Below, in pieces: positions 1 through 64,000 of a stretch of DNA of 64,000 nt. Under the pieces are notes generated by a model. That model was not told the DNA's origin, made no database searches, and worked only from the letters and a program-made list of their open reading frames with translations. A program made the position numbers and the translations under genes. This DNA comes from Bilabrum cf. latius (taxonomy: Eukaryota). Within the stretch, counting starts at the first letter, position 1; the number at the start of each line of letters is the position of its first letter. The stretch is from assembly GCA_965178125.1 (NCBI GenBank), contig OZ237758.1:248001-312000 (forward strand), written 5' to 3'.

Positions 1-1
1 C

Positions 2-3000
2 GCAGGGTCTTCCCCTCCATCGGCGCCGCCCTCATCATCGCTGGCACCCGCGTGGCTGCGGCTGGGCTGCATGCAGTGCCTGCGGGCGGCAGTGCGGAAG
101 GGCATGCCGGTGCCGCAGCGACTTGCCATGGTGGTGCAGTCGGGCATGCACTCGCTCGCTGCAGGCCAGCGCCCGCCTGCCTGCGACATGCGCGCCACGA
201 GGCGCAGGAGGAGGGCACTCTCGGGGCGGGCGCTGGGAGGAGAGCGTCCCTCCATCGGACACCGCGTGGTGTTCGAGCAGGTAGCCCCTGACGGCGCCAG
301 GCCAGAGGCGTTCCTTGACCTCACGCAGCAGGGCGAGCTGGCGGTGGCCCGCGAGACGTGCGCCCTGGCCGCCCTGCTGCTGCAGCTGGGGCTAGAGGCA
401 GCGAGGGAGCCCGCCGTGAGGTCTTCAGAGCCGGCCACGGCGGCCTGCGTTTCGCTCCTCCGAGCGGTTGTTCCCTGGGCCCTGGACCTGTTCGCGGGGT
501 CGCCCCCCGAGGCGGCCCTGGAGCTAGGCGGCAGCATCCGGGCACTTGCAAACGAGGCGAGGCCACCTCCCGGGGCTCCAAGCGCCGCGGATGCGATTTT
601 CGGCGGGGCTGCATCGGCCACAGGGAGGACGCGAGCCGGTGACAGGCCGGGGATCGCGCAGCTGCCCGGCTTTGCAGGCCGATAGATCGTTGAGCCGCTC
701 GCGGACAGCCTTTTGGTTGCTGGACAGTACCCTCCTGGGTGGGAATACCGGGAGCCGGAGGGTGACGAGGACTACGACGGGGAAGGCAGCGACAGCGATA
801 GCGAGGACGAGGGCGGTGGGGCGGCGGAGAGCAAGGGGGGCGGGGGCGGAGGCTCGGCAAGGTTCGCTGCATACGCCGACACCGTGCCCGCAGGCGCGGA
901 CGCGGTGAGGCTGGAGGTGGCCAAAGCAGCGAGGGACGCGGGGCGGTTCTTCCCGGCGGAAACGCTGGGCAAGATCCTGACCCACCTGACCGGCTGGTCC
1001 GTGGCCGCGCCGGGTGCCGCAGAGCCAGCCGCGGCCGTCCTGGCTGCGCTGAAATCCGGGCAGTCTTCCCTGCCCGCCGCCCCCTTACGGGCGATGGCCG
1101 ATGCCGCCAACCGGGCAGACGGGGCTCACTGGAGAGGCAAGGCCTACGAGTGGGACGGGCTGGAGTCCGCGATGATGCTGCTGTACTGGTCCGGGGAAGG
1201 TATCGTCAAGCACCAGGGGACCACCGCGCAGCAGCTCGCAGCCATCTGCCAGCTCGTCGCGTCGGCCCCGTGGACCCACCCGCAGGTTGAGGTGGTGATG
1301 CAGTTCATGGACATCTGCCAGCGGTTCTCCCGCGTGTTTGGGACCGTGCCCGCCCTCTTCGAACCGGTGGTGCGGGCCCTTCAGGGCAAGCACGGCATCG
1401 CCAGCCCGAGCGTAGCGGTGCGGGAGCGGGCAGCGTACGTGCTGCTGGACACGGTCAAGCAGGCCGCGAAACTCCCCCGCAAGGCGGGCCAGCCGGCCGT
1501 GGGGGCTGCCGCCAAGCCACTCCTCGCCAGCCTCAGGCAGCGCCTCGCGCCCGCCCGACTGCCCTCGGTGCTCATGAGGGCGGCGCAGGGGGGAGACGCG
1601 AGCGCACGGGCGGCGGTCGCCAAGGTGCAGAAGGCCGCGCCGTCGTGCGTTGCACCCCCGGACCGACGGGCCCCCGCGCTCAGCGTGTCCGCCCAGGGCC
1701 ACATCCTGGAGCTGTGCGGCTTTCTGCTCAAGCAGCCGTGGGTGCCCGCCGCCGTGCGGGGGGGCTTCACCTCGGAGGCCCTCAAGCCCATGGGATCGGC
1801 CGTGGCCGCGGCTCAGGGGGCCCTCGTGGAGGCACTCAACCGGGCTGCGGCCGCTCGGCTGCAGAGAGGTGGCGGCGGGCCGCCCCCCTCGCTGCCCGCT
1901 AGCGCGCACGAAGCACTTCGGAGCCCGGCCGTGGACACTCCCCCGTGGGCTATTTCCCTGTGCAGATACACTGCGGATCTCATGCGCGGCGTGGCGTCGC
2001 TGGTGAAGCCCTTTCACCACGCTGGTCCGGAGCTGCGGCCGACGCTGTCGACCGTGGTGCGAGGGGCCGTGGACGTCATCAGGGGCCTGGGCTGCTCGGC
2101 GGCGCACCCCCTGCATCCGTCCGTTGCAGCCGCCATCTTTGGCGGGGCACCGGGGGCAGGGGCAGGGGCAGGGGCTGGGGCAGGCGGGAGCAGCGCCAGG
2201 GCACAGCCTCGCAAGGCAGTGCGGTGGCCCCCGCGACTGGCGGCGGCTTGCGACCGGCTCAGGCTCTCTGCCAGGCTCGTCCTGCACCACGCCACGTACT
2301 CGCTGGGGCCCGAGGCGGCCCATCACATCGAGCGGGCCGTGCCCTCGCTCCTGTGCGTGCACCCCAACGCGCTGGCTTCGAGCAGGGAGGCGGCGCTGGG
2401 CGGGCCGGGGGCCAGGGAGGTGCAGCTGCCGAACCACTCCCTGTACCTGACCCTCATTCTCGTCGCGCACACGGTCAAGATCAACGGCGCCTGCCCCGCC
2501 AACGCCTCTCTTCTGCTCCGCTGCCTGCCCCTTTTGCTGGCGTGCTTGCGAGTGTGCGGGACCGACACGGAGGCGCGGATCAAGGCCGGCACGGAGGCTC
2601 TGAACGAGGCAGCCGCGAGGGGCGCCCGGTCGGGCGATTCGGGAGTTGGGCCGAGAGGCGGCCCCCCACAGGATGTGCTGCGGGCCTTTGCCTCTGCCCG
2701 CACGAGTGCCGCCAGCGCGGTGGTGGCAGCCGCGCAGGCGACCTACAAGGACGTGCTCATGCAGTGGCTGCGGCTGCTGAAAGACACGATCGAGGCCAGG
2801 CTCCAAGGTGCCATCGTGTTCGCCGGCAGCAGAGCGGGGGCTGCCGTGCTGCAGGCTGCCACGTCCAAAGAAGGGGGCCCCGCGGCGGCCGCTCGCGTGG
2901 CGCGGGAGGCCTGCCCAGACGGAAGCGCCATGCAGGGCGGCGTGCTGCAGGGCGTGCTCGGCTCGTTGCAGATGGTCATGACCTCGAGGCAGTGCAGGGA

Positions 3001-3778
3001 ACTGCACCCGTCCAGGGGCGCCGCCGACATCGCGAAGCTGCTGCTGGACGCGTGGATGCCCATGCCCCCTATGCCCACGTCCTCCGAGGGCGCATCCTCC
3101 GGCAGCGGCGGGGGGTTGTCCTCGCCCTCCAGCCCGAAGGGAGGCAAGCCCAGGTACCTTGACCTCTCTTCCACCAGCCCAGCGCGGGAAGGCGCGGGCG
3201 GGGTGCATCCCACTGCGGCGTCCTCGCCCACGCGCGGCTCCCTGCTGCCCGTGGACCTGCAGCCGCCCCAGCGCCAGACCTTCCTCCGGTGGTGCCAGGA
3301 ACAGGTCCCCGACGCGCTCGTGGCGAGCCTCGCGCTGCCCCCGGTCAGGCCAGGTGACCCGGACACTGACCAGCTCGTGCAGGCCGTGGCGGCGGCGCTG
3401 GTGGGGCTGGGCAGGCGGGCGGCGCTCAGGGCCAGGGACGAGAGGATGGCTAAAGTGGCGGACGGCGGATCCGTGGGCGTCGGCGGGCGCGGCGGGGGTG
3501 CAGTGTCGCTCGGGGACGTCCCAGTGGCGGCTAGCTGGCTGGCGGGTCGGCTGGCGGGGGCGTCTGTGCCTGGGGTGGGGCGCGCCGTGGCGGAGCGCGC
3601 CTCCCGGTCCGGGGGCCCCGTGCGGTCTCCCGCGGATGTGCAGGCGGCGGGGCGCCGGTTTGCCCAGGAGGTGCACGCGGTGTCCGTGAGCGCGGGCAAG
3701 GCGCAGGAGCGGATGGTGCGCGCGGTGGAGCCGGTGCGGGGCCTGGCTGCTTTCTTGCACGGGGCGCAGCGGGAGTGA
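2..3778 (+). CDS. Exportin-T (Los1/XPOT)-like importin-beta family protein, 5'-partial; one in-frame TAG (683-685)
   Basis: ORFs 71..685 and 713..3778 share a frame, are joined across a TAG and end at TGA. The segment 'QFMDICQRFSRVF...EPVVRALQGKHGIASPSVAVRERAAYVLLDTVK' resembles the exportin-T C-terminal HEAT region. Confidence 0.65.
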
Positions 3779-3885
3779 GGCTCGTGGTGGAGGTACAACG
3801 GAGCCTGCTCCTCTTTTGCGTGCAGCCTGTTCCGGTTTTGATCGTCATCACGCCAAGAAATAGATCATGGCCGCAATTCCACAGC

Positions 3886-6800
3886 ATGAGGGCGGCCTTA
3901 GTATGTCTTACGGCGTCCGTATTGTCTTACTGTGCGCACGGTGCCGATACGAGGCGAGTTTTTGCCACATCGTCAGTGCAGAAGGGTGCAAGTCCGCCGT
4001 TCCCGTGCGAATTCAACGACTCGGTGCTCTTTGCTCCTCATGGTGCCGCTCCTTCGCTTTCTCGAAATGGTAGCGAATGCCATGTCCATAACGTTTTGGT
4101 GCCTGGGGATGTCGTGGTAGGATAGCCTGGAAATCACTCAACGTTGCTCCAGTTCATTGATCTGGATCACCCCTCCCGTTCGCCAGGAGGCTCAACCCTG
4201 TTCAGCGATACCTTTGAAGACCAAGAAGTAGCAAATAGCAACTAGGATTGGGAAATTTGGGAGCCTAGCACTGATTCTGGTTGCACAATCTCGCATGCAG
4301 ATGGCAAGCTCGTGCTATCACCAGACGCCGGGCACCAGACTTCCTGCGGTATATCTGGAGTACCGTACGCCGGCAGAACTGCCGCATGGGCACGAGCTTG
4401 GTTATCCCTTGAGCTTGATTCCCCAGCTGTACAGAACGGGTCTGCATTCAGGGCGGGTCTTGCGGTTCCGATCCAGGCAGCTGTGCAGCGGGCAGGCTGG
4501 CGCCCGCCTCGCCACTATCTGCCCCTTATCCCAAGAGGGGAACAGAGGCCGGCAGTTGCATCGAAGGACGAATTTGGCAGTCTTAGTCCTGCATCTGATC
4601 AGGCGGGGATCTATGTCACTGTATTAGGCGCAGATGCGCCATCAGGCACCGCCACGGTGGAGCTCCTCGCGCGGCGCTACCACGGCGAGGCAGCGACAGC
4701 GCTGGCCTCGGTGCGGGTGCCTGCGGAGTGCTTCGGCGGAGAAGTGCGGTCCAAGGTGTACCTGAACGCAACGGCAAGGAACGCGTCGGTCGGTGTGCGG
4801 TGCCTGGGTGCATCGCACGACAGCGCGCCGGCGCGCCACGGGCTCGACTGGCAGGACCAAGGCGGCATGGGCGACACAACCGGGGAAACCGTCCTTGTGC
4901 TGGAAGCGTACCAGCAGCAGCAGCAGCAGAAGCAGCAGAAGCAGAAGCAGGGGGTGGTTGCGTCCAAGTCAATAGCGAAGGGCCCGTGGGTCACCCTGGA
5001 CGCGGTCACGTTGAGGAACAACCTTCCCGAGGGGGCTGCTCCCGGTGTGGCAGCCCCCGTGTCGGACCAGAGCGGGACCATCGCCTGGGACATCGGGACT
5101 CTGGGCACGTGGCACAACCGGGGATAGCCCGGGGCGGCGCATGGGTGGGATGCAGGGGCAGACGACGGAGTACTTGACGTGACGCGTCATCCATTCCTGG
5201 CCGACCCCACGGGGGTGCTGGACTCGACGATGGCGCTGCAGGCTGCCATCGATTTCGCCATGGACAACTACATGTCGGTGTGGCTGCCAGCAGGCGTGTA
5301 CAAGGTCACAAAGGGGCTGCAAGCCATCCAGCGAGAGAGAATGTCCGTGGATGGAACGCCTACCTTCAACGGTGAGTCTTCTGTTTCCCAACTGCCTCAA
5401 GATATCAAGCCTGCCTCTTGGCCATGCCCCGTCGCTTGCTCACCGATACATTGCCTTCAATTTGCCTTACTAGTCTTTCACTCGCCTCGTCTTGCGCACT
5501 ATCAAACACGCAGGCACCTCCAACTACTGCAACCGGTTTAGGACCCCCAACATCCGGGGACAGGTCACGCGAGAGGCACGCCCGGACGACCCGCTCCCAA
5601 GGCAGGGCAGAGCCACTCTCTGGGTCCCTGAAGGCACGCCCGCATTTGCCGCCGCCCCGCCCGCCTCTCCCGTGGCGGTCCTGAACGCTTCGGAGATCAA
5701 CAACAGCGGCAGGCTGCAGTCGAACATCCTGATGAGCGCCGTGGTCGAGTCCATAGACGTCTTTGTGGGCCCGCGCAACCCTGGCGCTGTTGGGTTCCGC
5801 ATGCGCGGCGCCCAGGGGTCCTCTCTGGAAGACGTCGCCGCCTTCAATCCAGCTGGGGACGCGTACGCCGGCATCTAGGGCTGCTCCGGCAGCGGGGGCG
5901 CGCACTCCAACCTGACTGCCGTGGGCTTCCGGATCGGATTCGACGCCAGGGAAGTGCAGCCCGCGCCCACGGCCTCCAACGTGAGGATCTACAACAGCAG
6001 CTGCGCGGGGATGCTGCATGCCGGGCTGGAAACCATGTCTGTGGCCGGGCTGCTGGCCGTGGCCGGGCCCATGACGAGGGGGCCGGCCGTTGTGGGGTCC
6101 ACCACCCACGGGTTTACCGGTCCTGGGGGCGTGCTGCCGTCCTCTGGAGAGAGCGGCGGCGCGTGTCCCGATGAGCTACCCCCTGCCGTGAACAAGCAGC
6201 GGGCCAAACCCTGGCAAGAGGGCTCCCTCGGCCTGGTGGGTGCTCGGATCGAGGGGCCCTGGCGACGGGCGGGCGTCCTCAACGACCAGAGGTCTCTGTA
6301 CCTGAGAAACGTGCACGTCCAAGGGCAGGATGGCGCGGATTACTCCGCCGTTGAGGTCACGAACTAGACAGGACCGGGGTCTCCGCCCTACAAAGTGGTT
6401 GCCACTGGAAGCAGCAATGCCTGGACCAGCATCGAGGAGCTGGCAGTGGGCATCGATTTTTACCAGGACCAGCCCTGTCCACAGCCGCAGTACCCTGCCA
6501 TGTCGATGCCCACGTACATCAACGGGGTCAAGCAGCCCAAGGCTCTGCCTCCTCCGGTGTACAATGTGACCACAGGCCCCTCTGCCCCGACTGCCAGCAC
6601 TCTCCTGGGGAAGCACTCGTGGGGCGCCAGCCTGAGCTTTCCCGGGCCGTGGACGGCAGGTGCGATACACGCAAAGGCAGATGCTGGAGCGGTGGGGGAT
6701 GGTATTGCTGACGACACGGAGGCGCTGCAGCGAGCCGTGCAGATGGCTGCGACGAGCTTGAACGCGACCGGAGGGGTTGTGTTCCTTCCAAGGGGTGCTT

Positions 6801-7938
6801 ACCGCATCAGCCGCACCATCCACGTGCCCGCTGGAGTGACGCTCGCCGGCATTGCCAGGCAGTACGTCACCCTGATTGCCAACAACACGTATTTCCAGGG
6901 GCCCGAGGACCCTGCACCCCCGGCTCTGGATGCTGGAGCGCCCCCTGTCGTCCTCATCGGCGGTTGTGACATGCAGCGCGATCAAGTGAATCTTGGCAGG
7001 CTGCCAGCAACCAGGCACGAGGGGACACCGCCTCCGCACCGTCGCCTGCCAGTGCGCTGTACGGCTTGCAAGTAGTCGTGCCTCTCTCTACCGTGAATGT
7101 GTCTGCAGTGCAGTGGACCCTGGGCACCAACAGCGCTAGAAGCAAAGGCCAAGGGCGCGGCAGGCGGGCCAGTACCGGGGACCATGGCCTTGACGCAGCC
7201 CCGGCCACTTTCGGCAGTGCGCGTCAGGTGTGGGCAACCAATATTCCCATGTGCGGGTCTTGGTTCTTCAACTAGAGATGCACAGACATCTTTTTCGGGG
7301 CCCGGGGGTACGCACATGCCCTGGTGGCTGTGACGGCCTATTCAGGTGGTGATTCCGGTGCGGATGTCGATGACAAGTCGCTGTGGAATGCTAACAATGG
7401 GGGTGAAGGCGCGCCCCAGGGTCTGCAAGAGCTTCGTTGGCACACTTGGTACCAGGAAGACGGGGAGAGAAATGGCGGGTTCGCCCACCAGCACCCCCTG
7501 TACCGCAAGATGCTCGTGTCGGGCACGAAGCAGCACCGTGTGGCTTTCTACCAGCTCAACTCGGAGCATTGCACCTGCGAGGCGCAGAGCGAGTTCAGGG
7601 GTGTGGGCAACGTGGAGGTGTACGGTGTCAAGAGCGAATCTCACGTGACTGTCATGTGGGTGAGGAACTCGACGGGATTCTCCTCTATCGGGCACGGGGG
7701 TCTCGTGACGGCAGGGGCAGCCACGGACCCGCCGACCTACCCGAATATGGGACCTAACGCAGTGTATCGCTTCTCGGATTCCACTGGGTTTATGATCGCG
7801 AACACGCTGGACTAGGAGTACAACTGCTCAGATCCGGACTCTGCGGTGTACGACGATGGGGCATTCGGGCTGGGTGGCGCAAGCGTGACCACGGCCCCTT
7901 TTGAGTGGCCTGTGTACTATGGAAGGAGGCGGTTGTGA
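3886..7938 (+). CDS. Secreted beta-helix protein with two Pectate_lyase_3/GH55-like N-terminal motifs; 7 in-frame TAGs; intron ~5372-5513; unresolved frame change ~6962-7015
   Basis: Signal peptide MRAALVCLTASVLSYCAHG. Motifs 'DVTRHPFLADPTGVLDSTMALQAAID...VWLPAGVYKV' and 'GAVGDGIADDTEALQRAV...VVFLPRGAYRISRTI'. TAGs at 4123, 4243, 5125, 5876, 6365, 7273 and 7813. GTGAGT...CAG intron. TGA at 7936-7938. Confidence 0.75.
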
Positions 7939-8129
7939 TTAGGATACCGATTAGCTTTCCTTGCGGGCCAGTTTCGGCGTGCCACAGTGCTTTCCCCACC
8001 ACTGCCAGTGCCAGGCCATCTGATTCGGTATTTCCGGATTTCCAATCCAGAACGACGATCACACTAGTCGTCTGCAGTATTGACAAACGTGCAAGAACTC
8101 ATACTAGTCATTCATAGCAATTGATTTCA

Positions 8130-9725
8130 ATGGCATCCGCTGAAGCTAGTGATGCAGGCGGGGGCCAGGATCTACCGTCTGTTCTGATCGCAGGGGTTCC
8201 TGAGCATTTCAATCGCCCCATCACCCAAGCCATCAAGAGAGGCGAATTCGTTGAGGCCGGTGTGAATGTTCGCTTTAAGAGTCAGCCCGGTGGAACAGGT
8301 GCTATGGTCAAGGCGGTCGTGAATGAGGAAGCAGACGTCGTCATCGCGCTTACGGAAGGTCTCGTGGCAGCGCTCGTCAAAGAGCACGGCGATTCTCTCG
8401 TCTTGGTAGGGAACTACGTGGTATCTCCATTGGTTTGGGCCATCACTGCGGCCGGTTCTTGCGAGCAGGAAACCATAGATCAGATGTCAGTGTCTCGAGT
8501 TGCAGTGTCTCGAATGGGATCCGGCTCGCACCTCATGGCGTTTCTCCTAGCAGAGCGGGAGAAGTGGCTCAAAACCCCGGAATTTGTCGTGCTACGCGAC
8601 TACGCCCGCATGCGAGCGGGACTGAACTAGGGCACGGCGGACATCCTGCTGTGGGAGCAGGCCATGCAGGCCCCCTTCGTGAGCAGCGGGGAGCTCACTC
8701 GCGTGGGCGAGCTGGAATCGCCATGGCCCTGCTTTATGATGTGCGCAAGGAAGCAATGGCTCGAGAGCGAGACCAACCGTGCCGCGCTGCACGCCGCCCT
8801 CCCCGTGCTCCGCCGCAGCTGCCGGATCTTCGTGTCCACGCCGGAGGACACGGTCAGGGACGTGTGCGCGTCCTACATGATCGACCAGACCGATGCTTTG
8901 CGCTGGCTCAGGGACGTCAAGTACGCAGCCAGCGGGCGCATCGCTCGCCCGTGGCTGCAGCTGGCGCTCGATGCGCTGGGCCGCGTAGGCGTGATCGACC
9001 GCGACACGGCCTCTCGCACCAAGGTGGAGGACCTGGTGGACAGCCGGTTCGTCACGCTGGTTGACTCGGAGGAGACGGTGCGGGTGGGGGAACCAGAGGA
9101 TGGAAAGGGGATCGGCACGCCCCGGGATGACGAGTGCAAGGGGTGCTGCCCCTACTACCAGGTGGAGAGAGCGGCGGTGGACGCGATCGAGGGGGGCAAT
9201 GGGGAGGGCTCGTTTCCTCTCAAACGACTAGAGGTGTCACAGGCTGCTGCCTCCGGGACTGGGGCTGGGGCGGGGTCGGGGACCAAGAGATCCCCGCCCA
9301 GATCCCCTGGGGGATCTGGGGGCAGGGGTCGGGCAAGGGGGAGCACTGGGTCCTCCGTCCCCACGGAGGGGGCGGGGGGCCTGCCAGTGGGGTCGTCCTT
9401 CGCTGCCGCCATGCGTGAGCTGGAGGAGGCGCAGTCGCAGGCCATGCCGGCAGGGGCAGAGGCGGGGTCGGCGAGTCTTGGGGTCGGGTTGGGTGCTGGG
9501 AGTGGGAGTGGGGGCGAGGACGGTGGGGAGAGGGCTTGGGGCGCTCAGCCAGCGGAAGGGGCCGTCGATGAAGCGAGCGGCGGGCGACACGGACGCCGAG
9601 GGAGTTTCTATACCCCCAGCGGACAGCGTTTCGAGAGCATCGATGCGTACAGGGAGTGGGTGGGAGCCAAGCAGAAGGCGCTCCGATCCATTGTGAGGCA
9701 CCTGTACAGCCTCGGCGGAAGATGA
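8130..9725 (+). CDS. Periplasmic-binding-protein type 2 fold protein (Ca3427/NMT1-THI5-like) with low-complexity C-terminus; one TAG (8628)
   Basis: Motifs 'IAGVPEHFNRP', 'PGGTGAMVKA', 'DVVIALTEG', 'VSRMGSGSHLMA', 'N*GTADILLWEQ' and 'SPWPCF'. The frame continues across the TAG and ends at TGA. Confidence 0.8.
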
Positions 9726-9759
9726 CGTCGCGGGGTGCAGTACCGCGATTCCGTCGCAG

Positions 9760-12606
9760 ATGGTGGTTTTGTGGCGCAACATCTATGCATTATTTGCAGT
9801 TAACATCGCAGGTCATTGCGCAGGATCCTCTTGCAAGGTTGCCTACTACAGCACTTCCACGCCTCAGTGCTGGACGAAGCCAGACTTTAAGCAGCAAACT
9901 GCATGCGGATACGGGTACCAGGGTGGTGCTATTGGCTCAAATATTACTGTTCACGCCAACGTATCTGGCTCCGCGGCTGCTTCATACAAGTCGAGCTGGT
10001 CCGCAGTAGGTGAATCAGCACTTTTGCGTATAATCGAGGAGGGCAAGTTTCCCAACGGAACCATGTGGGCCACGGTGTCTGCCAGCGTTCCAGGTAAATG
10101 GGACATTTAGGTGGAACTACCAGCTGGTTGCAAGCTGCAAGGTCCGTCAGTTCTTCCTGTGCTCGTCTGGGACGGCTACCTGACAGTAGCAAACTCTACC
10201 CAGGATCCTGGTGAGCCGAGCCGAGTTGCCAACTCGCCTGCAGACACTGGGTTCATCCAGTTCTCAATGGATCGGAATCGAAACACGTCCGGCACCCCCG
10301 TGGATGCTTGGTGGGTGAAAGCAGCTGGGAAGGCTGGGTCCTTGGGATATGTCCGATCCAACGCAACCGATGGCCATCTGTGGGCGGGCGGGAAAGAGAG
10401 GATCCGGTTCTGGGGAACCAACATGGTGTTTGCCGCATCCATGCTCCCGAAAGAGTACTCTCCGCAGCTGGCAGCCCGGCTCTCCTCCGCTGGATTTAAC
10501 ATGGCCCGGCTGGCCTGCACGGATGGTCCCGTCTCTAACAAGGACGAGTCGCTGGCGATGTCAGACGGGCAGTCCGTGAACCTGACCATGCTGGACCGGC
10601 TGCATTTCTTTGCGAGCGAGGCACAGAACCGGGGCATCTACATGCACCTCGTGGCACATTAGCTGCGCAGCTACTGCAACGTCACGCAGGTGCAGCAGCA
10701 GCAGAAGCAGCAAGCACCGCCTGCCACTGCCATTGCCAGTGGCAACACTCCGGGCCTCGTCGCCATGGAAAGCGGCACGATTGCATCCACAGCCTGCCCC
10801 AAGATCGGGACTGACGACAAGGGCATCACGTATTTCGCACGAGGGGCCATTGAGAGCCAGAAGCAATGGATGAGGAGCGTGCTCCTGCCCAGCAACCCCT
10901 ACACGGGCCGCCCGCTCGGGACAGACCCGGCGCTCGCCATCGTGGAGCTCTCCAACGAGGACGGACTCGCGAGACAGTGGGGCTACGGCAAGATCGATGA
11001 CGCGTTCGAACAGGTTCCTACTCTGGGGCATGAAATGCAGTCGCTATGGGTCCAATGGCAGCTGAAGCCAGGGGACCACGGCAAGGCGATTGAGGGTGGC
11101 TGCCGGAGCCCGTCCCCCTCTCACGCAAACGGGCCTGATGACTCGCATAGCACCGTTCAATGGCCAGAAGTGCTGTGGCTGTCCAACTTTACGAAGCCCG
11201 GTGTCACCCAGACGCAGCAGCTCTGTTGGATCGCGTTCCTGATGGACACCGAGACTGCCTTCGCCGTTGAAATGGAAGCGTTCTTGCGCGAAGAAATAGG
11301 CTTCCATGGGACCATGGTAATCTCCCAGAACGAAAACGTCGCAGCATCCTCCGTGGCAGTAGCTGCTGCCACCGGCATGTCGCTCGCTGCAGACGTGCAC
11401 GTATACTGGGCCGATTTCTTTAGCGACGTGCGTTGGGCAGACCCGATTGTACCCAACGTTCCAGGCGCTGGCCGGAGCGATGGCGCCCTCGCGGCGGCCC
11501 TATCTAGCTTCCGGCAGGGCGGGATGCCCTTTGTATCCTCAGAGAGTAACACGCCCCACCCTAGCACGTTTGGTGCAGAGCACCCCGCCCTCCTCGCTGC
11601 GGTGCTGCGTGCCCAGGACTGGGACGGTGCCAACTCGTGGGCCCATTCCGTCATTCGGGGTGCTCCCAATGACAGCCAGCCAGCATGGAGCTGCTCCCAG
11701 GTCGGTACCCTGTACCAAGACGGGTGCGACGCGGCGCGGATGGTGGTGCACTTTGCTGCGTCCGCGCTTGCACTCGCCTCTGACGTGGACGACCTGCCAT
11801 AGAGCGAGGCTTAGGTCGTGGACACTACCCTGGGTCAGTTCGTGGGCCGCGTGCGGGAGCGAGTGCTGGAAGGGGGCGGCGTCTACACTGGCGTCATGGT
11901 TGCGGGCACGGACTTTGGCATGGACCCGTCCAGCATGCTGCAGCAGAGACTCGTGTGGAACGTGTCAGATGCTGCAGGGGCTGTTTAGCCTGTATCTCTG
12001 CACACGCCGTAGGCTATCGTCGCGGCGAAGCGGGACCGGGCCACGTATGAGTGGACAAACCCGGGGGGCCACGGCGTGATGATCGTCCGGGGGGGCGCTC
12101 GCAGCTCGGTCAAGCTGGCAGCTGGCATGCTGCACGGATACCTGGCCCAGGGGTAGGGCACCGAGGGATGGGTGGACCTGGGTCAGGGGTTCGGCGTCCG
12201 GCCGAGGAACGCGGGCTCGCAGGGGTACTTGGTGGCAGCCCTCGTGTGCGTGCTTCCTGCCGAGCCAGGTGCCGCGACCCTGGCACCGCTTGCCTCCTGC
12301 GGCAGCATGGTTCTGGTCGCGACGGGCTCTGGCTGGCAGAACACGGGCATGAGGTTCGCCGACCAGTCCCGGACCAACATACACGCCAAGGGTATCTCCA
12401 AGTGGGGACAGCCGCCAGCCCTCTTCGAGTCGTCCTCGGTGGCCATCAAGCTTCCGTGCGGGGACGGTGACGTGTGGGCCACGGAGGCGCTGGCCTCGAA
12501 CGGCACCAGGATTGGGGCTGGCCCGAGCTGCACGTGCCGCATGGGTACCTGCGAGCTGGACATGCCTAACGGTCGCACCCTGTGGTGGAGCGTGGTCCGC
12601 CAGTGA
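9760..12606 (+). CDS. Secreted GH-A clan (GH5-like) glycoside hydrolase; 7 in-frame TAGs
   Basis: Signal peptide. Motifs 'RIRFWGTN', 'RLSSAGFNMARL', 'NPYTGRPLGTDPALAIVELSNE' (acid/base) and 'PFVSSESN' (nucleophile). TAGs at 10108, 10660, 11800, 11812, 11986, 12010 and 12154 are all in one frame. Ends at TGA. Confidence 0.8.
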
Positions 12607-12682
12607 TGCTTGCGGTTGATATGAAGCAAACACCTCACAGCAACAAGCAGTGGCAAACAAGCAATCAAATAAAGGTTCAAGT

Positions 12683-13921
12683 TTACCCACAATTTTGCAG
12701 GTGCTTCTTGAGAGTGCTTGCCTCCCCAAAGCGCTTGCCGCACACCATGCACTTGTGCTTGCGCTCCCCATGATGCACCACTGACACGTGCTTCTTGAGA
12801 TTGCTTGCCTGCCCGAACGCCTTGCCGCACACCATGCACTCGTGCTTGCGCTCCCCATGATGCACCACTGACACGTGCTTCTTGAGATTGCTTGCCTGCC
12901 CAAAGCGCTTGCCGCACACCATGCACTCGTGCTTACACTCCCCATGATGCACCACTGACATGTGGGTCTTGAGATTGCTTGCCTTCCCAAACGCCTTGCC
13001 GCACACCATGCACTCGTGCTTACACTCCCCATGATGCACCACTGACATGTGGGTCTTGAGATTGCTTGCCTCCCCAAACGCCTTGCCGCACACCATGCAC
13101 TTGTGCTTGCGCTCCCCATGATGCACCACTGACACGTGCTTCTTGAGATTGCTTGCCTGCCCAAAGCGCTTGCCGCACACCATGCACTTGTGCTTACGCT
13201 CCCCATGATGCACCACTGACACGTGCTTCTTGAGATTGCCTGCCTCCCCGAACGCCTTGCCGCACACCATGCACTCGTGCTTGCGCTCCCCATGATGCAC
13301 CACTGACACGTGCTTCTTGAGATTGCCTGCCTCCCCGAACGCCTTGCCGCACACCATGCACTCGTGCTTGCGCTCCCCATGATGCACCACTGACATGTGG
13401 GTCTTGAGATTGCTTGCCTCCCCGAACGCCTTGTCGCACACACTACACTCATACCGGTTCGCCGACATACCCTCGCCAGCAGCGCCTGCCTCATCCCGTC
13501 GCCTCTTCGCCTTTCCACGCCTCTCGCTAGAGATCCTGTCTGTTCCACAGTGCTCGTGTCTGCCGCGCTTCTGGCCCGCCGAGGCAACTGCCCCGGTGCC
13601 TGTCTGAATCAACAATGGAATCACCTCTCGCAATGCTATCATGCTGGACGCTCCCGATGCAGCGGCCACAATGCCCCCAGTTCTACCTGATCGAGCTTCT
13701 ACAGTTGATTCGGACTCAAGCTGAGGCCGCGACTTCCCTCTCCCTCGAGGACCATGCCTGCCATGCAGTCCACTGTGCGACGAGGGATGGACCGCAGAAG
13801 ACGTGCTAAGGCCATACCAACCAGCCGCCTTACCTCTACTCGCGTCGCTCCCGCAAGACTCTCTATCGCTGTCACTCACGAGGTCAATGACTTCGTCCGA
13901 TGTGGCTCCACCTTGCGCCAT
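12683..13921 (-). CDS. C2H2 zinc-finger protein with 9 tandem 28-aa fingers
   Basis: Repeats of CxxCGKxFGxASNLKxHxSVVHHGERKH; the last finger ends H-x3-C. Stop is TAA at 12683-12685. Confidence 0.9.
   Translation of the reverse strand: MAQGGATSDEVIDLVSDSDRESCGSDASRGKAAGWYGLSTSSAVHPSSHSGLHGRHGPRGRGKSRPQLESESTVEARSGRTGGIVAAASGASSMIALREVIPLLIQTGTGAVASAGQKRGRHEHCGTDRISSERRGKAKRRRDEAGAAGEGMSANRYECSVCDKAFGEASNLKTHMSVVHHGERKHECMVCGKAFGEAGNLKKHVSVVHHGERKHECMVCGKAFGEAGNLKKHVSVVHHGERKHKCMVCGKRFGQASNLKKHVSVVHHGERKHKCMVCGKAFGEASNLKTHMSVVHHGECKHECMVCGKAFGKASNLKTHMSVVHHGECKHECMVCGKRFGQASNLKKHVSVVHHGERKHECMVCGKAFGQASNLKKHVSVVHHGERKHKCMVCGKRFGEASTLKKHLQNCG
12700..13455. repeat. 84-bp coding tandem repeat (zinc-finger array)
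   Basis: Near-identical 84-nt units visible at DNA level. Confidence 0.9.
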
Positions 13922-14498
13922 CGTCAAATTAAGTACTATTCACTTTTCAGAAAGAATCCAAGGATCAGACGCGGGATACAAGCAGCTGCCCACTTGGATG
14001 AAACTGCGCCGACAAAAACACAACCGATAAGCCGCGATAAACGCTGATAAAGCCAAAAACTGGCCGATTCAGCTGCTCCGAGGTATATGCAGCTACACAA
14101 GAAAAGCTCAATGAAGCCAAACGTTGGTAAAATGCGTCCTTGAGCTGCGCTGAGCTGAGCTGATCGAGAGAGAGAATAAATGCACAGCTCCACCACTGGC
14201 AGCCTGCCGCAGTGCCGCATCTAGCTGCGCAGCTGCCGCTGTCAGCCCCACCTGACCGCCAGCTCCTGCTACGGCCATTCCCTGTGCGCATTATGCTCCC
14301 ATCTGAGAGAGAGAGAACAAATTGGGTATGAGCAAGAGCCGTGGAAATTCCACGGTGGAATTCATCAATCAGGTCCATCTTCATCTTCGCAATGCGCCAG
14401 CGCAAGCAGGTTGGCCTGTGTCACCCTCCAACACAGGTAACCTTATCCACTCAGACCTCTGAGCCAGCCACATCCTACACTGGCCAGGGCGAACACCC

Positions 14499-16415
14499 TC
14501 ACCTCCCCACACCCACCCCCGACCCTGGCAGACACACGGCATGCCCCTTCGAGTCGCACGGACCCACAAGCACAGGCAGCAAGCCCCCGATCACACGCAG
14601 CAGAGCAGGGCTGGTCCCCGCCAGCTCCCCGTCCACGTTCAGCGAGTTAAGCCCATGCATCATCTCCGCAGAAGGGGGCCCCGCTTCGATACGGGGAATG
14701 CGGGCGGGGGCACCACCACCACCGCCAGCTCCACCGCCAGCTCCACCACCTGTAGTGCCAAAGGCCTCCGCCGGGAGAGGCCGGATGATGAGCTCGGGCG
14801 TGGCATAGTAAGCCGTCTCGGGGACCTCCTCATCAGCGTGCTTCCCGTTGGCCTTGGCGAGGTCCATCATGTGCACCAGCCTCAGCCTCCCAGACCCCCC
14901 GTGCATCACCACCACGTCCATCAGCCCGTCGTCCACCTTGGCATGGGGCGCGAATGCCATCTTCTCGCCCATGTGCACCGTGGTCTGCGCCTAGATCATC
15001 ACGTACCTGGCTCGCTCCACCACGGCCCAGCTCCCATCGCCCCCTTCACCCGCAGTGCCACCAGCCCCGCCTCCGCCTCGATTCGATGCATTGTCCAGCT
15101 CCGAGCCCGCGTACTTGCCAGCTGCTGCCTCCCCCTCGTTCTCCTCCCTCTCTTCCTTGTTCCCTGACGCCCTCTCCACCCACTAACCCTAGGGCATCAG
15201 CAGCTCGGCTCCATACGTCGGGTTCTCGATCAGCTGCATGTAGGCTGCGCAGTTGTACGCCGCCCCGCCGCAGCAGCACCGCAACCCGTCCGCGGACCGC
15301 ATGACCGCAGTGCCTAGCCCCCAGCCGATCATGTTGAGAGAGAAGATGATCGGCTCCGGGATGTGCCCCTGGCTCGGAATGCCTGGGTCTGCGGTGCTGC
15401 TAGCAGCACCGGCAGCACCACCGGCAGAGACAGCGGGCCTGCCACCCGGTGCCTCCCCGACTGTTCCCTCAGCGGTGGACGAGGATCCCTCCTCCTCTTC
15501 CTCCTCCTCCTTCTTCTACTCTCCACCCTGCTCTATCGATCCCTTGACGTGCTCCTCCTTCCCGTCTGCATTGCCTCCAGTAGCAGCTCCCGCTGCGCCG
15601 CCGCTGCCGCCAGCCCCGCCCGTGCCATCGACAGCCCCGCCCGTGCCCTTGGGCTGGCTGCCACTGGCACTCGCGGCGGCAACAGGGGTGGACGTGGGCG
15701 TCTCGCACCCAGTCGCGCCTCCCCCAACCACAGACCTCTCGCTTGCGTCGCATACGGCGATCGCATCGATCCTGCGGACCACCCCTGTGAGGGCCCTGCG
15801 GATGCCCTCCTCCGGGGTGTGCCAGCCGAGCGTGTGGGCCACAGTGTTGCCGGAACCGCAGGGGATGATTCCGAGGGGAGGCATGAACTGCCTGGCGTCG
15901 GCGATGAGTCGGGCCACATCCGTGGATTTCGCTCTAGCACCCGCGCCTGCGTCGGCACGACTTGTTGCTTCCTCCGTTGACTCGCGTCCAGCCGAGGCGT
16001 TGGCAGAGTCACCCTCGCCCTCGCCCTCGCTCTTGGCTGCTGCACCTGACTTCTGCTTATCAATAGACTGTTTCTGGACAAGGGCGCGCAGCATCCCGTT
16101 CACTATCTCGTGGAGAGTGCCGTCACCGCCGATTGATAGCATCGCGTCAACGTCTGGCGAACCGATCTGGATCCAGCCTTTCATGAGATCCGCAGCTATT
16201 TCGCTAGCGTGGCCCGAGTACTTGGTCTGATGAATCTTGTAGGCGACTCCAGATCTGTCAAGTTCCTTCGTCACCAGCAGCAGACGATCGAGACCCTTCC
16301 TTCCGCCGCTCATTGGATTGCACACGATCGCTACCTGCTTCGGTGGCTTCTTTGCCTCGTCGGCTCCTTCAAATACATCAAATTCATGCGGCTGAATCGA
16401 CGTGCAGCACCCCAT
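14499..16415 (-). CDS. Sphingosine/diacylglycerol kinase family protein; 4 in-frame TAGs
   Basis: Motifs 'IVCNPMSGGRKG', 'TKYSGHA', 'GGDGTLHEIVNG', 'LGIIPCGSGN', 'APHAKVDDGLMD' and 'LNVDGE'. N-terminal MGCC acylation motif. TAGs at 15516, 15189, 15183 and 14991. Ends at TGA. Confidence 0.85.
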
Positions 16416-16521
16416 GATCTAGCTCTCGAGATATAATGGGCGCGCCGCGCAGTCACCGGTGGAGAGGACCGGAAGAAGTGACTGCCGCCGACGTGCAGCT
16501 CGGCATCGTCAAAAGGTCAAC

Positions 16522-18618
16522 ATGGAGAGATCCGTGGTGTCTGGAGCAACCTCACGCGTTGATACTGCGGTATCCTTTGGAATCGCAGTCCCCACTACCT
16601 TCCGCACGGGAATGTTGGACCTGCTTTCGCTGCATTCGGTAGCCGAGCTGCAACGGCTCAGTCGGGATCTGTTCAAGGTCAAGGATCCTAACGATTCGAA
16701 AAGATCCGCTGACATTAGTGATGCTGGCTCAATTGGTGGCGTAAGTGCGAAGGAGTTTCCGTCTGCTGGCCTGCGCTCCTCACTTCTGGGAAGACGCAGG
16801 CCTGCGATGCCACCTCCGCGGCACGCTAGCTCTGCAGAGGGCGCGAGTATCTTGCTGCAAAATGGCGCTTCACGTCTTTCATAGCAACCCAAGGAAGAAG
16901 CACGGCGCACGGGCGGCTACCGTGCACAGCCAGCGGTACAGCATCACGCGTTTCCGTTCGATGGCGAGCTTCCACGAGGCTTGCATGACGATAGCCGGCC
17001 CCCTAGCGTCGCTGCGACTCCCGTGGTGCCAGACACACCCGCCGCTGACCTTTCCTGGAATATTGGGCGGGAATTGGAGCACAAAGGCGGAGGACAGCTG
17101 TCAGCACGATCGGCGGCGGGATCGGTCGTGCTGCCGTTGGCCTCGAGGCAGTCGGGGGGCGGCGCCCGCCACCGGTACGACTAGTCGCAGGGTGGAATAT
17201 CTGCCGGTGCCAGCGTGGCATCGGGTGGGACGGGTACGTTTACCGAAGGCGCCGGGACAGCGGGCGGGCAGGGGCGGGGCTCTCGCAGGGGGCAGTGGTG
17301 GATCCGCCGGCCCGCCTCCCTGCCCGCCGCGCTGTTCCCCAGCGGCACCACTGGGAGCGGGACCGCGGAGAAAAAGACCGGCCCCGAGCACGACTCCATC
17401 GTTCGCTTCATCTTTTAGCACGCGCTGCCAGATGAGGCACCGGAAGCGGCCTACTCGTTCGTGCTGCGCTACGTGTGGCAAGGCGTGCTGCAGCAGTACT
17501 GGAGAACACTGGGCACGCGTCTGCCGAGTTACAAGTCCAACATCCGCGCGCTGATTGTCTCCAAGTGGAGGGAACAAGCCCTCGAGAAGGTCTCAAGGGC
17601 AGAGGCGGCGGCCAAGCGGCCCGCCTTCCGAGACACCTTTCTGCGGGAGTCCATCGTGCCCCCCCCCGCTGCTGCTGCTGCTGCACCTGGACGTGGACCT
17701 GGACCTGGTGTGGTGGACCCCAGCTCGGGGGCAGCAGGCAGCGTCGGCGGCGGCACTCCACGGACTGCGAGGCCCGGTGCACCCGACAGTCGCAAGGCAC
17801 GCATGGCTCAGGGCACCCATGCTGGTGACTAGGCACGAGGGGCTCAGGGCGCTTCCTCCTCTCCCTCCCACACTGGCAAGCCGCCGTCGAGCCGGGCACG
17901 CGAAACAGACCATGAGGTATTCCAGGCCGTCAGGCAGGCAATGGCGGATCTCGTTGCGGCCAGGAACGCGGCGGCGGACGGGGCGGTCGGTGACCCGGGG
18001 TGGCTGCCGCCTGCGGAACCTCCGCGCGGCGCCGCTGACGTGCGGAAGCACTCTGCCTCGATGCGGGCGGGAGTGTCTGGCGCTGAGGCCCAGCTGAAGG
18101 ATGCGGAACGGAGAGTGCGTGTCGAGAAAGATTTCGACGGAATCTACGATTTCTTCGACGCCCTGTCTCAGCTGAGGCGGGTGGAGGCGTCGTGGCGGGC
18201 CTGGCTGCTGGTGGGGGCGCAGGTGGCGGGGGTGCGCGCGGATGAGGCGGAGAGGAGAGCGGATGCGATGGCTGCAGGCATCCGGTAGGGGGGACACGGG
18301 GGCCAAATTGGGGACGGTCGTGCCTTGGGCAGAGTGGGGGGGCAGGATCAGGGGGGTCCACAGGGTGACGGAGCCAGCAGCAGCAGGCATTAGTCCGAGG
18401 CCATGGGCGGAGTCAGTGCAGAGATGAGCGTGATGCCCTCCAGCTTTCTGGAGGCGGAGCTGGAGGAGTTGCATGCAAGGAGGCAGCAGACAAGGCTGCA
18501 GGAGGGCGCCGGCCCGGGGGGCGAAGGGGGTTCCTCGGTTGACAGCGGCGGGCTCGCAGGGGAGGCCCCTGCAGACTAGAGCCCCTCGGCTGAAGCACAC
18601 CCAGCAACAGGCACTTAA
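16522..18618 (+). CDS. Hypothetical protein; 7 in-frame TAGs; first non-TAG stop is TAA (18616-18618)
   Basis: ORFs starting at 16459, 16981, 17215, 17461 and 17941 are all in one frame. TAGs at 16882, 17182, 17416, 17830, 18286, 18391 and 18577. No recognised domain. Confidence 0.6.
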
Positions 18619-18843
18619 GGCGCAGACCATGGGTAACAAGGGCATAATGATACAAACCAGAAGAAAGAAGAAGCTTGGGGCTCAGGGCAAGACAGCGGGG
18701 ATGGAGCAGCTGAACCACGCAAGGCACCTGCCTGATTGGTGGCACTGTGTGATGCGAGCCAGGTCGGAGCGAGCATGGCAACTCACAAGGCGCGGGGCCT
18801 AGAACAAACATGGGATCAAAGTAATTAGAACAGTGTTCTGAGT

Positions 18844-21488
18844 ATGTACTAGCGCGTGGCAACGACCCGACGATTGTGCACAGCCGCCAAAGAATGGGTC
18901 CAAGCTGGACGTGTTGCTGTTGCATGTGGCGATAGTATTCGTGCTGATAGATGGCTTCGAAGCGAAGTTTTGTGGAAGAATGACAATATTCCGTCAGTTA
19001 CACAGCTGAATCGGCTGGCTAGGCGCAAGGGACTTCGCGTTCAGCTGGAAAGACCACAATTCATCAAGTGCAACTACCGGCTCAAGCCAGGAGAAGCGGT
19101 GCAAATGCGGAAGGATTTGCTGGCTGAGATTGGCTCGCTCCCAGCACCGCATTATAATGCCAAGACTTCGACGCAGGCCCCTTCTGCGGCTGGTGCATTG
19201 CCGGTCGCGTACGAAGACAACAGCTGCGCCATTCTGGTCAAGCCTCCTGGTTTCGATTGCCAAGAAGATATTGGAGGAGTACTTCTCCCTGCGGGTGGAT
19301 CAGACAGTCAAGAGCGTCCGCGACCTGGGCACCGTTTGGACAGGCCTGTCGGTGGCTTGCTCGCTGTCGGCAAGACGCGCCGGGCCACTGCCGGCTTCCA
19401 GGGAGTCTCTGCTGCTCGGTCTCACGACGCTTCTTCTTTGCGATCGAGGGAAAGTTCGTCGATATGGAGCAAAGTCTACTTGGTTGACTTGGACTTGATG
19501 TGCGACGGTTCTGCCGCCTTGCAGCCGGATCCGTGGGCAAGCATGGTGCAGATGCTTCGCGCAACAGCGCCATCGTCATCAGACAGTGCCAGCAGCAGTC
19601 AAATGAGCGGCCTTCCGACGGAGCAGCAGATCCGTGCTCTGCAGCAAACTGCCAGCGCTGCGCTTCTCGAGCTCTCTCGCCGCCGTCACGTGCTGCTCGC
19701 CCTGGCGGGTCGAACGGAGCAAGTGCTCGCGGGCGAGCACCAGCGAGCCGGTGGCCGCGCCCTGGCCGAGCTCGGCACGATCGACCTTCCTATCCCCAGA
19801 GACCCTCGTCGCATGGTGAACAGCCTCAGCTCCAGTCCCAGTCTAGGCCAGGCAGGCAGAGGCGGAGGACCAATCAATCACTCAGCTGCACAGAGAGCGA
19901 GCACCGCCGCCTCCATCCAGGCAGCCCTCCTGAAGCAGGCCTCAAGCCGTGTCTCGAAACCGAAAATCGGGATTAGTTCTGGGATTAGTTGAGTGGGGAT
20001 TCGATTCGAGACAAATTTCCGACGGATTAACTTGAACTGAGCCTGACATGGTTACATGAGCTGCTAAGGTAGTTTCAAGGCCATGAGTATTATCTTTGAT
20101 GCTTACATTTAGTTTGAAGAGTAGTCTGGGTAAAGTTTGATGATGTTTTGATAGTGCCTGGACGCTTCGACTCGACACGTGCCACATTTAATCAAGAGAA
20201 ATTGGGTTAGGGCTTTGGACTAGTCTGGCGTAAATCCCGTCGTGATAGATAATCTCATGTGTTCCAAAACACCAGGAGGCTGTGTGGTACCATTCTCACG
20301 GGCACCATTGAGCTGCTACGCCCTTCCAGGATTCCGTTCGAACCTCCCTCACGTGTCTGCTTGGGCACCTGCTTCTTTGTGCAAATTGATCGAACTCTAC
20401 GACTATGTCAACGTAAAGTTGATTGTTCAAATTAATTAACGCAAGCAAAAGCACTAGCAAAAAGGCCTTCTTGCCGCGTGGTATGCTGGTTGAAGTTAAT
20501 CCAGAAAATTTAATTCGAACCGAGCACGAAATTGGATTAAAATGTGCAATTTAATTATTAATTTAATCCGGATTCGGAGTTTCGAGACAGCACTTCAAAG
20601 GCCCCGGTCAAGCAGCAGCCTCAACTGGGTGCACCGAACGGTGGCGCAGAATGGAGCAAGGCAGTGTCCGTGTACCTCAGGGTCAGTCGCTCGGCGCTCC
20701 ATGTCCCCGAGCTGGCCTAGCGGCTGGCGATAGGCATCCGTGGCGAGATCCATGCGCTGCAGCTCGCGGAGGGCGAGTCGAATGCATCGGGTGGAACGAG
20801 TCAGTCAGCGGGTGACCGCTCGGCAGATGACCTAGTCGACCAAGTAGAGCGACCTGAGGACGTCGTGAGGCTGCTGCACGCGGTGGTCGATGCAAACAGA
20901 GCCGGGCTCACCGAGGCCATGCAGCCTGGGTGGAAGCGCCAGGCCGCGCTCGATCTCGCCCAGGCGCTGGAAACACTCGCCAGGGAGCGTGCATGCAGTG
21001 GGGACGCATCTCGAGCGGAGAACAAGAGGAAGGCTGACGTCGATGGCCTGGAGGATGACGTGGTGCTGTTCTGGCTAGGCACGGGCAGGCGACATCAGAT
21101 CCGGCTGCATTCCATCGGTGCGTTCGGCAGGCCCGTGCGCGGAGACGTGCTGTATGGGGGCACACGGATGGGGTCAAGCAGATCTAGCCGTAGTGGGCGG
21201 CGGGGCGGGGGCAGAGCCGGCCGTGGAAGCGGCATGGGCCCGGGCGTGGACATCGGCATCGGCCTGCACTGCGCCTGGATGCAGCTAGATACAGCGTCTC
21301 TGCAGGGGGGGGGCAGCGGAGTAGACGGCGAGGGCAAGGGGTCCAATGTGCCTCGGGCTAGGCCTGGTTTGCAGCCGGGCGTGGCAGGCAGGTCGGATCA
21401 GGAGGGTGCACTGCACGGTAGCAGGAGGCTGGATCCGGATGGCAGACCCGGTTGGATCTAGGCGTGGAGCTTGCCTGCTTGGGTGTAA
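18844..21488 (+). CDS. RluA-family pseudouridine synthase, probably organelle-targeted; interrupted by an insertion or intron ~19939-20600; 3 TAGs
   Basis: Motifs 'LVKPPG', 'GHRLDRPVGGLL', 'KVYL', 'LGTGRRHQIRLH...PVRGDVLYG' and 'LHCAWMQL'. Arg-rich N-terminus MY*RVATTRRLC. TAGs at 18850, 20718 and 21459. Ends ...SLPAWV-TAA. Confidence 0.75.
19942..20598. mobile_element. AT-rich MITE-like insertion with imperfect TIRs and AGGCC flanking duplication (candidate introner)
   Basis: TGTCTCGAAAC (19950-19960) and GTTTCGAGACA (20579-20589), with further imperfect complementarity inward. AGGCC at 19937-19941 and 20599-20603. Sharp GC drop inside a CDS. Confidence 0.7.
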
Positions 21489-21672
21489 GTGAGATCGAGT
21501 GGCGGTGGATCGAGGCGTGGAGCTTGCCTGCTTGGGTGTAAGTGAGATCGAGTGGCGGTGGATCGAGGCGTGGAGCTTGCCTGCTTGGGTGTAAGTGAGA
21601 TCGAGTGGCGGTGGATCGAGGCGTGGAGCTTGCCTGCTTGGGTGTAAGTGAGATCGAGTGGCGGTGGATCGA
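21454..21672. repeat. 53-bp tandem repeat, 4 copies plus a partial, overlapping the RluA stop codon
   Basis: Unit GGATC(T/G)AGGCGTGGAGCTTGCCTGCTTGGGTGTAAGTGAGATCGAGTGGCGGT at 21454, 21507, 21560 and 21613. Confidence 0.95.
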
Positions 21673-21916
21673 CCGCCCGATGCACGCGCTGCGGAACGCC
21701 ATAATCCGGCTAGACTAGTATATCTGCCGTCAGACTGATAAATCTGTTCATTCATCTCTGGCCGGGAGCTTGCTCAAGCAAGCGTCCGAGCTCTCGTCAC
21801 ACGATCGTGCTACTGGCTGCATCCGATCACAGTCCCTCCACCAACAGTCAAAAAGTAGAGGCTCTGTGCACTGCCACTAGCTGCATCCGATCAAGCTCCC
21901 TCTCAATCCGCGCATC

Positions 21917-23163
21917 TCAGGCAAACGGATTGGGCGCGTCCGCTGGCAGGTCAGCCAGGGTCCCGTTCACGTCCCTGTGGATGGCCTCATCGGCACGAAT
22001 GGCCATGAGCACGTCGCGGAACATGGCGTCTTCGGGCAGCTGCCAGTACTTGCGGGAGAGCGGTGAGGCGGGCATCTGCCTCCACTCGTCAAGGCCCCCG
22101 TTGGGATCATCCACCTGCTGCACCGCCTTGGTGTAGGTCTTGACCGCCTCCTCCTCCAGGTACTGCACGAACCGGTGGCAGGTGGAGGGGCTGACTAGGT
22201 AGGCCAGGAAGTACGCGTTGAAGAACACCCCCTGGGCCAGAAGCACCATGGCCCGGAAGGCGATGCCCGGCTGCTTGAGCTCCAAGAATGTGAGAAGGTG
22301 CGCCCGCTCGTTCTCGGCCTCGGCCAGCAGCTCGTGCAGCCAGCCCTGGTCCCGCTTCATGGACCGGAGCGAGTTGAAATGCCGGCACATCGCGCCGACC
22401 ATGCCGGGGACCCCTGCGCGCGCAAATACAGCAGCATGCTGGAAACTACTAGTAACGTTGCGGTGCACACATTATCGTGCCTCGTAGTGGGCCGCAGGGT
22501 GCTCATACTGCGGCGCGACGGTCAGATGTTGTCTCACCCGCGACAGTCTCCAGAAAGATCATCCTGGTCAGCCACTTCGACTCTGTCATGTTTGTCCCAT
22601 AGCTGCGATGTCGTAAATGCACGGGTTCCTTGAGGCATAGCGGTACAGTGATTGCAACTGCCAGAGCCACAAAGACAGAAAAATGTGAATTAGCCTGTGC
22701 CTCACTTAGTCGCAAGATCAAAGCTTCCTCGTGCAAATTGAACAGCACCATACGCAATTCTGCCGCTCATCTGCGTGCATGCAAGTGAGGCAACAGCGCG
22801 CAAGCCGCTTGAACTCGCTATGATCGGGAGATGAACTGATAAAGGGAGCGATCAGCTGCTCACGGATTTTGGCGGATCATGGACCACTTCAACGGCTTCT
22901 ACCTCCTCTTTTGTGTAAACAGGATGAGGAAACCATTTCAGCTTGTCATCGCTGAAGTGATGCGGCTGTATCTTCCGCGTTGCGGCCGGATGGGAAGGAT
23001 CAGCCTGCTCAGCACCTTCGGTTTTGGGGTTCCCGCGAATGGATCGAATCTTCTGCGGATCCGCGTCGGACAGCGAAGAACTCGCCGCCGCTGACAAAAA
23101 TCTGCATGTAATGGCTCTTCCCCCAAGTCTGGCGCACAACCTAGTCGATGCTCTCCGCAGCAT
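21917..23163 (-). CDS. AOX: Mitochondrial alternative oxidase, 4 exons (23163-22864, 22770-22706, 22602-22538, 22413-21917)
   Basis: Motifs 'RMIFLETVAGVPGMV', 'EAENERAHL', 'YLEEEAVKTYT' and 'IRADEAIHRDVN'. Three GTGAG...CAG introns splice in phase. Presequence present; ends at TGA. Confidence 0.95.
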
Positions 23164-23173
23164 TGTTCTCGAA

Positions 23174-23324
23174 ATGTGCCATTGGTATACTACTAGTTCC
23201 GGGATAAGAGCTCCAAGACCAGTGATAGCGTGCCAATACTGGTATACGATCCGCGCACCACGAACGCGAAGAAGCGAGCATCACGAGTGGAATCCGAGAA
23301 GAAAGGAGAACAGAGAAAAATTTC
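23174..23324. repeat. Repeat B, copy 1 (151 bp, immediately upstream of the AOX ATG)
   Basis: Appears identical to 29098-29248. Confidence 0.9.
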
Positions 23325-23596
23325 GAGGCTTACCGGAATCAATGGGGAGTTACTGTTAAGCCAGCTTGTCAGGATGCCAGCTAAGCCTCAGGACAAACAA
23401 GTCAGAGGCCGGCGACAAACTGCAAGCAGACCTTAAAGTGACACACGCGACAGCTAGCCTGCAAAACAGTAATAGTGGTACCGTATCCGAGGGACTTAAA
23501 AATTGCAATTATGATACTGTTGAAATAGCGCCCACGGCGTGGTCTCCCTCCGTTAAGAATTCTCTCCTTGGGCGCGGACCTCGCGATCGGCAATAA

Positions 23597-26500
23597 ACAC
23601 TGAGCGGCGCGAGCTGCACCAGCATCTCTGCATTGTGCTGTTTGGTTTTGCTTGTGTGGCGCTCGCTGCCTGGGCTCCCTTCGTTGACCTTGTCCGCCTT
23701 GGGCGTGGGTCAGCGGGGAGGACTGAGCGGCGCGAGCTGCGCCAGCATCTCTGCATTTGTGCTGTTTGGTTTTGCTTGTGCGGCGCCCGCTGCCTGGTCT
23801 CCCTTCGTTGACCTTGTCCGCCTTGGGCGTGGGTCAGCGGGGAGGACTGAGCGGCGCGAGCTGCACCAGCATCTCTGCATTTGTGCTGTTTGGTTTTGCT
23901 TGTGCGGCGCTCGCTGCCTGGGCTTCCTTCGTTGACCTTGTCCGCCTTGGGCGTGGGTCAGCGGGGAGGACTGAGCGGCGCGAGCTGCACCAGCATCTCT
24001 GCATTTGTGCTGTTTGGTTTTGCTTGTGTGGCGCTCGCTGCCTGGGCTTCCTTTGTTGACCTTGTCCGCCTTGGGCGTGGGTCAGCGGGGAGGACTGAGC
24101 GGCGTGAGCTGCACCAGCATCTCTGCATTGTGCTGTTTGGTTTTGCTTGTGCGGCGCTCGCTGCCTGGGCTTCCTTCGTTGACCTTGTCCGCCTTGGGCG
24201 TGGGTCAGCGGGGAGGACTGAGCGGCGCGAGCTGCACCAGCATCTCTGCATTTGTGCTGTTTGGTTTTGCTTGTGCGGCGCTCGCTGCCTGGTCTCCCTT
24301 CGTTGACCTTGTCCGCCTTGGGCGTGGGTCAGCGGGGAGGACTGAGCGGCGCGAGCTGCGCCAGCATCTCTGCATTGTGCTGTTTGGTTTTGCTTGTGCG
24401 GCGCTCGCTGCCTGGGCTTCCTTCGTTGACCTTGTCCGCCTTGGGCGTGGGTCAGCGTAGAGGACTAAGCGGCGCGAGCTGCACCAGCATCTCTGCATTT
24501 GTGCTGTTTGGTTTTGCTTGTGCGGCGCTCGCTGCCTGGGCTTCCTTCGTTGACCTTGTCCGCCTTGGGCGTGGGTCAGCGGGGAGGACTGAGCGGCGCG
24601 AGCTGCGCCAGCATCTCTGCATTTGTGCTGTTTGGTTTTGCTTGTGCGGCGCTCGCTGCCTGGGCTTCCTTCGTTGACCTTGTCCGCCTTGGGCGTGGGT
24701 CAGCGGGGAGGACTGAGCGGCGCGAGCTGCACCAGCATCTCTGCATTGTTGCTGTTTGGGCTGGCTTGTGTGGTACTCGCTGCCTGGGCTTCCTTCGTTG
24801 ACCTTGTCCGCCTTGGGCGTGGGTCAGCGGGGAGGACTGCGCGGCGCGAGCTGCACCAGCATCTCTGCATTTGTGCTGTTTGGTTTTGCTTGTGCGGCGC
24901 TCGCTGCCTGGGCTTCCTTCGTTGACCTTGTCCGCCTTGGGCGTGGGTCAGCGGGGAGGACTGAGCGGCGCGAGCTGCACCAGCATCTCTGCATTGTGCT
25001 GTTTGGTTTTGCTTGTGCGGCACTCGCTGCCTGGGCTTCCTTCGTTGACCTTGTCCGCCTTGGGCGTGGGTCAGCGGGGAGGACTGAGCGGCGCGAGCTG
25101 CACCAGCATCTCTGCATTTGTGCTGTTTGGTTTTGCTTGTGTGGCGCTCGCTGCCTGGGCTCCCTTCGTTGACCTTGTCCGCCTTGGGCGTGGGTCAGCG
25201 GGGAGGACTGAGCGGCGCGAGCTGCACCAGCATCTCTGCATTTGTGCTGTTTGGTTTTGCTTGTGCGGCGCTCGCTGCCTGGGCTTCCTTCGTTGACCTT
25301 GTCCGCCTTGGGCGTGGGTCAGCGGGGAGGACTGAGCGGCGCGAGCTGCACCAGCATCTCTGCATTGTGCTGTTTGGTTTTGCTTGTGCGGCGCCCGCTG
25401 CCTGGGCTTCCTTCGTTGACCTTGTCCGCCTTGGGCGTGGGTCAGCGGGGAGGACTGAGCGGCGCGAGCTGCACCAGCATCTCTGCATTGTTGCTGTTTG
25501 GGCTGGCTTGTGCGGCGCTCGCTGCCTGGTCTCCCTTCGTTGACCTTGTCCGCCTTGGGCGTGGGTCAGCGGGGAGGACTGAGCGGCGCGAGCTGCACCA
25601 GCATCTCTGCATTGTTGCTGTTTGGTTTTGCTTGTGCGGCGCTCGCTGCCTGGGCTTCCTTCGTTGACCTTGTCCGCCTTGGGCGTGGGTCAGCGGGGAG
25701 GACTGAGCGGCGCGAGCTGCACCAGCATCTCTGCATTGTGCTGTTTGGTTTTGCTTGTGCGGCGCTCGCTGCCTGGGCTTCCTTCGTTGACCTTGTCCGC
25801 CTTGGGCGTGGGTCAGCGGGGAGGACTGAGCGGCGCGAGCTGCGCCAGCATCTCTGCATTGTGCTGTTTGGTTTTGCTTGTGCGGCGCTCGCTGCCTGGT
25901 CTCCCTTCGTTGACCTTGTCCGCCTTGGGCGTGGGTCAGCGGGGAGGACTGAGCGGCGCGAGCTGCACCAGCATCTCTGCATTGTGCTGTTTGGTTTTGC
26001 TTGTGCGGCGCTCGCTGCCTGGGCTTCCTTCGTTGACCTTGTCCGCCTTGGGCGTGGGTCAGCGGGGAGGACTGAGCGGCGCGAGCTGCACCAGCATCTC
26101 TGCATTTGTGCTGTTTGGTTTTGCTTGTGCGGCGCTCGCTGCCTGGGCTTCCTTCGTTGACCTTGTCCGCCTTGGGCGTGGGTCAGCGGGGAGGACTGAG
26201 CGGCGCGAGCTGCACCAGCATCTCTGCATTGTGCTGTCTGGTTTTGCTTGTGTGGCGCTCGCTGCCTGGTCTCCCTTCGTTGACCTTGTCCGCCTTGGGC
26301 GTGGGTCAGCGGGGAGGACTGAGCGGCGCGAGCTGCACCAGCATCTCTGCATTGTGCTGTTTGGTTTTGCTTGTGCGGCGCTCGCTGCCTGGGCTTCCTT
26401 CGTTGACCTTGTCCGCCTTGGGCGTGGGTCAGCGGGGAGGACTGAGCGGCGCGAGCTGCACCAGCATCTCGGCATTTGTGCTGTTTGGTTTTGCTTGTGC

Positions 26501-28563
26501 GGCGCCCGCTGCCTGGGCTTCCTTCGTTGACCTTGTCCGCCTTGGGCGTGGGTCAGCGGGGAGGACTGAGCGGCGCGAGCTGCACCAGCATCTCTGCATT
26601 TGTGCTGTTTGGGCTGGCTTGTGCGGCACTCGCTGCCTGGGCTTCCTTCGTTGACCTTGTCCGCCTTGGGCGTGGGTCAGCGGGGAGGACTGAGCGGCGC
26701 GAGCTGCACCAGCATCTCTGCATTGTGCTGTTTGGTTTTGCTTGTGCGGCGCTCGCTGCCTGGGCTTCCTTCGTTGACCTTGTCCGCCTTGGGCGTGGGT
26801 CAGCGGGGAGGACTGAGCGGCGCGAGCTGCACCAGCATCTCTGCATTGTGCTGTTTGGTTTTGCTTGTGCGGCGCTCGCTGCCTGGGCTTCCTTCGTTGA
26901 CCTTGTCCGCCTTGGGCGTGGGTCAGCGGGGAGGACTGAGCGGCGCGAGCTGCACCAGCATCTCTGCATTGTGCTGTTTGGTTTTGCTTGTGCGGCGCTC
27001 GCTGCCTGGGCTTCCTTCGTTGACCTTGTCCGCCTTGGGCGTGGGTCAGCGGGGAGGACTGAGCGGCGCGAGCTGCACCAGCATCTCTGCATTGTGCTGT
27101 TTGGTTTTGCTTGTGCGGCGCTCGCTGCCTGGGCTTCCTTCGTTGACCTTGTCCGCCTTGGGCGTGGGTCAGCGGGGAGGACTGAGCGGCGCGAGCTGCA
27201 CCAGCATCTCTGCATTGTGCTGTTTGGTTTTGCTTGTGCGGCGCCCGCTGCCTGGGCTTCCTTCGTTGACCTTGTCCGCCTTGGGCGTGGGTCAGCGGGG
27301 AGGACTGAGCGGCGCGAGCTGCGCCAGCATCTCTGCATTGTGCTGTTTGGTTTTGCTTGTGCGGCGCTCGCTGCCTGGGCTTCCTTCGTTGACCTTGTCC
27401 GCCTTGGGCGTGGGTCAGCGGGGAGGACTGAGCGGCGCGAGCTGCACCAGCATCTCTGCACTGTGCTGTTTGGTTTTGCTTGTGCGGCGCTCGCTGCCTG
27501 GGCTTCCTTCGTTGACCTTGTCCGCCTTGGGCGTGGGTCAGCGGGGAGGACTGAGCGGCGCGAGCTGCACCAGCATCTCTGCATTTGTGCTGTTTGGTTT
27601 TGCTTGTGCGGCGCTCGCTGCCTGGTCTCCCTTCGTTGACCTTGTCCGCCTTGGGCGTGGGTCAGCGGGGAGGACTGAGCGGCGCGAGCTGCACCAGCAT
27701 CTCTGCATTTGTGCTGTTTGGGCTGGCGTGTGCGGCGCTCGCTGCCTGGGCTCCCTTCGTTGACCTTGTCCGCCTTGGGCGTGGGTCAGCGGGGAGGGCT
27801 GAGCGGCGCGAGCTGCACCAGCATCTCTGCATTGTGCTGTTTGGTTTTGCTTGTGCGGCGCTCGCTGCCTGGGCTTCCTTCGTTGACCTTGTCCGCCTTG
27901 GGCGTGGGTCAGCGGGGAGGACTGAGCGGCGCGAGCTGCACCAGCATCTCTGCATTGTGCTGTTTGGTTTTGCTTGTGCGGCGCCCGCTGCCTGGGCTTC
28001 CTTCGTTGACCTTGTCCGCCTTGGGCGTGGGTCAGCGGGGAGGACTGAGCGGCGCGAGCTGCACCAGCATCTCGGCATTGTGCTGTTTGGTTTTGCTTGT
28101 GCGGCGCCCGCTGCCTGGGCTTCCTTCGTTGACCTTGTCCGCCTTGGGCGTGGGTCAGCGGGGAGGACTGAGCGGCGCGAGCTGCGCCAGCATCTCTGCA
28201 TTTGTGCTGTTTGGTTTTGCTTGTGCGGCGCTCGCTGCCTGGGCTTCCTTCGTTGACCTTGTCCGCCTTGGGCGTGGGTCAGCGGGGAGGACTGCGCGGC
28301 GCGAGCTGCACCAGCATCTCTGCATTGTGCTGTTTGGTTTTGCTTGTGCGGCGCCCGCTGCCTGGGCTTCCTTCGTTGACCTTGTCCGCCTTGGGCGTGG
28401 GTCAGCGGGGAGGACTGAGCGGCGCGAGCTGCACCAGCATCTCTGCATTGTGCTGTTTGGTTTTGCTTGTGCGGCGCTCGCTGCCTGGGCTTCCTTCGTT
28501 GACCTTGTCCGCCTTGGGCGTGGGTCAGCGGGGAGGACTGAGCGGCGCGAGCTGCACCAGCAT
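23597..28563. repeat. Satellite with 123/124-bp unit, about 40 copies
   Basis: Unit ACTGAGCGGCGCGAGCTGCACCAGCATCTCTGCAT(T)TGTGCTG...GGGTCAGCGGGGAGG repeated head-to-tail with few variants. Confidence 0.97.
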
Positions 28564-28758
28564 GCATTCTCTGCTCTGTTGTAAAAGGGGAATGGACTGC
28601 ATGACCCGCTTGATTTTGATTTTGATTTCTATTATTGATATGCATCCTTTTATATTCATGTGGAGGTGCCATCTTGCATCTGTGGGATTTGGCACCCTAC
28701 ATGGGCCTCTTCCTAGCAATGGATGGACTGGCAATGCCAGGGGCTATTTCTGGGCCAA

Positions 28759-29098
28759 TGGGTGTCCCTGCGGCGGTTCGATGGGCGAACCACCAAGGGG
28801 GGGCCCAGTGTTGTTCCCTGACCAAGTGGTAGGCCGTCCCCAAAGTGGCGTGAATGGTCCGATCCACCTACCCAGCGGCCAGGGCAACACCAGCCAATAC
28901 CACAGCGCCACGGAAGGAGGAGAGAAGTAGGAGAATGACGACGACGTGCGACTGATACCGAGAACGAGGCGAGGCGAGCAGGAGACGAGAGCGAGGATGA
29001 ACGGAGCACGGTCACGCGAGCCGGAGGGCAAGCGTGGCCGAGATGAGGGATGATTGCTACTAGTGACTGTGTCGGACGTAACCAGATAAGCGCCATCA
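28759..29098. repeat. Repeat A, copy 1 (340 bp)
   Basis: Appears identical to 30844-31183. Confidence 0.9.
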
Positions 29099-29248
29099 TG
29101 TGCCATTGGTATACTACTAGTTCCGGGATAAGAGCTCCAAGACCAGTGATAGCGTGCCAATACTGGTATACGATCCGCGCACCACGAACGCGAAGAAGCG
29201 AGCATCACGAGTGGAATCCGAGAAGAAAGGAGAACAGAGAAAAATTTC
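29098..29248. repeat. Repeat B, copy 2, abutting repeat A
   Basis: Matches 23174-23324; shares 1 base with the end of A. Confidence 0.9.
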
Positions 29249-29682
29249 AAAAAATTCGATTCTCATGCGAGACCTCCTCCCCCCATGAAGTCCTGGGGGG
29301 CAGGGGGGGGAGAAGGGACGAGAGCGAGAGGCCAGCGTGACAGACGCGGTGGGACTTGGGCGCAGGACATGCGCGAGATACGACGGGCCATCTAGAGGAA
29401 ACCGACGAGTCAGGCCACCTGACTGCTGCCTTTCGATAGGCTGATAATTGGGAGCAATAGCGAAGTTATCCGGACGTGGCCCAAGTCTGGGCCAGGCAGC
29501 AAGTAAGTAGCAGGTACCCGCGATGACGCAGCGAGCACGAGCGCAGCGGGGTCCAACAATGGGAACTAACCTCTCCCCTGCCCCCACTACCTATGTAACC
29601 AACCCCTTCCACATCTCGCAAAATAGCGAGGCAGATTGTGCATTATCAGCTGACCAGGATCAGACGGGGACGAGGGCCGAGA

Positions 29683-30178
29683 CGTTGCGGACGGCAACGG
29701 AGCAGGGCCAGTAGGACCGTGCAGGAATGGATATCCAGGATTGCACGGACCCGCCGGTGAGGCAGGGAGCCTCCACCCTTCGTCATCAGCCAGGGTGTGA
29801 CTACGTAGTCACCCCTGGTGCTTGTACTTCACTGTTCAGCACGGGTTTGCAAGCGGATGGCGTAGGGGGCCAGGGACTAGGCTTGAGTCCCCGTGGGACC
29901 ATGATGTGGGAACCAAAACATCATTCAAGAACAGGTTCCGGTGACCCGGGTCTGACTCCGTTAGGCGGAGCTGTCGTCGAGTCGTTGCGGAGGGCAACGG
30001 AACAGGGCCAGTAGGACCGTGCAGGAATGGCCATCCAGGATCGCACGGAGCTGCTGGTGAGGCAGGGAGCCTCCATCCTTCGTCATCAGCCAGGGTGTGA
30101 CTCCGTGGTCACCCCTGGTGCTTGTACTTCACTGTTCAGCACGGGTTTGCAAGCGGATGGCGTAGGGGGCCAGGGACT
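29683..30178. repeat. Two diverged ~195-bp direct repeats at 300-bp spacing
   Basis: CAGGGCCAGTAGGACCGTGCAGGAATGG...GGCGTAGGGGGCCAGGGACT at ~29683-29878 and ~29983-30178. Confidence 0.85.
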
Positions 30179-30843
30179 GGCTGAGTCATGTGAGCGTGGG
30201 ATACGGATAGGGGTCGGGGACCTGAAGTCCGAACTTCAGGCGACCGGCGACACACCAAGCGTGCGTCACCCTATTCGCCCGGTAGCGGCACAGCGTGGAA
30301 CTGCAATGTGGCAAGTGAGGACCTGTTGATCTTGACCACGGGACTGGAAGCATAGGTGTGGTCCGTGCCGCAAAATCCCCCATAGTGGAGCACCTTGTGG
30401 AAGGAAGTAGGAAAGCGCTGGCGGCAGGCACAGGGCACTCTCGTCCGTTGGATGGCTCCGTAGCCGAAGGGGGACGAGGTGGACCTGCACAGCCGAGAGG
30501 AGAGCCTGGATCTCGGACCGACCTTGGGACAGTCGCACCGGCGACACCCACCGAGAGAGCGGGGCGTTCCAGCACAGCGAATCGCTCGGGCGAGGACGCC
30601 CGTTTGCTGCAAGAGACACCGAAAGGCGTGGACGGCAGCCGGACCTCGGATCCTCACGAAGGGTAAGGCAAGGGTTGCCTGAATAGGAGCGAGCCGGATT
30701 GCGACTGTGATGGGCAGTGGACGAGCATACAGGACCGCCCCGGGCGTGGTGGGCTGTGCGGGATGTGCGAGTCGACATGCCTATCTCGATCGAGAAAACT
30801 TCTTTTCTTTTTGCGTGGATGCCCCTCCTAGGCGGAGGCGGCG

Positions 30844-31183
30844 TGGGTGTCCCTGCGGCGGTTCGATGGGCGAACCACCAAGGGGGGGCCCAGTGTTGTT
30901 CCCTGACCAAGTGGTAGGCCGTCCCCAAAGTGGCGTGAATGGTCCGATCCACCTACCCAGCGGCCAGGGCAACACCAGCCAATACCACAGCGCCACGGAA
31001 GGAGGAGAGAAGTAGGAGAATGACGACGACGTGCGACTGATACCGAGAACGAGGCGAGGCGAGCAGGAGACGAGAGCGAGGATGAACGGAGCACGGTCAC
31101 GCGAGCCGGAGGGCAAGCGTGGCCGAGATGAGGGATGATTGCTACTAGTGACTGTGTCGGACGTAACCAGATAAGCGCCATCA
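30844..31183. repeat. Repeat A, copy 2 (upstream of the endoglycoceramidase-like gene)
   Basis: Matches 28759-29098. Confidence 0.9.
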
Positions 31184-31294
31184 GTGAAGTGATCCGGCGA
31201 CGACAGCGTGCAGAAGGTTCTTCAAGGTTCTCCAAGCCAAAACCGGAAGCTTCCTAGCCATAGCAAAAAGACCCACAAAGTCAGAGCAAAGAAG

Positions 31295-33085
31295 ATGCTT
31301 TTGGCCCCATTTGTGTCCTCTTTGCTTCTGCTGGCAACGACTGCCGCGTCGCTCGAACCACTGATCGTGGATCCGTAGTCTGGTACGTTTATCGCAGCTG
31401 ACGGCCGGACCGCGGTACTTCGAGGCCTGAACGCCGTATTCAAGGAGCCGCCGTACTTACCGATCCAGACACACTTTCATTCGAAGCTATCACTGAGCGG
31501 TGAAGACTACGCGAACTTGCGAAAGTGGGGCTTCAACGTGCTGCGCATCGGCACGATGCTGGAGGCCGTCCTTCCCGACGCGCTCCACGGTGCCGTCAAC
31601 GAAACTTGGTTGCGAGCGTCCAGGCAGCTCGTGGACCGAATGGAAGAAAACGGTGTCTACGCACTGCTGGACGCCCACCAGGACGATTTCAACCGGCAGT
31701 TCTGCGGCGAGGGCTTTCCCCGCCAGATGACGGCTAATCGATCGCAGCTCGGCGAATACGCCTTCCCCTGGCCTTTGCCCTTCAACGTGACGATTGACCC
31801 CGCGGGGAACCCTAATTTGACGCAGTGTCTGCAGGAGGAGTTCATCCTGTGGTCGCTGAGCGCCGCGGTGCAGGCCAGCTGGGGGGGCCTCTACAACCAG
31901 AGCTCCAGGCCGCACGCGCTCTTTGCCAGGCACTGGGGGGCCGTGGCACAGCACTTCAACGACTCTGCTGGGGTGGTGGGCTATGAACTGCTCAAGTGAG
32001 AGACAGAGAGACAGACAGAAGCGCTTGCTCCCAGCTGAGAGCTAATCACGTGACCTATGCTGCCTGCTGCCTGCCCGTATGGGTGGCACCTCAACACACA
32101 ACACCCCCTCTCTCTCCCCCGCCTCAAACACCTTCCGATTCCACTCCGCAGCGAACCGCTCCCTGGAGACGCCTTTAAGACCCCTTTGCTTTACCTGGAG
32201 GAGGGCAAGGCGGACAGGGAGAACCTCCTGCCGCTTTACTAGGCAGCGCACGCCGCCATACGGGCATGGGACAACGAGCACGTAGTGCTGTACGAGCCCG
32301 CCGTGCTGGAGCCGCAGATCCTCCAGAGCACGGGGTTCCCCAGCGGGGGCGTGGCGGGTCCGGGCAGGGAACAAGACAGGCAGGCGTTCGCCTTCCACAT
32401 GTACTGCGCCAACCAGAACGCTTCGGGGGACGTGACGAGTGTGCCCGTGTGTGACGACTACCTGGACCTGGTGTGGGGCACCACCAACACTAGCTTAGAC
32501 CGAGTGGGCTCCCGCGCAGCGTTCCTGACGGAGTTCGGGGCGGTGGGCCCGCACGAGTCCTCGGCTCGAGCCATCGACCACGTGCTGGACCTCGCCGACA
32601 CGAGGCTGCTCTCTACGGCCTACTGGTCCTTCAAGGAGTACCATGACATCACCACCCAGAACCCTGCCACGGAGACGCTGTACAACGACGACGGCTCCCT
32701 GCAGACGATCAAGCTCCGGGCGCTCAGCCGTACCTACGCGCCCTTCATCGCGGCCCGGCCTGGCAGCGCCAGCATGCGCTTCAACGCGACGGACCCCTCC
32801 TCCCCCTTCGAGCTGTCGTACACCACGGGCAGCGGCCTGGGGAACACGTCCACGGAGGTGTTCCTCAACGCGGAGCTCAGGTACTCCCAGGGTGTGAGGT
32901 ATTCGCTAGAGCCCGAGGGGGCGGGCACCGTCGAGTACCCCGCGCATGGTGACCCGCACCGGCTGCGGGTGGACCACGCCGGCAAGGAGGGGGTGGACGT
33001 GACGCTGCGGGTGTGGCAGCAGACCGCTGCGCCTGTTCGAGCTGGCACGAAGCCGGCGATTTCCGGTTAGAGCTAGCTGAGGTGA
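31295..33085 (+). CDS. Secreted GH5 endoglycoceramidase-like hydrolase; intron 31996-32150; 4 TAGs
   Basis: Signal peptide. Motifs 'DGRTAVLRGLNAVFK', 'GFNVLRIG', 'LLDAHQD', 'GYELLNEP' (formed by splicing), 'FLTEFG' and 'LSRTYA'. TAGs at 31376, 32240, 33068 and 33074. TGA at 33083-33085. Confidence 0.88.
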
Positions 33086-33471
33086 CGGATCGCAGCAGTC
33101 GGGGATGGACTGCAGGGTCTGTCGTCTCCAGGCTAGGGTATTACGAAAATGGAAATAGCAAACAGTCAACTGTGCATATACTGCGATGCAGTCTTACAAA
33201 ACGAACTGCAATTCTGACAAAACGAACTGCAACTTGAAGCAAGCATACGGGAGCGCAATAGTCCGACTCACAGGCAGGAGCGACCCGAGGCATGGGAACG
33301 CAGCGAACCGATGCTCCTAATGCCGTTCTTGGCTCTAAAATGAAGCACCAAACATGTAGAACGAGCATACAATTCTGAATCAAGCAGAACCAGCGGCCCG
33401 GGGCGGACGCCGGACGTCTGCCAGCGATTTGGCACAGCGCCGGCAGCCATCCCCACACCACGTTGCATGTG

Positions 33472-35204
33472 TCAGCCCTAACCACCTGCAACCGCACCCA
33501 GCGCCACCTCCATAATCACAGTTGCAAAACCGGGGATGGTCCACTCGTCACCAGCAGCAGCCAGCTGCCTCACCCGCGTGGGCACTGCCCCGGCCCACGG
33601 GAACGGAGCATCGGCATCGGGCAGCGGGCCGTACCCGCCGGGTTGCTCCGGGCTCCACAAGTACGAGACCAGCCGGGCACTGGCGCCCTGCGGCAATCCC
33701 TCCACCCGCACCGCAATCGTTTCGTTGCAGCGGTTGAGCGCTGCCACGGTGCTCGCCCATCCCTCCACACCGGCGAGCACCTGCTCCGCGCTCGCCCCCT
33801 CGCCCCCCATCGCAATGGTCTGCAGGCAGGGCAGGCGCCCGGCGCGAAGCAGAGACACGGGCAGGGCAGCCGAGGCACGTCGGTTGTCGTCGGCGCTGCC
33901 GCCCTAGTCCTGCCCTGGGCTGCGGCCCGCGCTCCAGACCCAGCAGCGCGGACCCCCGCGTCATCGGGGCGCTGCGTCGCGTTCCACACCGAGGCGGCGT
34001 GGTTGATGACCCGGTCCGCGAAGTGAGCGAGCACCTGCCCCGTGCCGTCCACCTCGAGCACACCCGTCCCACTAGCAGTCCCGTTCGCCCAGCGCGTGAC
34101 GCCGGTGTCGAGGCCCCACCCCTGGCCGCCCTGGCAGTAGTACTGCAGCACGCCGAACAGCTCCGGCCGCAGCAGGGCGGCCAGCTGCCTCCCGACCACG
34201 TAGTGCGCCTTGAGACCGCCGTGGTTCACGAAGCGCGAGAAGTATTCGCTGCTGTGGAACACCTGCTCCAGGATCCCGAACTCGGTCATCCACACGGGGA
34301 GGCCGCGCGCGGCGTAGGGCCCGAGCACCTGCTCCGTGCTCGCCCCGATCGTCACCACGTGCGCCTCGCTCCACGCCGCGATGGCGTTCGCCCACTGCGA
34401 CGGGTCCATGCGGCGGAGATCACCAGGAAACAAGCCGTAGTCGTGCAGCGTGAAGGCATCCGCCGCGGCGAGCACGCCGGAGCGCACCATCCCGGTATTC
34501 CAAGGGCCCGAGGCATTCGCTCCGGGCGGCTAGAGGAAGTCGCCAGCCTGCATGATGACCGCGACCCGCGCACCAGGCACCAGCTCCTTGATGTCTCGAA
34601 TCGCCTGCGACGCCCGGGAGGCGTACACGCTGGCATTGGGCAGGAAGCAATCGTAGTCCTTCGCGATGTAGTACTCGTTGCCGAGCTCCCACCTCTGCGG
34701 CGCCTTCCTGCCCGACGACGCGGCTCCAGCCAGCACGGCACGGACGAGCGGTTTGACGTCCGCAAAGTGCATCACGTTCAGGTCGATCACCGGGAGCAGC
34801 TCCGCAGTGGCTCCGGCCACGCCCTTCAGAAACTGCGACACGTCGAACGTCCCAGCCGGGAGCGCAGACACGCGCTCCCCAACCTGGCACCACTCCTGCG
34901 ACCCAGCACAATCAGCCCTAGTGCACGGCGAGACTACAGTTGACGCCGATAAGTTCCAATAGTTGGAGCAGGCGCCTCCGGGAAAGCGCGTAAGTCCGTT
35001 GCGAAGGCTTGCCGTGGCCCCGACAACGCTGGCATTCGTCCATGGCACTTTCCCCAGGGTCCAATCGTCCCCAATGCCAACAATGGCTGGATTAGCCGGA
35101 TACACGCGGTCCGATGCAGGCCTGGTGGCGTCGATGACGACGGATGGGGTTGCGCAAGCGCCACAGCAAAGCGCAGCCGCTGCCGCCAACGGCAGCAATG
35201 CCAT
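33472..35204 (-). CDS. Secreted GH-A clan glycoside hydrolase (GH51/GH44/GH79-like); TAGs at 34530 and 33478; unresolved frame change ~33860-33960
   Basis: Signal peptide MALLPLAAAAALCC. Motifs 'TRFPGGACSNYWN', 'WELGNEYY', 'DAFTLHDY' and 'PVWMTEFG'. Ends TAG-GGC-TGA. Confidence 0.75.
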
Positions 35205-35335
35205 TCTGCTCGCTCCGAGCTGCAGCGTGGAGGAGGTCTTATTGCAGAGTTTCAAATTGACGGCACGTGGAAACACGCCACAGATCTTCTGGATACGTGG
35301 TCGCGGAGGATCTTGAAGATCCGGGTCGTTCGAAA

Positions 35336-37589
35336 CCGTCAGGGGGCTCATTACCGGAATAAAAATCGCCGATTGGGCCTATTTTCAGGGGCCGTGTTCC
35401 AACCATTGAAAATCATTAAAGAGAATAATAACTAATGTAATATGATATTTACTTCATTAATAGTATTGTGTGCAAATTTCAAGTCTGCAACGTACTTATT
35501 GACGAAGATACAGCGGGTGCAGTTCAAGCTGTCGGCCACCGAGCACGGGATTCACGAAATTCGCCCCGGCAGGTCGCATAGGAGGATATATTTCAGATAG
35601 CGTTCATGCTTTCATTCCTCGATGAATCGGCATGATCTTCTCTCTCACACTAAATGTATTTATAATTATACTAATGGCGGTCTGAAATTGCACGAATTGC
35701 AGTTATTGATGCCTGGGTTTGGTGAAGAGCGTGGGCGGGCCGCTGTGAGCAATTTTCGAGGCACCTGCATCCTATTTCCTGTGCACCCATTGGCCTCATC
35801 AGGCGGCTACAGTATGTTATCCGTACAAAAGAGCATTGTAGATCCACACGTGCTTGCTGCTCGCAACGACGAGCCTGGTGCCTCCCGGTTTCTGCCAGAG
35901 GGCTGCATGGGCTGGTTGTAGTTTTTTCTGCCTGCAATGCGTGTTCGGCATACCTGATGGTTAATACTCTCAATTTTGTGATATTTATATATGAAGTATT
36001 AACGATGAGCTTTATGGGCATGTGGATCCAGTTATTCGTCTGATGCAGCGTGACTGGCAAGCAACTTGCACTGTCCAAAGATAGTGTGCATACATCCTTT
36101 ACATGAGACCTAAGATGAATTTCCGTAGCAGTGATCTAATGCAAAGGATCTTGTTGAACTGCTGCGGTTGCACAGTGCATGTTCTAGTTTCCTCCGACTC
36201 TACATGAGGGCCCTAGTTTGCCTCGACCCCAGGCTGCATACAGCTGCGTCCCAGCTGCCACCACGGCCCATATTAACTTACAACACCTAGCAGGTCCCAC
36301 AGACATCCTCTGTTACTATTTAACACTGCAAGTAGCTACTTTATCCCGTTTATTGCTAATTGAAAGCTTGCAGCCCCCCGCGCAGTTGCTAGCAGGCTTG
36401 GCACGTCCGCCTCCTTCTCAGGGTTGCACGACCATTTCATGGGACGATCAACAGACGACAACCCCTCTAATTCAGCAATGCTATGGCTTCAACCATCTGG
36501 TAAGGCGGGACTATCAGAACCGTACTATATCTGCTGCATGGACCTGCCCCCCAAGGTGCCCCCCGCGACGTGTCACAGCTCTTCCGTGTGGTTGGGCCTA
36601 CTGTGCTATACTGAGATTTGGACCGGTGCTCTCAACACTTAACACCATAAAATGTCATCAGCGTTCCTCTGCTAGCCACGCGATCCATAGCCTTGCCTTT
36701 TGGTCTGAACAGTGGTGGTGTCATGAGCAGTAGCTGCCTGAGCCCGCAGTTGCCGAGCCCCTGCCGTGCAGCCTCATACACCAAAGCCGCAAAGACAGTC
36801 ATGCTCAAATGGCAGTAAATATGTCAAAGAGATTGTGGTTACGCTACCGGGGCATACACAGGGCTGTGGGTCGTGGGGCTTGCCATGCTCCAATTCCCTT
36901 CCACAACTGCTCAACCCTCCGCCAAGTCCGTGGCAACCTTGCTTGACTTCTCCTGACCGCACTCACTGCATGCTTACGCCAATATGAGTATTATATGTGT
37001 TGCAGGCTTTGATTCAGCCGTTATGCTTCAAAAAAGCCCGGAGGCTGACGCAACAAGCGAACCACTGGTCGATAGCTTACCAGGGTGCCAGTGCCAGAAA
37101 AATTATGCTGCACATGCTCATACCCCGCAAGACTAATAAGTACTTAATGAAAATTGATACCATAAGGTTCAATTCGCCCAGGACATGTGCCTTGCTATAG
37201 CGAGGTTTTGCAACTCTTGTCCAGCCTTGCCTGCTCAGGAAATACGGTACTTATGGAATATCAATGGGTTGACGGATACCACGACAAGCCAGAATATATG
37301 TATATTTACCCATAAAGCTGCTTGAATTATCGAAATGAGCTCAATTGACACGTTGAAGGTGACCGACGCTTGGCTACGAAGCAGCACCAAAAGTTAGCCT
37401 CGCCTTACCGTAAATTTACAAAGTCAAACGAGATATTAACACCCATAAAATGAGATCAAGCTCATTAATATTCAGTTAGGATTAATTATAGCATGTTTTA
37501 ATGATTCCAGGAGTAATGAAGAGCCGGTAAAGGGCAGTCCGTTTATGCTGCCTGCTCGCCCGAGATTCCGGTAATGAGCCCCCTGACGG
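35336..37589. mobile_element. 2.25-kb AT-rich DNA-transposon-like element with perfect 25-bp TIRs, probably non-autonomous
   Basis: CCGTCAGGGGGCTCATTACCGGAAT at 35336-35360 and its exact reverse complement at 37565-37589. AA flanks both sides. No recognisable transposase. Confidence 0.85.
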
Positions 37590-37959
37590 AACCGGAACCG
37601 GAAGCCTTCAAGTCGCTCAGCCTGAGCGCCGCGATGCAACACCCGGACAGCGACACTCGATGCTGACATTCACAAGCCTCGCTTCCGGCACGCCCCTTGG
37701 CCCCCTTGGCTCCTCTGCGAATGGCTGGCAGCGGCTGATATCAGAGGCTGTCCATAGCCACAGGCCTCAAGCCACTGGCAGGCAGAAGGCTTAGGGTTGG
37801 GGAACAGAAGAAAAGTTTCCCAGCGAGCGAGATGGGCAGGTGAGAGGGGGGAACACAGAAGTGTGGAGCGAGAGGGAGAAACGAATACTCGGTGCAAGCT
37901 GTGGAGGGGGGAGTGGTGCCGCCGAGATAGCCGCAACCAAAAAAGTATAAAACGAAGTC

Positions 37960-40900
37960 GAGGGCGAGGAGCAAAAACTCGGTGCAAGCTGTGGGTGGGT
38001 GGGTGTCCCAAGACGCGGACGGGCCGCCGAGATACCGGGAGGCGGGCAAGCCGGCAAGCCGGCCAGCGGGCCAGCCCCAGCGAGCCAGACGGGTGGACGG
38101 GAGTAAAAACGAAAAGTCGAGGGCGAGGGCGAGAAGCAAAAACGCGGTGCAAGCTGTGGGTGGGTGTCCCAAGACGCGGACGGGCCGCCGAGATACCGGG
38201 AGGCGGGCAAGCCGGCAAGCCGGCAAGCCCCAGCGAGCCAGCGAGCCAGACGGGTGGACGGGTGGACGGGAGTAAAAACAGAAAAGTCGAGGGCGAGAAG
38301 CAAAAACGCGGTGCAAGCTGTGGGTGGGTGTCCCAAGACGCGGACGGGCCGCCGAGATACCGGGAGGCGGGCCAGCCGGCAAGCCGGCCAGCGGGCCAGC
38401 CCCAGCGAGCCAGACGGGTGGACGGGTGGACGGGAGTAAAAAAGAAAAGTCGAGGGCGAGTGGGAGAAGCAAAAACGCGGTGCAAGCTGTGGGTGGGTGT
38501 CCCAAGACGCGGACGGGCCGCCGAGATACCGGGAGGCGGGCCAGCCGGCAAGCCGGCCAGCGGGCCAGCCCCAGCGAGCCAGACGGGTGGACGGGAGTAA
38601 AAACGAAAAGTCGAGGGCGAGGGCGAGAAGCAAAAACGCGGTGCAAGCTGTGGGTGGGTGTCCCAAGACGCGGACGGGCCGCCGAGATACCGGGAGGCGG
38701 GCAAGCCGGCAAGCCGGCAAGCCCCAGCGAGCCAGCGAGCCAGACGGGTGGACGGGTGGACGGGAGTAAAAACGAAAAGTCGAGGGCGAGGGCGAGAAGC
38801 AAAAACGCGGTGCAAGCTGTGGGTGGGTGTCCCAAGACGCGGACGGGCCGCCGAGATACCGGGAGGCGGGCCAGCCGGCAAGCCGGCCAGCGGGCCAGCC
38901 CCAGCGAGCCAGACGGGTGGACGGGTGGACGGGAGTAAAAACGAAAAGTCGAGGGCGAGTGGGAGAAGCAAAAACGCGGTGCAAGCTGTGGGTGGGTGTC
39001 CCAAGACGCGGACGGGCCGCCGAGATACCGGGAGGCGGGCCAGCCGGCAAGCCGGCCAGCGGGCCAGCCCCAGCGAGCCAGACGGGTGGACGGGTGGACG
39101 GGAGTAAAAAAGAAAAGTCGAGGGCGAGGGCGAGAAGCAAAAACGCGGTGCAAGCTGTGGGTGGGTGTCCCAAGACGCGGACGGGCCGCCGAGATACCGG
39201 GAGGCGGGCCAGCCGGCAAGCCGGCCAGCGGGCCAGCCCCAGCGAGCCAGACGGGTGGACGGGTGGACGGGAGTAAAAAAGAAAAGTCGAGGGCGAGAAG
39301 CAAAAACGCGGTGCAAGCTGTGCGTGGGTGTCCCAAGACGCGGACGGGCCGCCGAGATACCGGGAGGCGGGCCAGCCGGCAAGCCGGCCAGCGGGCCAGC
39401 CCCAGCGAGCCAGACGGGTGGACGGGTGGACGGGAGTAAAAACAGAAAAGTCGAGGGCGAGAAGCAAAAACGCGGTGCAAGCTGTGGGTGGGTGTCCCAA
39501 GACGCGGACGGGCCGCCGAGATACCGGGAGGCGGGCCAGCCGGCAAGCCGGCCAGCGGGCCAGCCCCAGCGAGCCAGACGGGTGGACGGGTGGACGGGAG
39601 TAAAAAAGAAAAGTCGAGGGCGAGAAGCAAAAACGCGGTGCAAGCTGTGCGTGGGTGTCCCAAGACGCGGACGGGCCGCCGAGATACCGGGAGGCGGGCA
39701 AGCCGGCAAGCCGGCCAGCGGGCCAGCCCCAGCGAGCCAGACGGGTGGACGGGTGGACGGGAGTAAAAACAGAAAAGTCGAGGGCGAGAAGCAAAAACGC
39801 GGTGCAAGCTGTGGGTGGGTGTCCCAAGACGCGGACGGGCCGCCGAGATACCGGGAGGCGGGCAAGCCGGCAAGCCGGCCAGCGGGCCAGCCCCAGCGAG
39901 CCAGACGGGTGGACGGGTGGACGGGAGTAAAAAAGAAAAGTCGAGGGCGAGAAGCAAAAACGCGGTGCAAGCTGTGGGTGGGTGTCCCAAGACGCGGACG
40001 GGCCGCCGAGATACCGGGAGGCGGGCCAGCCGGCAAGCCGGCCAGCGGGCCAGCCCCAGCGAGCCAGACGGGTGGACGGGTGGACGGGAGTAAAAACAGA
40101 AAAGTCGAGGGCGAGAAGCAAAAACGCGGTGCAAGCTGTGGGTGGGTGTCCCAAGACGCGGACGGGCCGCCGAGATACCGGGAGGCGGGCAAGCCGGCAA
40201 GCCGGCCAGCGGGCCAGCCCCAGCGAGCCAGACGGGTGGACGGGTGGACGGGAGTAAAAAAGAAAAGTCGAGGGCGAGAAGCAAAAACGCGGTGCAAGCT
40301 GTGGGTGGGTGTCCCAAGACGCGGACGGGCCGCCGAGATACCGGGAGGCGGGCCAGCCGGCAAGCCGGCCAGCGGGCCAGCCCCAGCGAGCCAGACGGGT
40401 GGACGGGTGGACGGGAGTAAAAACAGAAAAGTCGAGGGCGAGAAGCAAAAACGCGGTGCAAGCTGTGGGTGGGTGTCCCAAGACGCGGACGGGCCGCCGA
40501 GATACCGGGAGGCGGGCCAGCCGGCAAGCCGGCCAGCGGGCCAGCCCCAGCGAGCCAGACGGGTGGACGGGTGGACGGGAGTAAAAACAGAAAAGTCGAG
40601 GGCGAGAAGCAAAAACGCGGTGCAAGCTGTGGGTGGGTGTCCCAAGACGCGGACGGGCCGCCGAGATACCGGGAGGCGGGCCAGCCGGCAAGCCGGCCAG
40701 CGGGCCAGCCCCAGCGAGCCAGACGGGTGGACGGGTGGACGGGAGTAAAAACAGAAAAGTCGAGGGCGAGAAGCAAAAACGCGGTGCAAGCTGTGGGTGG
40801 GTGTCCCAAGACGCGGACGGGCCGCCGAGATACCGGGAGGCGGGCAAGCCGGCAAGCCGGCCAGCGGGCCAGCCCCAGCGAGCCAGACGGGTGGACGGGT

Positions 40901-43900
40901 GGACGGGAGTAAAAACAGAAAAGTCGAGGGCGAGAAGCAAAAACGCGGTGCAAGCTGTGGGTGGGTGTCCCAAGACGCGGACGGGCCGCCGAGATACCGG
41001 GAGGCGGGCAAGCCGGCAAGCCGGCCAGCGGGCCAGCCCCAGCGAGCCAGACGGGTGGACGGGTGGACGGGAGTAAAAAAGAAAAGTCGAGGGCGAGAAG
41101 CAAAAACGCGGTGCAAGCTGTGCGTGGGTGTCCCAAGACGCGGACGGGCCGCCGAGATACCGGGAGGCGGGCAAGCCGGCAAGCCGGCCAGCGGGCCAGC
41201 CCCAGCGAGCCAGACGGGTGGACGGGTGGACGGGAGTAAAAACAGAAAAGTCGAGGGCGAGAAGCAAAAACGCGGTGCAAGCTGTGGGTGGGTGTCCCAA
41301 GACGCGGACGGGCCGCCGAGATACCGGGAGGCGGGCAAGCCGGCAAGCCGGCCAGCGGGCCAGCCCCAGCGAGCCAGACGGGTGGACGGGTGGACGGGAG
41401 TAAAAAAGAAAAGTCGAGGGCGAGAAGCAAAAACGCGGTGCAAGCTGTGGGTGGGTGTCCCAAGACGCGGACGGGCCGCCGAGATACCGGGAGGCGGGCC
41501 AGCCGGCAAGCCGGCCAGCGGGCCAGCCCCAGCGAGCCAGACGGGTGGACGGGTGGACGGGAGTAAAAACAGAAAGTCGAGGGCGAGAAGCAAAAACGCG
41601 GTGCAAGCTGTGGGTGGGTGTCCCAAGACGCGGACGGGCCGCCGAGATACCGGGAGGCGGGCAAGCCGGCAAGCCGGCCAGCGGGCCAGCCCCAGCGAGC
41701 CAGACGGGTGGACGGGTGGACGGGAGTAAAAACAGAAAAGTCGAGGGCGAGAAGCAAAAACGCGGTGCAAGCTGTGGGTGGGTGTCCCAAGACGCGGACG
41801 GGCCGCCGAGATACCGGGAGGCGGGCCAGCCGGCAAGCCGGCCAGCGGGCCAGCCCCAGCGAGCCAGACGGGTGGACGGGTGGACGGGAGTAAAAAAGAA
41901 AAGTCGAGGGCGAGTGGGAGAAGCAAAAACGCGGTGCAAGCTGTGGGTGGGTGTCCCAAGACGCGGACGGGCCGCCGAGATACCGGGAGGCGGGCCAGCC
42001 GGCAAGCCGGCCAGCGGGCCAGCCCCAGCGAGCCAGACGGGTGGACGGGTGGACGGGAGTAAAAAAGAAAAGTCGAGGGCGAGGGCGAGAAGCAAAAACG
42101 CGGTGCAAGCTGTGGGTGGGTGTCCCAAGACGCGGACGGGCCGCCGAGATACCGGGAGGCGGGCCAGCCGGCAAGCCGGCCAGCGGGCCAGCCCCAGCGA
42201 GCCAGACGGGTGGACGGGTGGACGGGAGTAAAAAAGAAAAGTCGAGGGCGAGAAGCAAAAACGCGGTGCAAGCTGTGCGTGGGTGTCCCAAGACGCGGAC
42301 GGGCCGCCGAGATACCGGGAGGCGGGCAAGCCGGCAAGCCGGCCAGCGGGCCAGCCCCAGCGAGCCAGACGGGTGGACGGGTGGACGGGAGTAAAAACAG
42401 AAAAGTCGAGGGCGAGAAGCAAAAACGCGGTGCAAGCTGTGGGTGGGTGTCCCAAGACGCGGACGGGCCGCCGAGATACCGGGAGGCGGGCCAGCCGGCA
42501 AGCCGGCCAGCGGGCCAGCCCCAGCGAGCCAGACGGGTGGACGGGTGGACGGGAGTAAAAAAGAAAAGTCGAGGGCGAGAAGCAAAAACGCGGTGCAAGC
42601 TGTGGGTGGGTGTCCCAAGACGCGGACGGGCCGCCGAGATACCGGGAGGCGGGCAAGCCGGCAAGCCGGCCAGCGGGCCAGCCCCAGCGAGCCAGACGGG
42701 TGGACGGGTGGACGGGAGTAAAAACAGAAAAGTCGAGGGCGAGAAGCAAAAACGCGGTGCAAGCTGTGGGTGGGTGTCCCAAGACGCGGACGGGCCGCCG
42801 AGATACCGGGAGGCGGGCAAGCCGGCAAGCCGGCCAGCGGGCCAGCCCCAGCGAGCCAGACGGGTGGACGGGTGGACGGGAGTAAAAAAGAAAAGTCGAG
42901 GGCGAGAAGCAAAAACGCGGTGCAAGCTGTGCGTGGGTGTCCCAAGACGCGGACGGGCCGCCGAGATACCGGGAGGCGGGCCAGCCGGCAAGCCGGCCAG
43001 CGGGCCAGCCCCAGCGAGCCAGACGGGTGGACGGGTGGACGGGAGTAAAAACAGAAAAGTCGAGGGCGAGAAGCAAAAACGCGGTGCAAGCTGTGGGTGG
43101 GTGTCCCAAGACGCGGACGGGCCGCCGAGATACCGGGAGGCGGGCAAGCCGGCAAGCCGGCCAGCGGGCCAGCCCCAGCGAGCCAGACGGGTGGACGGGT
43201 GGACGGGAGTAAAAAAGAAAAGTCGAGGGCGAGAAGCAAAAACGCGGTGCAAGCTGTGGGTGGGTGTCCCAAGACGCGGACGGGCCGCCGAGATACCGGG
43301 AGGCGGGCCAGCCGGCAAGCCGGCCAGCGGGCCAGCCCCAGCGAGCCAGACGGGTGGACGGGTGGACGGGAGTAAAAACAGAAAAGTCGAGGGCGAGAAG
43401 CAAAAACGCGGTGCAAGCTGTGCGTGGGTGTCCCAAGACGCGGACGGGCCGCCGAGATACCGGGAGGCGGGCAAGCCGGCAAGCCGGCCAGCGGGCCAGC
43501 CCCAGCGAGCCAGACGGGTGGACGGGTGGACGGGAGTAAAAACAGAAAAGTCGAGGGCGAGAAGCAAAAACGCGGTGCAAGCTGTGGGTGGGTGTCCCAA
43601 GACGCGGACGGGCCGCCGAGATACCGGGAGGCGGGCCAGCCGGCAAGCCGGCCAGCGGGCCAGCCCCAGCGAGCCAGACGGGTGGACGGGTGGACGGGAG
43701 TAAAAACAGAAAAGTCGAGGGCGAGAAGCAAAAACGCGGTGCAAGCTGTGGGTGGGTGTCCCAAGACGCGGACGGGCCGCCGAGATACCGGGAGGCGGGC
43801 CAGCCGGCAAGCCGGCCAGCGGGCCAGCCCCAGCGAGCCAGACGGGTGGACGGGTGGACGGGAGTAAAAACGAAAAGTCGAGGGCGAGTGGGAGAAGCAA

Positions 43901-44587
43901 AAACGCGGTGCAAGCTGTGGGTGGGTGTCCCAAGACGCGGACGGGCCGCCGAGATACCGGGAGGCGGGCCAGCCGGCAAGCCGGCCAGCGGGCCAGCCCC
44001 AGCGAGCCAGACGGGTGGACGGGTGGACGGGAGTAAAAAAGAAAAGTCGAGGGCGAGGGCGAGAAGCAAAAACGCGGTGCAAGCTGTGGGTGGGTGTCCC
44101 AAGACGCGGACGGGCCGCCGAGATACCGGGAGGCGGGCCAGCCGGCAAGCCGGCCAGCGGGCCAGCCCCAGCGAGCCAGACGGGTGGACGGGTGGACGGG
44201 AGTAAAAACAGAAAAGTCGAGGGCGAGAAGCAAAAACGCGGTGCAAGCTGTGGGTGGGTGTCCCAAGACGCGGACGGGCCGCCGAGATACCGGGAGGCGG
44301 GCAAGCCGGCAAGCCGGCCAGCGGGCCAGCCCCAGCGAGCCAGACGGGTGGACGGGTGGACGGGAGTAAAAACAGAAAAGTCGAGGGCGAGAAGCAAAAA
44401 CGCGGTGCAAGCTGTGGGTGGGTGTCCCAAGACGCGGACGGGCCGCCGAGATACCGGGAGGCGGGCAAGCCGGCAAGCCGGCCAGCGGGCCAGCCCCAGC
44501 GAGCCAGACGGGTGGACGGGTGGACGGGAGTAAAAAAGAAAAGTCGAGGGCGAGGGCGAGAAGCAAAAACGCGGTGCAAGCTGTGGG
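37960..44587. repeat. Satellite with ~161-169-bp unit, about 40 copies; each unit contains the tRNA-Leu 3' end and its oligo-T terminator
   Basis: Each unit carries AAGCAAAAACGCGGTGCAAGCTGTGGG (minus strand CCCACAGCTTGCA-CCGCG-TTTTT). The last unit runs straight into the tRNA. A degenerate copy lies near 37890. Confidence 0.97.
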
Positions 44588-44657
44588 ATTCGAACCCACG
44601 AGTACGAATACATTGCGACCTGAACACAACCCCTTAGACCAGCTCGGGCAAACTTGC
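44575..44657 (-). tRNA. trnL(CAG): tRNA-Leu (anticodon CAG)
   Basis: Acceptor stem GCAAGTT/AGCTTGC plus discriminator A. D-loop AGCTGGTCTA. Anticodon arm TTGTG-TTCAGGT-CGCAA. Long variable arm. T-arm GTGGG-TTCGAAT-CCCAC. TTTTT lies 5 nt downstream. Confidence 0.93.
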
Positions 44658-45031
44658 ATAAGAGCGTCGTTAAAAGTAGGTATACGAACACTTTGTTTAG
44701 AATAGTGAGGCACTTTCTGCTGCGGTCTTAATCGACTTTGCCATAACGCTTGAGCCCTACTTCGTTTTATTGCTGCATTTTAGTTGCGCATAACACCCTA
44801 CTGTAGGTTAGCTAAACTGCAGCGTTTGCGCGCTTGACGGGGTCGACTCGTCCACGCGCAGCCACGACTTCTGCCTGGCGTGAAAAGGCGGAATCCGCCA
44901 CGCCGGCGATCGAAGCGGCTGTCAATCGGCACAGCTGTCTGGGTCAGTGCGCAATTTGTCGCGCGATACTGTGGGCTCGAAACGCAGCTGGCTGATCTTC
45001 GCGGCGTCGCAGGGAGCGGGCCCAACGAGAG

Positions 45032-46015
45032 ATGGCGGGCCGAGGTCGTGGAAGGGGGCGGCCGCCGGCCGGCAGCTCCCGTGAAATGCTCATGAATGCC
45101 GTGTAGAATCTGCAGGTGCAGGGAAGGGTCACGGATGGCGTCGGCGAGGACGGACCCGCCCCGGCGTACCCGATCATGACGCTGCCAAAGTTCGAGTTCA
45201 CGCAGCACGACGGAGAGCTGTGCCGCGTCGCCGCGCACCGGCGAGCAAAGATGAAAGAGTGCTGCTTTCACGTGGCCAGGGAGCACGAGCGTCTCGAGGT
45301 CGAGCGGCAGCCGTCGTTTGGGCCGGGGCCGGCGGCCGCTCCTCCCGGACGGCCTTCGTCGGCCTAGGCCTCGTCCGCCGCGGCCGGCGGCGTGCCGCCG
45401 CGCCAGGTGACCCTCATGCAGCGTCTGGAGCTGCTGTCCCTTGCCCGCAGCCGCATGCTGCCCCGGGAGATCCTTGGCATGCATCGGGCGGACCTGGCTC
45501 GGCTGGCGGCTGCAGCCAGCGGTGTGGCCCGGCCCCCTCCTCGCTCCGGGGCCAGGGGGGGCCCGGGGGGTGCTGCTGCTGGCCGGAGGAGGAGAGCTGG
45601 CGGTTCCTCGTCCTCCTCGTCTGCGTCTGCGGGTTCCAAGGGAGGGTCTTCGTCCCGGAAGCGGAGGCGAGTGGGCGCCGGCGGTGTCGGTGTGGCGGCG
45701 GCCGGCTCGGGCGACGAAGAGGAGTAGGAGGAGGAGGAGGACGACGAGGATGGGGAGGATGGCCTGGGCCTGGGCGTTGGGTTGGGAGAGGACGAGGAGG
45801 GTGGCGACAAAGGCGGGGGAGAGGGAGAGGGTGGCGATGAAGCGACTGGCGGGGCCGGGGCCGGGCAGGCGGGGGAGGGCGAGGAGGACGACGATGGGCT
45901 GGGGCTGGGCGGGGGCGAGCCCGAGGAGGGGGAAGACGAGGATTTCAACGATTACGCAGATGCTCACGGGGTGGATGACGACGACGAGGGGATGGACGAG
46001 GGGGACGAGCTGTGA
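45032..46015 (+). CDS. RPC7: RNA polymerase III subunit RPC7/C31-like; 3 TAGs
   Basis: MAGRGRGRGR N-terminus, 'PAPAYP', and a highly acidic tail with 'NDY...DDDD'. TAGs at 45104, 45365 and 45725. Ends at TGA. Confidence 0.75.
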
Positions 46016-46527
46016 TCTGGTTCTAGTCTGCTCTCTGGGGCTCGAATCGATTCGATTCGATTCGATTCTGGGGGGGCTTGGCGCACGAGGCCCGAACGAT
46101 CCGGCCCTCGCTGGCAAGCAGTGAGAGCAGTCGCTGGTGCCGCCCTTGCGGCTAGGAAGTCCTCTGTCGGCCCATGCGTGGTACTGGGCAGGGCGTGGCT
46201 GCAGCTCCGGGTCTTGCGCGCAAGTCGAGCATCGCCGTGGAGAGCAATCGAATCCCCGAATCCGCTGGTTGCAGCTTGAAACAAGAGTTTAGCACTTGTT
46301 TGCCATCGGCACTCAATTTCTCCGTAAGATTATATGCACCCCGCAGCCAAAATGCAAGCCAGGTTTCCTTCCAGCTTGTGAGCTGTGTCTGTCACTGCCG
46401 CGCCAGCCATGCTTGGTGCGCAGCCAAGCGACTCGAACGCAAGCTCTTCTAAGTACATATGCACTATCAAATTGTACTTACGCGAAGCACTTGCTCTGTC
46501 CGCAGATATATCAACAATCGAAGCAGT

Positions 46528-48039
46528 ATGCGAGGCAGGACGATCTTGAGCGATCTTGCATCTTCGAAGCACCCATCAAGCGCCCGGACCCTTGCAGCCG
46601 TGGCAGCTGCGTTTGGTGTTATATGTGCCCCTCTTGCGAGCGCCAAGGTGACGCCTGGAGTGCCCCGCGTTCCGCTGCAGGGTTGGAACACGTGGTGCAC
46701 GCAGAACCGCTGCACGGTCGACTGGTGCACGTCTTCCGAGGTGCTGGACGTCGCGCGCACCATGAAGGACCTGGGAATGATCGAACTCGGCTGGGATTGG
46801 ATCGCGCTGGACGACTGCTGGGGCGTCCGCAACAGCGAGACGCACGAGATCGAGGGAGACCCCTCTCGCTTCCCCGAAGGCATGCCCGCGTTTATCGACA
46901 AGGTGCACGCGCTCGGCTTCAAGTTCGGGCTGTACACGGACTGGGGCCCGAACGCTTGCCACTTTCCCTTCACGGGGTCGTGGCCCTACTACGCCGAGGA
47001 CACGAGCACGTTCGCCAAGTGGGGCGTGGACATGGTGAAGCTGGACGGGTGCAACCCCCCCCCGGGGCAGGAGCCCGAGCAGCTCGCCCAGAACTTCTCG
47101 TCGGCGCTGGCCGCCACTGGGGCGCCCATCTGGATGTACTTCCACTGCTGGCACACGCAGACGTGCGCCCAGTACGGCAACTCCTTCCGGGTGTACGATG
47201 ACCACCACGACGAGTGGTCCAGCACCGCCTCCGTGGTGGACTACCTCAGGGAACACAGGCAGCCCTTCTGGGGACCGGGGCCGAGCCAGGGCTTCCCTGA
47301 CCCGGACTTTATATTCACGGGAGGGGAGGGGTGCGGGGAGCACTCCGGCCCAGGGGTGCGGTGCCCCGGGCAGAGCGAGGAGGAGTACCGCAGCGAGTTC
47401 TCTCTGTTCTCCATCGGGGGCGGGCAGCTGATCTTCGCGACGGACCCGAGGAACATGACGGACTTCATGAAGAGCGTTCTCATGAACCAGGAGATTCTGG
47501 CCGTTTTCCAGGACACGGCGCACTTCGACAACATCACCGTGCTGCCCTACCAGCCGACCTCGTCGTCCTCGTCGTCGTGCTCGGTCTCTCTGGAACAGCA
47601 GCTCTCGCACGACTCTTGCGCGCTGGGCAAGAGCTTCGGCTGCTACGACGGCCGGGCGGAGATGTACACGAGCAACGGCTGCAGGGGCGTCTTCACCTGC
47701 GACGGAGTCGAGGGCGTGACGTGCGACCAGGACGGCTCCGGGACGCACGACTGCCCCTGTGTTCCCCAGCCCACCGAGGCGTGGGCGAGGCCCCTGTCGG
47801 GCAAGCAGGAGGGCTGCGTGGCCGTGGTGCTCTACAACCCCGGGGAAGCCCCCAGCGACGTGGGTGTCGACTTTCAGCAGCTCCCCGGGGTGCGGTGGGG
47901 CCCAGGCACCAAGGCCAAGGTGCGGGACCTGTGGGCGCACCAGGACGCGGGGCAGGCCACCGGGAGCTACCTCCGGAAGGGGGTGCCGGCGCACGGCAAC
48001 GCCATGGTGACGCTGTGCGACACCGCCTCAAGTTCGTGA
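46528..48039 (+). CDS. GH27 alpha-galactosidase / alpha-N-acetylgalactosaminidase
   Basis: Motifs 'PLQGWNTW', 'IALDDCW', 'RFPEGM', 'LGFKFGLYTD', 'FAKWGVDMVKLDGC', 'FPDPDF' and C-terminal 'VRDLW'. No internal TAG; ends at TGA. Confidence 0.93.
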   Translation: MRGRTILSDLASSKHPSSARTLAAVAAAFGVICAPLASAKVTPGVPRVPLQGWNTWCTQNRCTVDWCTSSEVLDVARTMKDLGMIELGWDWIALDDCWGVRNSETHEIEGDPSRFPEGMPAFIDKVHALGFKFGLYTDWGPNACHFPFTGSWPYYAEDTSTFAKWGVDMVKLDGCNPPPGQEPEQLAQNFSSALAATGAPIWMYFHCWHTQTCAQYGNSFRVYDDHHDEWSSTASVVDYLREHRQPFWGPGPSQGFPDPDFIFTGGEGCGEHSGPGVRCPGQSEEEYRSEFSLFSIGGGQLIFATDPRNMTDFMKSVLMNQEILAVFQDTAHFDNITVLPYQPTSSSSSSCSVSLEQQLSHDSCALGKSFGCYDGRAEMYTSNGCRGVFTCDGVEGVTCDQDGSGTHDCPCVPQPTEAWARPLSGKQEGCVAVVLYNPGEAPSDVGVDFQQLPGVRWGPGTKAKVRDLWAHQDAGQATGSYLRKGVPAHGNAMVTLCDTASSS

Positions 48040-48705
48040 TCTTGGCAGGTGACATGTCTGCCAGGCTAGTAGACGTGGCGGTCAGGCTGCTCTTTGCAGC
48101 TGCCGCTGCTGCTGCTCCTTGCTACTGCTGTGCGTTGTGGCCTGGGTTGCGCGCTCGTGTGAACGCTGGCATACAGGGTGAGCAATCGCACGACAGCGGC
48201 GCAAATCATGCTTGCACTAACCGTGGTGGCTTCAGAATGGCATTTTTGGTCATCCCCTTCGTGTTCATGATGGTATCCTCCAACAGTACCTGTAACCATT
48301 CGCCGTGTATGCGGCCGAGGTGACGATGTGTAATTGGATACAATACAAAGCGCCGCAATGAACTTAATTTGGGTCATGCTTCGACAACCACCACTCTTGC
48401 GCGCACCAGAGTGAAGGTGTGACAAAGTGTCCCCTGCTTGCCACGTTCCTGGAATTTAATCGCATATCAAGCGAGGTCATGAAGAGATACAAAGTATGTG
48501 CTTATATTTATATGGAGTTCATTGTCCAAAGTTTCTCATGAGTCGCACGAGGGACTTGGGGAAGCTTCGGAAGCTTTGGAATGAGTAAACCGGAACTGAC
48601 TTTTGGTCGCACCGTGCGACGCTTGGGTCAGCAACGACTTTGCGCACACTTGTAGCAGCTTTGGTGGACCCAGTTGTCTTGCGATTCCCTTAAACGTGTA
48701 ATACT

Positions 48706-51700
48706 ATGTCCAGCATTGCCGAACACCACGGTCGTGCTCCCATGCTGAAGGCATCCAGCGCTATTCCCACGGGTGAGACCGACTGCGCAGCTGCGGGGGT
48801 AGGCGACCTCGTTGAGCGCCGAGAACCCGGTGATGCAGACTCTAAATTCCGTGCTGCGCGACAAGATTCTGTTTATTGTGCAACATAAATACAACTCCCG
48901 GCCTTGCAGAAGAATGCATGCCGAAAGACGGCGACGCTTCAAGTTGCGGAGCTGCTAGCGTCCTCAGCCTACACCCCGGGATTGCACCCTTCGCACCAGC
49001 GCGAAGAGACGGAACGTGCGCTCCTTTGCTGAGCGGAAAGGATTATTTTGCTTCTGCAGCGCACGCTATTCTCGGTGCCGAGCACCAGATTCTGCTTGCC
49101 GGCTGGTGGATCGATTTGGATCTGCCGCTCGTTCGCGGCTTGGAGCCTGACAAGATGCACGACTCGGAGGGCAAGTCTGGTCCAACTGCCTCGGCCACTG
49201 GTGTGCCCGGCGTGCTCACCCTCAGGCACTTGCTCCAGCAAAAGGCAGAGCAGGGCGTGCGAATCTTCGTGCTCGTGTACTGGGAAATCGCTGGAGTGGG
49301 GCTTGCAAACGACTCGACCAGCACCGTTGAAGCTCTCCGCAGCATGCACCCGAACATTCGGGCGCAGCGACATCCCGACCATGAGCGGCCCGGCGGCATC
49401 GGCATGCGCGCCCTTTGCGTGCACCACGAGAAGCTGCTGGTCATCGACGACCGCGTCGCGTTCGTGGGTGGGCTGGACCCAGCCCCCGGACGGTTCTGCC
49501 ATGCCCAGCGCGATCTGTGCGATCCAGCCAGCGTCGGGTGGCAGGGTGCAGACTACATGAACGACATGGGCATGGTCGGGTACATGCGGTGGAAGGCCGC
49601 AGCAGCCCAGCAGCAGCAATGGGAGGAGCTGCGTGCCAAGCGCGGGCTGGTCCCTACCACGAGTGGCACCAGAACCGCGACGGGATCGAGCGCTGCATCC
49701 ATCACGGAGCTGGCCGCCCTACCGACCAATGGCTCCGACATGCACGAGGCTGCGGCGAGCCTTGCGTCGGCTTCCCGTGGTCCGTCTACACCTCACGACG
49801 GGAGGATCTCAGGTGCGTCTGCTTCGGACAGGCAAGCACACGCACCTGCTGGGCCGTCTCCTCTTTCAGCCGGATCTAGAGGGTCGGCAATGGCCGGTCA
49901 GGAGGCGACGGCTGAAGGTGCAGACAAGACTGACGCGGTGACTGAAGACAATGTTCAGCTGGAGACTGCCCTGGAGAACCAAGCGGCTGAGTCTTTCTCT
50001 TGGTTCGGCTGCTGCCTGCCAGCGCCCACCAAGAAACAGCCTGGGCCACACAAATAGACCAAAGCAGCCGGAGCAGAGAAGGCCATCACGGGGTCTAAGA
50101 AGGTCAGCGCATAGAGCGTTGGGTTGGCCCAGCACGAGCCGGAGCGGGGGGCTACTTTAGGTGCGAGAGACGTCGTGCCCCGCATGCCCTGGCACGATGT
50201 GCAGCTTGCCATTCGAGGAGAAGCAGTCAAGGACGTGACCAGGCACTTTGTGGAACGGTGGGTGCATCACGCCAAAGAAGCTCTAGCGGCAGACCACGTG
50301 ACGGAGAAACCCGATGGGACGATACCAGTGGTAGACACTTCTACTAGTGTGTCTGCGGGCGCGCATGAGGGGGCCATCTCCATGGTTGCTCTGAAGGCGG
50401 CTGTCAGCGAATCCTGCCCGGCTGCATACCTCCAGCTGGTCGGAGACAAAGACGCAGCGGCACCGGATGCAGGCAATGTTGCGATCGGTGGCGCATCGTC
50501 CCACTCAGATGACACTGCCAGCAGCACGGCGTGCAGCTTGCAGGTGCTGCGTCAGGCAGGGCCGTGGAGCAACGGGCTGTCCACGCCAGACACTGGCATA
50601 GCCAGCGCGCACTGCAGCCTGATCCAGCAGTCCAAGCACTTCCTGTACCTGGAGAACTAGTTCTTCTCAAGCAGCTGCGGCGGCGACGGGGCACTGAATC
50701 GCGTGGGCCAGTGCCTGATCGATCGGGTGTCGAAGGCCATCAGGGACGGCAAGCCGTTCAAGGCGGTAGTGGTGCTGCCAGTGTACCCGGAAGGGGACTT
50801 GTGCGGGCCAGGACAGGCAAAAGCCATTGCGCACTTCTGCAAGCGGGCCGTGTCCACGAGCTCAACCTCGGTGATGGCGTCGCTGGCAAGGATGCACCCG
50901 GGCGTCAGACTCGCCGACTACATCGTGTTTCTGTCCCTGCGAGCATACGGCACGATGCCAGCCGGAGTGAGGGCAACGGAGCAGGTGTACGTGCACAGCA
51001 AGCTCCTCCTGGTCGACGACTCCCACGCACTCGTCAGCTCGGTGAACATATGTGACCGGGGGCTGCAACCCGACTACGACACGGAGATCGGCGTGCTGGT
51101 CGGCCCGCACTCGGACGGCAAGAACGGGATCGTGCGCTCTGTCATGGCAGGCACGTCCTTTGCCGCCACGGCCGCGGTCAAGACCATGCGCGAGGGGCTG
51201 TTTCGCCTGCACCTGGGCATTGGGTAGTCCACGTCGGAGGACCCCATCGATCTCACGGACCCTTGCAGCGACTCTGTCTACAAGGACCTGGTGCTCGCAT
51301 CAGCGAGACACAACACCCTCTGGTACGAGAAGACCTTCCCGGGAGCAAGGCAGTTCACAGACCCGGCGTACTGGGGTACTGTGGATGCCGAGGGGGACAC
51401 ACATGAGGCCAGTGGCCCGGTGGCAATCGTTCCAGGCCCGCACCTCGCCGCCCTCGAGGGCGTGCCATCGAGCGAGGACAGCGGTGCATGCAGGGTACCA
51501 GAGAGCCTGCTGCACCCGTTGGGCGAACGGCTGCCCACCGGCGATGCCGTGCAGCAGGAGCAAGATTCGCTACGGGCTGGGCTGGCGCGGTTCGTGGGAG
51601 GCCCTGGTGCCGGGCGGGCAGGACCAGAACACGGACAGCTGCCGCCCGACCATGCGTCTCCCATCCGCGTGCCCGCGGGCATGACCCTTGACGGGCTGGT

Positions 51701-51938
51701 GCGCGAGCACCCGATCGCGTGGGCGAGCATGCTGAGGCAGGATGTGATGAGTGCGGCGCCGAGCAGGTGCTTCGAGGCACACGTGCGGGTGGCAGCCAGC
51801 GAGAGAGAGAGCCGGGAAGGTGCGCCGGTGGGGCAGCTAGTGCTCTGGTCGGGAGCGCTGGGGCTCGGCACCGACCTGCTGGAGGGCATCGAGCGGTACC
51901 TCCCACCTGGTGTGCCCCCACAGGCAGTGCTCTTGTGA
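48706..51938 (+). CDS. Phospholipase D (two HKD motifs); predicted intron 48773-48909; 4 TAGs
   Basis: Motifs 'HHEKLLVIDD', 'PRMPWHDV', 'HFVERW', 'HFLYLEN*FFSS', 'EQVYVHSKLLLVDD' and 'DTEIGV'. TAGs at 50055, 50112, 50658 and 51225. Ends at TGA. Exon 1 is less certain. Confidence 0.9.
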
Positions 51939-52176
51939 CAACGATTATTTGGGGATTCTCCGCGTGCTTCGAATCTGTGCTTCATCTTCCTTGTCTGCCA
52001 ATGCACAAGGCTGCTCTGTAACACTCAGTTCGACGCGAATAGCACACCATTATGCACTTTATTTGTTAAAACTGATTGTTGGGATTGTCGTTCTGCCGTT
52101 GTTGGCTTGTGGCCTGTGGTAAGGTGCAGGGCTAGCAGTTGCACTTTTGTCATTTCAAACTCCGTCTGTCAACAGG

Positions 52177-55100
52177 ATGGAGCATGAAGGCATGATGCAT
52201 GCAGACGACCTGGCTTTTCTGTCTCAACTATCATACGGAGATGATATTTAGCGATGGGATGCTGAAAGCACTGAGGAGGGTCCAAATGTGGCCGTAGGCG
52301 ACGACACGGAATCAAGTGCACCTGTAGCACCACGTGCTGAGAGGCGACCGTCCGAAATGCCAGTGGGGCCCACAAATGTGCTCAAATCTCATCTGCAAGC
52401 CTGGGTATCGAGCTTTCGGCAAAGAAAGTGGGAGTGGAGGGCTGGAGTTTTGGCGGATGGACAGCGCCAGTATTTCCAAAAGCTGCGCGGCATCCACCAA
52501 TGGCATGCTTGGGTCGGAGACTTGAGGATGCGGGATCAAATGATTCGTGCAGCATGTGATCGCATGCAGCGCTACCGACTTCGGTAGTATCTGTAGCGAT
52601 GGGCGGGACGCACTCAAGACGTTCGCCGGATTCGGCGAGCCGCCGAGCACGTCTGCCTCGCTGTTTCTCCGAGCTGCAGATGTCGCCGTGCCCTGAGGCA
52701 CCTATGGACGAATCGCACTCGGCATCAGCAGCAACGCTGCAACGCCAGGGTCTCAAAGGTGTTCGCTCGCTCTGCTGCGCTCCGTCGGGGTCTGGCTACC
52801 TGGAGACGATTTGCCGCCGCTCGCCGCCCGATCCGAAGAGCCGAGCGCGCCGCCGGACCGGCGCTGATGCACCTGAAAGCTCGCTTAGCAGTCAGGAAGT
52901 GGATGCTCTCAGCAGCTGGATCAAAGCGAAGCAGGATGCTCATGCGCGTCGCGGAGTAGGCAGCCACAAGGATGCAGCTGAAGCGAGCAATGCAGCGGCT
53001 GCGAGCAAGTGCCCGGCAGAAACGGTCGCTTCGGTTCAGGGCAGAGCGCCTTGGGCAGCGGCTGGAGGTCATTCGCGCTCGAAGCGGGCTGATCCGGTGG
53101 CTTCACTGGGTCCGAGCTCGCCACACGCAGCGGTCCAAGATGGCCATCCTCCGCGTGACGAGTGCGAGGCACCAGGCCAGGAGGGCGTTTCGAACCCTGC
53201 GAGAGCACCACGGGACCAATCAGCTCGCCCGTGCGTCCGCTCGCACGGCGGAGGCGCACTGGAGACGTAGGGCGCTGACACGGGCGGTGAGGCTGTGGGC
53301 GGTGCGGGCGGCAAGCGCGCAGTAGGCCGCCATCGATGCAGGTGAGCTCCGAGTGAGGTGGAGGAGGTGGTGCCTGCACGTGCGACGAAGGCGCACGATG
53401 CGAGTGCTGGCTAGGAGCGTGGTCCGCAGCGGCCGCGCCGCACTTGCTCGCAGGCAGCTACTCCGCTGGAGGGCCCATGCGCGGCATCGCGCCGCGGAGC
53501 GATTCAACCTGAGGTGCGCCGCACTGTTCCGCAGGCGGGTGCTCCTGCACCGCTGGTACGAGGGGTGGCGAGCGGTTGCAACCGCTCGAAGAAGGCTCCG
53601 AGTCAAGCTGTTGGCGGCACGAAGCCACAGGAGGCGGAGGATCGTGCGTGCCGTGCTATTCGCATGGAGCAGGCAAGCCGTCGCGAACAGGGGGCTGCGA
53701 GGCGCCGCCAGAATGAGACGGCGGCGGCTGCTCGAGCTGGGTTTTCGGCTGATTGCTGCCCGCCAAATCCTACGGAGGCGCCGGGCTGCCGCGCTGCAAC
53801 GTGCCATCGAGGCGGGTCGCAGGGGCGCCACGCGAGCAGCGCTGAGGGCCTGGCAGCGGGTGCAGCGACGGGAGGCCGTGCTGCACGGCTCGCGCACTGC
53901 CGTGGAGCATATTCGCAGGAAAGGGTTGCTGGGCAGGTCGGTTCGTGTGTGGCTATAGAGGCTGCATCGCGCAGAGAGCCTGCAGCGCACTGAGGTAGCG
54001 GTGCAGCAGAGGCGGGCTGTGGCCGTGTCGCGAGCGGTGCTGACCCGGTGGGCATAGCTCCTGCGAATCAAGACTGCAAAACAGGAGGCGGCGCGCCGTG
54101 TGGTCGCATGGGTGCGAGCCAGTTGCGTCCTGGGTCCCGCCATGCGCACCTGGCGAAGGAAGGACGCAAGTGGGCGGCGGCAGGATGTGGCCATACGGAG
54201 AGCTGCGGGACTGTTTGCTTCGAGCCTTCGCAAGCGAAAGCTCTCGCGGGCAATTCAGTCGTGGCTGGAGGAAGCTCGGGAATCTATCCGCATCAAAGAA
54301 TCGATTCTTAGCTGCGCAGAGATGTCCGTTGAGCGCCGCTGCTGGTCGGCCCTAGCTCGGCTGAGAGGGCATGCCCTGAACAGAGCACGCACCCGTGCGC
54401 TGCAGTGGACTGCAGACTAGCATCGCAGGAGAACCTGCTAGGCAGGAGCTCTACTCAAGCTGGCCTCCCACGCTGCAGAGAGGTCCTTCCGCCGGCAGCA
54501 GCTGGAGCAGGCGTCGCGGTTGGTGGGGATGCACCTCAAGAAGCGGGCGTTTGGGAGGATGCGTCGGTTCGTCCTGCTCTTCTCCCGTCTGCAAGAGCGA
54601 CCGAAGAACATGCACAGCAGGCGACCCGGGGCGCAACCTGCTCCCAATCGACAAGACAGCCATGCGGTTGCTCTCCCTGGTTCTGCTGTCCGTCATGCGG
54701 ATCATCGGAGAGCGCCGACATAGTCCATCGCGCTGCTAGACAGGGCAATGTCCCTGCTGGGGGCAGATGACAGGTCTGGAGATCGGGAGCTGAATGCTTC
54801 CGGGCCCAGCACGACTGGCAGGGACCGGAGGTCGCCCGATCTTGGGGGTGACATGCACTGCTGGGCACCGCCCTCTCCTCCGCATCAACTCGCAGGCCAC
54901 GCGGCCCCAGCACACTCGCCGGGCTGGACGGCCCCCCCTTCCCCTCAGTCGAGCATTAGCAGACCGCGGCGACCTTCCGTCACAAGCTAGACCTCTTTGG
55001 CCAGCAGCGCAAGTCGGAGAGACCCGCCTAGAATCCCACCCTTCATGCGACGGGAGTGGCAGCAGCAGCAGCAGCAACAGCTGCGACCAAGGCGGCCATC

Positions 55101-56949
55101 CGTGGCAAGCGCCAGGACTGACTGCAGCACCAAAAGCACGCAGGCCGTGTCAGACCATCTGCAGCCTATCGTGGCTGCACTCGCGCCAAAACAAGCTCAG
55201 CATTCTAGCGACAGCCGGCACGCAGCCAGAGGATCGTTGATGCAGCCGCTTCAGCCCATACCGCCGCAGCAGCCCAGTGGGTATCAGAGTGAAGGCATTG
55301 CGCAGAAGCAGCTTCGGCGCCAGCCAACGCTCGTCCCACGCCCCCGAGATTTGGCTGGGTCTGGCAAACCTCGAAGGCAGGACCCTCGCACATCTGCTAC
55401 GGTCTCGTAGCACGCGAGCTACACGCAGGCGCGTACACCTGAGCGATCTGATCCAGCTGCCCTACCCGAGCCCTCAACGGACGCACGCACCAAGCACTAG
55501 CAAGCTGTATCCGCAATGCAGATCCATAGCGGCGCCCAGAGCTCCAACCAGCTCGCTATTTCTGCTTAGGGATGTGTGGGAGGGACCGGTGACACACCTG
55601 TGACCAGCGTATGCAACGAGGCAGCCGAAGCTAGCACTGCAGCAGCGCACACCGTTCCTGCAAGCAAGCAGGATGCGCCCGACCATCAGCAGCACCAGCA
55701 GAGCAACGAGAAGCAGCAGCGGCACTAGGCTCTTCCTGTGGAGACACCGCTATAGGAGGCAGCGAGTGCTTTTCCCTCGCCCGTCCTCGATCGAGCGGCC
55801 CAAGTCAGGCCAAGGTCTCCAGCAGGCCGTGCTGGTTTCTCAACCGGTGGCACAGGAGGATCTGCTGCAGATGACGACACGTCCGGCCCAATGGATCCGA
55901 TAACAGACGAGCCGGAGGTGAGATCGCTCGGTATTACCCCGAGCACAATAAAGCTGCCACTGCCGAGCAAGCAAGCAAAGAGACGGCCGGACTGGTCCTA
56001 CAGCATTGTGGTCGCGTCCGTGCAGCCAGCCATATCCGCCCCGGCTAGCAACGACCAGCCCAGCACCAGCGCCACCCAGCAGGCAGCCCAGGAAATTTCT
56101 GCGGTTCGCAGAGGGCAAGAACTCACTGGGTTTACCACCAGAATCAGGAAGCCCCTGTCGGTAGAGATGCAGCCGGCGGCTAGCGCTAGTCCCCGCGAAC
56201 AGAACGATGGAGCTAGCTCAGCCGGCGCAGCTCAGAACCGTGCGTCAGCACAAGCAGTGGGCGCTCAAGAGATCACACCAAGCGGGGTGCAGCCGGTGTT
56301 ACCGCAGGCCGATTCAGGCTTGGCTTCGAATGAAACTGGCGTATGGACTGCTAGGTCCGACCTTGAGCGGCTCCCCTGGATGGCAAGAGTGCCCGGTGGA
56401 GATCGTGACGGTGCGGCCAGTGTGACCAGTGCAGTATCCGGAATCAGTGGTATGTCCCTGCTAAGCGGGACCGCCTCTGTGCTACGAGCCGCCACAGGTG
56501 CGGGGAGGCAGGCAGCGGCTCAATGCAAGGCTAGCGCCAGCATAGGCGGAGTGCCATCGCCCAGCAACGAACCCCTGGCCTTCAGTTCAGGTCCTTCCGG
56601 GTCTCGCGTGGCTACCGAGGAAGTTTCACCATTGCTGCTGCAGCTGAGGCGTAGAGCGAAGTCAGCACTTGATGATGCCCATGCTGCCGAGTCGATGTGG
56701 CGAGACATGCAGGCGGAGTCAGCAAGCCGTAGCACCGCCTACTATGGCAAGTAGGGAGACTCCAGAGACATAGCTGAAGTCGCAGAAGCGGTACGTGACA
56801 CCGCAACTTCACTCAGAAGGCTGCGCGCTCGCACAGTGGTTTGGAGACACGTGGCAGATGGCCTGCGAGGCAAGCTCGGGGACAGTGCCTGGAGACTGGC
56901 ACTCGGGTAGGAGCTGTGGGCAGGGCTAGAGTAGTTTGGACTGTGTTGA
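52177..56949 (+). CDS. Large Arg/Trp-rich Sfi1-like (centrin-binding repeat) protein, ~1590 aa; 19 in-frame TAGs
   Basis: One uninterrupted frame from ATG 52177 to TGA 56947-56949 if TAG is sense. Periodic 'LxxW/FxxW' Arg-rich helices, then a low-complexity tail. Confidence 0.7.
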
Positions 56950-57050
56950 TTGGAACTTTTCATTGGTTTGCTGCGCGAAATAATGTAAATAAAGCAAAGT
57001 TTGGTACAAGTGGTGGCTCCGGCAAACCCAGCGACCAGCCTGGCCACATT

Positions 57051-60000
57051 TTACTCGAGCAATCGGCGAGCATTGACCATGGTGGCCATGATCTCCTACT
57101 CTTGCTTGGCGGCCGACTTCGCCAAGTCTACCTGCTGCCTGTACGCAGCAGCTCCAGCTCTGGTTGCTCGCAGCGCTAGCTCCCGTCTCGCCCGAACAGC
57201 CTCCGCTGCTGCCTGCCTCTCCTCGCGAGCAGACTGCACTGCTGCACGCGCCTGATCCCGAGACCGTCGCGCCTGCTCGGCCTTCCCTCCGCGGGAGCCC
57301 AGTCGGACCGCTCGTGCTGCTTGCTGGTGGAGTGCTCGAGCCTGCATTGCTTCCCGCATGCGGTGCTGCCTTGCATCCGCATCGGCCCTCGCCCTCGCCC
57401 TCGCCGTTGCAGCCAGCCGAGCTGCCTCGTCCTCGTGCGATGCAAGTACCTCTGCCTCCTTCAGCAACGTGGTAGCGCGGTCCAGCCGCTGCTACCGCCT
57501 CTCTCCCTCCTTTGACAGCAAGCTGCGTCGGACTGCATCTTGCTTGGACATTCGGACGGCCCTTGCCTTGGCCCGAGCTTCATCTAGCTCGTAGTCTCGA
57601 ACTTGGGCCGATGTAGCCGAAGCCTGGCCCTAGTCCATGTCTCGAGCGCTGGCAGGGTCATCCCACGCCGCTGCAGGCCCCCGACTACCCCTCTCGGAGC
57701 CCAGGCCTGAGGAGAGAGCCGCCTGCCTGCGTGCTGCCAGCGGACTTGCCATGATGCCCAGTCGGCCAGAGGGGCCTGCTCCCGCTGTGGCTGGCCGCAG
57801 AACGCCCGTATGCGCGCCCCCGGCACGCCTAGCCGGTCGTTTGGCGGGGCTCACCGGCGGCCTAACCGCAGTTCGAGCGCCGTGATCCTGAGTAGCTTCG
57901 ATCCCCTTCGATCCCATGGACACGTGGGAGAGGCCTCCAAGCTTCTGGGGCAGATTTGCTCCCTCGATGGAGTCTTGAATGTCCTGGACAGAGGGATCCC
58001 GGCCGAACTCCATCACCATGCTCGCTGCTCCCGGGGACCGTGTGGCAGATGCGCCTTCCACCCAGGCATGCGGGGTGTTGCTTGCGCCAGGCGCATCGTG
58101 CACCGAACCAGAGGTCTGGGATCCAAGGGCGAGGCTCGGCAGCTGCAGATGTTGCCTACCAGTGGGTGTGCTGCCACCACCGCGCCCCATGCCAGCGCCA
58201 GCGGTTTGCACGCGTCTCCCAAAGCTAGTCTTTCCGCTAGAATCATGGGCGTTGCGACGGACTTGTGCCGGAGTTCGCACTGGGGACTGGGGCGGCGGGA
58301 CGGCCGTTCCAGCCCCAAACTGGATCACCTGATCTCCGCCCGCATCTGCCCACACGTCGCGGTGGTGCCTCCGCGCCGACTGCGTCATTGACCTGTTCCC
58401 ATACCGGCCGCTACTTCGTGAAGTCAATACAGTGTCGCCAGCCGCCTCTGCCCACCTCGGGGTGGCGCTTCCTTCGGAAATGCCACTTCTGGGCGTGGGT
58501 CTCACGTGCAGCGCAGTGGCTGCAGTCGTCGCCAGGAAACCTTTCTGTGCTGCGGATCGCGCTGCAGTGGCTGCCATTTCGCCAGCTGTCATGGGCCGAC
58601 CGCCCCCACCGACCACGCCTCGCGACACAGAGCGAAGGCCCCTGTGCGAGGTGCGACCGCCGCGAGACCTTCGAGGCTCTCGCTTCGACTCGAGCGTCGA
58701 GTGACTACTGCGGCGACCCACCGGAGTGGTGGCAGGGCGCCCCTGCCCCGGGCTATTGCCACCGTAAATGATCCTCTCCATGCCCATGCCCACCCCATGC
58801 GACTGCCGCTGCGGAGTGCCCAGTTCTCTTGGGAACGGCCCGTTCCCCTGACCACGCCCCCCAACGATGGACAAAGAGATCGATCCCTGCCCAAGCCCTG
58901 CTGGCGACCTGTCCCTCGCCGTTGCACTTCTCGATAGCATGGATGACCTCGCTGGGCTGCGCTGCTGGGCCGCCCTGGGGCGTACTGTATTGGGGGACAG
59001 TCCGAGCCCAGACAACACCGCTTCTCGATCGGATTTCCGAGCGCTGCCAAGGTCTTGCATCGCCTGCTTACGCTGTGCAGCTTGCTCACATTCGGCAGAC
59101 CACCCGAAATCCAGCACGGGTGGCTTGCTTGACTCGTTCCTGCGCTCGGTATTCAGCATATCCTACCACTGAGACACAACTTCACGAGAAGTGTGTAGCC
59201 GAGCACCAGTGCCTAACGGCGCGTGCCAGGTTAGGGCGAGTAGGAGACAGGCCCGGGCCTTTGCTTCCTACAGGGTGGGGAACGTGATGGCGGCGAGTTT
59301 GAGCCCACGGCTGTGCCATGGTGGCATCATGATCTCTTTGAATTCCCGAGGTGCGGCACCTCCTTCGCCATCAGAGCTCGCACCGGCTGCCGCATCGCCA
59401 TCACTGGACGGAATCCTGGTCATGTGCCCTGGTTCTACCCATCGCACGTGGCAGCCGACCGACAGCAGCGGAATGTTGTCCACTGGCCAGCCGCACTATA
59501 CGGACGACGAGCTGGCGTACGCTGGCACGAGCCACGATCGCAGCGAGGACGATGCCCGCTGCGCCTCGCCGTCCGACACGGGTGCGCCGTGTGCAGCCGT
59601 CTTGCTCGCCCTGTCCTCGCCCTGCCTGCGCCGCCGCAGCGCCTCTGCTCGCACCCTCTGCATCTCTGCCCTGTACTGCGCTCCGCTCACCCAGTCCACG
59701 TGCCAGCCCATCCAGCGCGGTAGGCCCACACGACGGTCGATCCAAGCACGCGGCGGCGGCTCGGGATACACAAGCTACACCTTAGCGAAGTGCTTTGGCG
59801 GGAGCAGACCGTTGCAATCGGGCTGGCTTTCCAGCGGAATTTCGTCACTCTTCGAGGCATCGTCGCCTACCGACGCAGACGCTGAGAAGCACGCCTGTAG
59901 TTGGTGCTCAAGCAGCACAAAAGGTTGCCATGCACGCCATGCAGCAGCCTCGGGAGGCTCCGGCTGCCCCCACATCCGACCAGTCGCTCTAGACATGGCA

Positions 60001-63000
60001 AGGCATCGGAGAGTAGATTCGTTCACGTACAGCGTTCGCACTCCGCATCTGTCTATCTCTCTTGACAGTGCCGACGCGGCTCGCAGCATGGCAGTCCTGC
60101 GACGTCCGCGCCGGGCGCGCGCACATCGCTGCACCGCCACAACGGCTCTTCGGTCCGTGACGCGCTGAGCAGCGTTTGGCCGCAGCCGCGTCCGCGACAG
60201 ATGCGACCTGAATGCCTTCTGAATCAGCACAGCAGCAACGGCCCTGGCGGCTTGCTGGGTGGACAGCACGGGTGGGCGGGGTAGCGTGGGCCCGATCGAT
60301 AGCAGGCCGGCGGCAGCTGCCGGGTCCCTGCTCGCTGCCCTGACGATCGTGGCGTCACTGGTAGGAAGTAGCCCGCTATCTGATAGTACCAGCTTGTCGG
60401 GCGCCTGGCACACCTCGAGGAAAAGAGGCAGGCGCAGCATGAATGTTGCAAGGCATCTGGCAGAGTCAAACCGCAGGCTCCAAAGGCGAGAAGAGCCTGA
60501 GAGAACGGCAAGGCGAGAGCCGCAAAGGGGCTCCTTGGAGGTGACATCTGCCTCCTCCATATCGAACGTTCGGTAAAGGTTCCTCAGAGCGCGCGCACCC
60601 GAGGCCGAGGCCGGGTTAGGCAGGCCCTCAACCTGCTTGCTGGAGGGCGGGGCCCCCAGGTAGCCCACCAACACTGTCTCGGCAGGATCTGCCTCTTCGT
60701 CTTGCGTGCCTGCCTCTTCGCTGGCTTTCGATGCTTTGGGCAGTCCAGCCACGCGATACTACAGCGCTTCTGGCCGAATGTACCCAATGTGGGTCTGCAA
60801 ACCTTCGATGTGGTGTGAGGCCTGCAGCTTCCCACCCCTCTGACCCACAAGCAGCGGCATGGTCTGCAGCGCCGACTCCCGACCGTGAATGCTGTTGCGT
60901 CGCGCGGCCGATGCGATTCCCGCCACGGAGCTCCTTCCGTCCCTGGCTAGCATTCGATCTTGCTCTAGGATCCGCTCCCAGTGCTTCTGCTCGTCCTCGT
61001 CAATAGACAGGTGCGTGTCCGATGCCACCCACGCGAGTGCGGCAGCAGCGCCAATGGCTCCGGAGTATATCTGTGCGTGCGATCGCGTGGGATGTCCGCA
61101 TCGCTTCTTGAGGTGCTCTGTGCGCCGCCTGAGGGCAGCAGTAGCCCCATACCACTGGTTTGCAGGTCGTATGCCGGGAAGTGCGCCACCAGGCGTCCAG
61201 GAGATGCCTGCAGCAGCGGCCGCGGCATGAAGGTGTGAGGGCCGCGAGCCTTTGTGGACGTGTATCCGGTGCAAGATGAGCCTATGCCTGTCCTGCGTGC
61301 GCATAGGCTTGGTAATGTGCATTGCCTCTCGAATGGCGCACCTCGTGATTTCCCAGGCTAGATCTGACTGCATCGAATGCTTCACCATGCGACTGACGTT
61401 TGGATGGTATGCGACCCAGTCGGCTGCGCGCAGACCCGCCGGCACGCTACCTCCCCTGGAACCTACATTGGTCTATGTCAGGCGCATGTCTCGCAGCAGC
61501 GATCGCATCCGCACCGCAGACAGCTGCCTCTCAAGCTGAAGCGCTCCGCCAGTGGGCGCCCTGTGGCCCTGGCATCCCGTTTGGTGCGCCACCCGAGACA
61601 CCTCGGGACACGCCCCGCCGAATGGGTCAGCCTCTTGCCAGCGGCCACGTTTCTTCTTTCTCCTCTTTCTCCGCTTCGATTTAGACTTGCCCGTGGAAGG
61701 AACAGCAAACGCCGCGAACCCAGTGCGCTTCGAAGCCGCCTTGCGAGTCACGCTGGCCCGTCGCCTCTCGAGCTCTTCCTGCTTGAAGTCCCTGCCCTCG
61801 TCCGATGGGCCCTCCTCTGTGTCGAACTCGGCGCGCTGGATCCTAGTGGTGTCCCACCCTCGGATCGTAACGCACGTCGGCGCAAGTCTCACGGGAAGCA
61901 CGCTCGCCTCGTGGACCCGCTCGGCCTCATCGCGCACAGACCCGCTCTGTCGCATCAGCTCGTGAGCCACTGCCTTCCAGCCCTTCCCCGCCAGCTTCGT
62001 GCGGCTTGCGTCATCCGTGGTATCTCTCGCTGCCTTGTCTGGCTGCTTTGGGGAGGTAGCAGAAGCAGCTGCCGTCAGAAATGCACCCTCTCCCTGCCCC
62101 TGCCCTTGCTATCGACCAAGCTGCGGAGTGCGCGGCGATGTCTGCAAGGAACGCGGTGATACAGACCCAGGCGATACCATAGCGCCTCGCCTCACTTTCA
62201 CCGGCTGCCTCGGTGCGACCTGGGCTCTGCACGAGCACGCGGCAGCACTGATAGCGGCCGCTACCCACGCGGGATGCCCGGGCAGGAAGCACATGTACCT
62301 CGATTTATGGCTACTACTGGCGGAGCCCGCACCACCCGTTGGCCCACTGGAGCCAGGAGCAGATCCACCTGCTAGCTGCGCCCCCGATTCCACCCCCATC
62401 ACAGAGTATGCCATCCGCTCGACCCCGATGGGCTGTCTCGAAGCCTGCCTCTCGATAGCCGCTTCGAGGATGCTGACCCTCGCAGACCACTGTCGCCAAC
62501 ACCCCTGGATGGTGGCCGCAGCTCCGTGCTTACGACGGTTGCGCGTGCGACGGATCCACATCCGCTGGACCAGGGTGGCTGCCTCGTACTCGCGTCGCTG
62601 GTAGTGCGACAGTGCCAGCATGGCCTCATCTCCGTCGTATACCTGGGAGAGAGAGGACCGGCGGGATCGAGCGCTGGGTCTCGGCTAGATGGACTTCATG
62701 ACGTCCTGCAGCTCTCTCTCTAGCGCCACCGCCTTATCTTCATCATCCGAATCGAGATCTTTGTCGTAGCGCGCGTCAACACCGCCCTCCTCGGTGCGCA
62801 CGTCCTGCATCATTTGGTCCAGCGCCGCCATGGCCTCCTCCGCTTCTTCCGCCGCCTCGCCGCCCCGCTCCATCTTTGCCTCCAAAAAGGACCGCTAGGC
62901 CGCCAGGCGATTCTTCGTTGCGATCATGGACTCCTTGCGCTTGAGCAAGGCGTCCTTGCGCGCGAGCGCCGCCAGCTGCGACTGCGAGATCCCAGCGGCG

Positions 63001-63998
63001 GCCTCCTCGAAGGCGGCGAGAGCGTGGGGGGACGAGGAGCGCCCCGCCCTGGGGCTGGACTCGGACCCGCTGGACAGCAGGCTGCGAGGGGAGGAGCGCC
63101 CATCCCTAGAATCCCCTGCCACGGCTAGGTCGGGCAGCTTGGGCCTCTACGCATCGTGGCCGGTTGGCGACGCGGCTGTGGCCGGGCGGACGCTCTGGAA
63201 CGACTGCTCGTCTCGATCGCTCGTCAATCCTCGCCCCTCCACCGTCTTGGGGCGCCCTGACAAAGCCGAGGATCGTCCACGAGCGGGCGACCTGGTCGCG
63301 TTGTCCCCGGATGGAGTCCCCCCGACCATCCTTGGCGTGGTCGTTCGCTTTGGCTGCAGCTTTGGGGCGCCTCGGAGCAGCCAACCCGAGAGGGAGGCGG
63401 TAGTTTTTCTCCTCCACAGCCACACCTTTGCCACTGCCTGGACTGCTCGCACAACCGCGTCAATGTTGTGCAACCTCGGCTGGCTGCCCCGCCGACCGGT
63501 TCCACCGGCCATCATGGATAGCTTGTGGGACCGATTGAGTCTCGAGCTGCGACCTCCTCTGCTGCCTCGGCTCTTGCCCATGGAGGACGTGGGCGACGAG
63601 GGGGGCTCCGGAATAGAGACGCTGTCTTTCGCAAGCCGCAGCACATCGCTGTCCTGCCCACGCCTCTCTTTCATCGTCGGGGTGGGTGGCGGCGCCGGCG
63701 AGCCGCCGCGGGAGCTGCCGTCTGCACTCAGCCCCGACTCGTGGTACCGTTTCAGCGCTGCCAGGAAGGGGCTGGAAGGGCGGCCGGTCCCGTCGTCGGC
63801 TTCGAGAACGCGACCGCCTGCAGCGTGCACCGCAGCGACCAGAACCCTGACGGCTGACGGTGTGCTGTCGCTCAACCGAGACCCCACCCCGCTGCCTCCG
63901 TGGATGCCCGTGTGCAGCTGAACGGCTGCCTGTCGCAGCCGGCCGTTCACAAAGCGCCGCACCTCTTCGGCTGGCATCGTTGCAATGCGATGCATGCG
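57051..63998 (-). CDS. Very large IQ-motif/coiled-coil protein, probably 5'-partial, ~2315 codons in window; 13 in-frame TAGs; ends at TAA
   Basis: Eleven listed ORF fragments lie in one frame, separated only by TAG. IQ-like motifs 'AATLVQRMWIRR', 'AATIQGCWRQ' and 'AAVLIQKAFRSH'. TAA at 57051-57053. Confidence 0.72.
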
Positions 63999-64000
63999 AT

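What the first reader, a model, noticed from the sequence alone, without database searches (positions are those of the whole stretch)
2..63998. Nuclear genetic code with UAG reassigned to a sense codon (Gln)
Seen in sequence: about 75 in-frame TAGs (hand count) across 13 genes on both strands. Each is followed by continued coding in the same frame, and reading through them joins the halves of recognisable enzymes (PLD, sphingosine kinase, GH5, RPC7). No gene model ends in TAG. Many TAGs sit beside CAG/CAA (S*QPK, KH*QA, ERR*QRL, HQQHQQSNEKQQRH*). Established: stop reassignment is known in ciliates, some metamonads and some green algae. Inference: this GC-rich, intron-poor protist may be an independent origin. 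The organism cannot be identified from this window.
Basis: partly seen in the sequence, partly recalled or inferred. Interest (0 to 1): 0.95.

Follow-up and report, generated by a model that had tools for sequence, protein, structure and literature searches.

The report
UAG read as glutamine, eukaryote nucleus
This GC-rich eukaryotic chromosome piece carries dozens of in-frame TAG codons inside real, transcribed genes, so the organism almost certainly reads UAG as an amino acid (most likely glutamine) and stops only at UGA and UAA, a rare variant of the genetic code.

Summary
In 13 gene models (11,154 codons) there are 65 in-frame TAG, 0 TAA and 0 TGA. Out of frame, the same DNA has 58, 16 and 148.5 per frame. 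Adding the multi-exon GH55-like ORFs and GH5 exon 1 gives about 76.

A scan that assumes no ORFs finds coding-like sequence in the same frame on both sides of 44 of 682 TAGs, against 2 of 340 TAAs and 3 of 1158 TGAs.

The TAGs are not assembly errors. Contigs of two other studies match the window with no differences. A run that behaves as RNA covers 31 of the TAGs unspliced and unedited.

Glutamine is the best reading:
- One TAG sits on the Q of the phospholipase D motif ENQFF, which is Q in 13 of 13 homologues and in human PLD1 and PLD2.
- Diverged copies (78-99% identical) show Q at 6 of 8 cleanly aligned TAG sites.
- Q gives the best summed Pfam score of ten residues tried.

TAA seems to remain a stop. 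The lineage could not be identified, so an independent origin is open. No tRNA-Gln(CUA) or eRF1 gene lies in the window.

The parts
2..3778 (+). Exportin-T-like gene (5' end runs off the window). 1 in-frame TAG (codon 228, base 683). Ends in TGA.
   Evidence: Pfam Exportin-T 4.1e-08. TAG position.
3886..7938 (+). Multi-exon GH55-like / pectate-lyase-fold gene in three overlapping ORF pieces (3886-5631, 5351-7096, 6970-7938). 10 TAGs lie in the ORF pieces. Exon borders are not resolved, so some TAGs may be intronic.
   Evidence: Pfam PF12708 hits in two pieces. PDB beta-1,3-glucanase 5m5z 9.5e-10. Translations.
8130..9725 (+). Ca3427/NMT1-like periplasmic-binding-fold protein. 1 TAG (codon 167, base 8628). 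Ends in TGA.
   Evidence: Pfam PF22384 1.2e-18. PDB 2x7p 4.2e-30. Q gives the top profile score of 10 residues tried.
9760..12606 (+). Large GH5-like secreted protein. 7 TAGs. Ends in TGA.
   Evidence: Weak Pfam Cellulase hit. TAG positions. At codon 301, S scores 23.3 and Q 23.2 bits, the top two of 10.
12683..13921 (-). C2H2 zinc-finger protein. No TAG. Ends in TAA.
   Evidence: Pfam zf-C2H2 3.4e-44. ORF table.
14499..16415 (-). DAG/sphingosine-kinase-like gene. 4 TAGs. Ends in TGA.
   Evidence: Pfam DAGK_cat 4.1e-22 and YegS_C 3.4e-09 lie on either side of the TAGs. PDB SphK1.
16522..18618 (+). Protein without a family match. 7 TAGs. Ends in TAA.
   Evidence: ORF and TAG positions. No Pfam family.
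18775..19992 (+). Pseudouridine-synthase-like ORF (weak match). 2 TAGs near the N-terminus. Ends in TGA.
   Evidence: Pfam PseudoU_synth_2 E 0.0047, below the curated cutoff.
31193..33085 (+). GH5 cellulase-family gene in two exons (about 31193-31996 and 32057-33085). 1 + 3 TAGs, two of them 5 and 3 codons before the TGA.
   Evidence: Pfam Cellulase profile positions 27-126 in exon 1 and 140-270 in exon 2. At codon 62 of exon 2, Q scores best of 10.
33570..35351 (-). Secreted-looking protein without a family match. 1 TAG. Ends in TGA.
44575..44657 (-). tRNA-Leu(CAG), the only tRNA gene in the window. It is not a UAG suppressor.
   Evidence: ARAGORN. Rfam tRNA 46.2 bits.
45032..46015 (+). 3 TAGs. 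Ends in TGA.
   Evidence: No Pfam family at E up to 5 except a chance-level BUD22 hit. Covered by run X6 and X8 contigs.
46324..46505 (+). Spliceosomal GT..AG intron (182 nt) in the 5' leader of the alpha-galactosidase gene.
   Evidence: Joint 46323->46506 in a 2156-nt contig of run X6, 255 letters on the shorter side. Sequence.
46528..48039 (+). Alpha-galactosidase (GH27). No TAG and no CAA. Its contig has the highest depth in run X6. Ends in TGA.
   Evidence: Pfam Melibiase_2 9.7e-41. Codon counts. Depth.
48918..51938 (+). Phospholipase D. 4 TAGs at codons 380, 399, 581, 770 (bases 50055, 50112, 50658, 51225). Codon 581 is the Q of the ENQFF motif. Ends in TGA.
   Evidence: Pfam PLDc. PDB PLD1/PLD2 alignments. 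Q in 13 of 13 homologues.
52177..56949 (+). 1590-aa arginine-rich repetitive protein. 19 TAGs. Ends in TGA.
   Evidence: A colinear contig of run X6 spans 52467-56976 with no differences. Diverged copy P0023.
57051..63998 (-). Protein of more than 2315 aa (5' end runs off the window). 13 TAGs. Ends in TAA.
   Evidence: Colinear contigs of run X6 span 56981-61433 and 61404-63554 with no differences. Diverged copies P0015-P0019.

Best explanation
The window is nuclear DNA of a GC-rich (63%) eukaryote whose cytoplasmic ribosomes translate UAG as an amino acid, most likely glutamine. UGA (12 of 15 gene models) and UAA (3 of 15) end the proteins.

Shown here: TAG codons lie in frame inside conserved and transcribed genes, they are kept in the transcripts, and where they can be compared they correspond to Gln.

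Inferred from how other such codes work, and not tested: a tRNA-Gln able to read UAG (a CUA anticodon, or efficient near-cognate reading), together with an eRF1 that no longer recognises UAG but still recognises UAA and UGA.

TAG supplies about 12% of the Gln-type codons. It is absent from the gene whose contig is deepest in the RNA-like run, as expected of a minor codon.
For: (1) Stop asymmetry. There are 65 TAG, 0 TAA and 0 TGA in frame in 11,154 codons, against off-frame rates of 58, 16 and 148.5 per frame. The ORF-free scan gives 44 of 682 TAG, 2 of 340 TAA and 3 of 1158 TGA with coding-like flanks in the same frame.

(2) Frame continuity. The 40 codons after a TAG fit the same frame in 46 of 59 cases, the same as before it (46 of 59). 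After terminators the figure is 4 of 14.

(3) Domains on both sides of TAGs in one frame. Both PLD HKD motifs; DAGK_cat and YegS_C.

(4) Residue identity.
- PLD codon 581 aligns with Q of ENQFF in human PLD1 and PLD2. It is Q in all 13 homologues that reach that column, out of 14 found.
- In diverged copies 78-99% identical, window TAGs face Q at 6 sites, E at 1 and K at 1, of 8 cleanly aligned sites.
- Six called ORF fragments of those copies end exactly before six other window TAGs, so those TAGs are shared.
- Pfam bit scores summed over 4 domain-internal TAG sites: Q 164.7, K 163.3, E 162.9, S 162.3, A 161.8, R 160.8, L 157.8, Y 157.6, W 155.9, F 155.8.

(5) Not an artefact and not editing.
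- Contigs of X1 and of X5 (another study) match with 0 other letters.
- X6 shows a GT..AG splice joint, gene-by-gene depth steps, and contig ends that meet in the convergent intergenic gap at 56977-56980.
- X6 contigs cover 31 TAGs of two genes, colinear and without a difference.

(6) TAA as a stop. No in-frame TAA in 11,154 codons, although CAA is 17% of CAA+CAG. Three models end in TAA.
Against: - The residue rests on few informative sites. At three TAG sites distant PDB homologues have L, L (next to a gap) and F. These are variable columns, and the F comes from a non-significant alignment.
- Two sites in close copies show E and K. A ninth site (PLD codon 399) falls beside an indel and faces K.
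- The profile score margin for Q is small: 1.4 bits over K and 2.4 over S.
- The tool labelled X6 'RNA? (probably DNA)'. That it is RNA is my inference from the splice joint and the depth pattern.
- No tRNA-Gln(CUA) and no eRF1 gene is in the window, and no whole genome is held.
- Whether UAG ever terminates is untested. 6 of 65 TAGs lie within the last 15 codons of 4 models, about 1.1 expected.
Confidence: 0.82

Rival explanations
1. UAG has a dual, context-dependent meaning: it is sense inside genes but also terminates some genes near the 3' end of the mRNA, as in Condylostoma, or as UAA does in Blastocrithidia.
For: 6 of 65 TAGs fall in the last 15 codons of 4 of 13 models (GH5 exon 2, the 698-aa, 1590-aa and 2315-aa proteins), with about 1.1 expected. 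GH5 exon 2 ends ...G-TAG-S-TAG-L-R-TGA. Ending every model at TAA or TGA is by construction.
Against: If those genes ended at TAG, the next chance TGA or TAA would lie on average about 68 codons away (rate). That does not explain tails of 3-15 codons. The sample is small and the enrichment was noticed after the fact. TAG positions are otherwise even along genes.
Confidence: 0.1
2. UAG is a sense codon but stands for another residue: Glu or Lys, or Ser as reported for Scotinosphaera, or Leu as in the rhizarian exLh.
For: One site each shows E and K in close copies. Profile scores for K, E and S are within 2.4 bits of Q. Distant PDB homologues have L or F at three sites.
Against: Q in 13 of 13 homologues at the ENQFF site. 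Q at 6 of 8 cleanly aligned sites in close copies, with S, L, Y and W at none. L, Y, W and F score 7-9 bits below Q.
Confidence: 0.06
3. The code is standard. The TAGs would lie in in-frame introns, in pseudogenes, or be sequencing or assembly errors, or be removed by RNA editing.
For: Spliceosomal introns do exist here. The tool itself doubted that run X6 is RNA.
Against: - One TAG lies inside the invariant ENQFF motif.
- Only TAG, never TAA or TGA, interrupts 11,154 codons.
- Close copies align without gaps and carry Q codons at the same places.
- Contigs of two other studies are identical to the window.
- X6 contigs are colinear and unchanged over 31 TAGs.
Confidence: 0.02

Closest known systems
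UAG=Gln with UAA and UGA as stops. Reported for the fornicate Iotanema spirale (PMC5304391: abstract and passages read). According to PMC11687900 (passages read) also for Protocruzia tuzeti and two phyllopharyngean ciliate lineages. It corresponds to NCBI table 15.
   Same: Only UAG is read through, it corresponds to Gln, and UAA and UGA stay out of reading frames and end the genes.
   Different: Here UGA is the main terminator (12 of 15 models) and the DNA is 63% GC. In I. spirale UAA is the predominant terminator (PMC5304391). The window has long tandem satellite arrays and many genes on at least 64 kb. That this is unlike the AT-rich ciliate macronuclear DNA is from my own knowledge. The lineage of the window is unknown, so identity with one of these taxa is not formally excluded.
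UAR=Gln codes (NCBI table 6): many ciliates, hexamitid diplomonads, some Ulvophyceae, Streblomastix, Amoeboaphelidium protococcarum (listed in PMC11687900 and PMC5304391, passages read).
   Same: Stop-to-Gln reassignment of UAG.
   Different: No in-frame TAA in 11,154 codons, and three models end in TAA. The Amoeboaphelidium genomes are 40% GC (PMC10608142, Table 1), against 63% here.
UAG-only reassignment to other residues: Leu in the rhizarian exLh (PMC5304391); Ser in Scotinosphaera (as cited in PMC11687900; original paper not seen).
   Same: UAG is decoupled from UAA.
   Different: Leu and Ser fit the data worse than Gln.

Membership tests
Nuclear code UAG=Gln, UAA/UGA=stop (table 15 type) | UAG occurs in frame inside bona fide, conserved protein-coding genes | tested here: met
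   65 TAGs in 13 models. Domains lie on both sides in one frame.
Nuclear code UAG=Gln, UAA/UGA=stop (table 15 type) | The UAGs are present in mature mRNA (not spliced out, not edited) | tested here: met
   X6 contigs are colinear with 0 differences over 31 TAGs. That X6 is RNA is inferred from a GT..AG joint and gene-wise depth; the tool's own label was uncertain.
Nuclear code UAG=Gln, UAA/UGA=stop (table 15 type) | UAG positions correspond to Gln in homologues | tested here: met
   Q in 13 of 13 homologues at PLD codon 581. Q at 6 of 8 cleanly aligned sites in close copies. Q has the best summed Pfam score of 10 residues, by a small margin. Three variable columns show L, L and F.
Nuclear code UAG=Gln, UAA/UGA=stop (table 15 type) | UAA and UGA are not read through | tested here: met
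   0 in frame in 11,154 codons. 2 of 340 TAA and 3 of 1158 TGA pass the flank test, against 44 of 682 TAG.
Nuclear code UAG=Gln, UAA/UGA=stop (table 15 type) | UAG never serves as a terminator | tested here: inconclusive
   Models end at TAA or TGA by construction. 6 TAGs lie within 15 codons of the ends.
Nuclear code UAG=Gln, UAA/UGA=stop (table 15 type) | A tRNA-Gln that reads UAG (CUA anticodon), and an eRF1 with altered stop recognition | not testable with these tools
   The only tRNA in the window is Leu(CAG). No genome is held.
UAR=Gln code (table 6 type) | UAA is also used in frame as a Gln codon | tested here: not met
   No in-frame TAA. Reading TAA as sense adds no domain-supported extension. 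The transcript-like contig ends 70 nt after the TAA of the 2315-aa gene.
Ambiguous stop/sense codes (Condylostoma type) | The same codon is sense internally and a stop at the 3' end | tested here: inconclusive
   Mild excess of TAG near model ends. There is no protein-level or ribosome-level data.

The most novel reading that the evidence does not exclude
This is a so far unreported, independent origin of a UAG-only stop-to-glutamine reassignment, in a GC-rich, UGA-terminating, non-ciliate eukaryote. UAG may retain a residual terminator role close to the 3' ends of some genes.
Probability: 0.45. Interest if true: 0.8.

Novelty: new member of a known kind. Interest (0 to 1): 0.72.

Why it matters
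Nuclear codes in which UAG and UAA have different meanings are very rare (PMC5304391, PMC11687900). Each new lineage is a natural experiment on how eRF1 can drop one stop codon while keeping its near twin.

A GC-rich genome with the change would also test the idea that such reassignments go through stop-codon loss in AT-rich genomes.

In practice, any annotation of this genome under the standard code will truncate or wrongly split a large share of its genes. Here 14 of 15 models carry a TAG in at least one ORF piece.

Tried and rejected
Tools and data that were not available
- Whole genome: none is held, so no genome-wide codon inference, tRNA search or eRF1 search was possible.
- The look-up of sequencing runs listed no RNA holder on record. 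I treat X6 as RNA only on the internal evidence.

Searches that gave little
- PDB searches for the GH5-like genes found nothing.
- The homologue search for the 948-aa GH5-like protein gave only 3 weak unnamed hits, so 7 TAG sites could not be compared.
- The representatives search with the first 1200 aa of the 1590-aa protein gave 4 hits. Only one was close (P0023, 89%). The 32-45% hits lie in a repetitive, fast-evolving protein and their residues at TAG sites (K, H, N, G and others) carry no weight.
- Rfam at the gathering threshold missed the tRNA that the E-value scans then found.

Lineage
- The Atlas search with alpha-galactosidase gave only generic eukaryotic clusters.
- Metagenome relatives of alpha-galactosidase are only 42-68% identical, of mixed GC, and unlabelled.
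- Amoeboaphelidium (an aphelid, UAR=Gln, a parasite of algae with cellulases) was considered and rejected, because its genomes are 40% GC (PMC10608142, Table 1) and TAA is not read through here.
- A green-algal TGTAA poly(A) signal was looked for. It is present downstream of only 4 of 15 genes and does not sit at the contig ends.

- TAG next to CAG/CAA: 5 of 65, equal to the background rate.
- RPC7: no family match.

Literature
- Nine full-text searches found no report of a GC-rich non-ciliate lineage with UAG=Gln.
- The library lacks many subscription papers: the Scotinosphaera paper, Karpov 2013 and the aphelid genome paper were not seen. Supplements were closed.
Full report
WHAT THE WINDOW IS

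The window is 63% G+C (57-72% in 4-kb steps). It carries eukaryotic genes on both strands:
- an exportin-T-like gene, a Ca3427/NMT1-like binding protein, a DAG/sphingosine-kinase-like enzyme and GH5 cellulase-family genes;
- a GH55-like beta-helix gene;
- a nine-finger C2H2 protein;
- a GH27 alpha-galactosidase and a phospholipase D with both HKD motifs.

One canonical GT..AG intron is documented by a spliced contig (46324-46505). There are two large satellite arrays and a single tRNA gene, Leu(CAG). No whole genome is held for the window.

THE OBSERVATION

Under the standard code the long genes fall apart. With TAG read through, ORFs of 1590 aa (19 TAGs), more than 2315 aa (13), 1006 aa (4), 948 aa (7) and others appear.

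In 13 models bounded by TAA or TGA (11,154 codons) I count 65 TAG, 0 TAA and 0 TGA in frame. The two other frames of the same DNA hold 58 TAG, 16 TAA and 148.5 TGA per frame. So TAG is not depleted in the reading frame at all, while 164.5 expected TAA+TGA are absent.

ORF length is partly a matter of construction in GC-rich DNA, so I ran two tests that do not use ORF borders.
- A codon-usage model trained on TAG-free stretches puts the 40 codons after a TAG in the same frame in 46 of 59 cases. The figure for the 40 codons before is the same, 46 of 59. After real terminators it is 4 of 14. Six TAGs were too near the model end to test.
- Across all six frames outside the satellites, I asked which stops have coding-like flanks in the same frame on both sides and no TAA or TGA within 80 codons. 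The answer is 44 of 682 TAGs, 2 of 340 TAAs and 3 of 1158 TGAs.

NOT AN ARTEFACT, NOT INTRONS, NOT EDITING

Contigs of four public runs were laid on 44990-63998. X1, and X5 from another study, match with no other letters over the pieces listed. None of the six listed variant positions is a TAG.

X6 was labelled 'RNA? (probably DNA)' by the tool, and no holder is on record as RNA. It nevertheless behaves as RNA:
- a 2156-nt contig joins 46323 to 46506 across a GT..AG interval;
- depth steps from gene to gene (48.5, 64.5, below 7, 10.1, 15.6), while X1 is flat at about 45;
- two contigs end 4 bases apart in the convergent intergenic gap, at 56976 and 56981.

X6 contigs 52467-56976, 56981-61433 and 61404-63554 are colinear with the window and have no differences. 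They therefore carry 18 of the 19 TAGs of one gene and all 13 of the other. Contigs can hide rare variants, so raw reads would still be worth having.

WHICH RESIDUE

The strongest site is PLD codon 581. It aligns with the Q of ENQFF in human PLD1 and PLD2 and with Q in all 13 homologues that reach the column, out of 14 found.

The protein databases also hold diverged copies of these genes, 78-99% identical. They may be another strain, a sister species or a second haplotype; one search shows many 90-99% contigs in X1.
- At window TAGs these copies have Q at PLD codon 380.
- In the 2315-aa gene they have Q at five sites and E at one.
- In the 1590-aa gene they have K at one site.
- That is 6 Q of 8 cleanly aligned sites. 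A ninth site lies beside an indel and faces K.
- The called ORF fragments of these copies end exactly before five other window TAGs in the 2315-aa gene and one in the 1590-aa gene. Those TAGs are therefore shared and cut the gene calls.

About half of the comparable TAG sites differ between copies that are 89-95% identical in protein. This looks like synonymous TAG/CAR exchange, but I did not see the DNA of the copies.

I also ran a small profile test. Four TAGs lie inside Pfam domain matches, and I re-scored each domain with ten readings of TAG. Q ranked 1st, 1st, 4th and 2nd. The summed scores were Q 164.7, K 163.3, E 162.9, S 162.3, A 161.8, R 160.8, L 157.8, Y 157.6, W 155.9 and F 155.8. 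This is weak support for Q, and it speaks against Leu, Tyr and Trp.

Against Q: distant PDB homologues show L, L (next to a gap) and F at three TAG sites. All three are variable columns, and the last comes from a non-significant alignment.

The count is 5 of 65, against 8.2% for all codons and 15% for CAG/CAA themselves.

UAA AND UGA

Twelve of 15 models end in TGA and three in TAA. No TAA is in frame. Yet CAA is 78 of the 472 CAA+CAG codons, so about a dozen TAAs would be expected if TAA were a minor Gln codon.

Reading TAA as sense joins nothing with family support. The one TAA that passes the flank test on a sense strand is the terminator of the 2315-aa gene. The X6 contig ends 70 nt after it, and the downstream frame is antisense to the neighbouring gene. 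I conclude that only UAG is reassigned.

OPEN POINT

Six of 65 TAGs lie in the last 15 codons of four models, with about 1.1 expected. A residual terminator role of UAG near 3' ends is not excluded. However, it explains the short tails poorly, and the sample is small.

WHAT IS KNOWN

- UAG=Gln with UAA kept as a stop is described for Iotanema spirale (PMC5304391, abstract and passages).
- According to PMC11687900 (passages) it also occurs in Protocruzia tuzeti and two phyllopharyngean ciliate lineages.
- UAG=Leu occurs in a rhizarian and UAG=Ser in Scotinosphaera (same sources; the Scotinosphaera paper was not seen).
- UAR=Gln occurs in several groups, including Amoeboaphelidium. Its 40% GC genomes (PMC10608142, Table 1) do not fit this window.
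- Nine full-text searches found no GC-rich non-ciliate lineage with this code. The library is incomplete and supplements were closed.

The code variant is therefore a known kind. Whether this lineage is new remains open.

VERDICT

The finding is real. UAG is a sense codon here (about 0.95) and most likely stands for Gln (about 0.85 given that). UAA and UGA are the stops. The mechanism, a tRNA-Gln reading UAG plus a changed eRF1, is inferred and not shown.

Noticed in passing
window 23599-28563 and 37955-44587: Two large tandem satellite arrays: a 123/247-bp unit repeated about 40 times at 97% identity, and a 164/327-bp unit repeated about 40 times at 96% identity. The second has extreme AT skew and ends right at a tRNA-Leu(CAG) gene at 44575-44657 (-).
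   Followed up: partly
window 46324-46505: A 182-nt GT..AG intron lies in the 5' leader of the alpha-galactosidase gene. The first ATG of the long ORF (46459) lies inside the intron, so the true start is probably the ATG at 46528.
   Followed up: partly
window 46528-48039: The gene whose contig is deepest in run X6 (alpha-galactosidase) has no TAG and no CAA among 23 Gln codons. This suggests TAG is a minor, non-preferred codon. Contig depth is a poor measure of expression.
   Followed up: no
window 33068, 33074, 56908, 56932, 18577, 57098: Six TAGs lie within 15 codons of the TGA or TAA that ends their model, about five times the expected number. It is unclear whether this is chance, relaxed constraint at C-termini, or occasional termination at UAG.
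   Followed up: partly
window 50206-51784: In the 3' half of the PLD gene the X1 assembly breaks into short contigs of higher depth. X1 and X6 both hold a second, diverged version with several joints and base differences. This may be a second haplotype or a paralogue, and may be the source of the 78-95% identical copies in the protein databases.
   Followed up: no
window 56950-57050: The two largest genes converge with only 101 bp between their stop codons. The X6 contigs of the two genes end 4 bases apart, in an AT-rich patch that contains AATAAA on the + strand.
   Followed up: no
window 20118-22688 (+): In a lower-GC stretch, one frame is open for about 850 codons if TAA and TAG are both read through and one TGA is ignored. 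It has no Pfam family and includes a 53-bp tandem repeat at 21453-21672. It is probably non-coding or a decayed element.
   Followed up: partly
window 1-64000: Rfam at the gathering threshold reported no match for the whole window, yet the tRNA at 44575-44657 scores 46.2 bits against a threshold of 29 in the E-value scans. The fast filters of the first mode can lose a genuine tRNA.
   Followed up: yes

Follow-up and report, generated by a model that had tools for sequence, protein, structure and literature searches.

Gene content of the window

The window, by which we mean the whole 64-kb stretch of DNA analysed, is intron-poor, compact eukaryotic nuclear DNA with a GC content of 62%. It provides a sample of 14 gene ends, with no ribosomal proteins or histones among them. 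In-frame UAG codons are found in nearly every gene. The gene content is fungus-like in flavour (GH55-like, GH5, Ca3427-like binding protein), and the sole tRNA gene is a tRNA-Leu(CAG) on the minus strand (44575..44657).

Two giant, intronless genes converge at one end of the window. The plus-strand gene (52177..56949) runs from an ATG at 52177 to a TGA at 56947-56949 and matches no Pfam family. The minus-strand gene (57051..63998) is open at 63998, its 5' end lying outside the window; its product carries a weak IQ motif, has no other family match and terminates, as the earlier note had described, with the residues RRLLE followed by a TAA (57051-57053). The spacer between the two genes (56950..57050) measures 101 bp and has a GC content of 46.5%, lower than the 59-66% of the coding sequence on either side. 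The plus-strand ORF contains 19 in-frame TAG, 25 CAA and no TAA (1,600 codons, counted from 52147), and the minus-strand ORF 13 TAG, 19 CAA and no internal TAA (2,315 codons). The same note's observation that the pair combines 32 TAGs and many CAAs with a complete absence of internal TAA is thus reproduced, with 44 CAA in 3,915 codons.

Integrity of the TAG-containing genes

Both giant proteins are of low complexity, which, together with the missing Pfam family, could indicate that the ORFs containing TAG are not decoded as they stand but represent pseudogenes, assembly errors or messages in which UAG is edited to CAG. We consider this extremely improbable. The two giant ORFs are free of TGA, against 22-34 TGA in each of their off-frames, as well as of internal TAA, and TAG also occurs in conserved enzymes, including a catalytic-domain motif of a phospholipase D (PLD) discussed below. 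An 81%-identical relative fragment, P0038, stops exactly before TAG codon 1536 of the plus-strand gene (56752..56754), and so breaks at the same TAG site, although such a fragment may finish where its contig does and not at a stop.

Transcript-like contigs point in the same direction. X5 contigs cover the plus-strand gene at 52467-56976 and the minus-strand gene at 56981-61433 and 61404-63554 with 0 differences, and 31 of the 32 TAGs sit unchanged in these genome-identical sequences, which argues that no RNA editing takes place. Although X5 carries the label 'RNA? (probably DNA)', we take both X5 and X7 as cDNA because each includes a spliced contig, their depth is uneven (0 to 90 between genes) and their contigs end at gene borders. 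The splicing concerns a 182-nt GT..AG intron (46324-46505), which is absent from one contig each in X5 and X7 and retained in the DNA run X6. Contigs from three further studies, one of them spliced, show 0 differences to the window over long pieces and keep the TAGs.

UAG as a glutamine codon

The identity of the amino acid is indicated by alignment with near relatives, in which TAG faces glutamine at three of three sites. P0001, a relative with 71% identity, has Q at the position of codon 404 of the PLD gene (ORF 48846-51938, plus strand; TAG at 50055..50057), and P0039, a relative with 93% identity, has Q at both residue 117 (10108..10110) and residue 301 (10660-10662) of a GH5-like gene (9760-12606, plus strand). 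Another TAG of the PLD gene, codon 605 (50658..50660), stands at the invariant glutamine of the 'ENQFF' motif; the residue aligned with it in both human PLD1 (6u8z) and P0004 is the glutamine of 'IENQFF'. Where TAG stands opposite other residues, the columns are non-conserved or lineage-specific: it faces L in human SphK1 and D in human PLD1 (PLD codon 794), and residue 301 of the GH5-like protein is V in 52 of 61 distant homologues, though Q in the near relative. Judged from these alignments, UAG is read as glutamine in gene bodies.

UAA in coding frames and at gene ends

The behaviour of UAA is different. Across 18 ORF segments (13,766 codons) we counted 80 TAG, 110 CAA and 476 CAG in frame, and not a single TAA. 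When ORFs are delimited by TGA alone, in-frame TAA is confined to the ORF edges, where it lies in a 5' UTR, in an intron or at the first stop. TAA is, however, scarce in every coding frame (the off-frames of the same codons contain 9 and 37), and this could speak for an ordinary table 6 code, in which UAA and UAG both mean glutamine, UGA is the sole stop and UAA is simply avoided through high GC.

In the two giant genes, for example, only 11 TAAs occur in the 7,830 off-frame codons. About 5.5 in-frame TAAs would be predicted there from the off-frame rate (P about 0.004), and the CAA share of 22% combined with the 32 TAGs gives a probability of about 3.5e-4 for observing none. Since TAA is scarce off-frame too, its absence from these two genes alone is only moderately significant. 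The window as a whole is more informative. TAA is not mutationally absent, since non-ORF, non-satellite DNA (12.1 kb) contains 8.7 TAA against 7.9 TAG per kb per strand. The A-ending share of CAR, GAR, AAR and TTR codons (12.5-25.6%) predicts 11-27 in-frame TAAs if TAA shared the meaning of TAG; for the whole window, the probability of finding none is 2e-5 to 1e-10 with an A-share of 0.125-0.25.

Gene ends provide a second line of evidence. The first stop other than TAG is TGA at 10 of the 14 ends and TAA at the remaining four, which include, as previously claimed, the RluA-type, zinc-finger and hypothetical genes. The C2H2 zinc-finger gene with nine fingers (12683-13939, minus strand; TAA at 12683-12685) contains no TAG. 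Two codons past its TAA comes a TGA in the same frame, so that this gene cannot distinguish between the codes. The hypothetical gene (16396-18618, plus strand; TAA at 18616-18618) carries 8 in-frame TAGs; its TAA is succeeded by another TAA after 6 codons and, farther on, by a TGA (18733-18735). The 3' ORF or exon of the RluA-type pseudouridine synthase ends at a plus-strand TAA (21486-21488) that falls in a GTAAGT-like motif, itself part of a 53-bp tandem repeat. The role of this TAA as a terminator is doubtful.

In the minus-strand giant gene, alone among the four, the TAA is backed by where a transcript-like contig ends, 70 nt farther on and before any TGA in frame. Reading past this TAA would lead through the AT-richer spacer and into the opposite gene, where the next in-frame TGA (56520-56522) is met after 177 codons, 430 nt inside that gene, an overlap that the earlier note had anticipated. 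The transcript-like contigs of the convergent pair stop at 56976 (plus) and 56981 (minus), while an X6 DNA contig bridges the spacer; on the plus strand the contig thus ends 27 nt past the TGA, and for the alpha-galactosidase gene about 200-255 nt after the stop, such ends indicating poly(A) sites only loosely. An X5 contig has 9 unmatched letters beyond 56981.

None of the four TAA-ended genes encodes a conserved-length protein, and at most three of the TAA ends are firm. UAA, together with the much commoner UGA, probably ends genes, the direct evidence amounting to these four genes. A table 6 code would fit with the predominance of TGA as terminator and would make the zinc-finger protein only two residues longer. 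It would also have to accommodate the complete absence of in-frame TAA beside so many TAGs, the restriction of TAA to ORF edges and a 177-codon extension antisense to a neighbouring gene, beyond the end of the transcript-like contig, and we regard it as very unlikely. The proposal that UAA is not a sense codon and has been decoupled from UAG, rather than being merely rare in a GC-biased table 6 genome, is therefore upheld.

TAG codons close to gene ends

The distribution of TAG along the genes is uneven. In the last 15 codons of the 14 gene ends, TAG accounts for 7 of 12 glutamine-type codons, against 12% overall (permutation P of 9e-5 by codons and 0.006 by genes), an enrichment that was noticed post hoc and in 14 genes. 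It reflects TAGs placed shortly before TGA or TAA at five of the 14 ends. In the plus-strand giant gene, TAGs at 56908-56910 and 56932-56934 precede the TGA by 13 and 5 codons. The GH5 cellulase gene finishes (33068..33085, plus strand) with TAG, one codon, a second TAG, two codons and then TGA. Three of the four TAA-ended genes likewise have an upstream TAG: 13 codons before the TAA in the hypothetical gene, 9 in the RluA gene and 15 in the minus-strand giant gene (57096-57098). If TAG still terminates at those three ends, their TAAs are untranslated.

Most simply, the near-end TAGs of the five genes would be former TAG terminators that are now read through. The genes concerned would then extend to the next stop, located in what was formerly the 3' UTR, and the presence of former terminators in front of the current stops would imply that reassignment passed through an ambiguous stage.

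Alternatively, UAG could still have a dual meaning of the kind found in Condylostoma, specifying glutamine inside genes and termination near the mRNA 3' end, with UAA and UGA as pure stops. In this case five of the 14 genes would end at TAG, their later TGA or TAA would lie in the 3' UTR, and eRF1 would keep its recognition of UAG; the meanings of UAA and UAG would be decoupled all the same. Beyond the enrichment itself, several features are in line with such a scheme. A near-end TAG is followed by another stop-like codon after 2-15 codons, which agrees with the other genes: in seven of eight, a further stop-like codon comes in frame 2-25 codons after the terminal TGA or TAA. Over the 50 codons before the presumed real terminators, one TAG is present against about 3.7 expected, a deficit that is not significant. 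Judged from contig ends, the convergent pair has short 3' UTRs, of 27-115 nt according to which stop is taken. The codon-usage score per codon of the tails (0.11) is intermediate between those before (0.21) and after (-0.15) the stops, although about 870 of the 12,325 codons in the training set of this score were out of frame.

However, read-through of former terminators would yield an identical pattern, and the pattern itself was recognized after the fact in a small set of genes. The tail of the minus-strand giant gene has a score typical of coding DNA (3.07 over 14 codons) and extends its coiled-coil-like sequence. Internal TAGs have no special +4 context, the base there being A in 13, C in 23, G in 25 and T in 11 of 72 cases, similar to that after CAG. 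Finally, the lineages described as having reassigned UAG only did not show UAG as a terminator (PMC5304391). We regard a dual UAG as less likely than not.

The code and its relation to known variants

Taken as a whole, the evidence favours a nuclear code in which UAG means glutamine, UAA and UGA are stops, UAA is not a sense codon and the meanings of UAG and UAA are decoupled; we put the probability of this reading at roughly 0.8. Such a code corresponds to NCBI table 15. From established knowledge, it would be expected to depend on a tRNA-Gln with the anticodon CUA, which is one base from CUG, reads UAG and cannot pair with UAA, and on a release factor eRF1 whose recognition of UAG has been weakened or lost. 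The 64-kb window contains no tRNA gene whose anticodon is CUA or UUA. The accumulation of TAG at five of 14 gene ends puts the loss of UAG recognition by eRF1 in question, as it would also be compatible with continued termination at UAG close to the 3' end.

Decoupling of this kind is rare and has already been described. One close parallel is the fornicate Iotanema spirale, likewise not a ciliate, in which UAG encodes glutamine, UAA and UGA are stops, and a tRNA-Gln(CUA) is predicted but not shown (PMC5304391). As there, genes carry UAG internally as a glutamine codon and never use UAA as sense. In Iotanema, UAA is the main terminator (104 UAA against 15 UGA) and UAG was not seen near bona fide ends (PMC5304391), whereas here UGA is dominant, TAA is minor and TAG is piled up before stops.

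The list of exceptions given in the earlier note was incomplete: to Iotanema, a rhizarian and some ciliates should be added by name the ciliates Protocruzia tuzeti and the phyllopharyngeans Hartmannula sinica and Trochilia petrani, with UAG alone as glutamine, and Scotinosphaera, with UAG as serine, as reported in PMC11687900. These ciliates have an identical codon table and the same decoupling of UAG from UAA. Among them, 86.9-98.3% of phyllopharyngean genes end in UAA, GC contents are 27-54%, and heavy use of UAA is argued to have fixed it as a stop (PMC11687900). Here, by contrast, UAA is a rare stop in DNA with 62% GC, and the argument from heavy use therefore does not account for UAA staying unassigned. 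In the rhizarian exLh, with UAG as leucine, and in Scotinosphaera, UAG alone was reassigned and UAA kept as a stop, as far as these sources go (PMC5304391, PMC11687900); in our case near relatives and the PLD motif give glutamine, not leucine or serine.

Table 6, in which both UAR codons mean glutamine, is stated in the same sources to be used by many ciliates, some ulvophytes, Hexamita, oxymonads and Amoeboaphelidium protococcarum (PMC11687900, PMC5304391). These lineages have UAG=Gln in common with the present one, and their defining in-frame UAA is absent here. In a named-database search with one conserved gene, PLD, no annotated protein of Amoeboaphelidium was present among the named matches. 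An aphelid-like affinity, which the fungus-like flavour of the genes might suggest, is not supported.

The context-dependent codes of Condylostoma magnum, karyorelicts and Blastocrithidia have ambiguous codons that include UAA and/or UGA and become scarce immediately before real stops, as described in PMC5304391 (Background) and in other published abstracts. A dual sense/stop codon and short 3' UTRs may be shared with these systems. Unlike in them, UAG alone would be ambiguous here, a suggestion that derives from one post hoc positional statistic.

The setting differs from that of the known UAG=Gln cases in being GC-rich, non-ciliate and UGA-dominant, with a pile-up of TAG near gene ends. Tentatively, UAG might be in mid-reassignment, read as glutamine internally but, when close to the mRNA 3' end, still terminating roughly one gene in three, with UAA and UGA as pure stops, a state that would be common to a 71-93% identical second lineage or subgenome. 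Should this prove true, it would represent a context-dependent code limited to one codon, in a GC-rich, UGA-preferring, non-ciliate eukaryote.

Absence of TAA from reading frames that use TAG

In-frame TAG is frequent and in-frame TAA absent in the two giant convergent genes of the window. The plus-strand ORF (52177-56949, ATG at 52177, TGA at 56947-56949) contains 19 TAG and no TAA, and the minus-strand ORF (57051-63998, TAA at 57051-57053, open at the end of the window) contains 13 TAG and no TAA; CAA occurs 44 times in the two combined. This recount agrees with an earlier note made from the sequence, which had reported 32 TAG, many CAA and no internal TAA. Since TAA is also rare in the off-frames of both ORFs (11 in 7,830 codons), the giant genes alone give a P of only about 0.004 to 3.5e-4.

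The 18 ORF segments provide 13,766 in-frame codons, with 80 TAG, 0 TAA, 110 CAA and 476 CAG. The A-ending share among CAR, GAR, AAR and TTR codons is 12.5-25.6%; were TAA synonymous with TAG, 11-27 TAA would be expected and none is observed (P(0) = 2e-5 to 1e-10). This count is circular, its ORFs being bounded by TAA, and the ORFs were therefore re-called with TGA as the sole stop. In the real frames of the resulting ORFs, TAA is confined to the edges, where it is the first stop or lies in an intron or 5' of the start. The genome is not short of TAA, which outside ORFs and satellites is as frequent as TAG (8.7 versus 7.9 per kb and strand). Within these 64 kb there is thus good support for the decoupling of UAG and UAA that the earlier note had proposed.

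TAG is present in mRNA and specifies glutamine

The window is matched by contigs of public sequencing runs from three other studies, and in all four runs compared the sequence is near-identical to it. A 182-nt GT..AG intron (46324-46505, enclosing the in-frame TAA at 46450-46452) of the alpha-galactosidase gene (46453-48039) is gone from one contig each in the runs X5 and X7 and kept in the DNA run X6. Depth in X5 lies anywhere between 0 and 90 depending on the gene, and contigs of this run stop at gene borders. For these reasons X5 and X7 are treated here as cDNA, although the tool labelled X5 'RNA? (probably DNA)', no run listed as RNA covers 52001-62000, and the kinds of X5, X7 and a further run, X8, are guesses. 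The X5 contigs include 31 of the 32 TAGs of the giant genes, with zero differences from the genome, which, X5 being taken as cDNA, excludes RNA editing.

Protein searches recovered fragments belonging to a second lineage, namely P0001 (71% identity to the phospholipase D, PLD), P0038 (81% to the plus-strand giant protein) and P0039 (93% to the GH5-like protein). At all three window TAG sites covered by these fragments, the residue opposite is Q. TAG 605 of the PLD gene falls in the 'IENQFF' motif of human PLD1, opposite its invariant Q. In variable columns, TAG stands opposite L in SphK1 (the PDB match to the DAGK/SphK protein) and D in PLD1. One TAG column of the GH5-like protein has V in 52 of 61 distant homologues and Q in the near relative; among these homologues (61 aligned of 150 listed) the seven TAG columns are gapped or variable. 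The PDB match of the GH55-like protein offers no column usable for TAG assignment, and a PDB search with cellulase exon 2 gave no match. Internal TAG and CAG have similar +4 base contexts. We conclude that TAG is present in mRNA and is glutamine.

Gene content, repeats and a second lineage

GC content across the window is 57-72% (62% is the figure used for the genome), and the DNA reads as compact eukaryotic nuclear DNA. Called under TAG=Gln, the gene content comprises, besides the genes for alpha-galactosidase and PLD, an exportin-T-like gene (2-3778; one TAG in 1,259 codons), a GH55-like two-domain glucanase split over three ORFs (3454-7938, +), a nine-finger C2H2 zinc-finger gene (12683-13939, -), genes for a Ca3427-like binding protein, a GH5-like protein and a DAGK/sphingosine-kinase-like protein, an RluA-type pseudouridine synthase and a GH5 cellulase (two ORFs each), and several lineage-specific genes. 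TAG use is uneven: it is nil in the well-covered alpha-galactosidase and zinc-finger genes, and reaches 8 in 741 and 32 in 3,915 codons in lineage-specific ones. The zinc-finger gene is built as a tandem array of 87-bp units (12701-13441, -; 8.5 copies, 93% matches), one finger to a unit, and lacks TAG altogether.

The giant ORFs match no Pfam family except for a weak IQ motif. The N-terminal half of the plus-strand protein (52400-54600, +) is a long run of Arg-rich repeats with a conserved Trp in each and no Pfam match, which we take to resemble centrin-binding Sfi1 repeats. Each of the three overlapping GH55-like ORFs, in different frames, carries a GH55-like part (PF12708 twice; PDB 5m5z); they are probably one gene with two introns, and the TGA of the first two would therefore not be gene ends. 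ORF 33570-35384 seems to leave the coding frame over its final ~150 residues (33570-34100, -), which are rich in Arg, Cys and Pro; the gene's real 3' end probably lies in another frame or past an intron, which makes its TGA doubtful.

Two satellite arrays of 40 copies each, with 96-97% matches and strong AT skew, occupy 23599-28563 (123/247-bp unit) and 37955-44587 (164/327-bp unit). All three frames are open over the second, so that ORF lists there are meaningless. The end of this 164-bp satellite adjoins a genuine tRNA-Leu(CAG) gene (44575-44657, -; 46.2 bits, followed by a T run), the only tRNA gene of the window. It was detected by ARAGORN and in a permissive scan, and missed by the whole-window Rfam scan at the gathering threshold.

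Several window genes have a second, diverged copy in the databases (P0001, P0038, P0039, P0041; 71-93% protein identity). For PLD (50200-51800) this copy is seen in X5, X7 and X8, the runs that also carry the window sequence, as a contig that is either diverged or spliced differently. The source of these copies is either a second subgenome or a sister species sharing the samples. A JGI metagenome scan with the PLD protein detected no close relative among 37 loci, identity being at most 37% over most of the protein and 43-68% on short conserved segments only. An aphelid affinity is unsupported; the best named PLD matches (27-36%) come from animals, streptophytes, fungi, amoebozoans and oomycetes alike, and the Atlas neighbours of the alpha-galactosidase are eukaryotic and mixed.

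UAA as a probable terminator

Among 14 gene ends, ten are TGA and four TAA. The earlier note had found the minus-strand giant gene, the zinc-finger gene, the RluA gene and a hypothetical gene (16396-18618, +) to stop first at TAA, as they do here. For the giant gene, the X5 contig reaches 56981, 70 nt beyond the TAA, plus 9 unmatched letters. The next in-frame TGA lies 177 codons past the TAA, 430 nt inside the opposite gene. The minus-strand giant protein therefore ends at or before the TAA at 57051-57053. The contig of the plus-strand gene ends at 56976, a DNA contig of X6 spans the gap between the two genes, and the 101-bp spacer (56950-57050) has 46.5% GC. The zinc-finger gene, ending in TAA, one codon and TGA, is uninformative. 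The RluA TAA, which falls in a GTAAGT-like motif belonging to a 53-bp tandem repeat, is a doubtful terminator. This repeat (21453-21672; 4.2 copies, 99% matches) starts in the last codons of the gene and has the motif in every unit; the TAG nine codons before the RluA TAA is GAG in its other copies. Finally, three of the four TAA-ended genes have a TAG shortly before the TAA.

TAG codons close to gene ends

Such TAGs lie ahead of the first TGA or TAA by 13 codons in the hypothetical gene, 9 in RluA, and 5 and 3 in the cellulase; in the giant genes they lie 13 and 5 codons ahead of the TGA (plus strand) and 15 ahead of the TAA (minus strand). Across the final 15 codons at these 14 ends, 12 are Gln-type codons and 7 of these are TAG, against an overall share of 12% (permutation P = 9e-5 by codons and 0.006 by genes, in a post hoc test).

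These TAGs could be former terminators, with the genes now extending to the next stop in what was once UTR. Alternatively, UAG could still terminate near the 3' end. Both readings fit. The distance between these TAGs and the following stop-like codon is similar to that from an ordinary terminal stop to the in-frame stop-like codon that comes after it, and the codon-usage log-odds of the tails are intermediate, the training set being partly out of frame. C-terminal searches with both giant proteins recovered only P0037, a fragment of the window's own protein that breaks off immediately ahead of TAG 2301, and the relative's fragment P0038, whose end is exactly before TAG 1536; neither reaches into the tails that follow the TAGs close to the gene ends. 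P0001 and P0039 end at ordinary Q codons of the window, and the ends of P0001, P0038 and P0039 may be either stops or contig ends. With termination at UAG near 3' ends, three of the four TAA 'terminators' would fall in untranslated sequence, and there would be a conflict with the loss of UAG recognition by eRF1 that, together with a tRNA(CUA), would underlie the decoupling. UAA stays non-sense under either reading.

Comparison with known codes and implications

UAG and UAA almost always change meaning jointly. Two reports describe lineages that keep UAA as a stop while UAG alone is reassigned: to Leu in one rhizarian and to Gln in Iotanema spirale (PMC5304391), and to Gln in the species Protocruzia tuzeti, Hartmannula sinica and Trochilia petrani, to Leu in other phyllopharyngeans and to Ser in Scotinosphaera (PMC11687900). 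The main terminator given there is UAA in Iotanema (104/119) and the rhizarian (56/71; PMC5304391) and in phyllopharyngeans (86.9-98.3%; PMC11687900), and heavy UAA use is offered as the reason why UAA cannot be captured (PMC11687900). In contrast to these lineages, the main stop of the window is UGA and the genome is 62% GC. Among the mainly open-access papers searched, none describes a GC-rich non-ciliate with UAG=Gln only. Reassignment of UAG alone is a type of code already described; what is unusual here is the genomic setting.

Whether UAG and UAA are coupled by mechanism (a UUA anticodon that wobbles, an eRF1 that recognises both) or by history is put to the test by every lineage that has independently parted them. 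In this GC-rich genome UAA, though a minor stop, is still not sense, which speaks more for the specificity of tRNA(CUA) than for an explanation by heavy UAA use. Any standard-code annotation of the Bilabrum cf. latius genome is fragmented, and database proteins (its own P0037 and the relative's P0038) end at TAG. The pile-up of TAG near gene ends could be a trace of the reassignment, either as terminators read through into the former 3' UTR or as a codon that is still ambiguous. If so, the 'ambiguous intermediate' route would be directly testable, DNA and transcript-like data being already in public runs.
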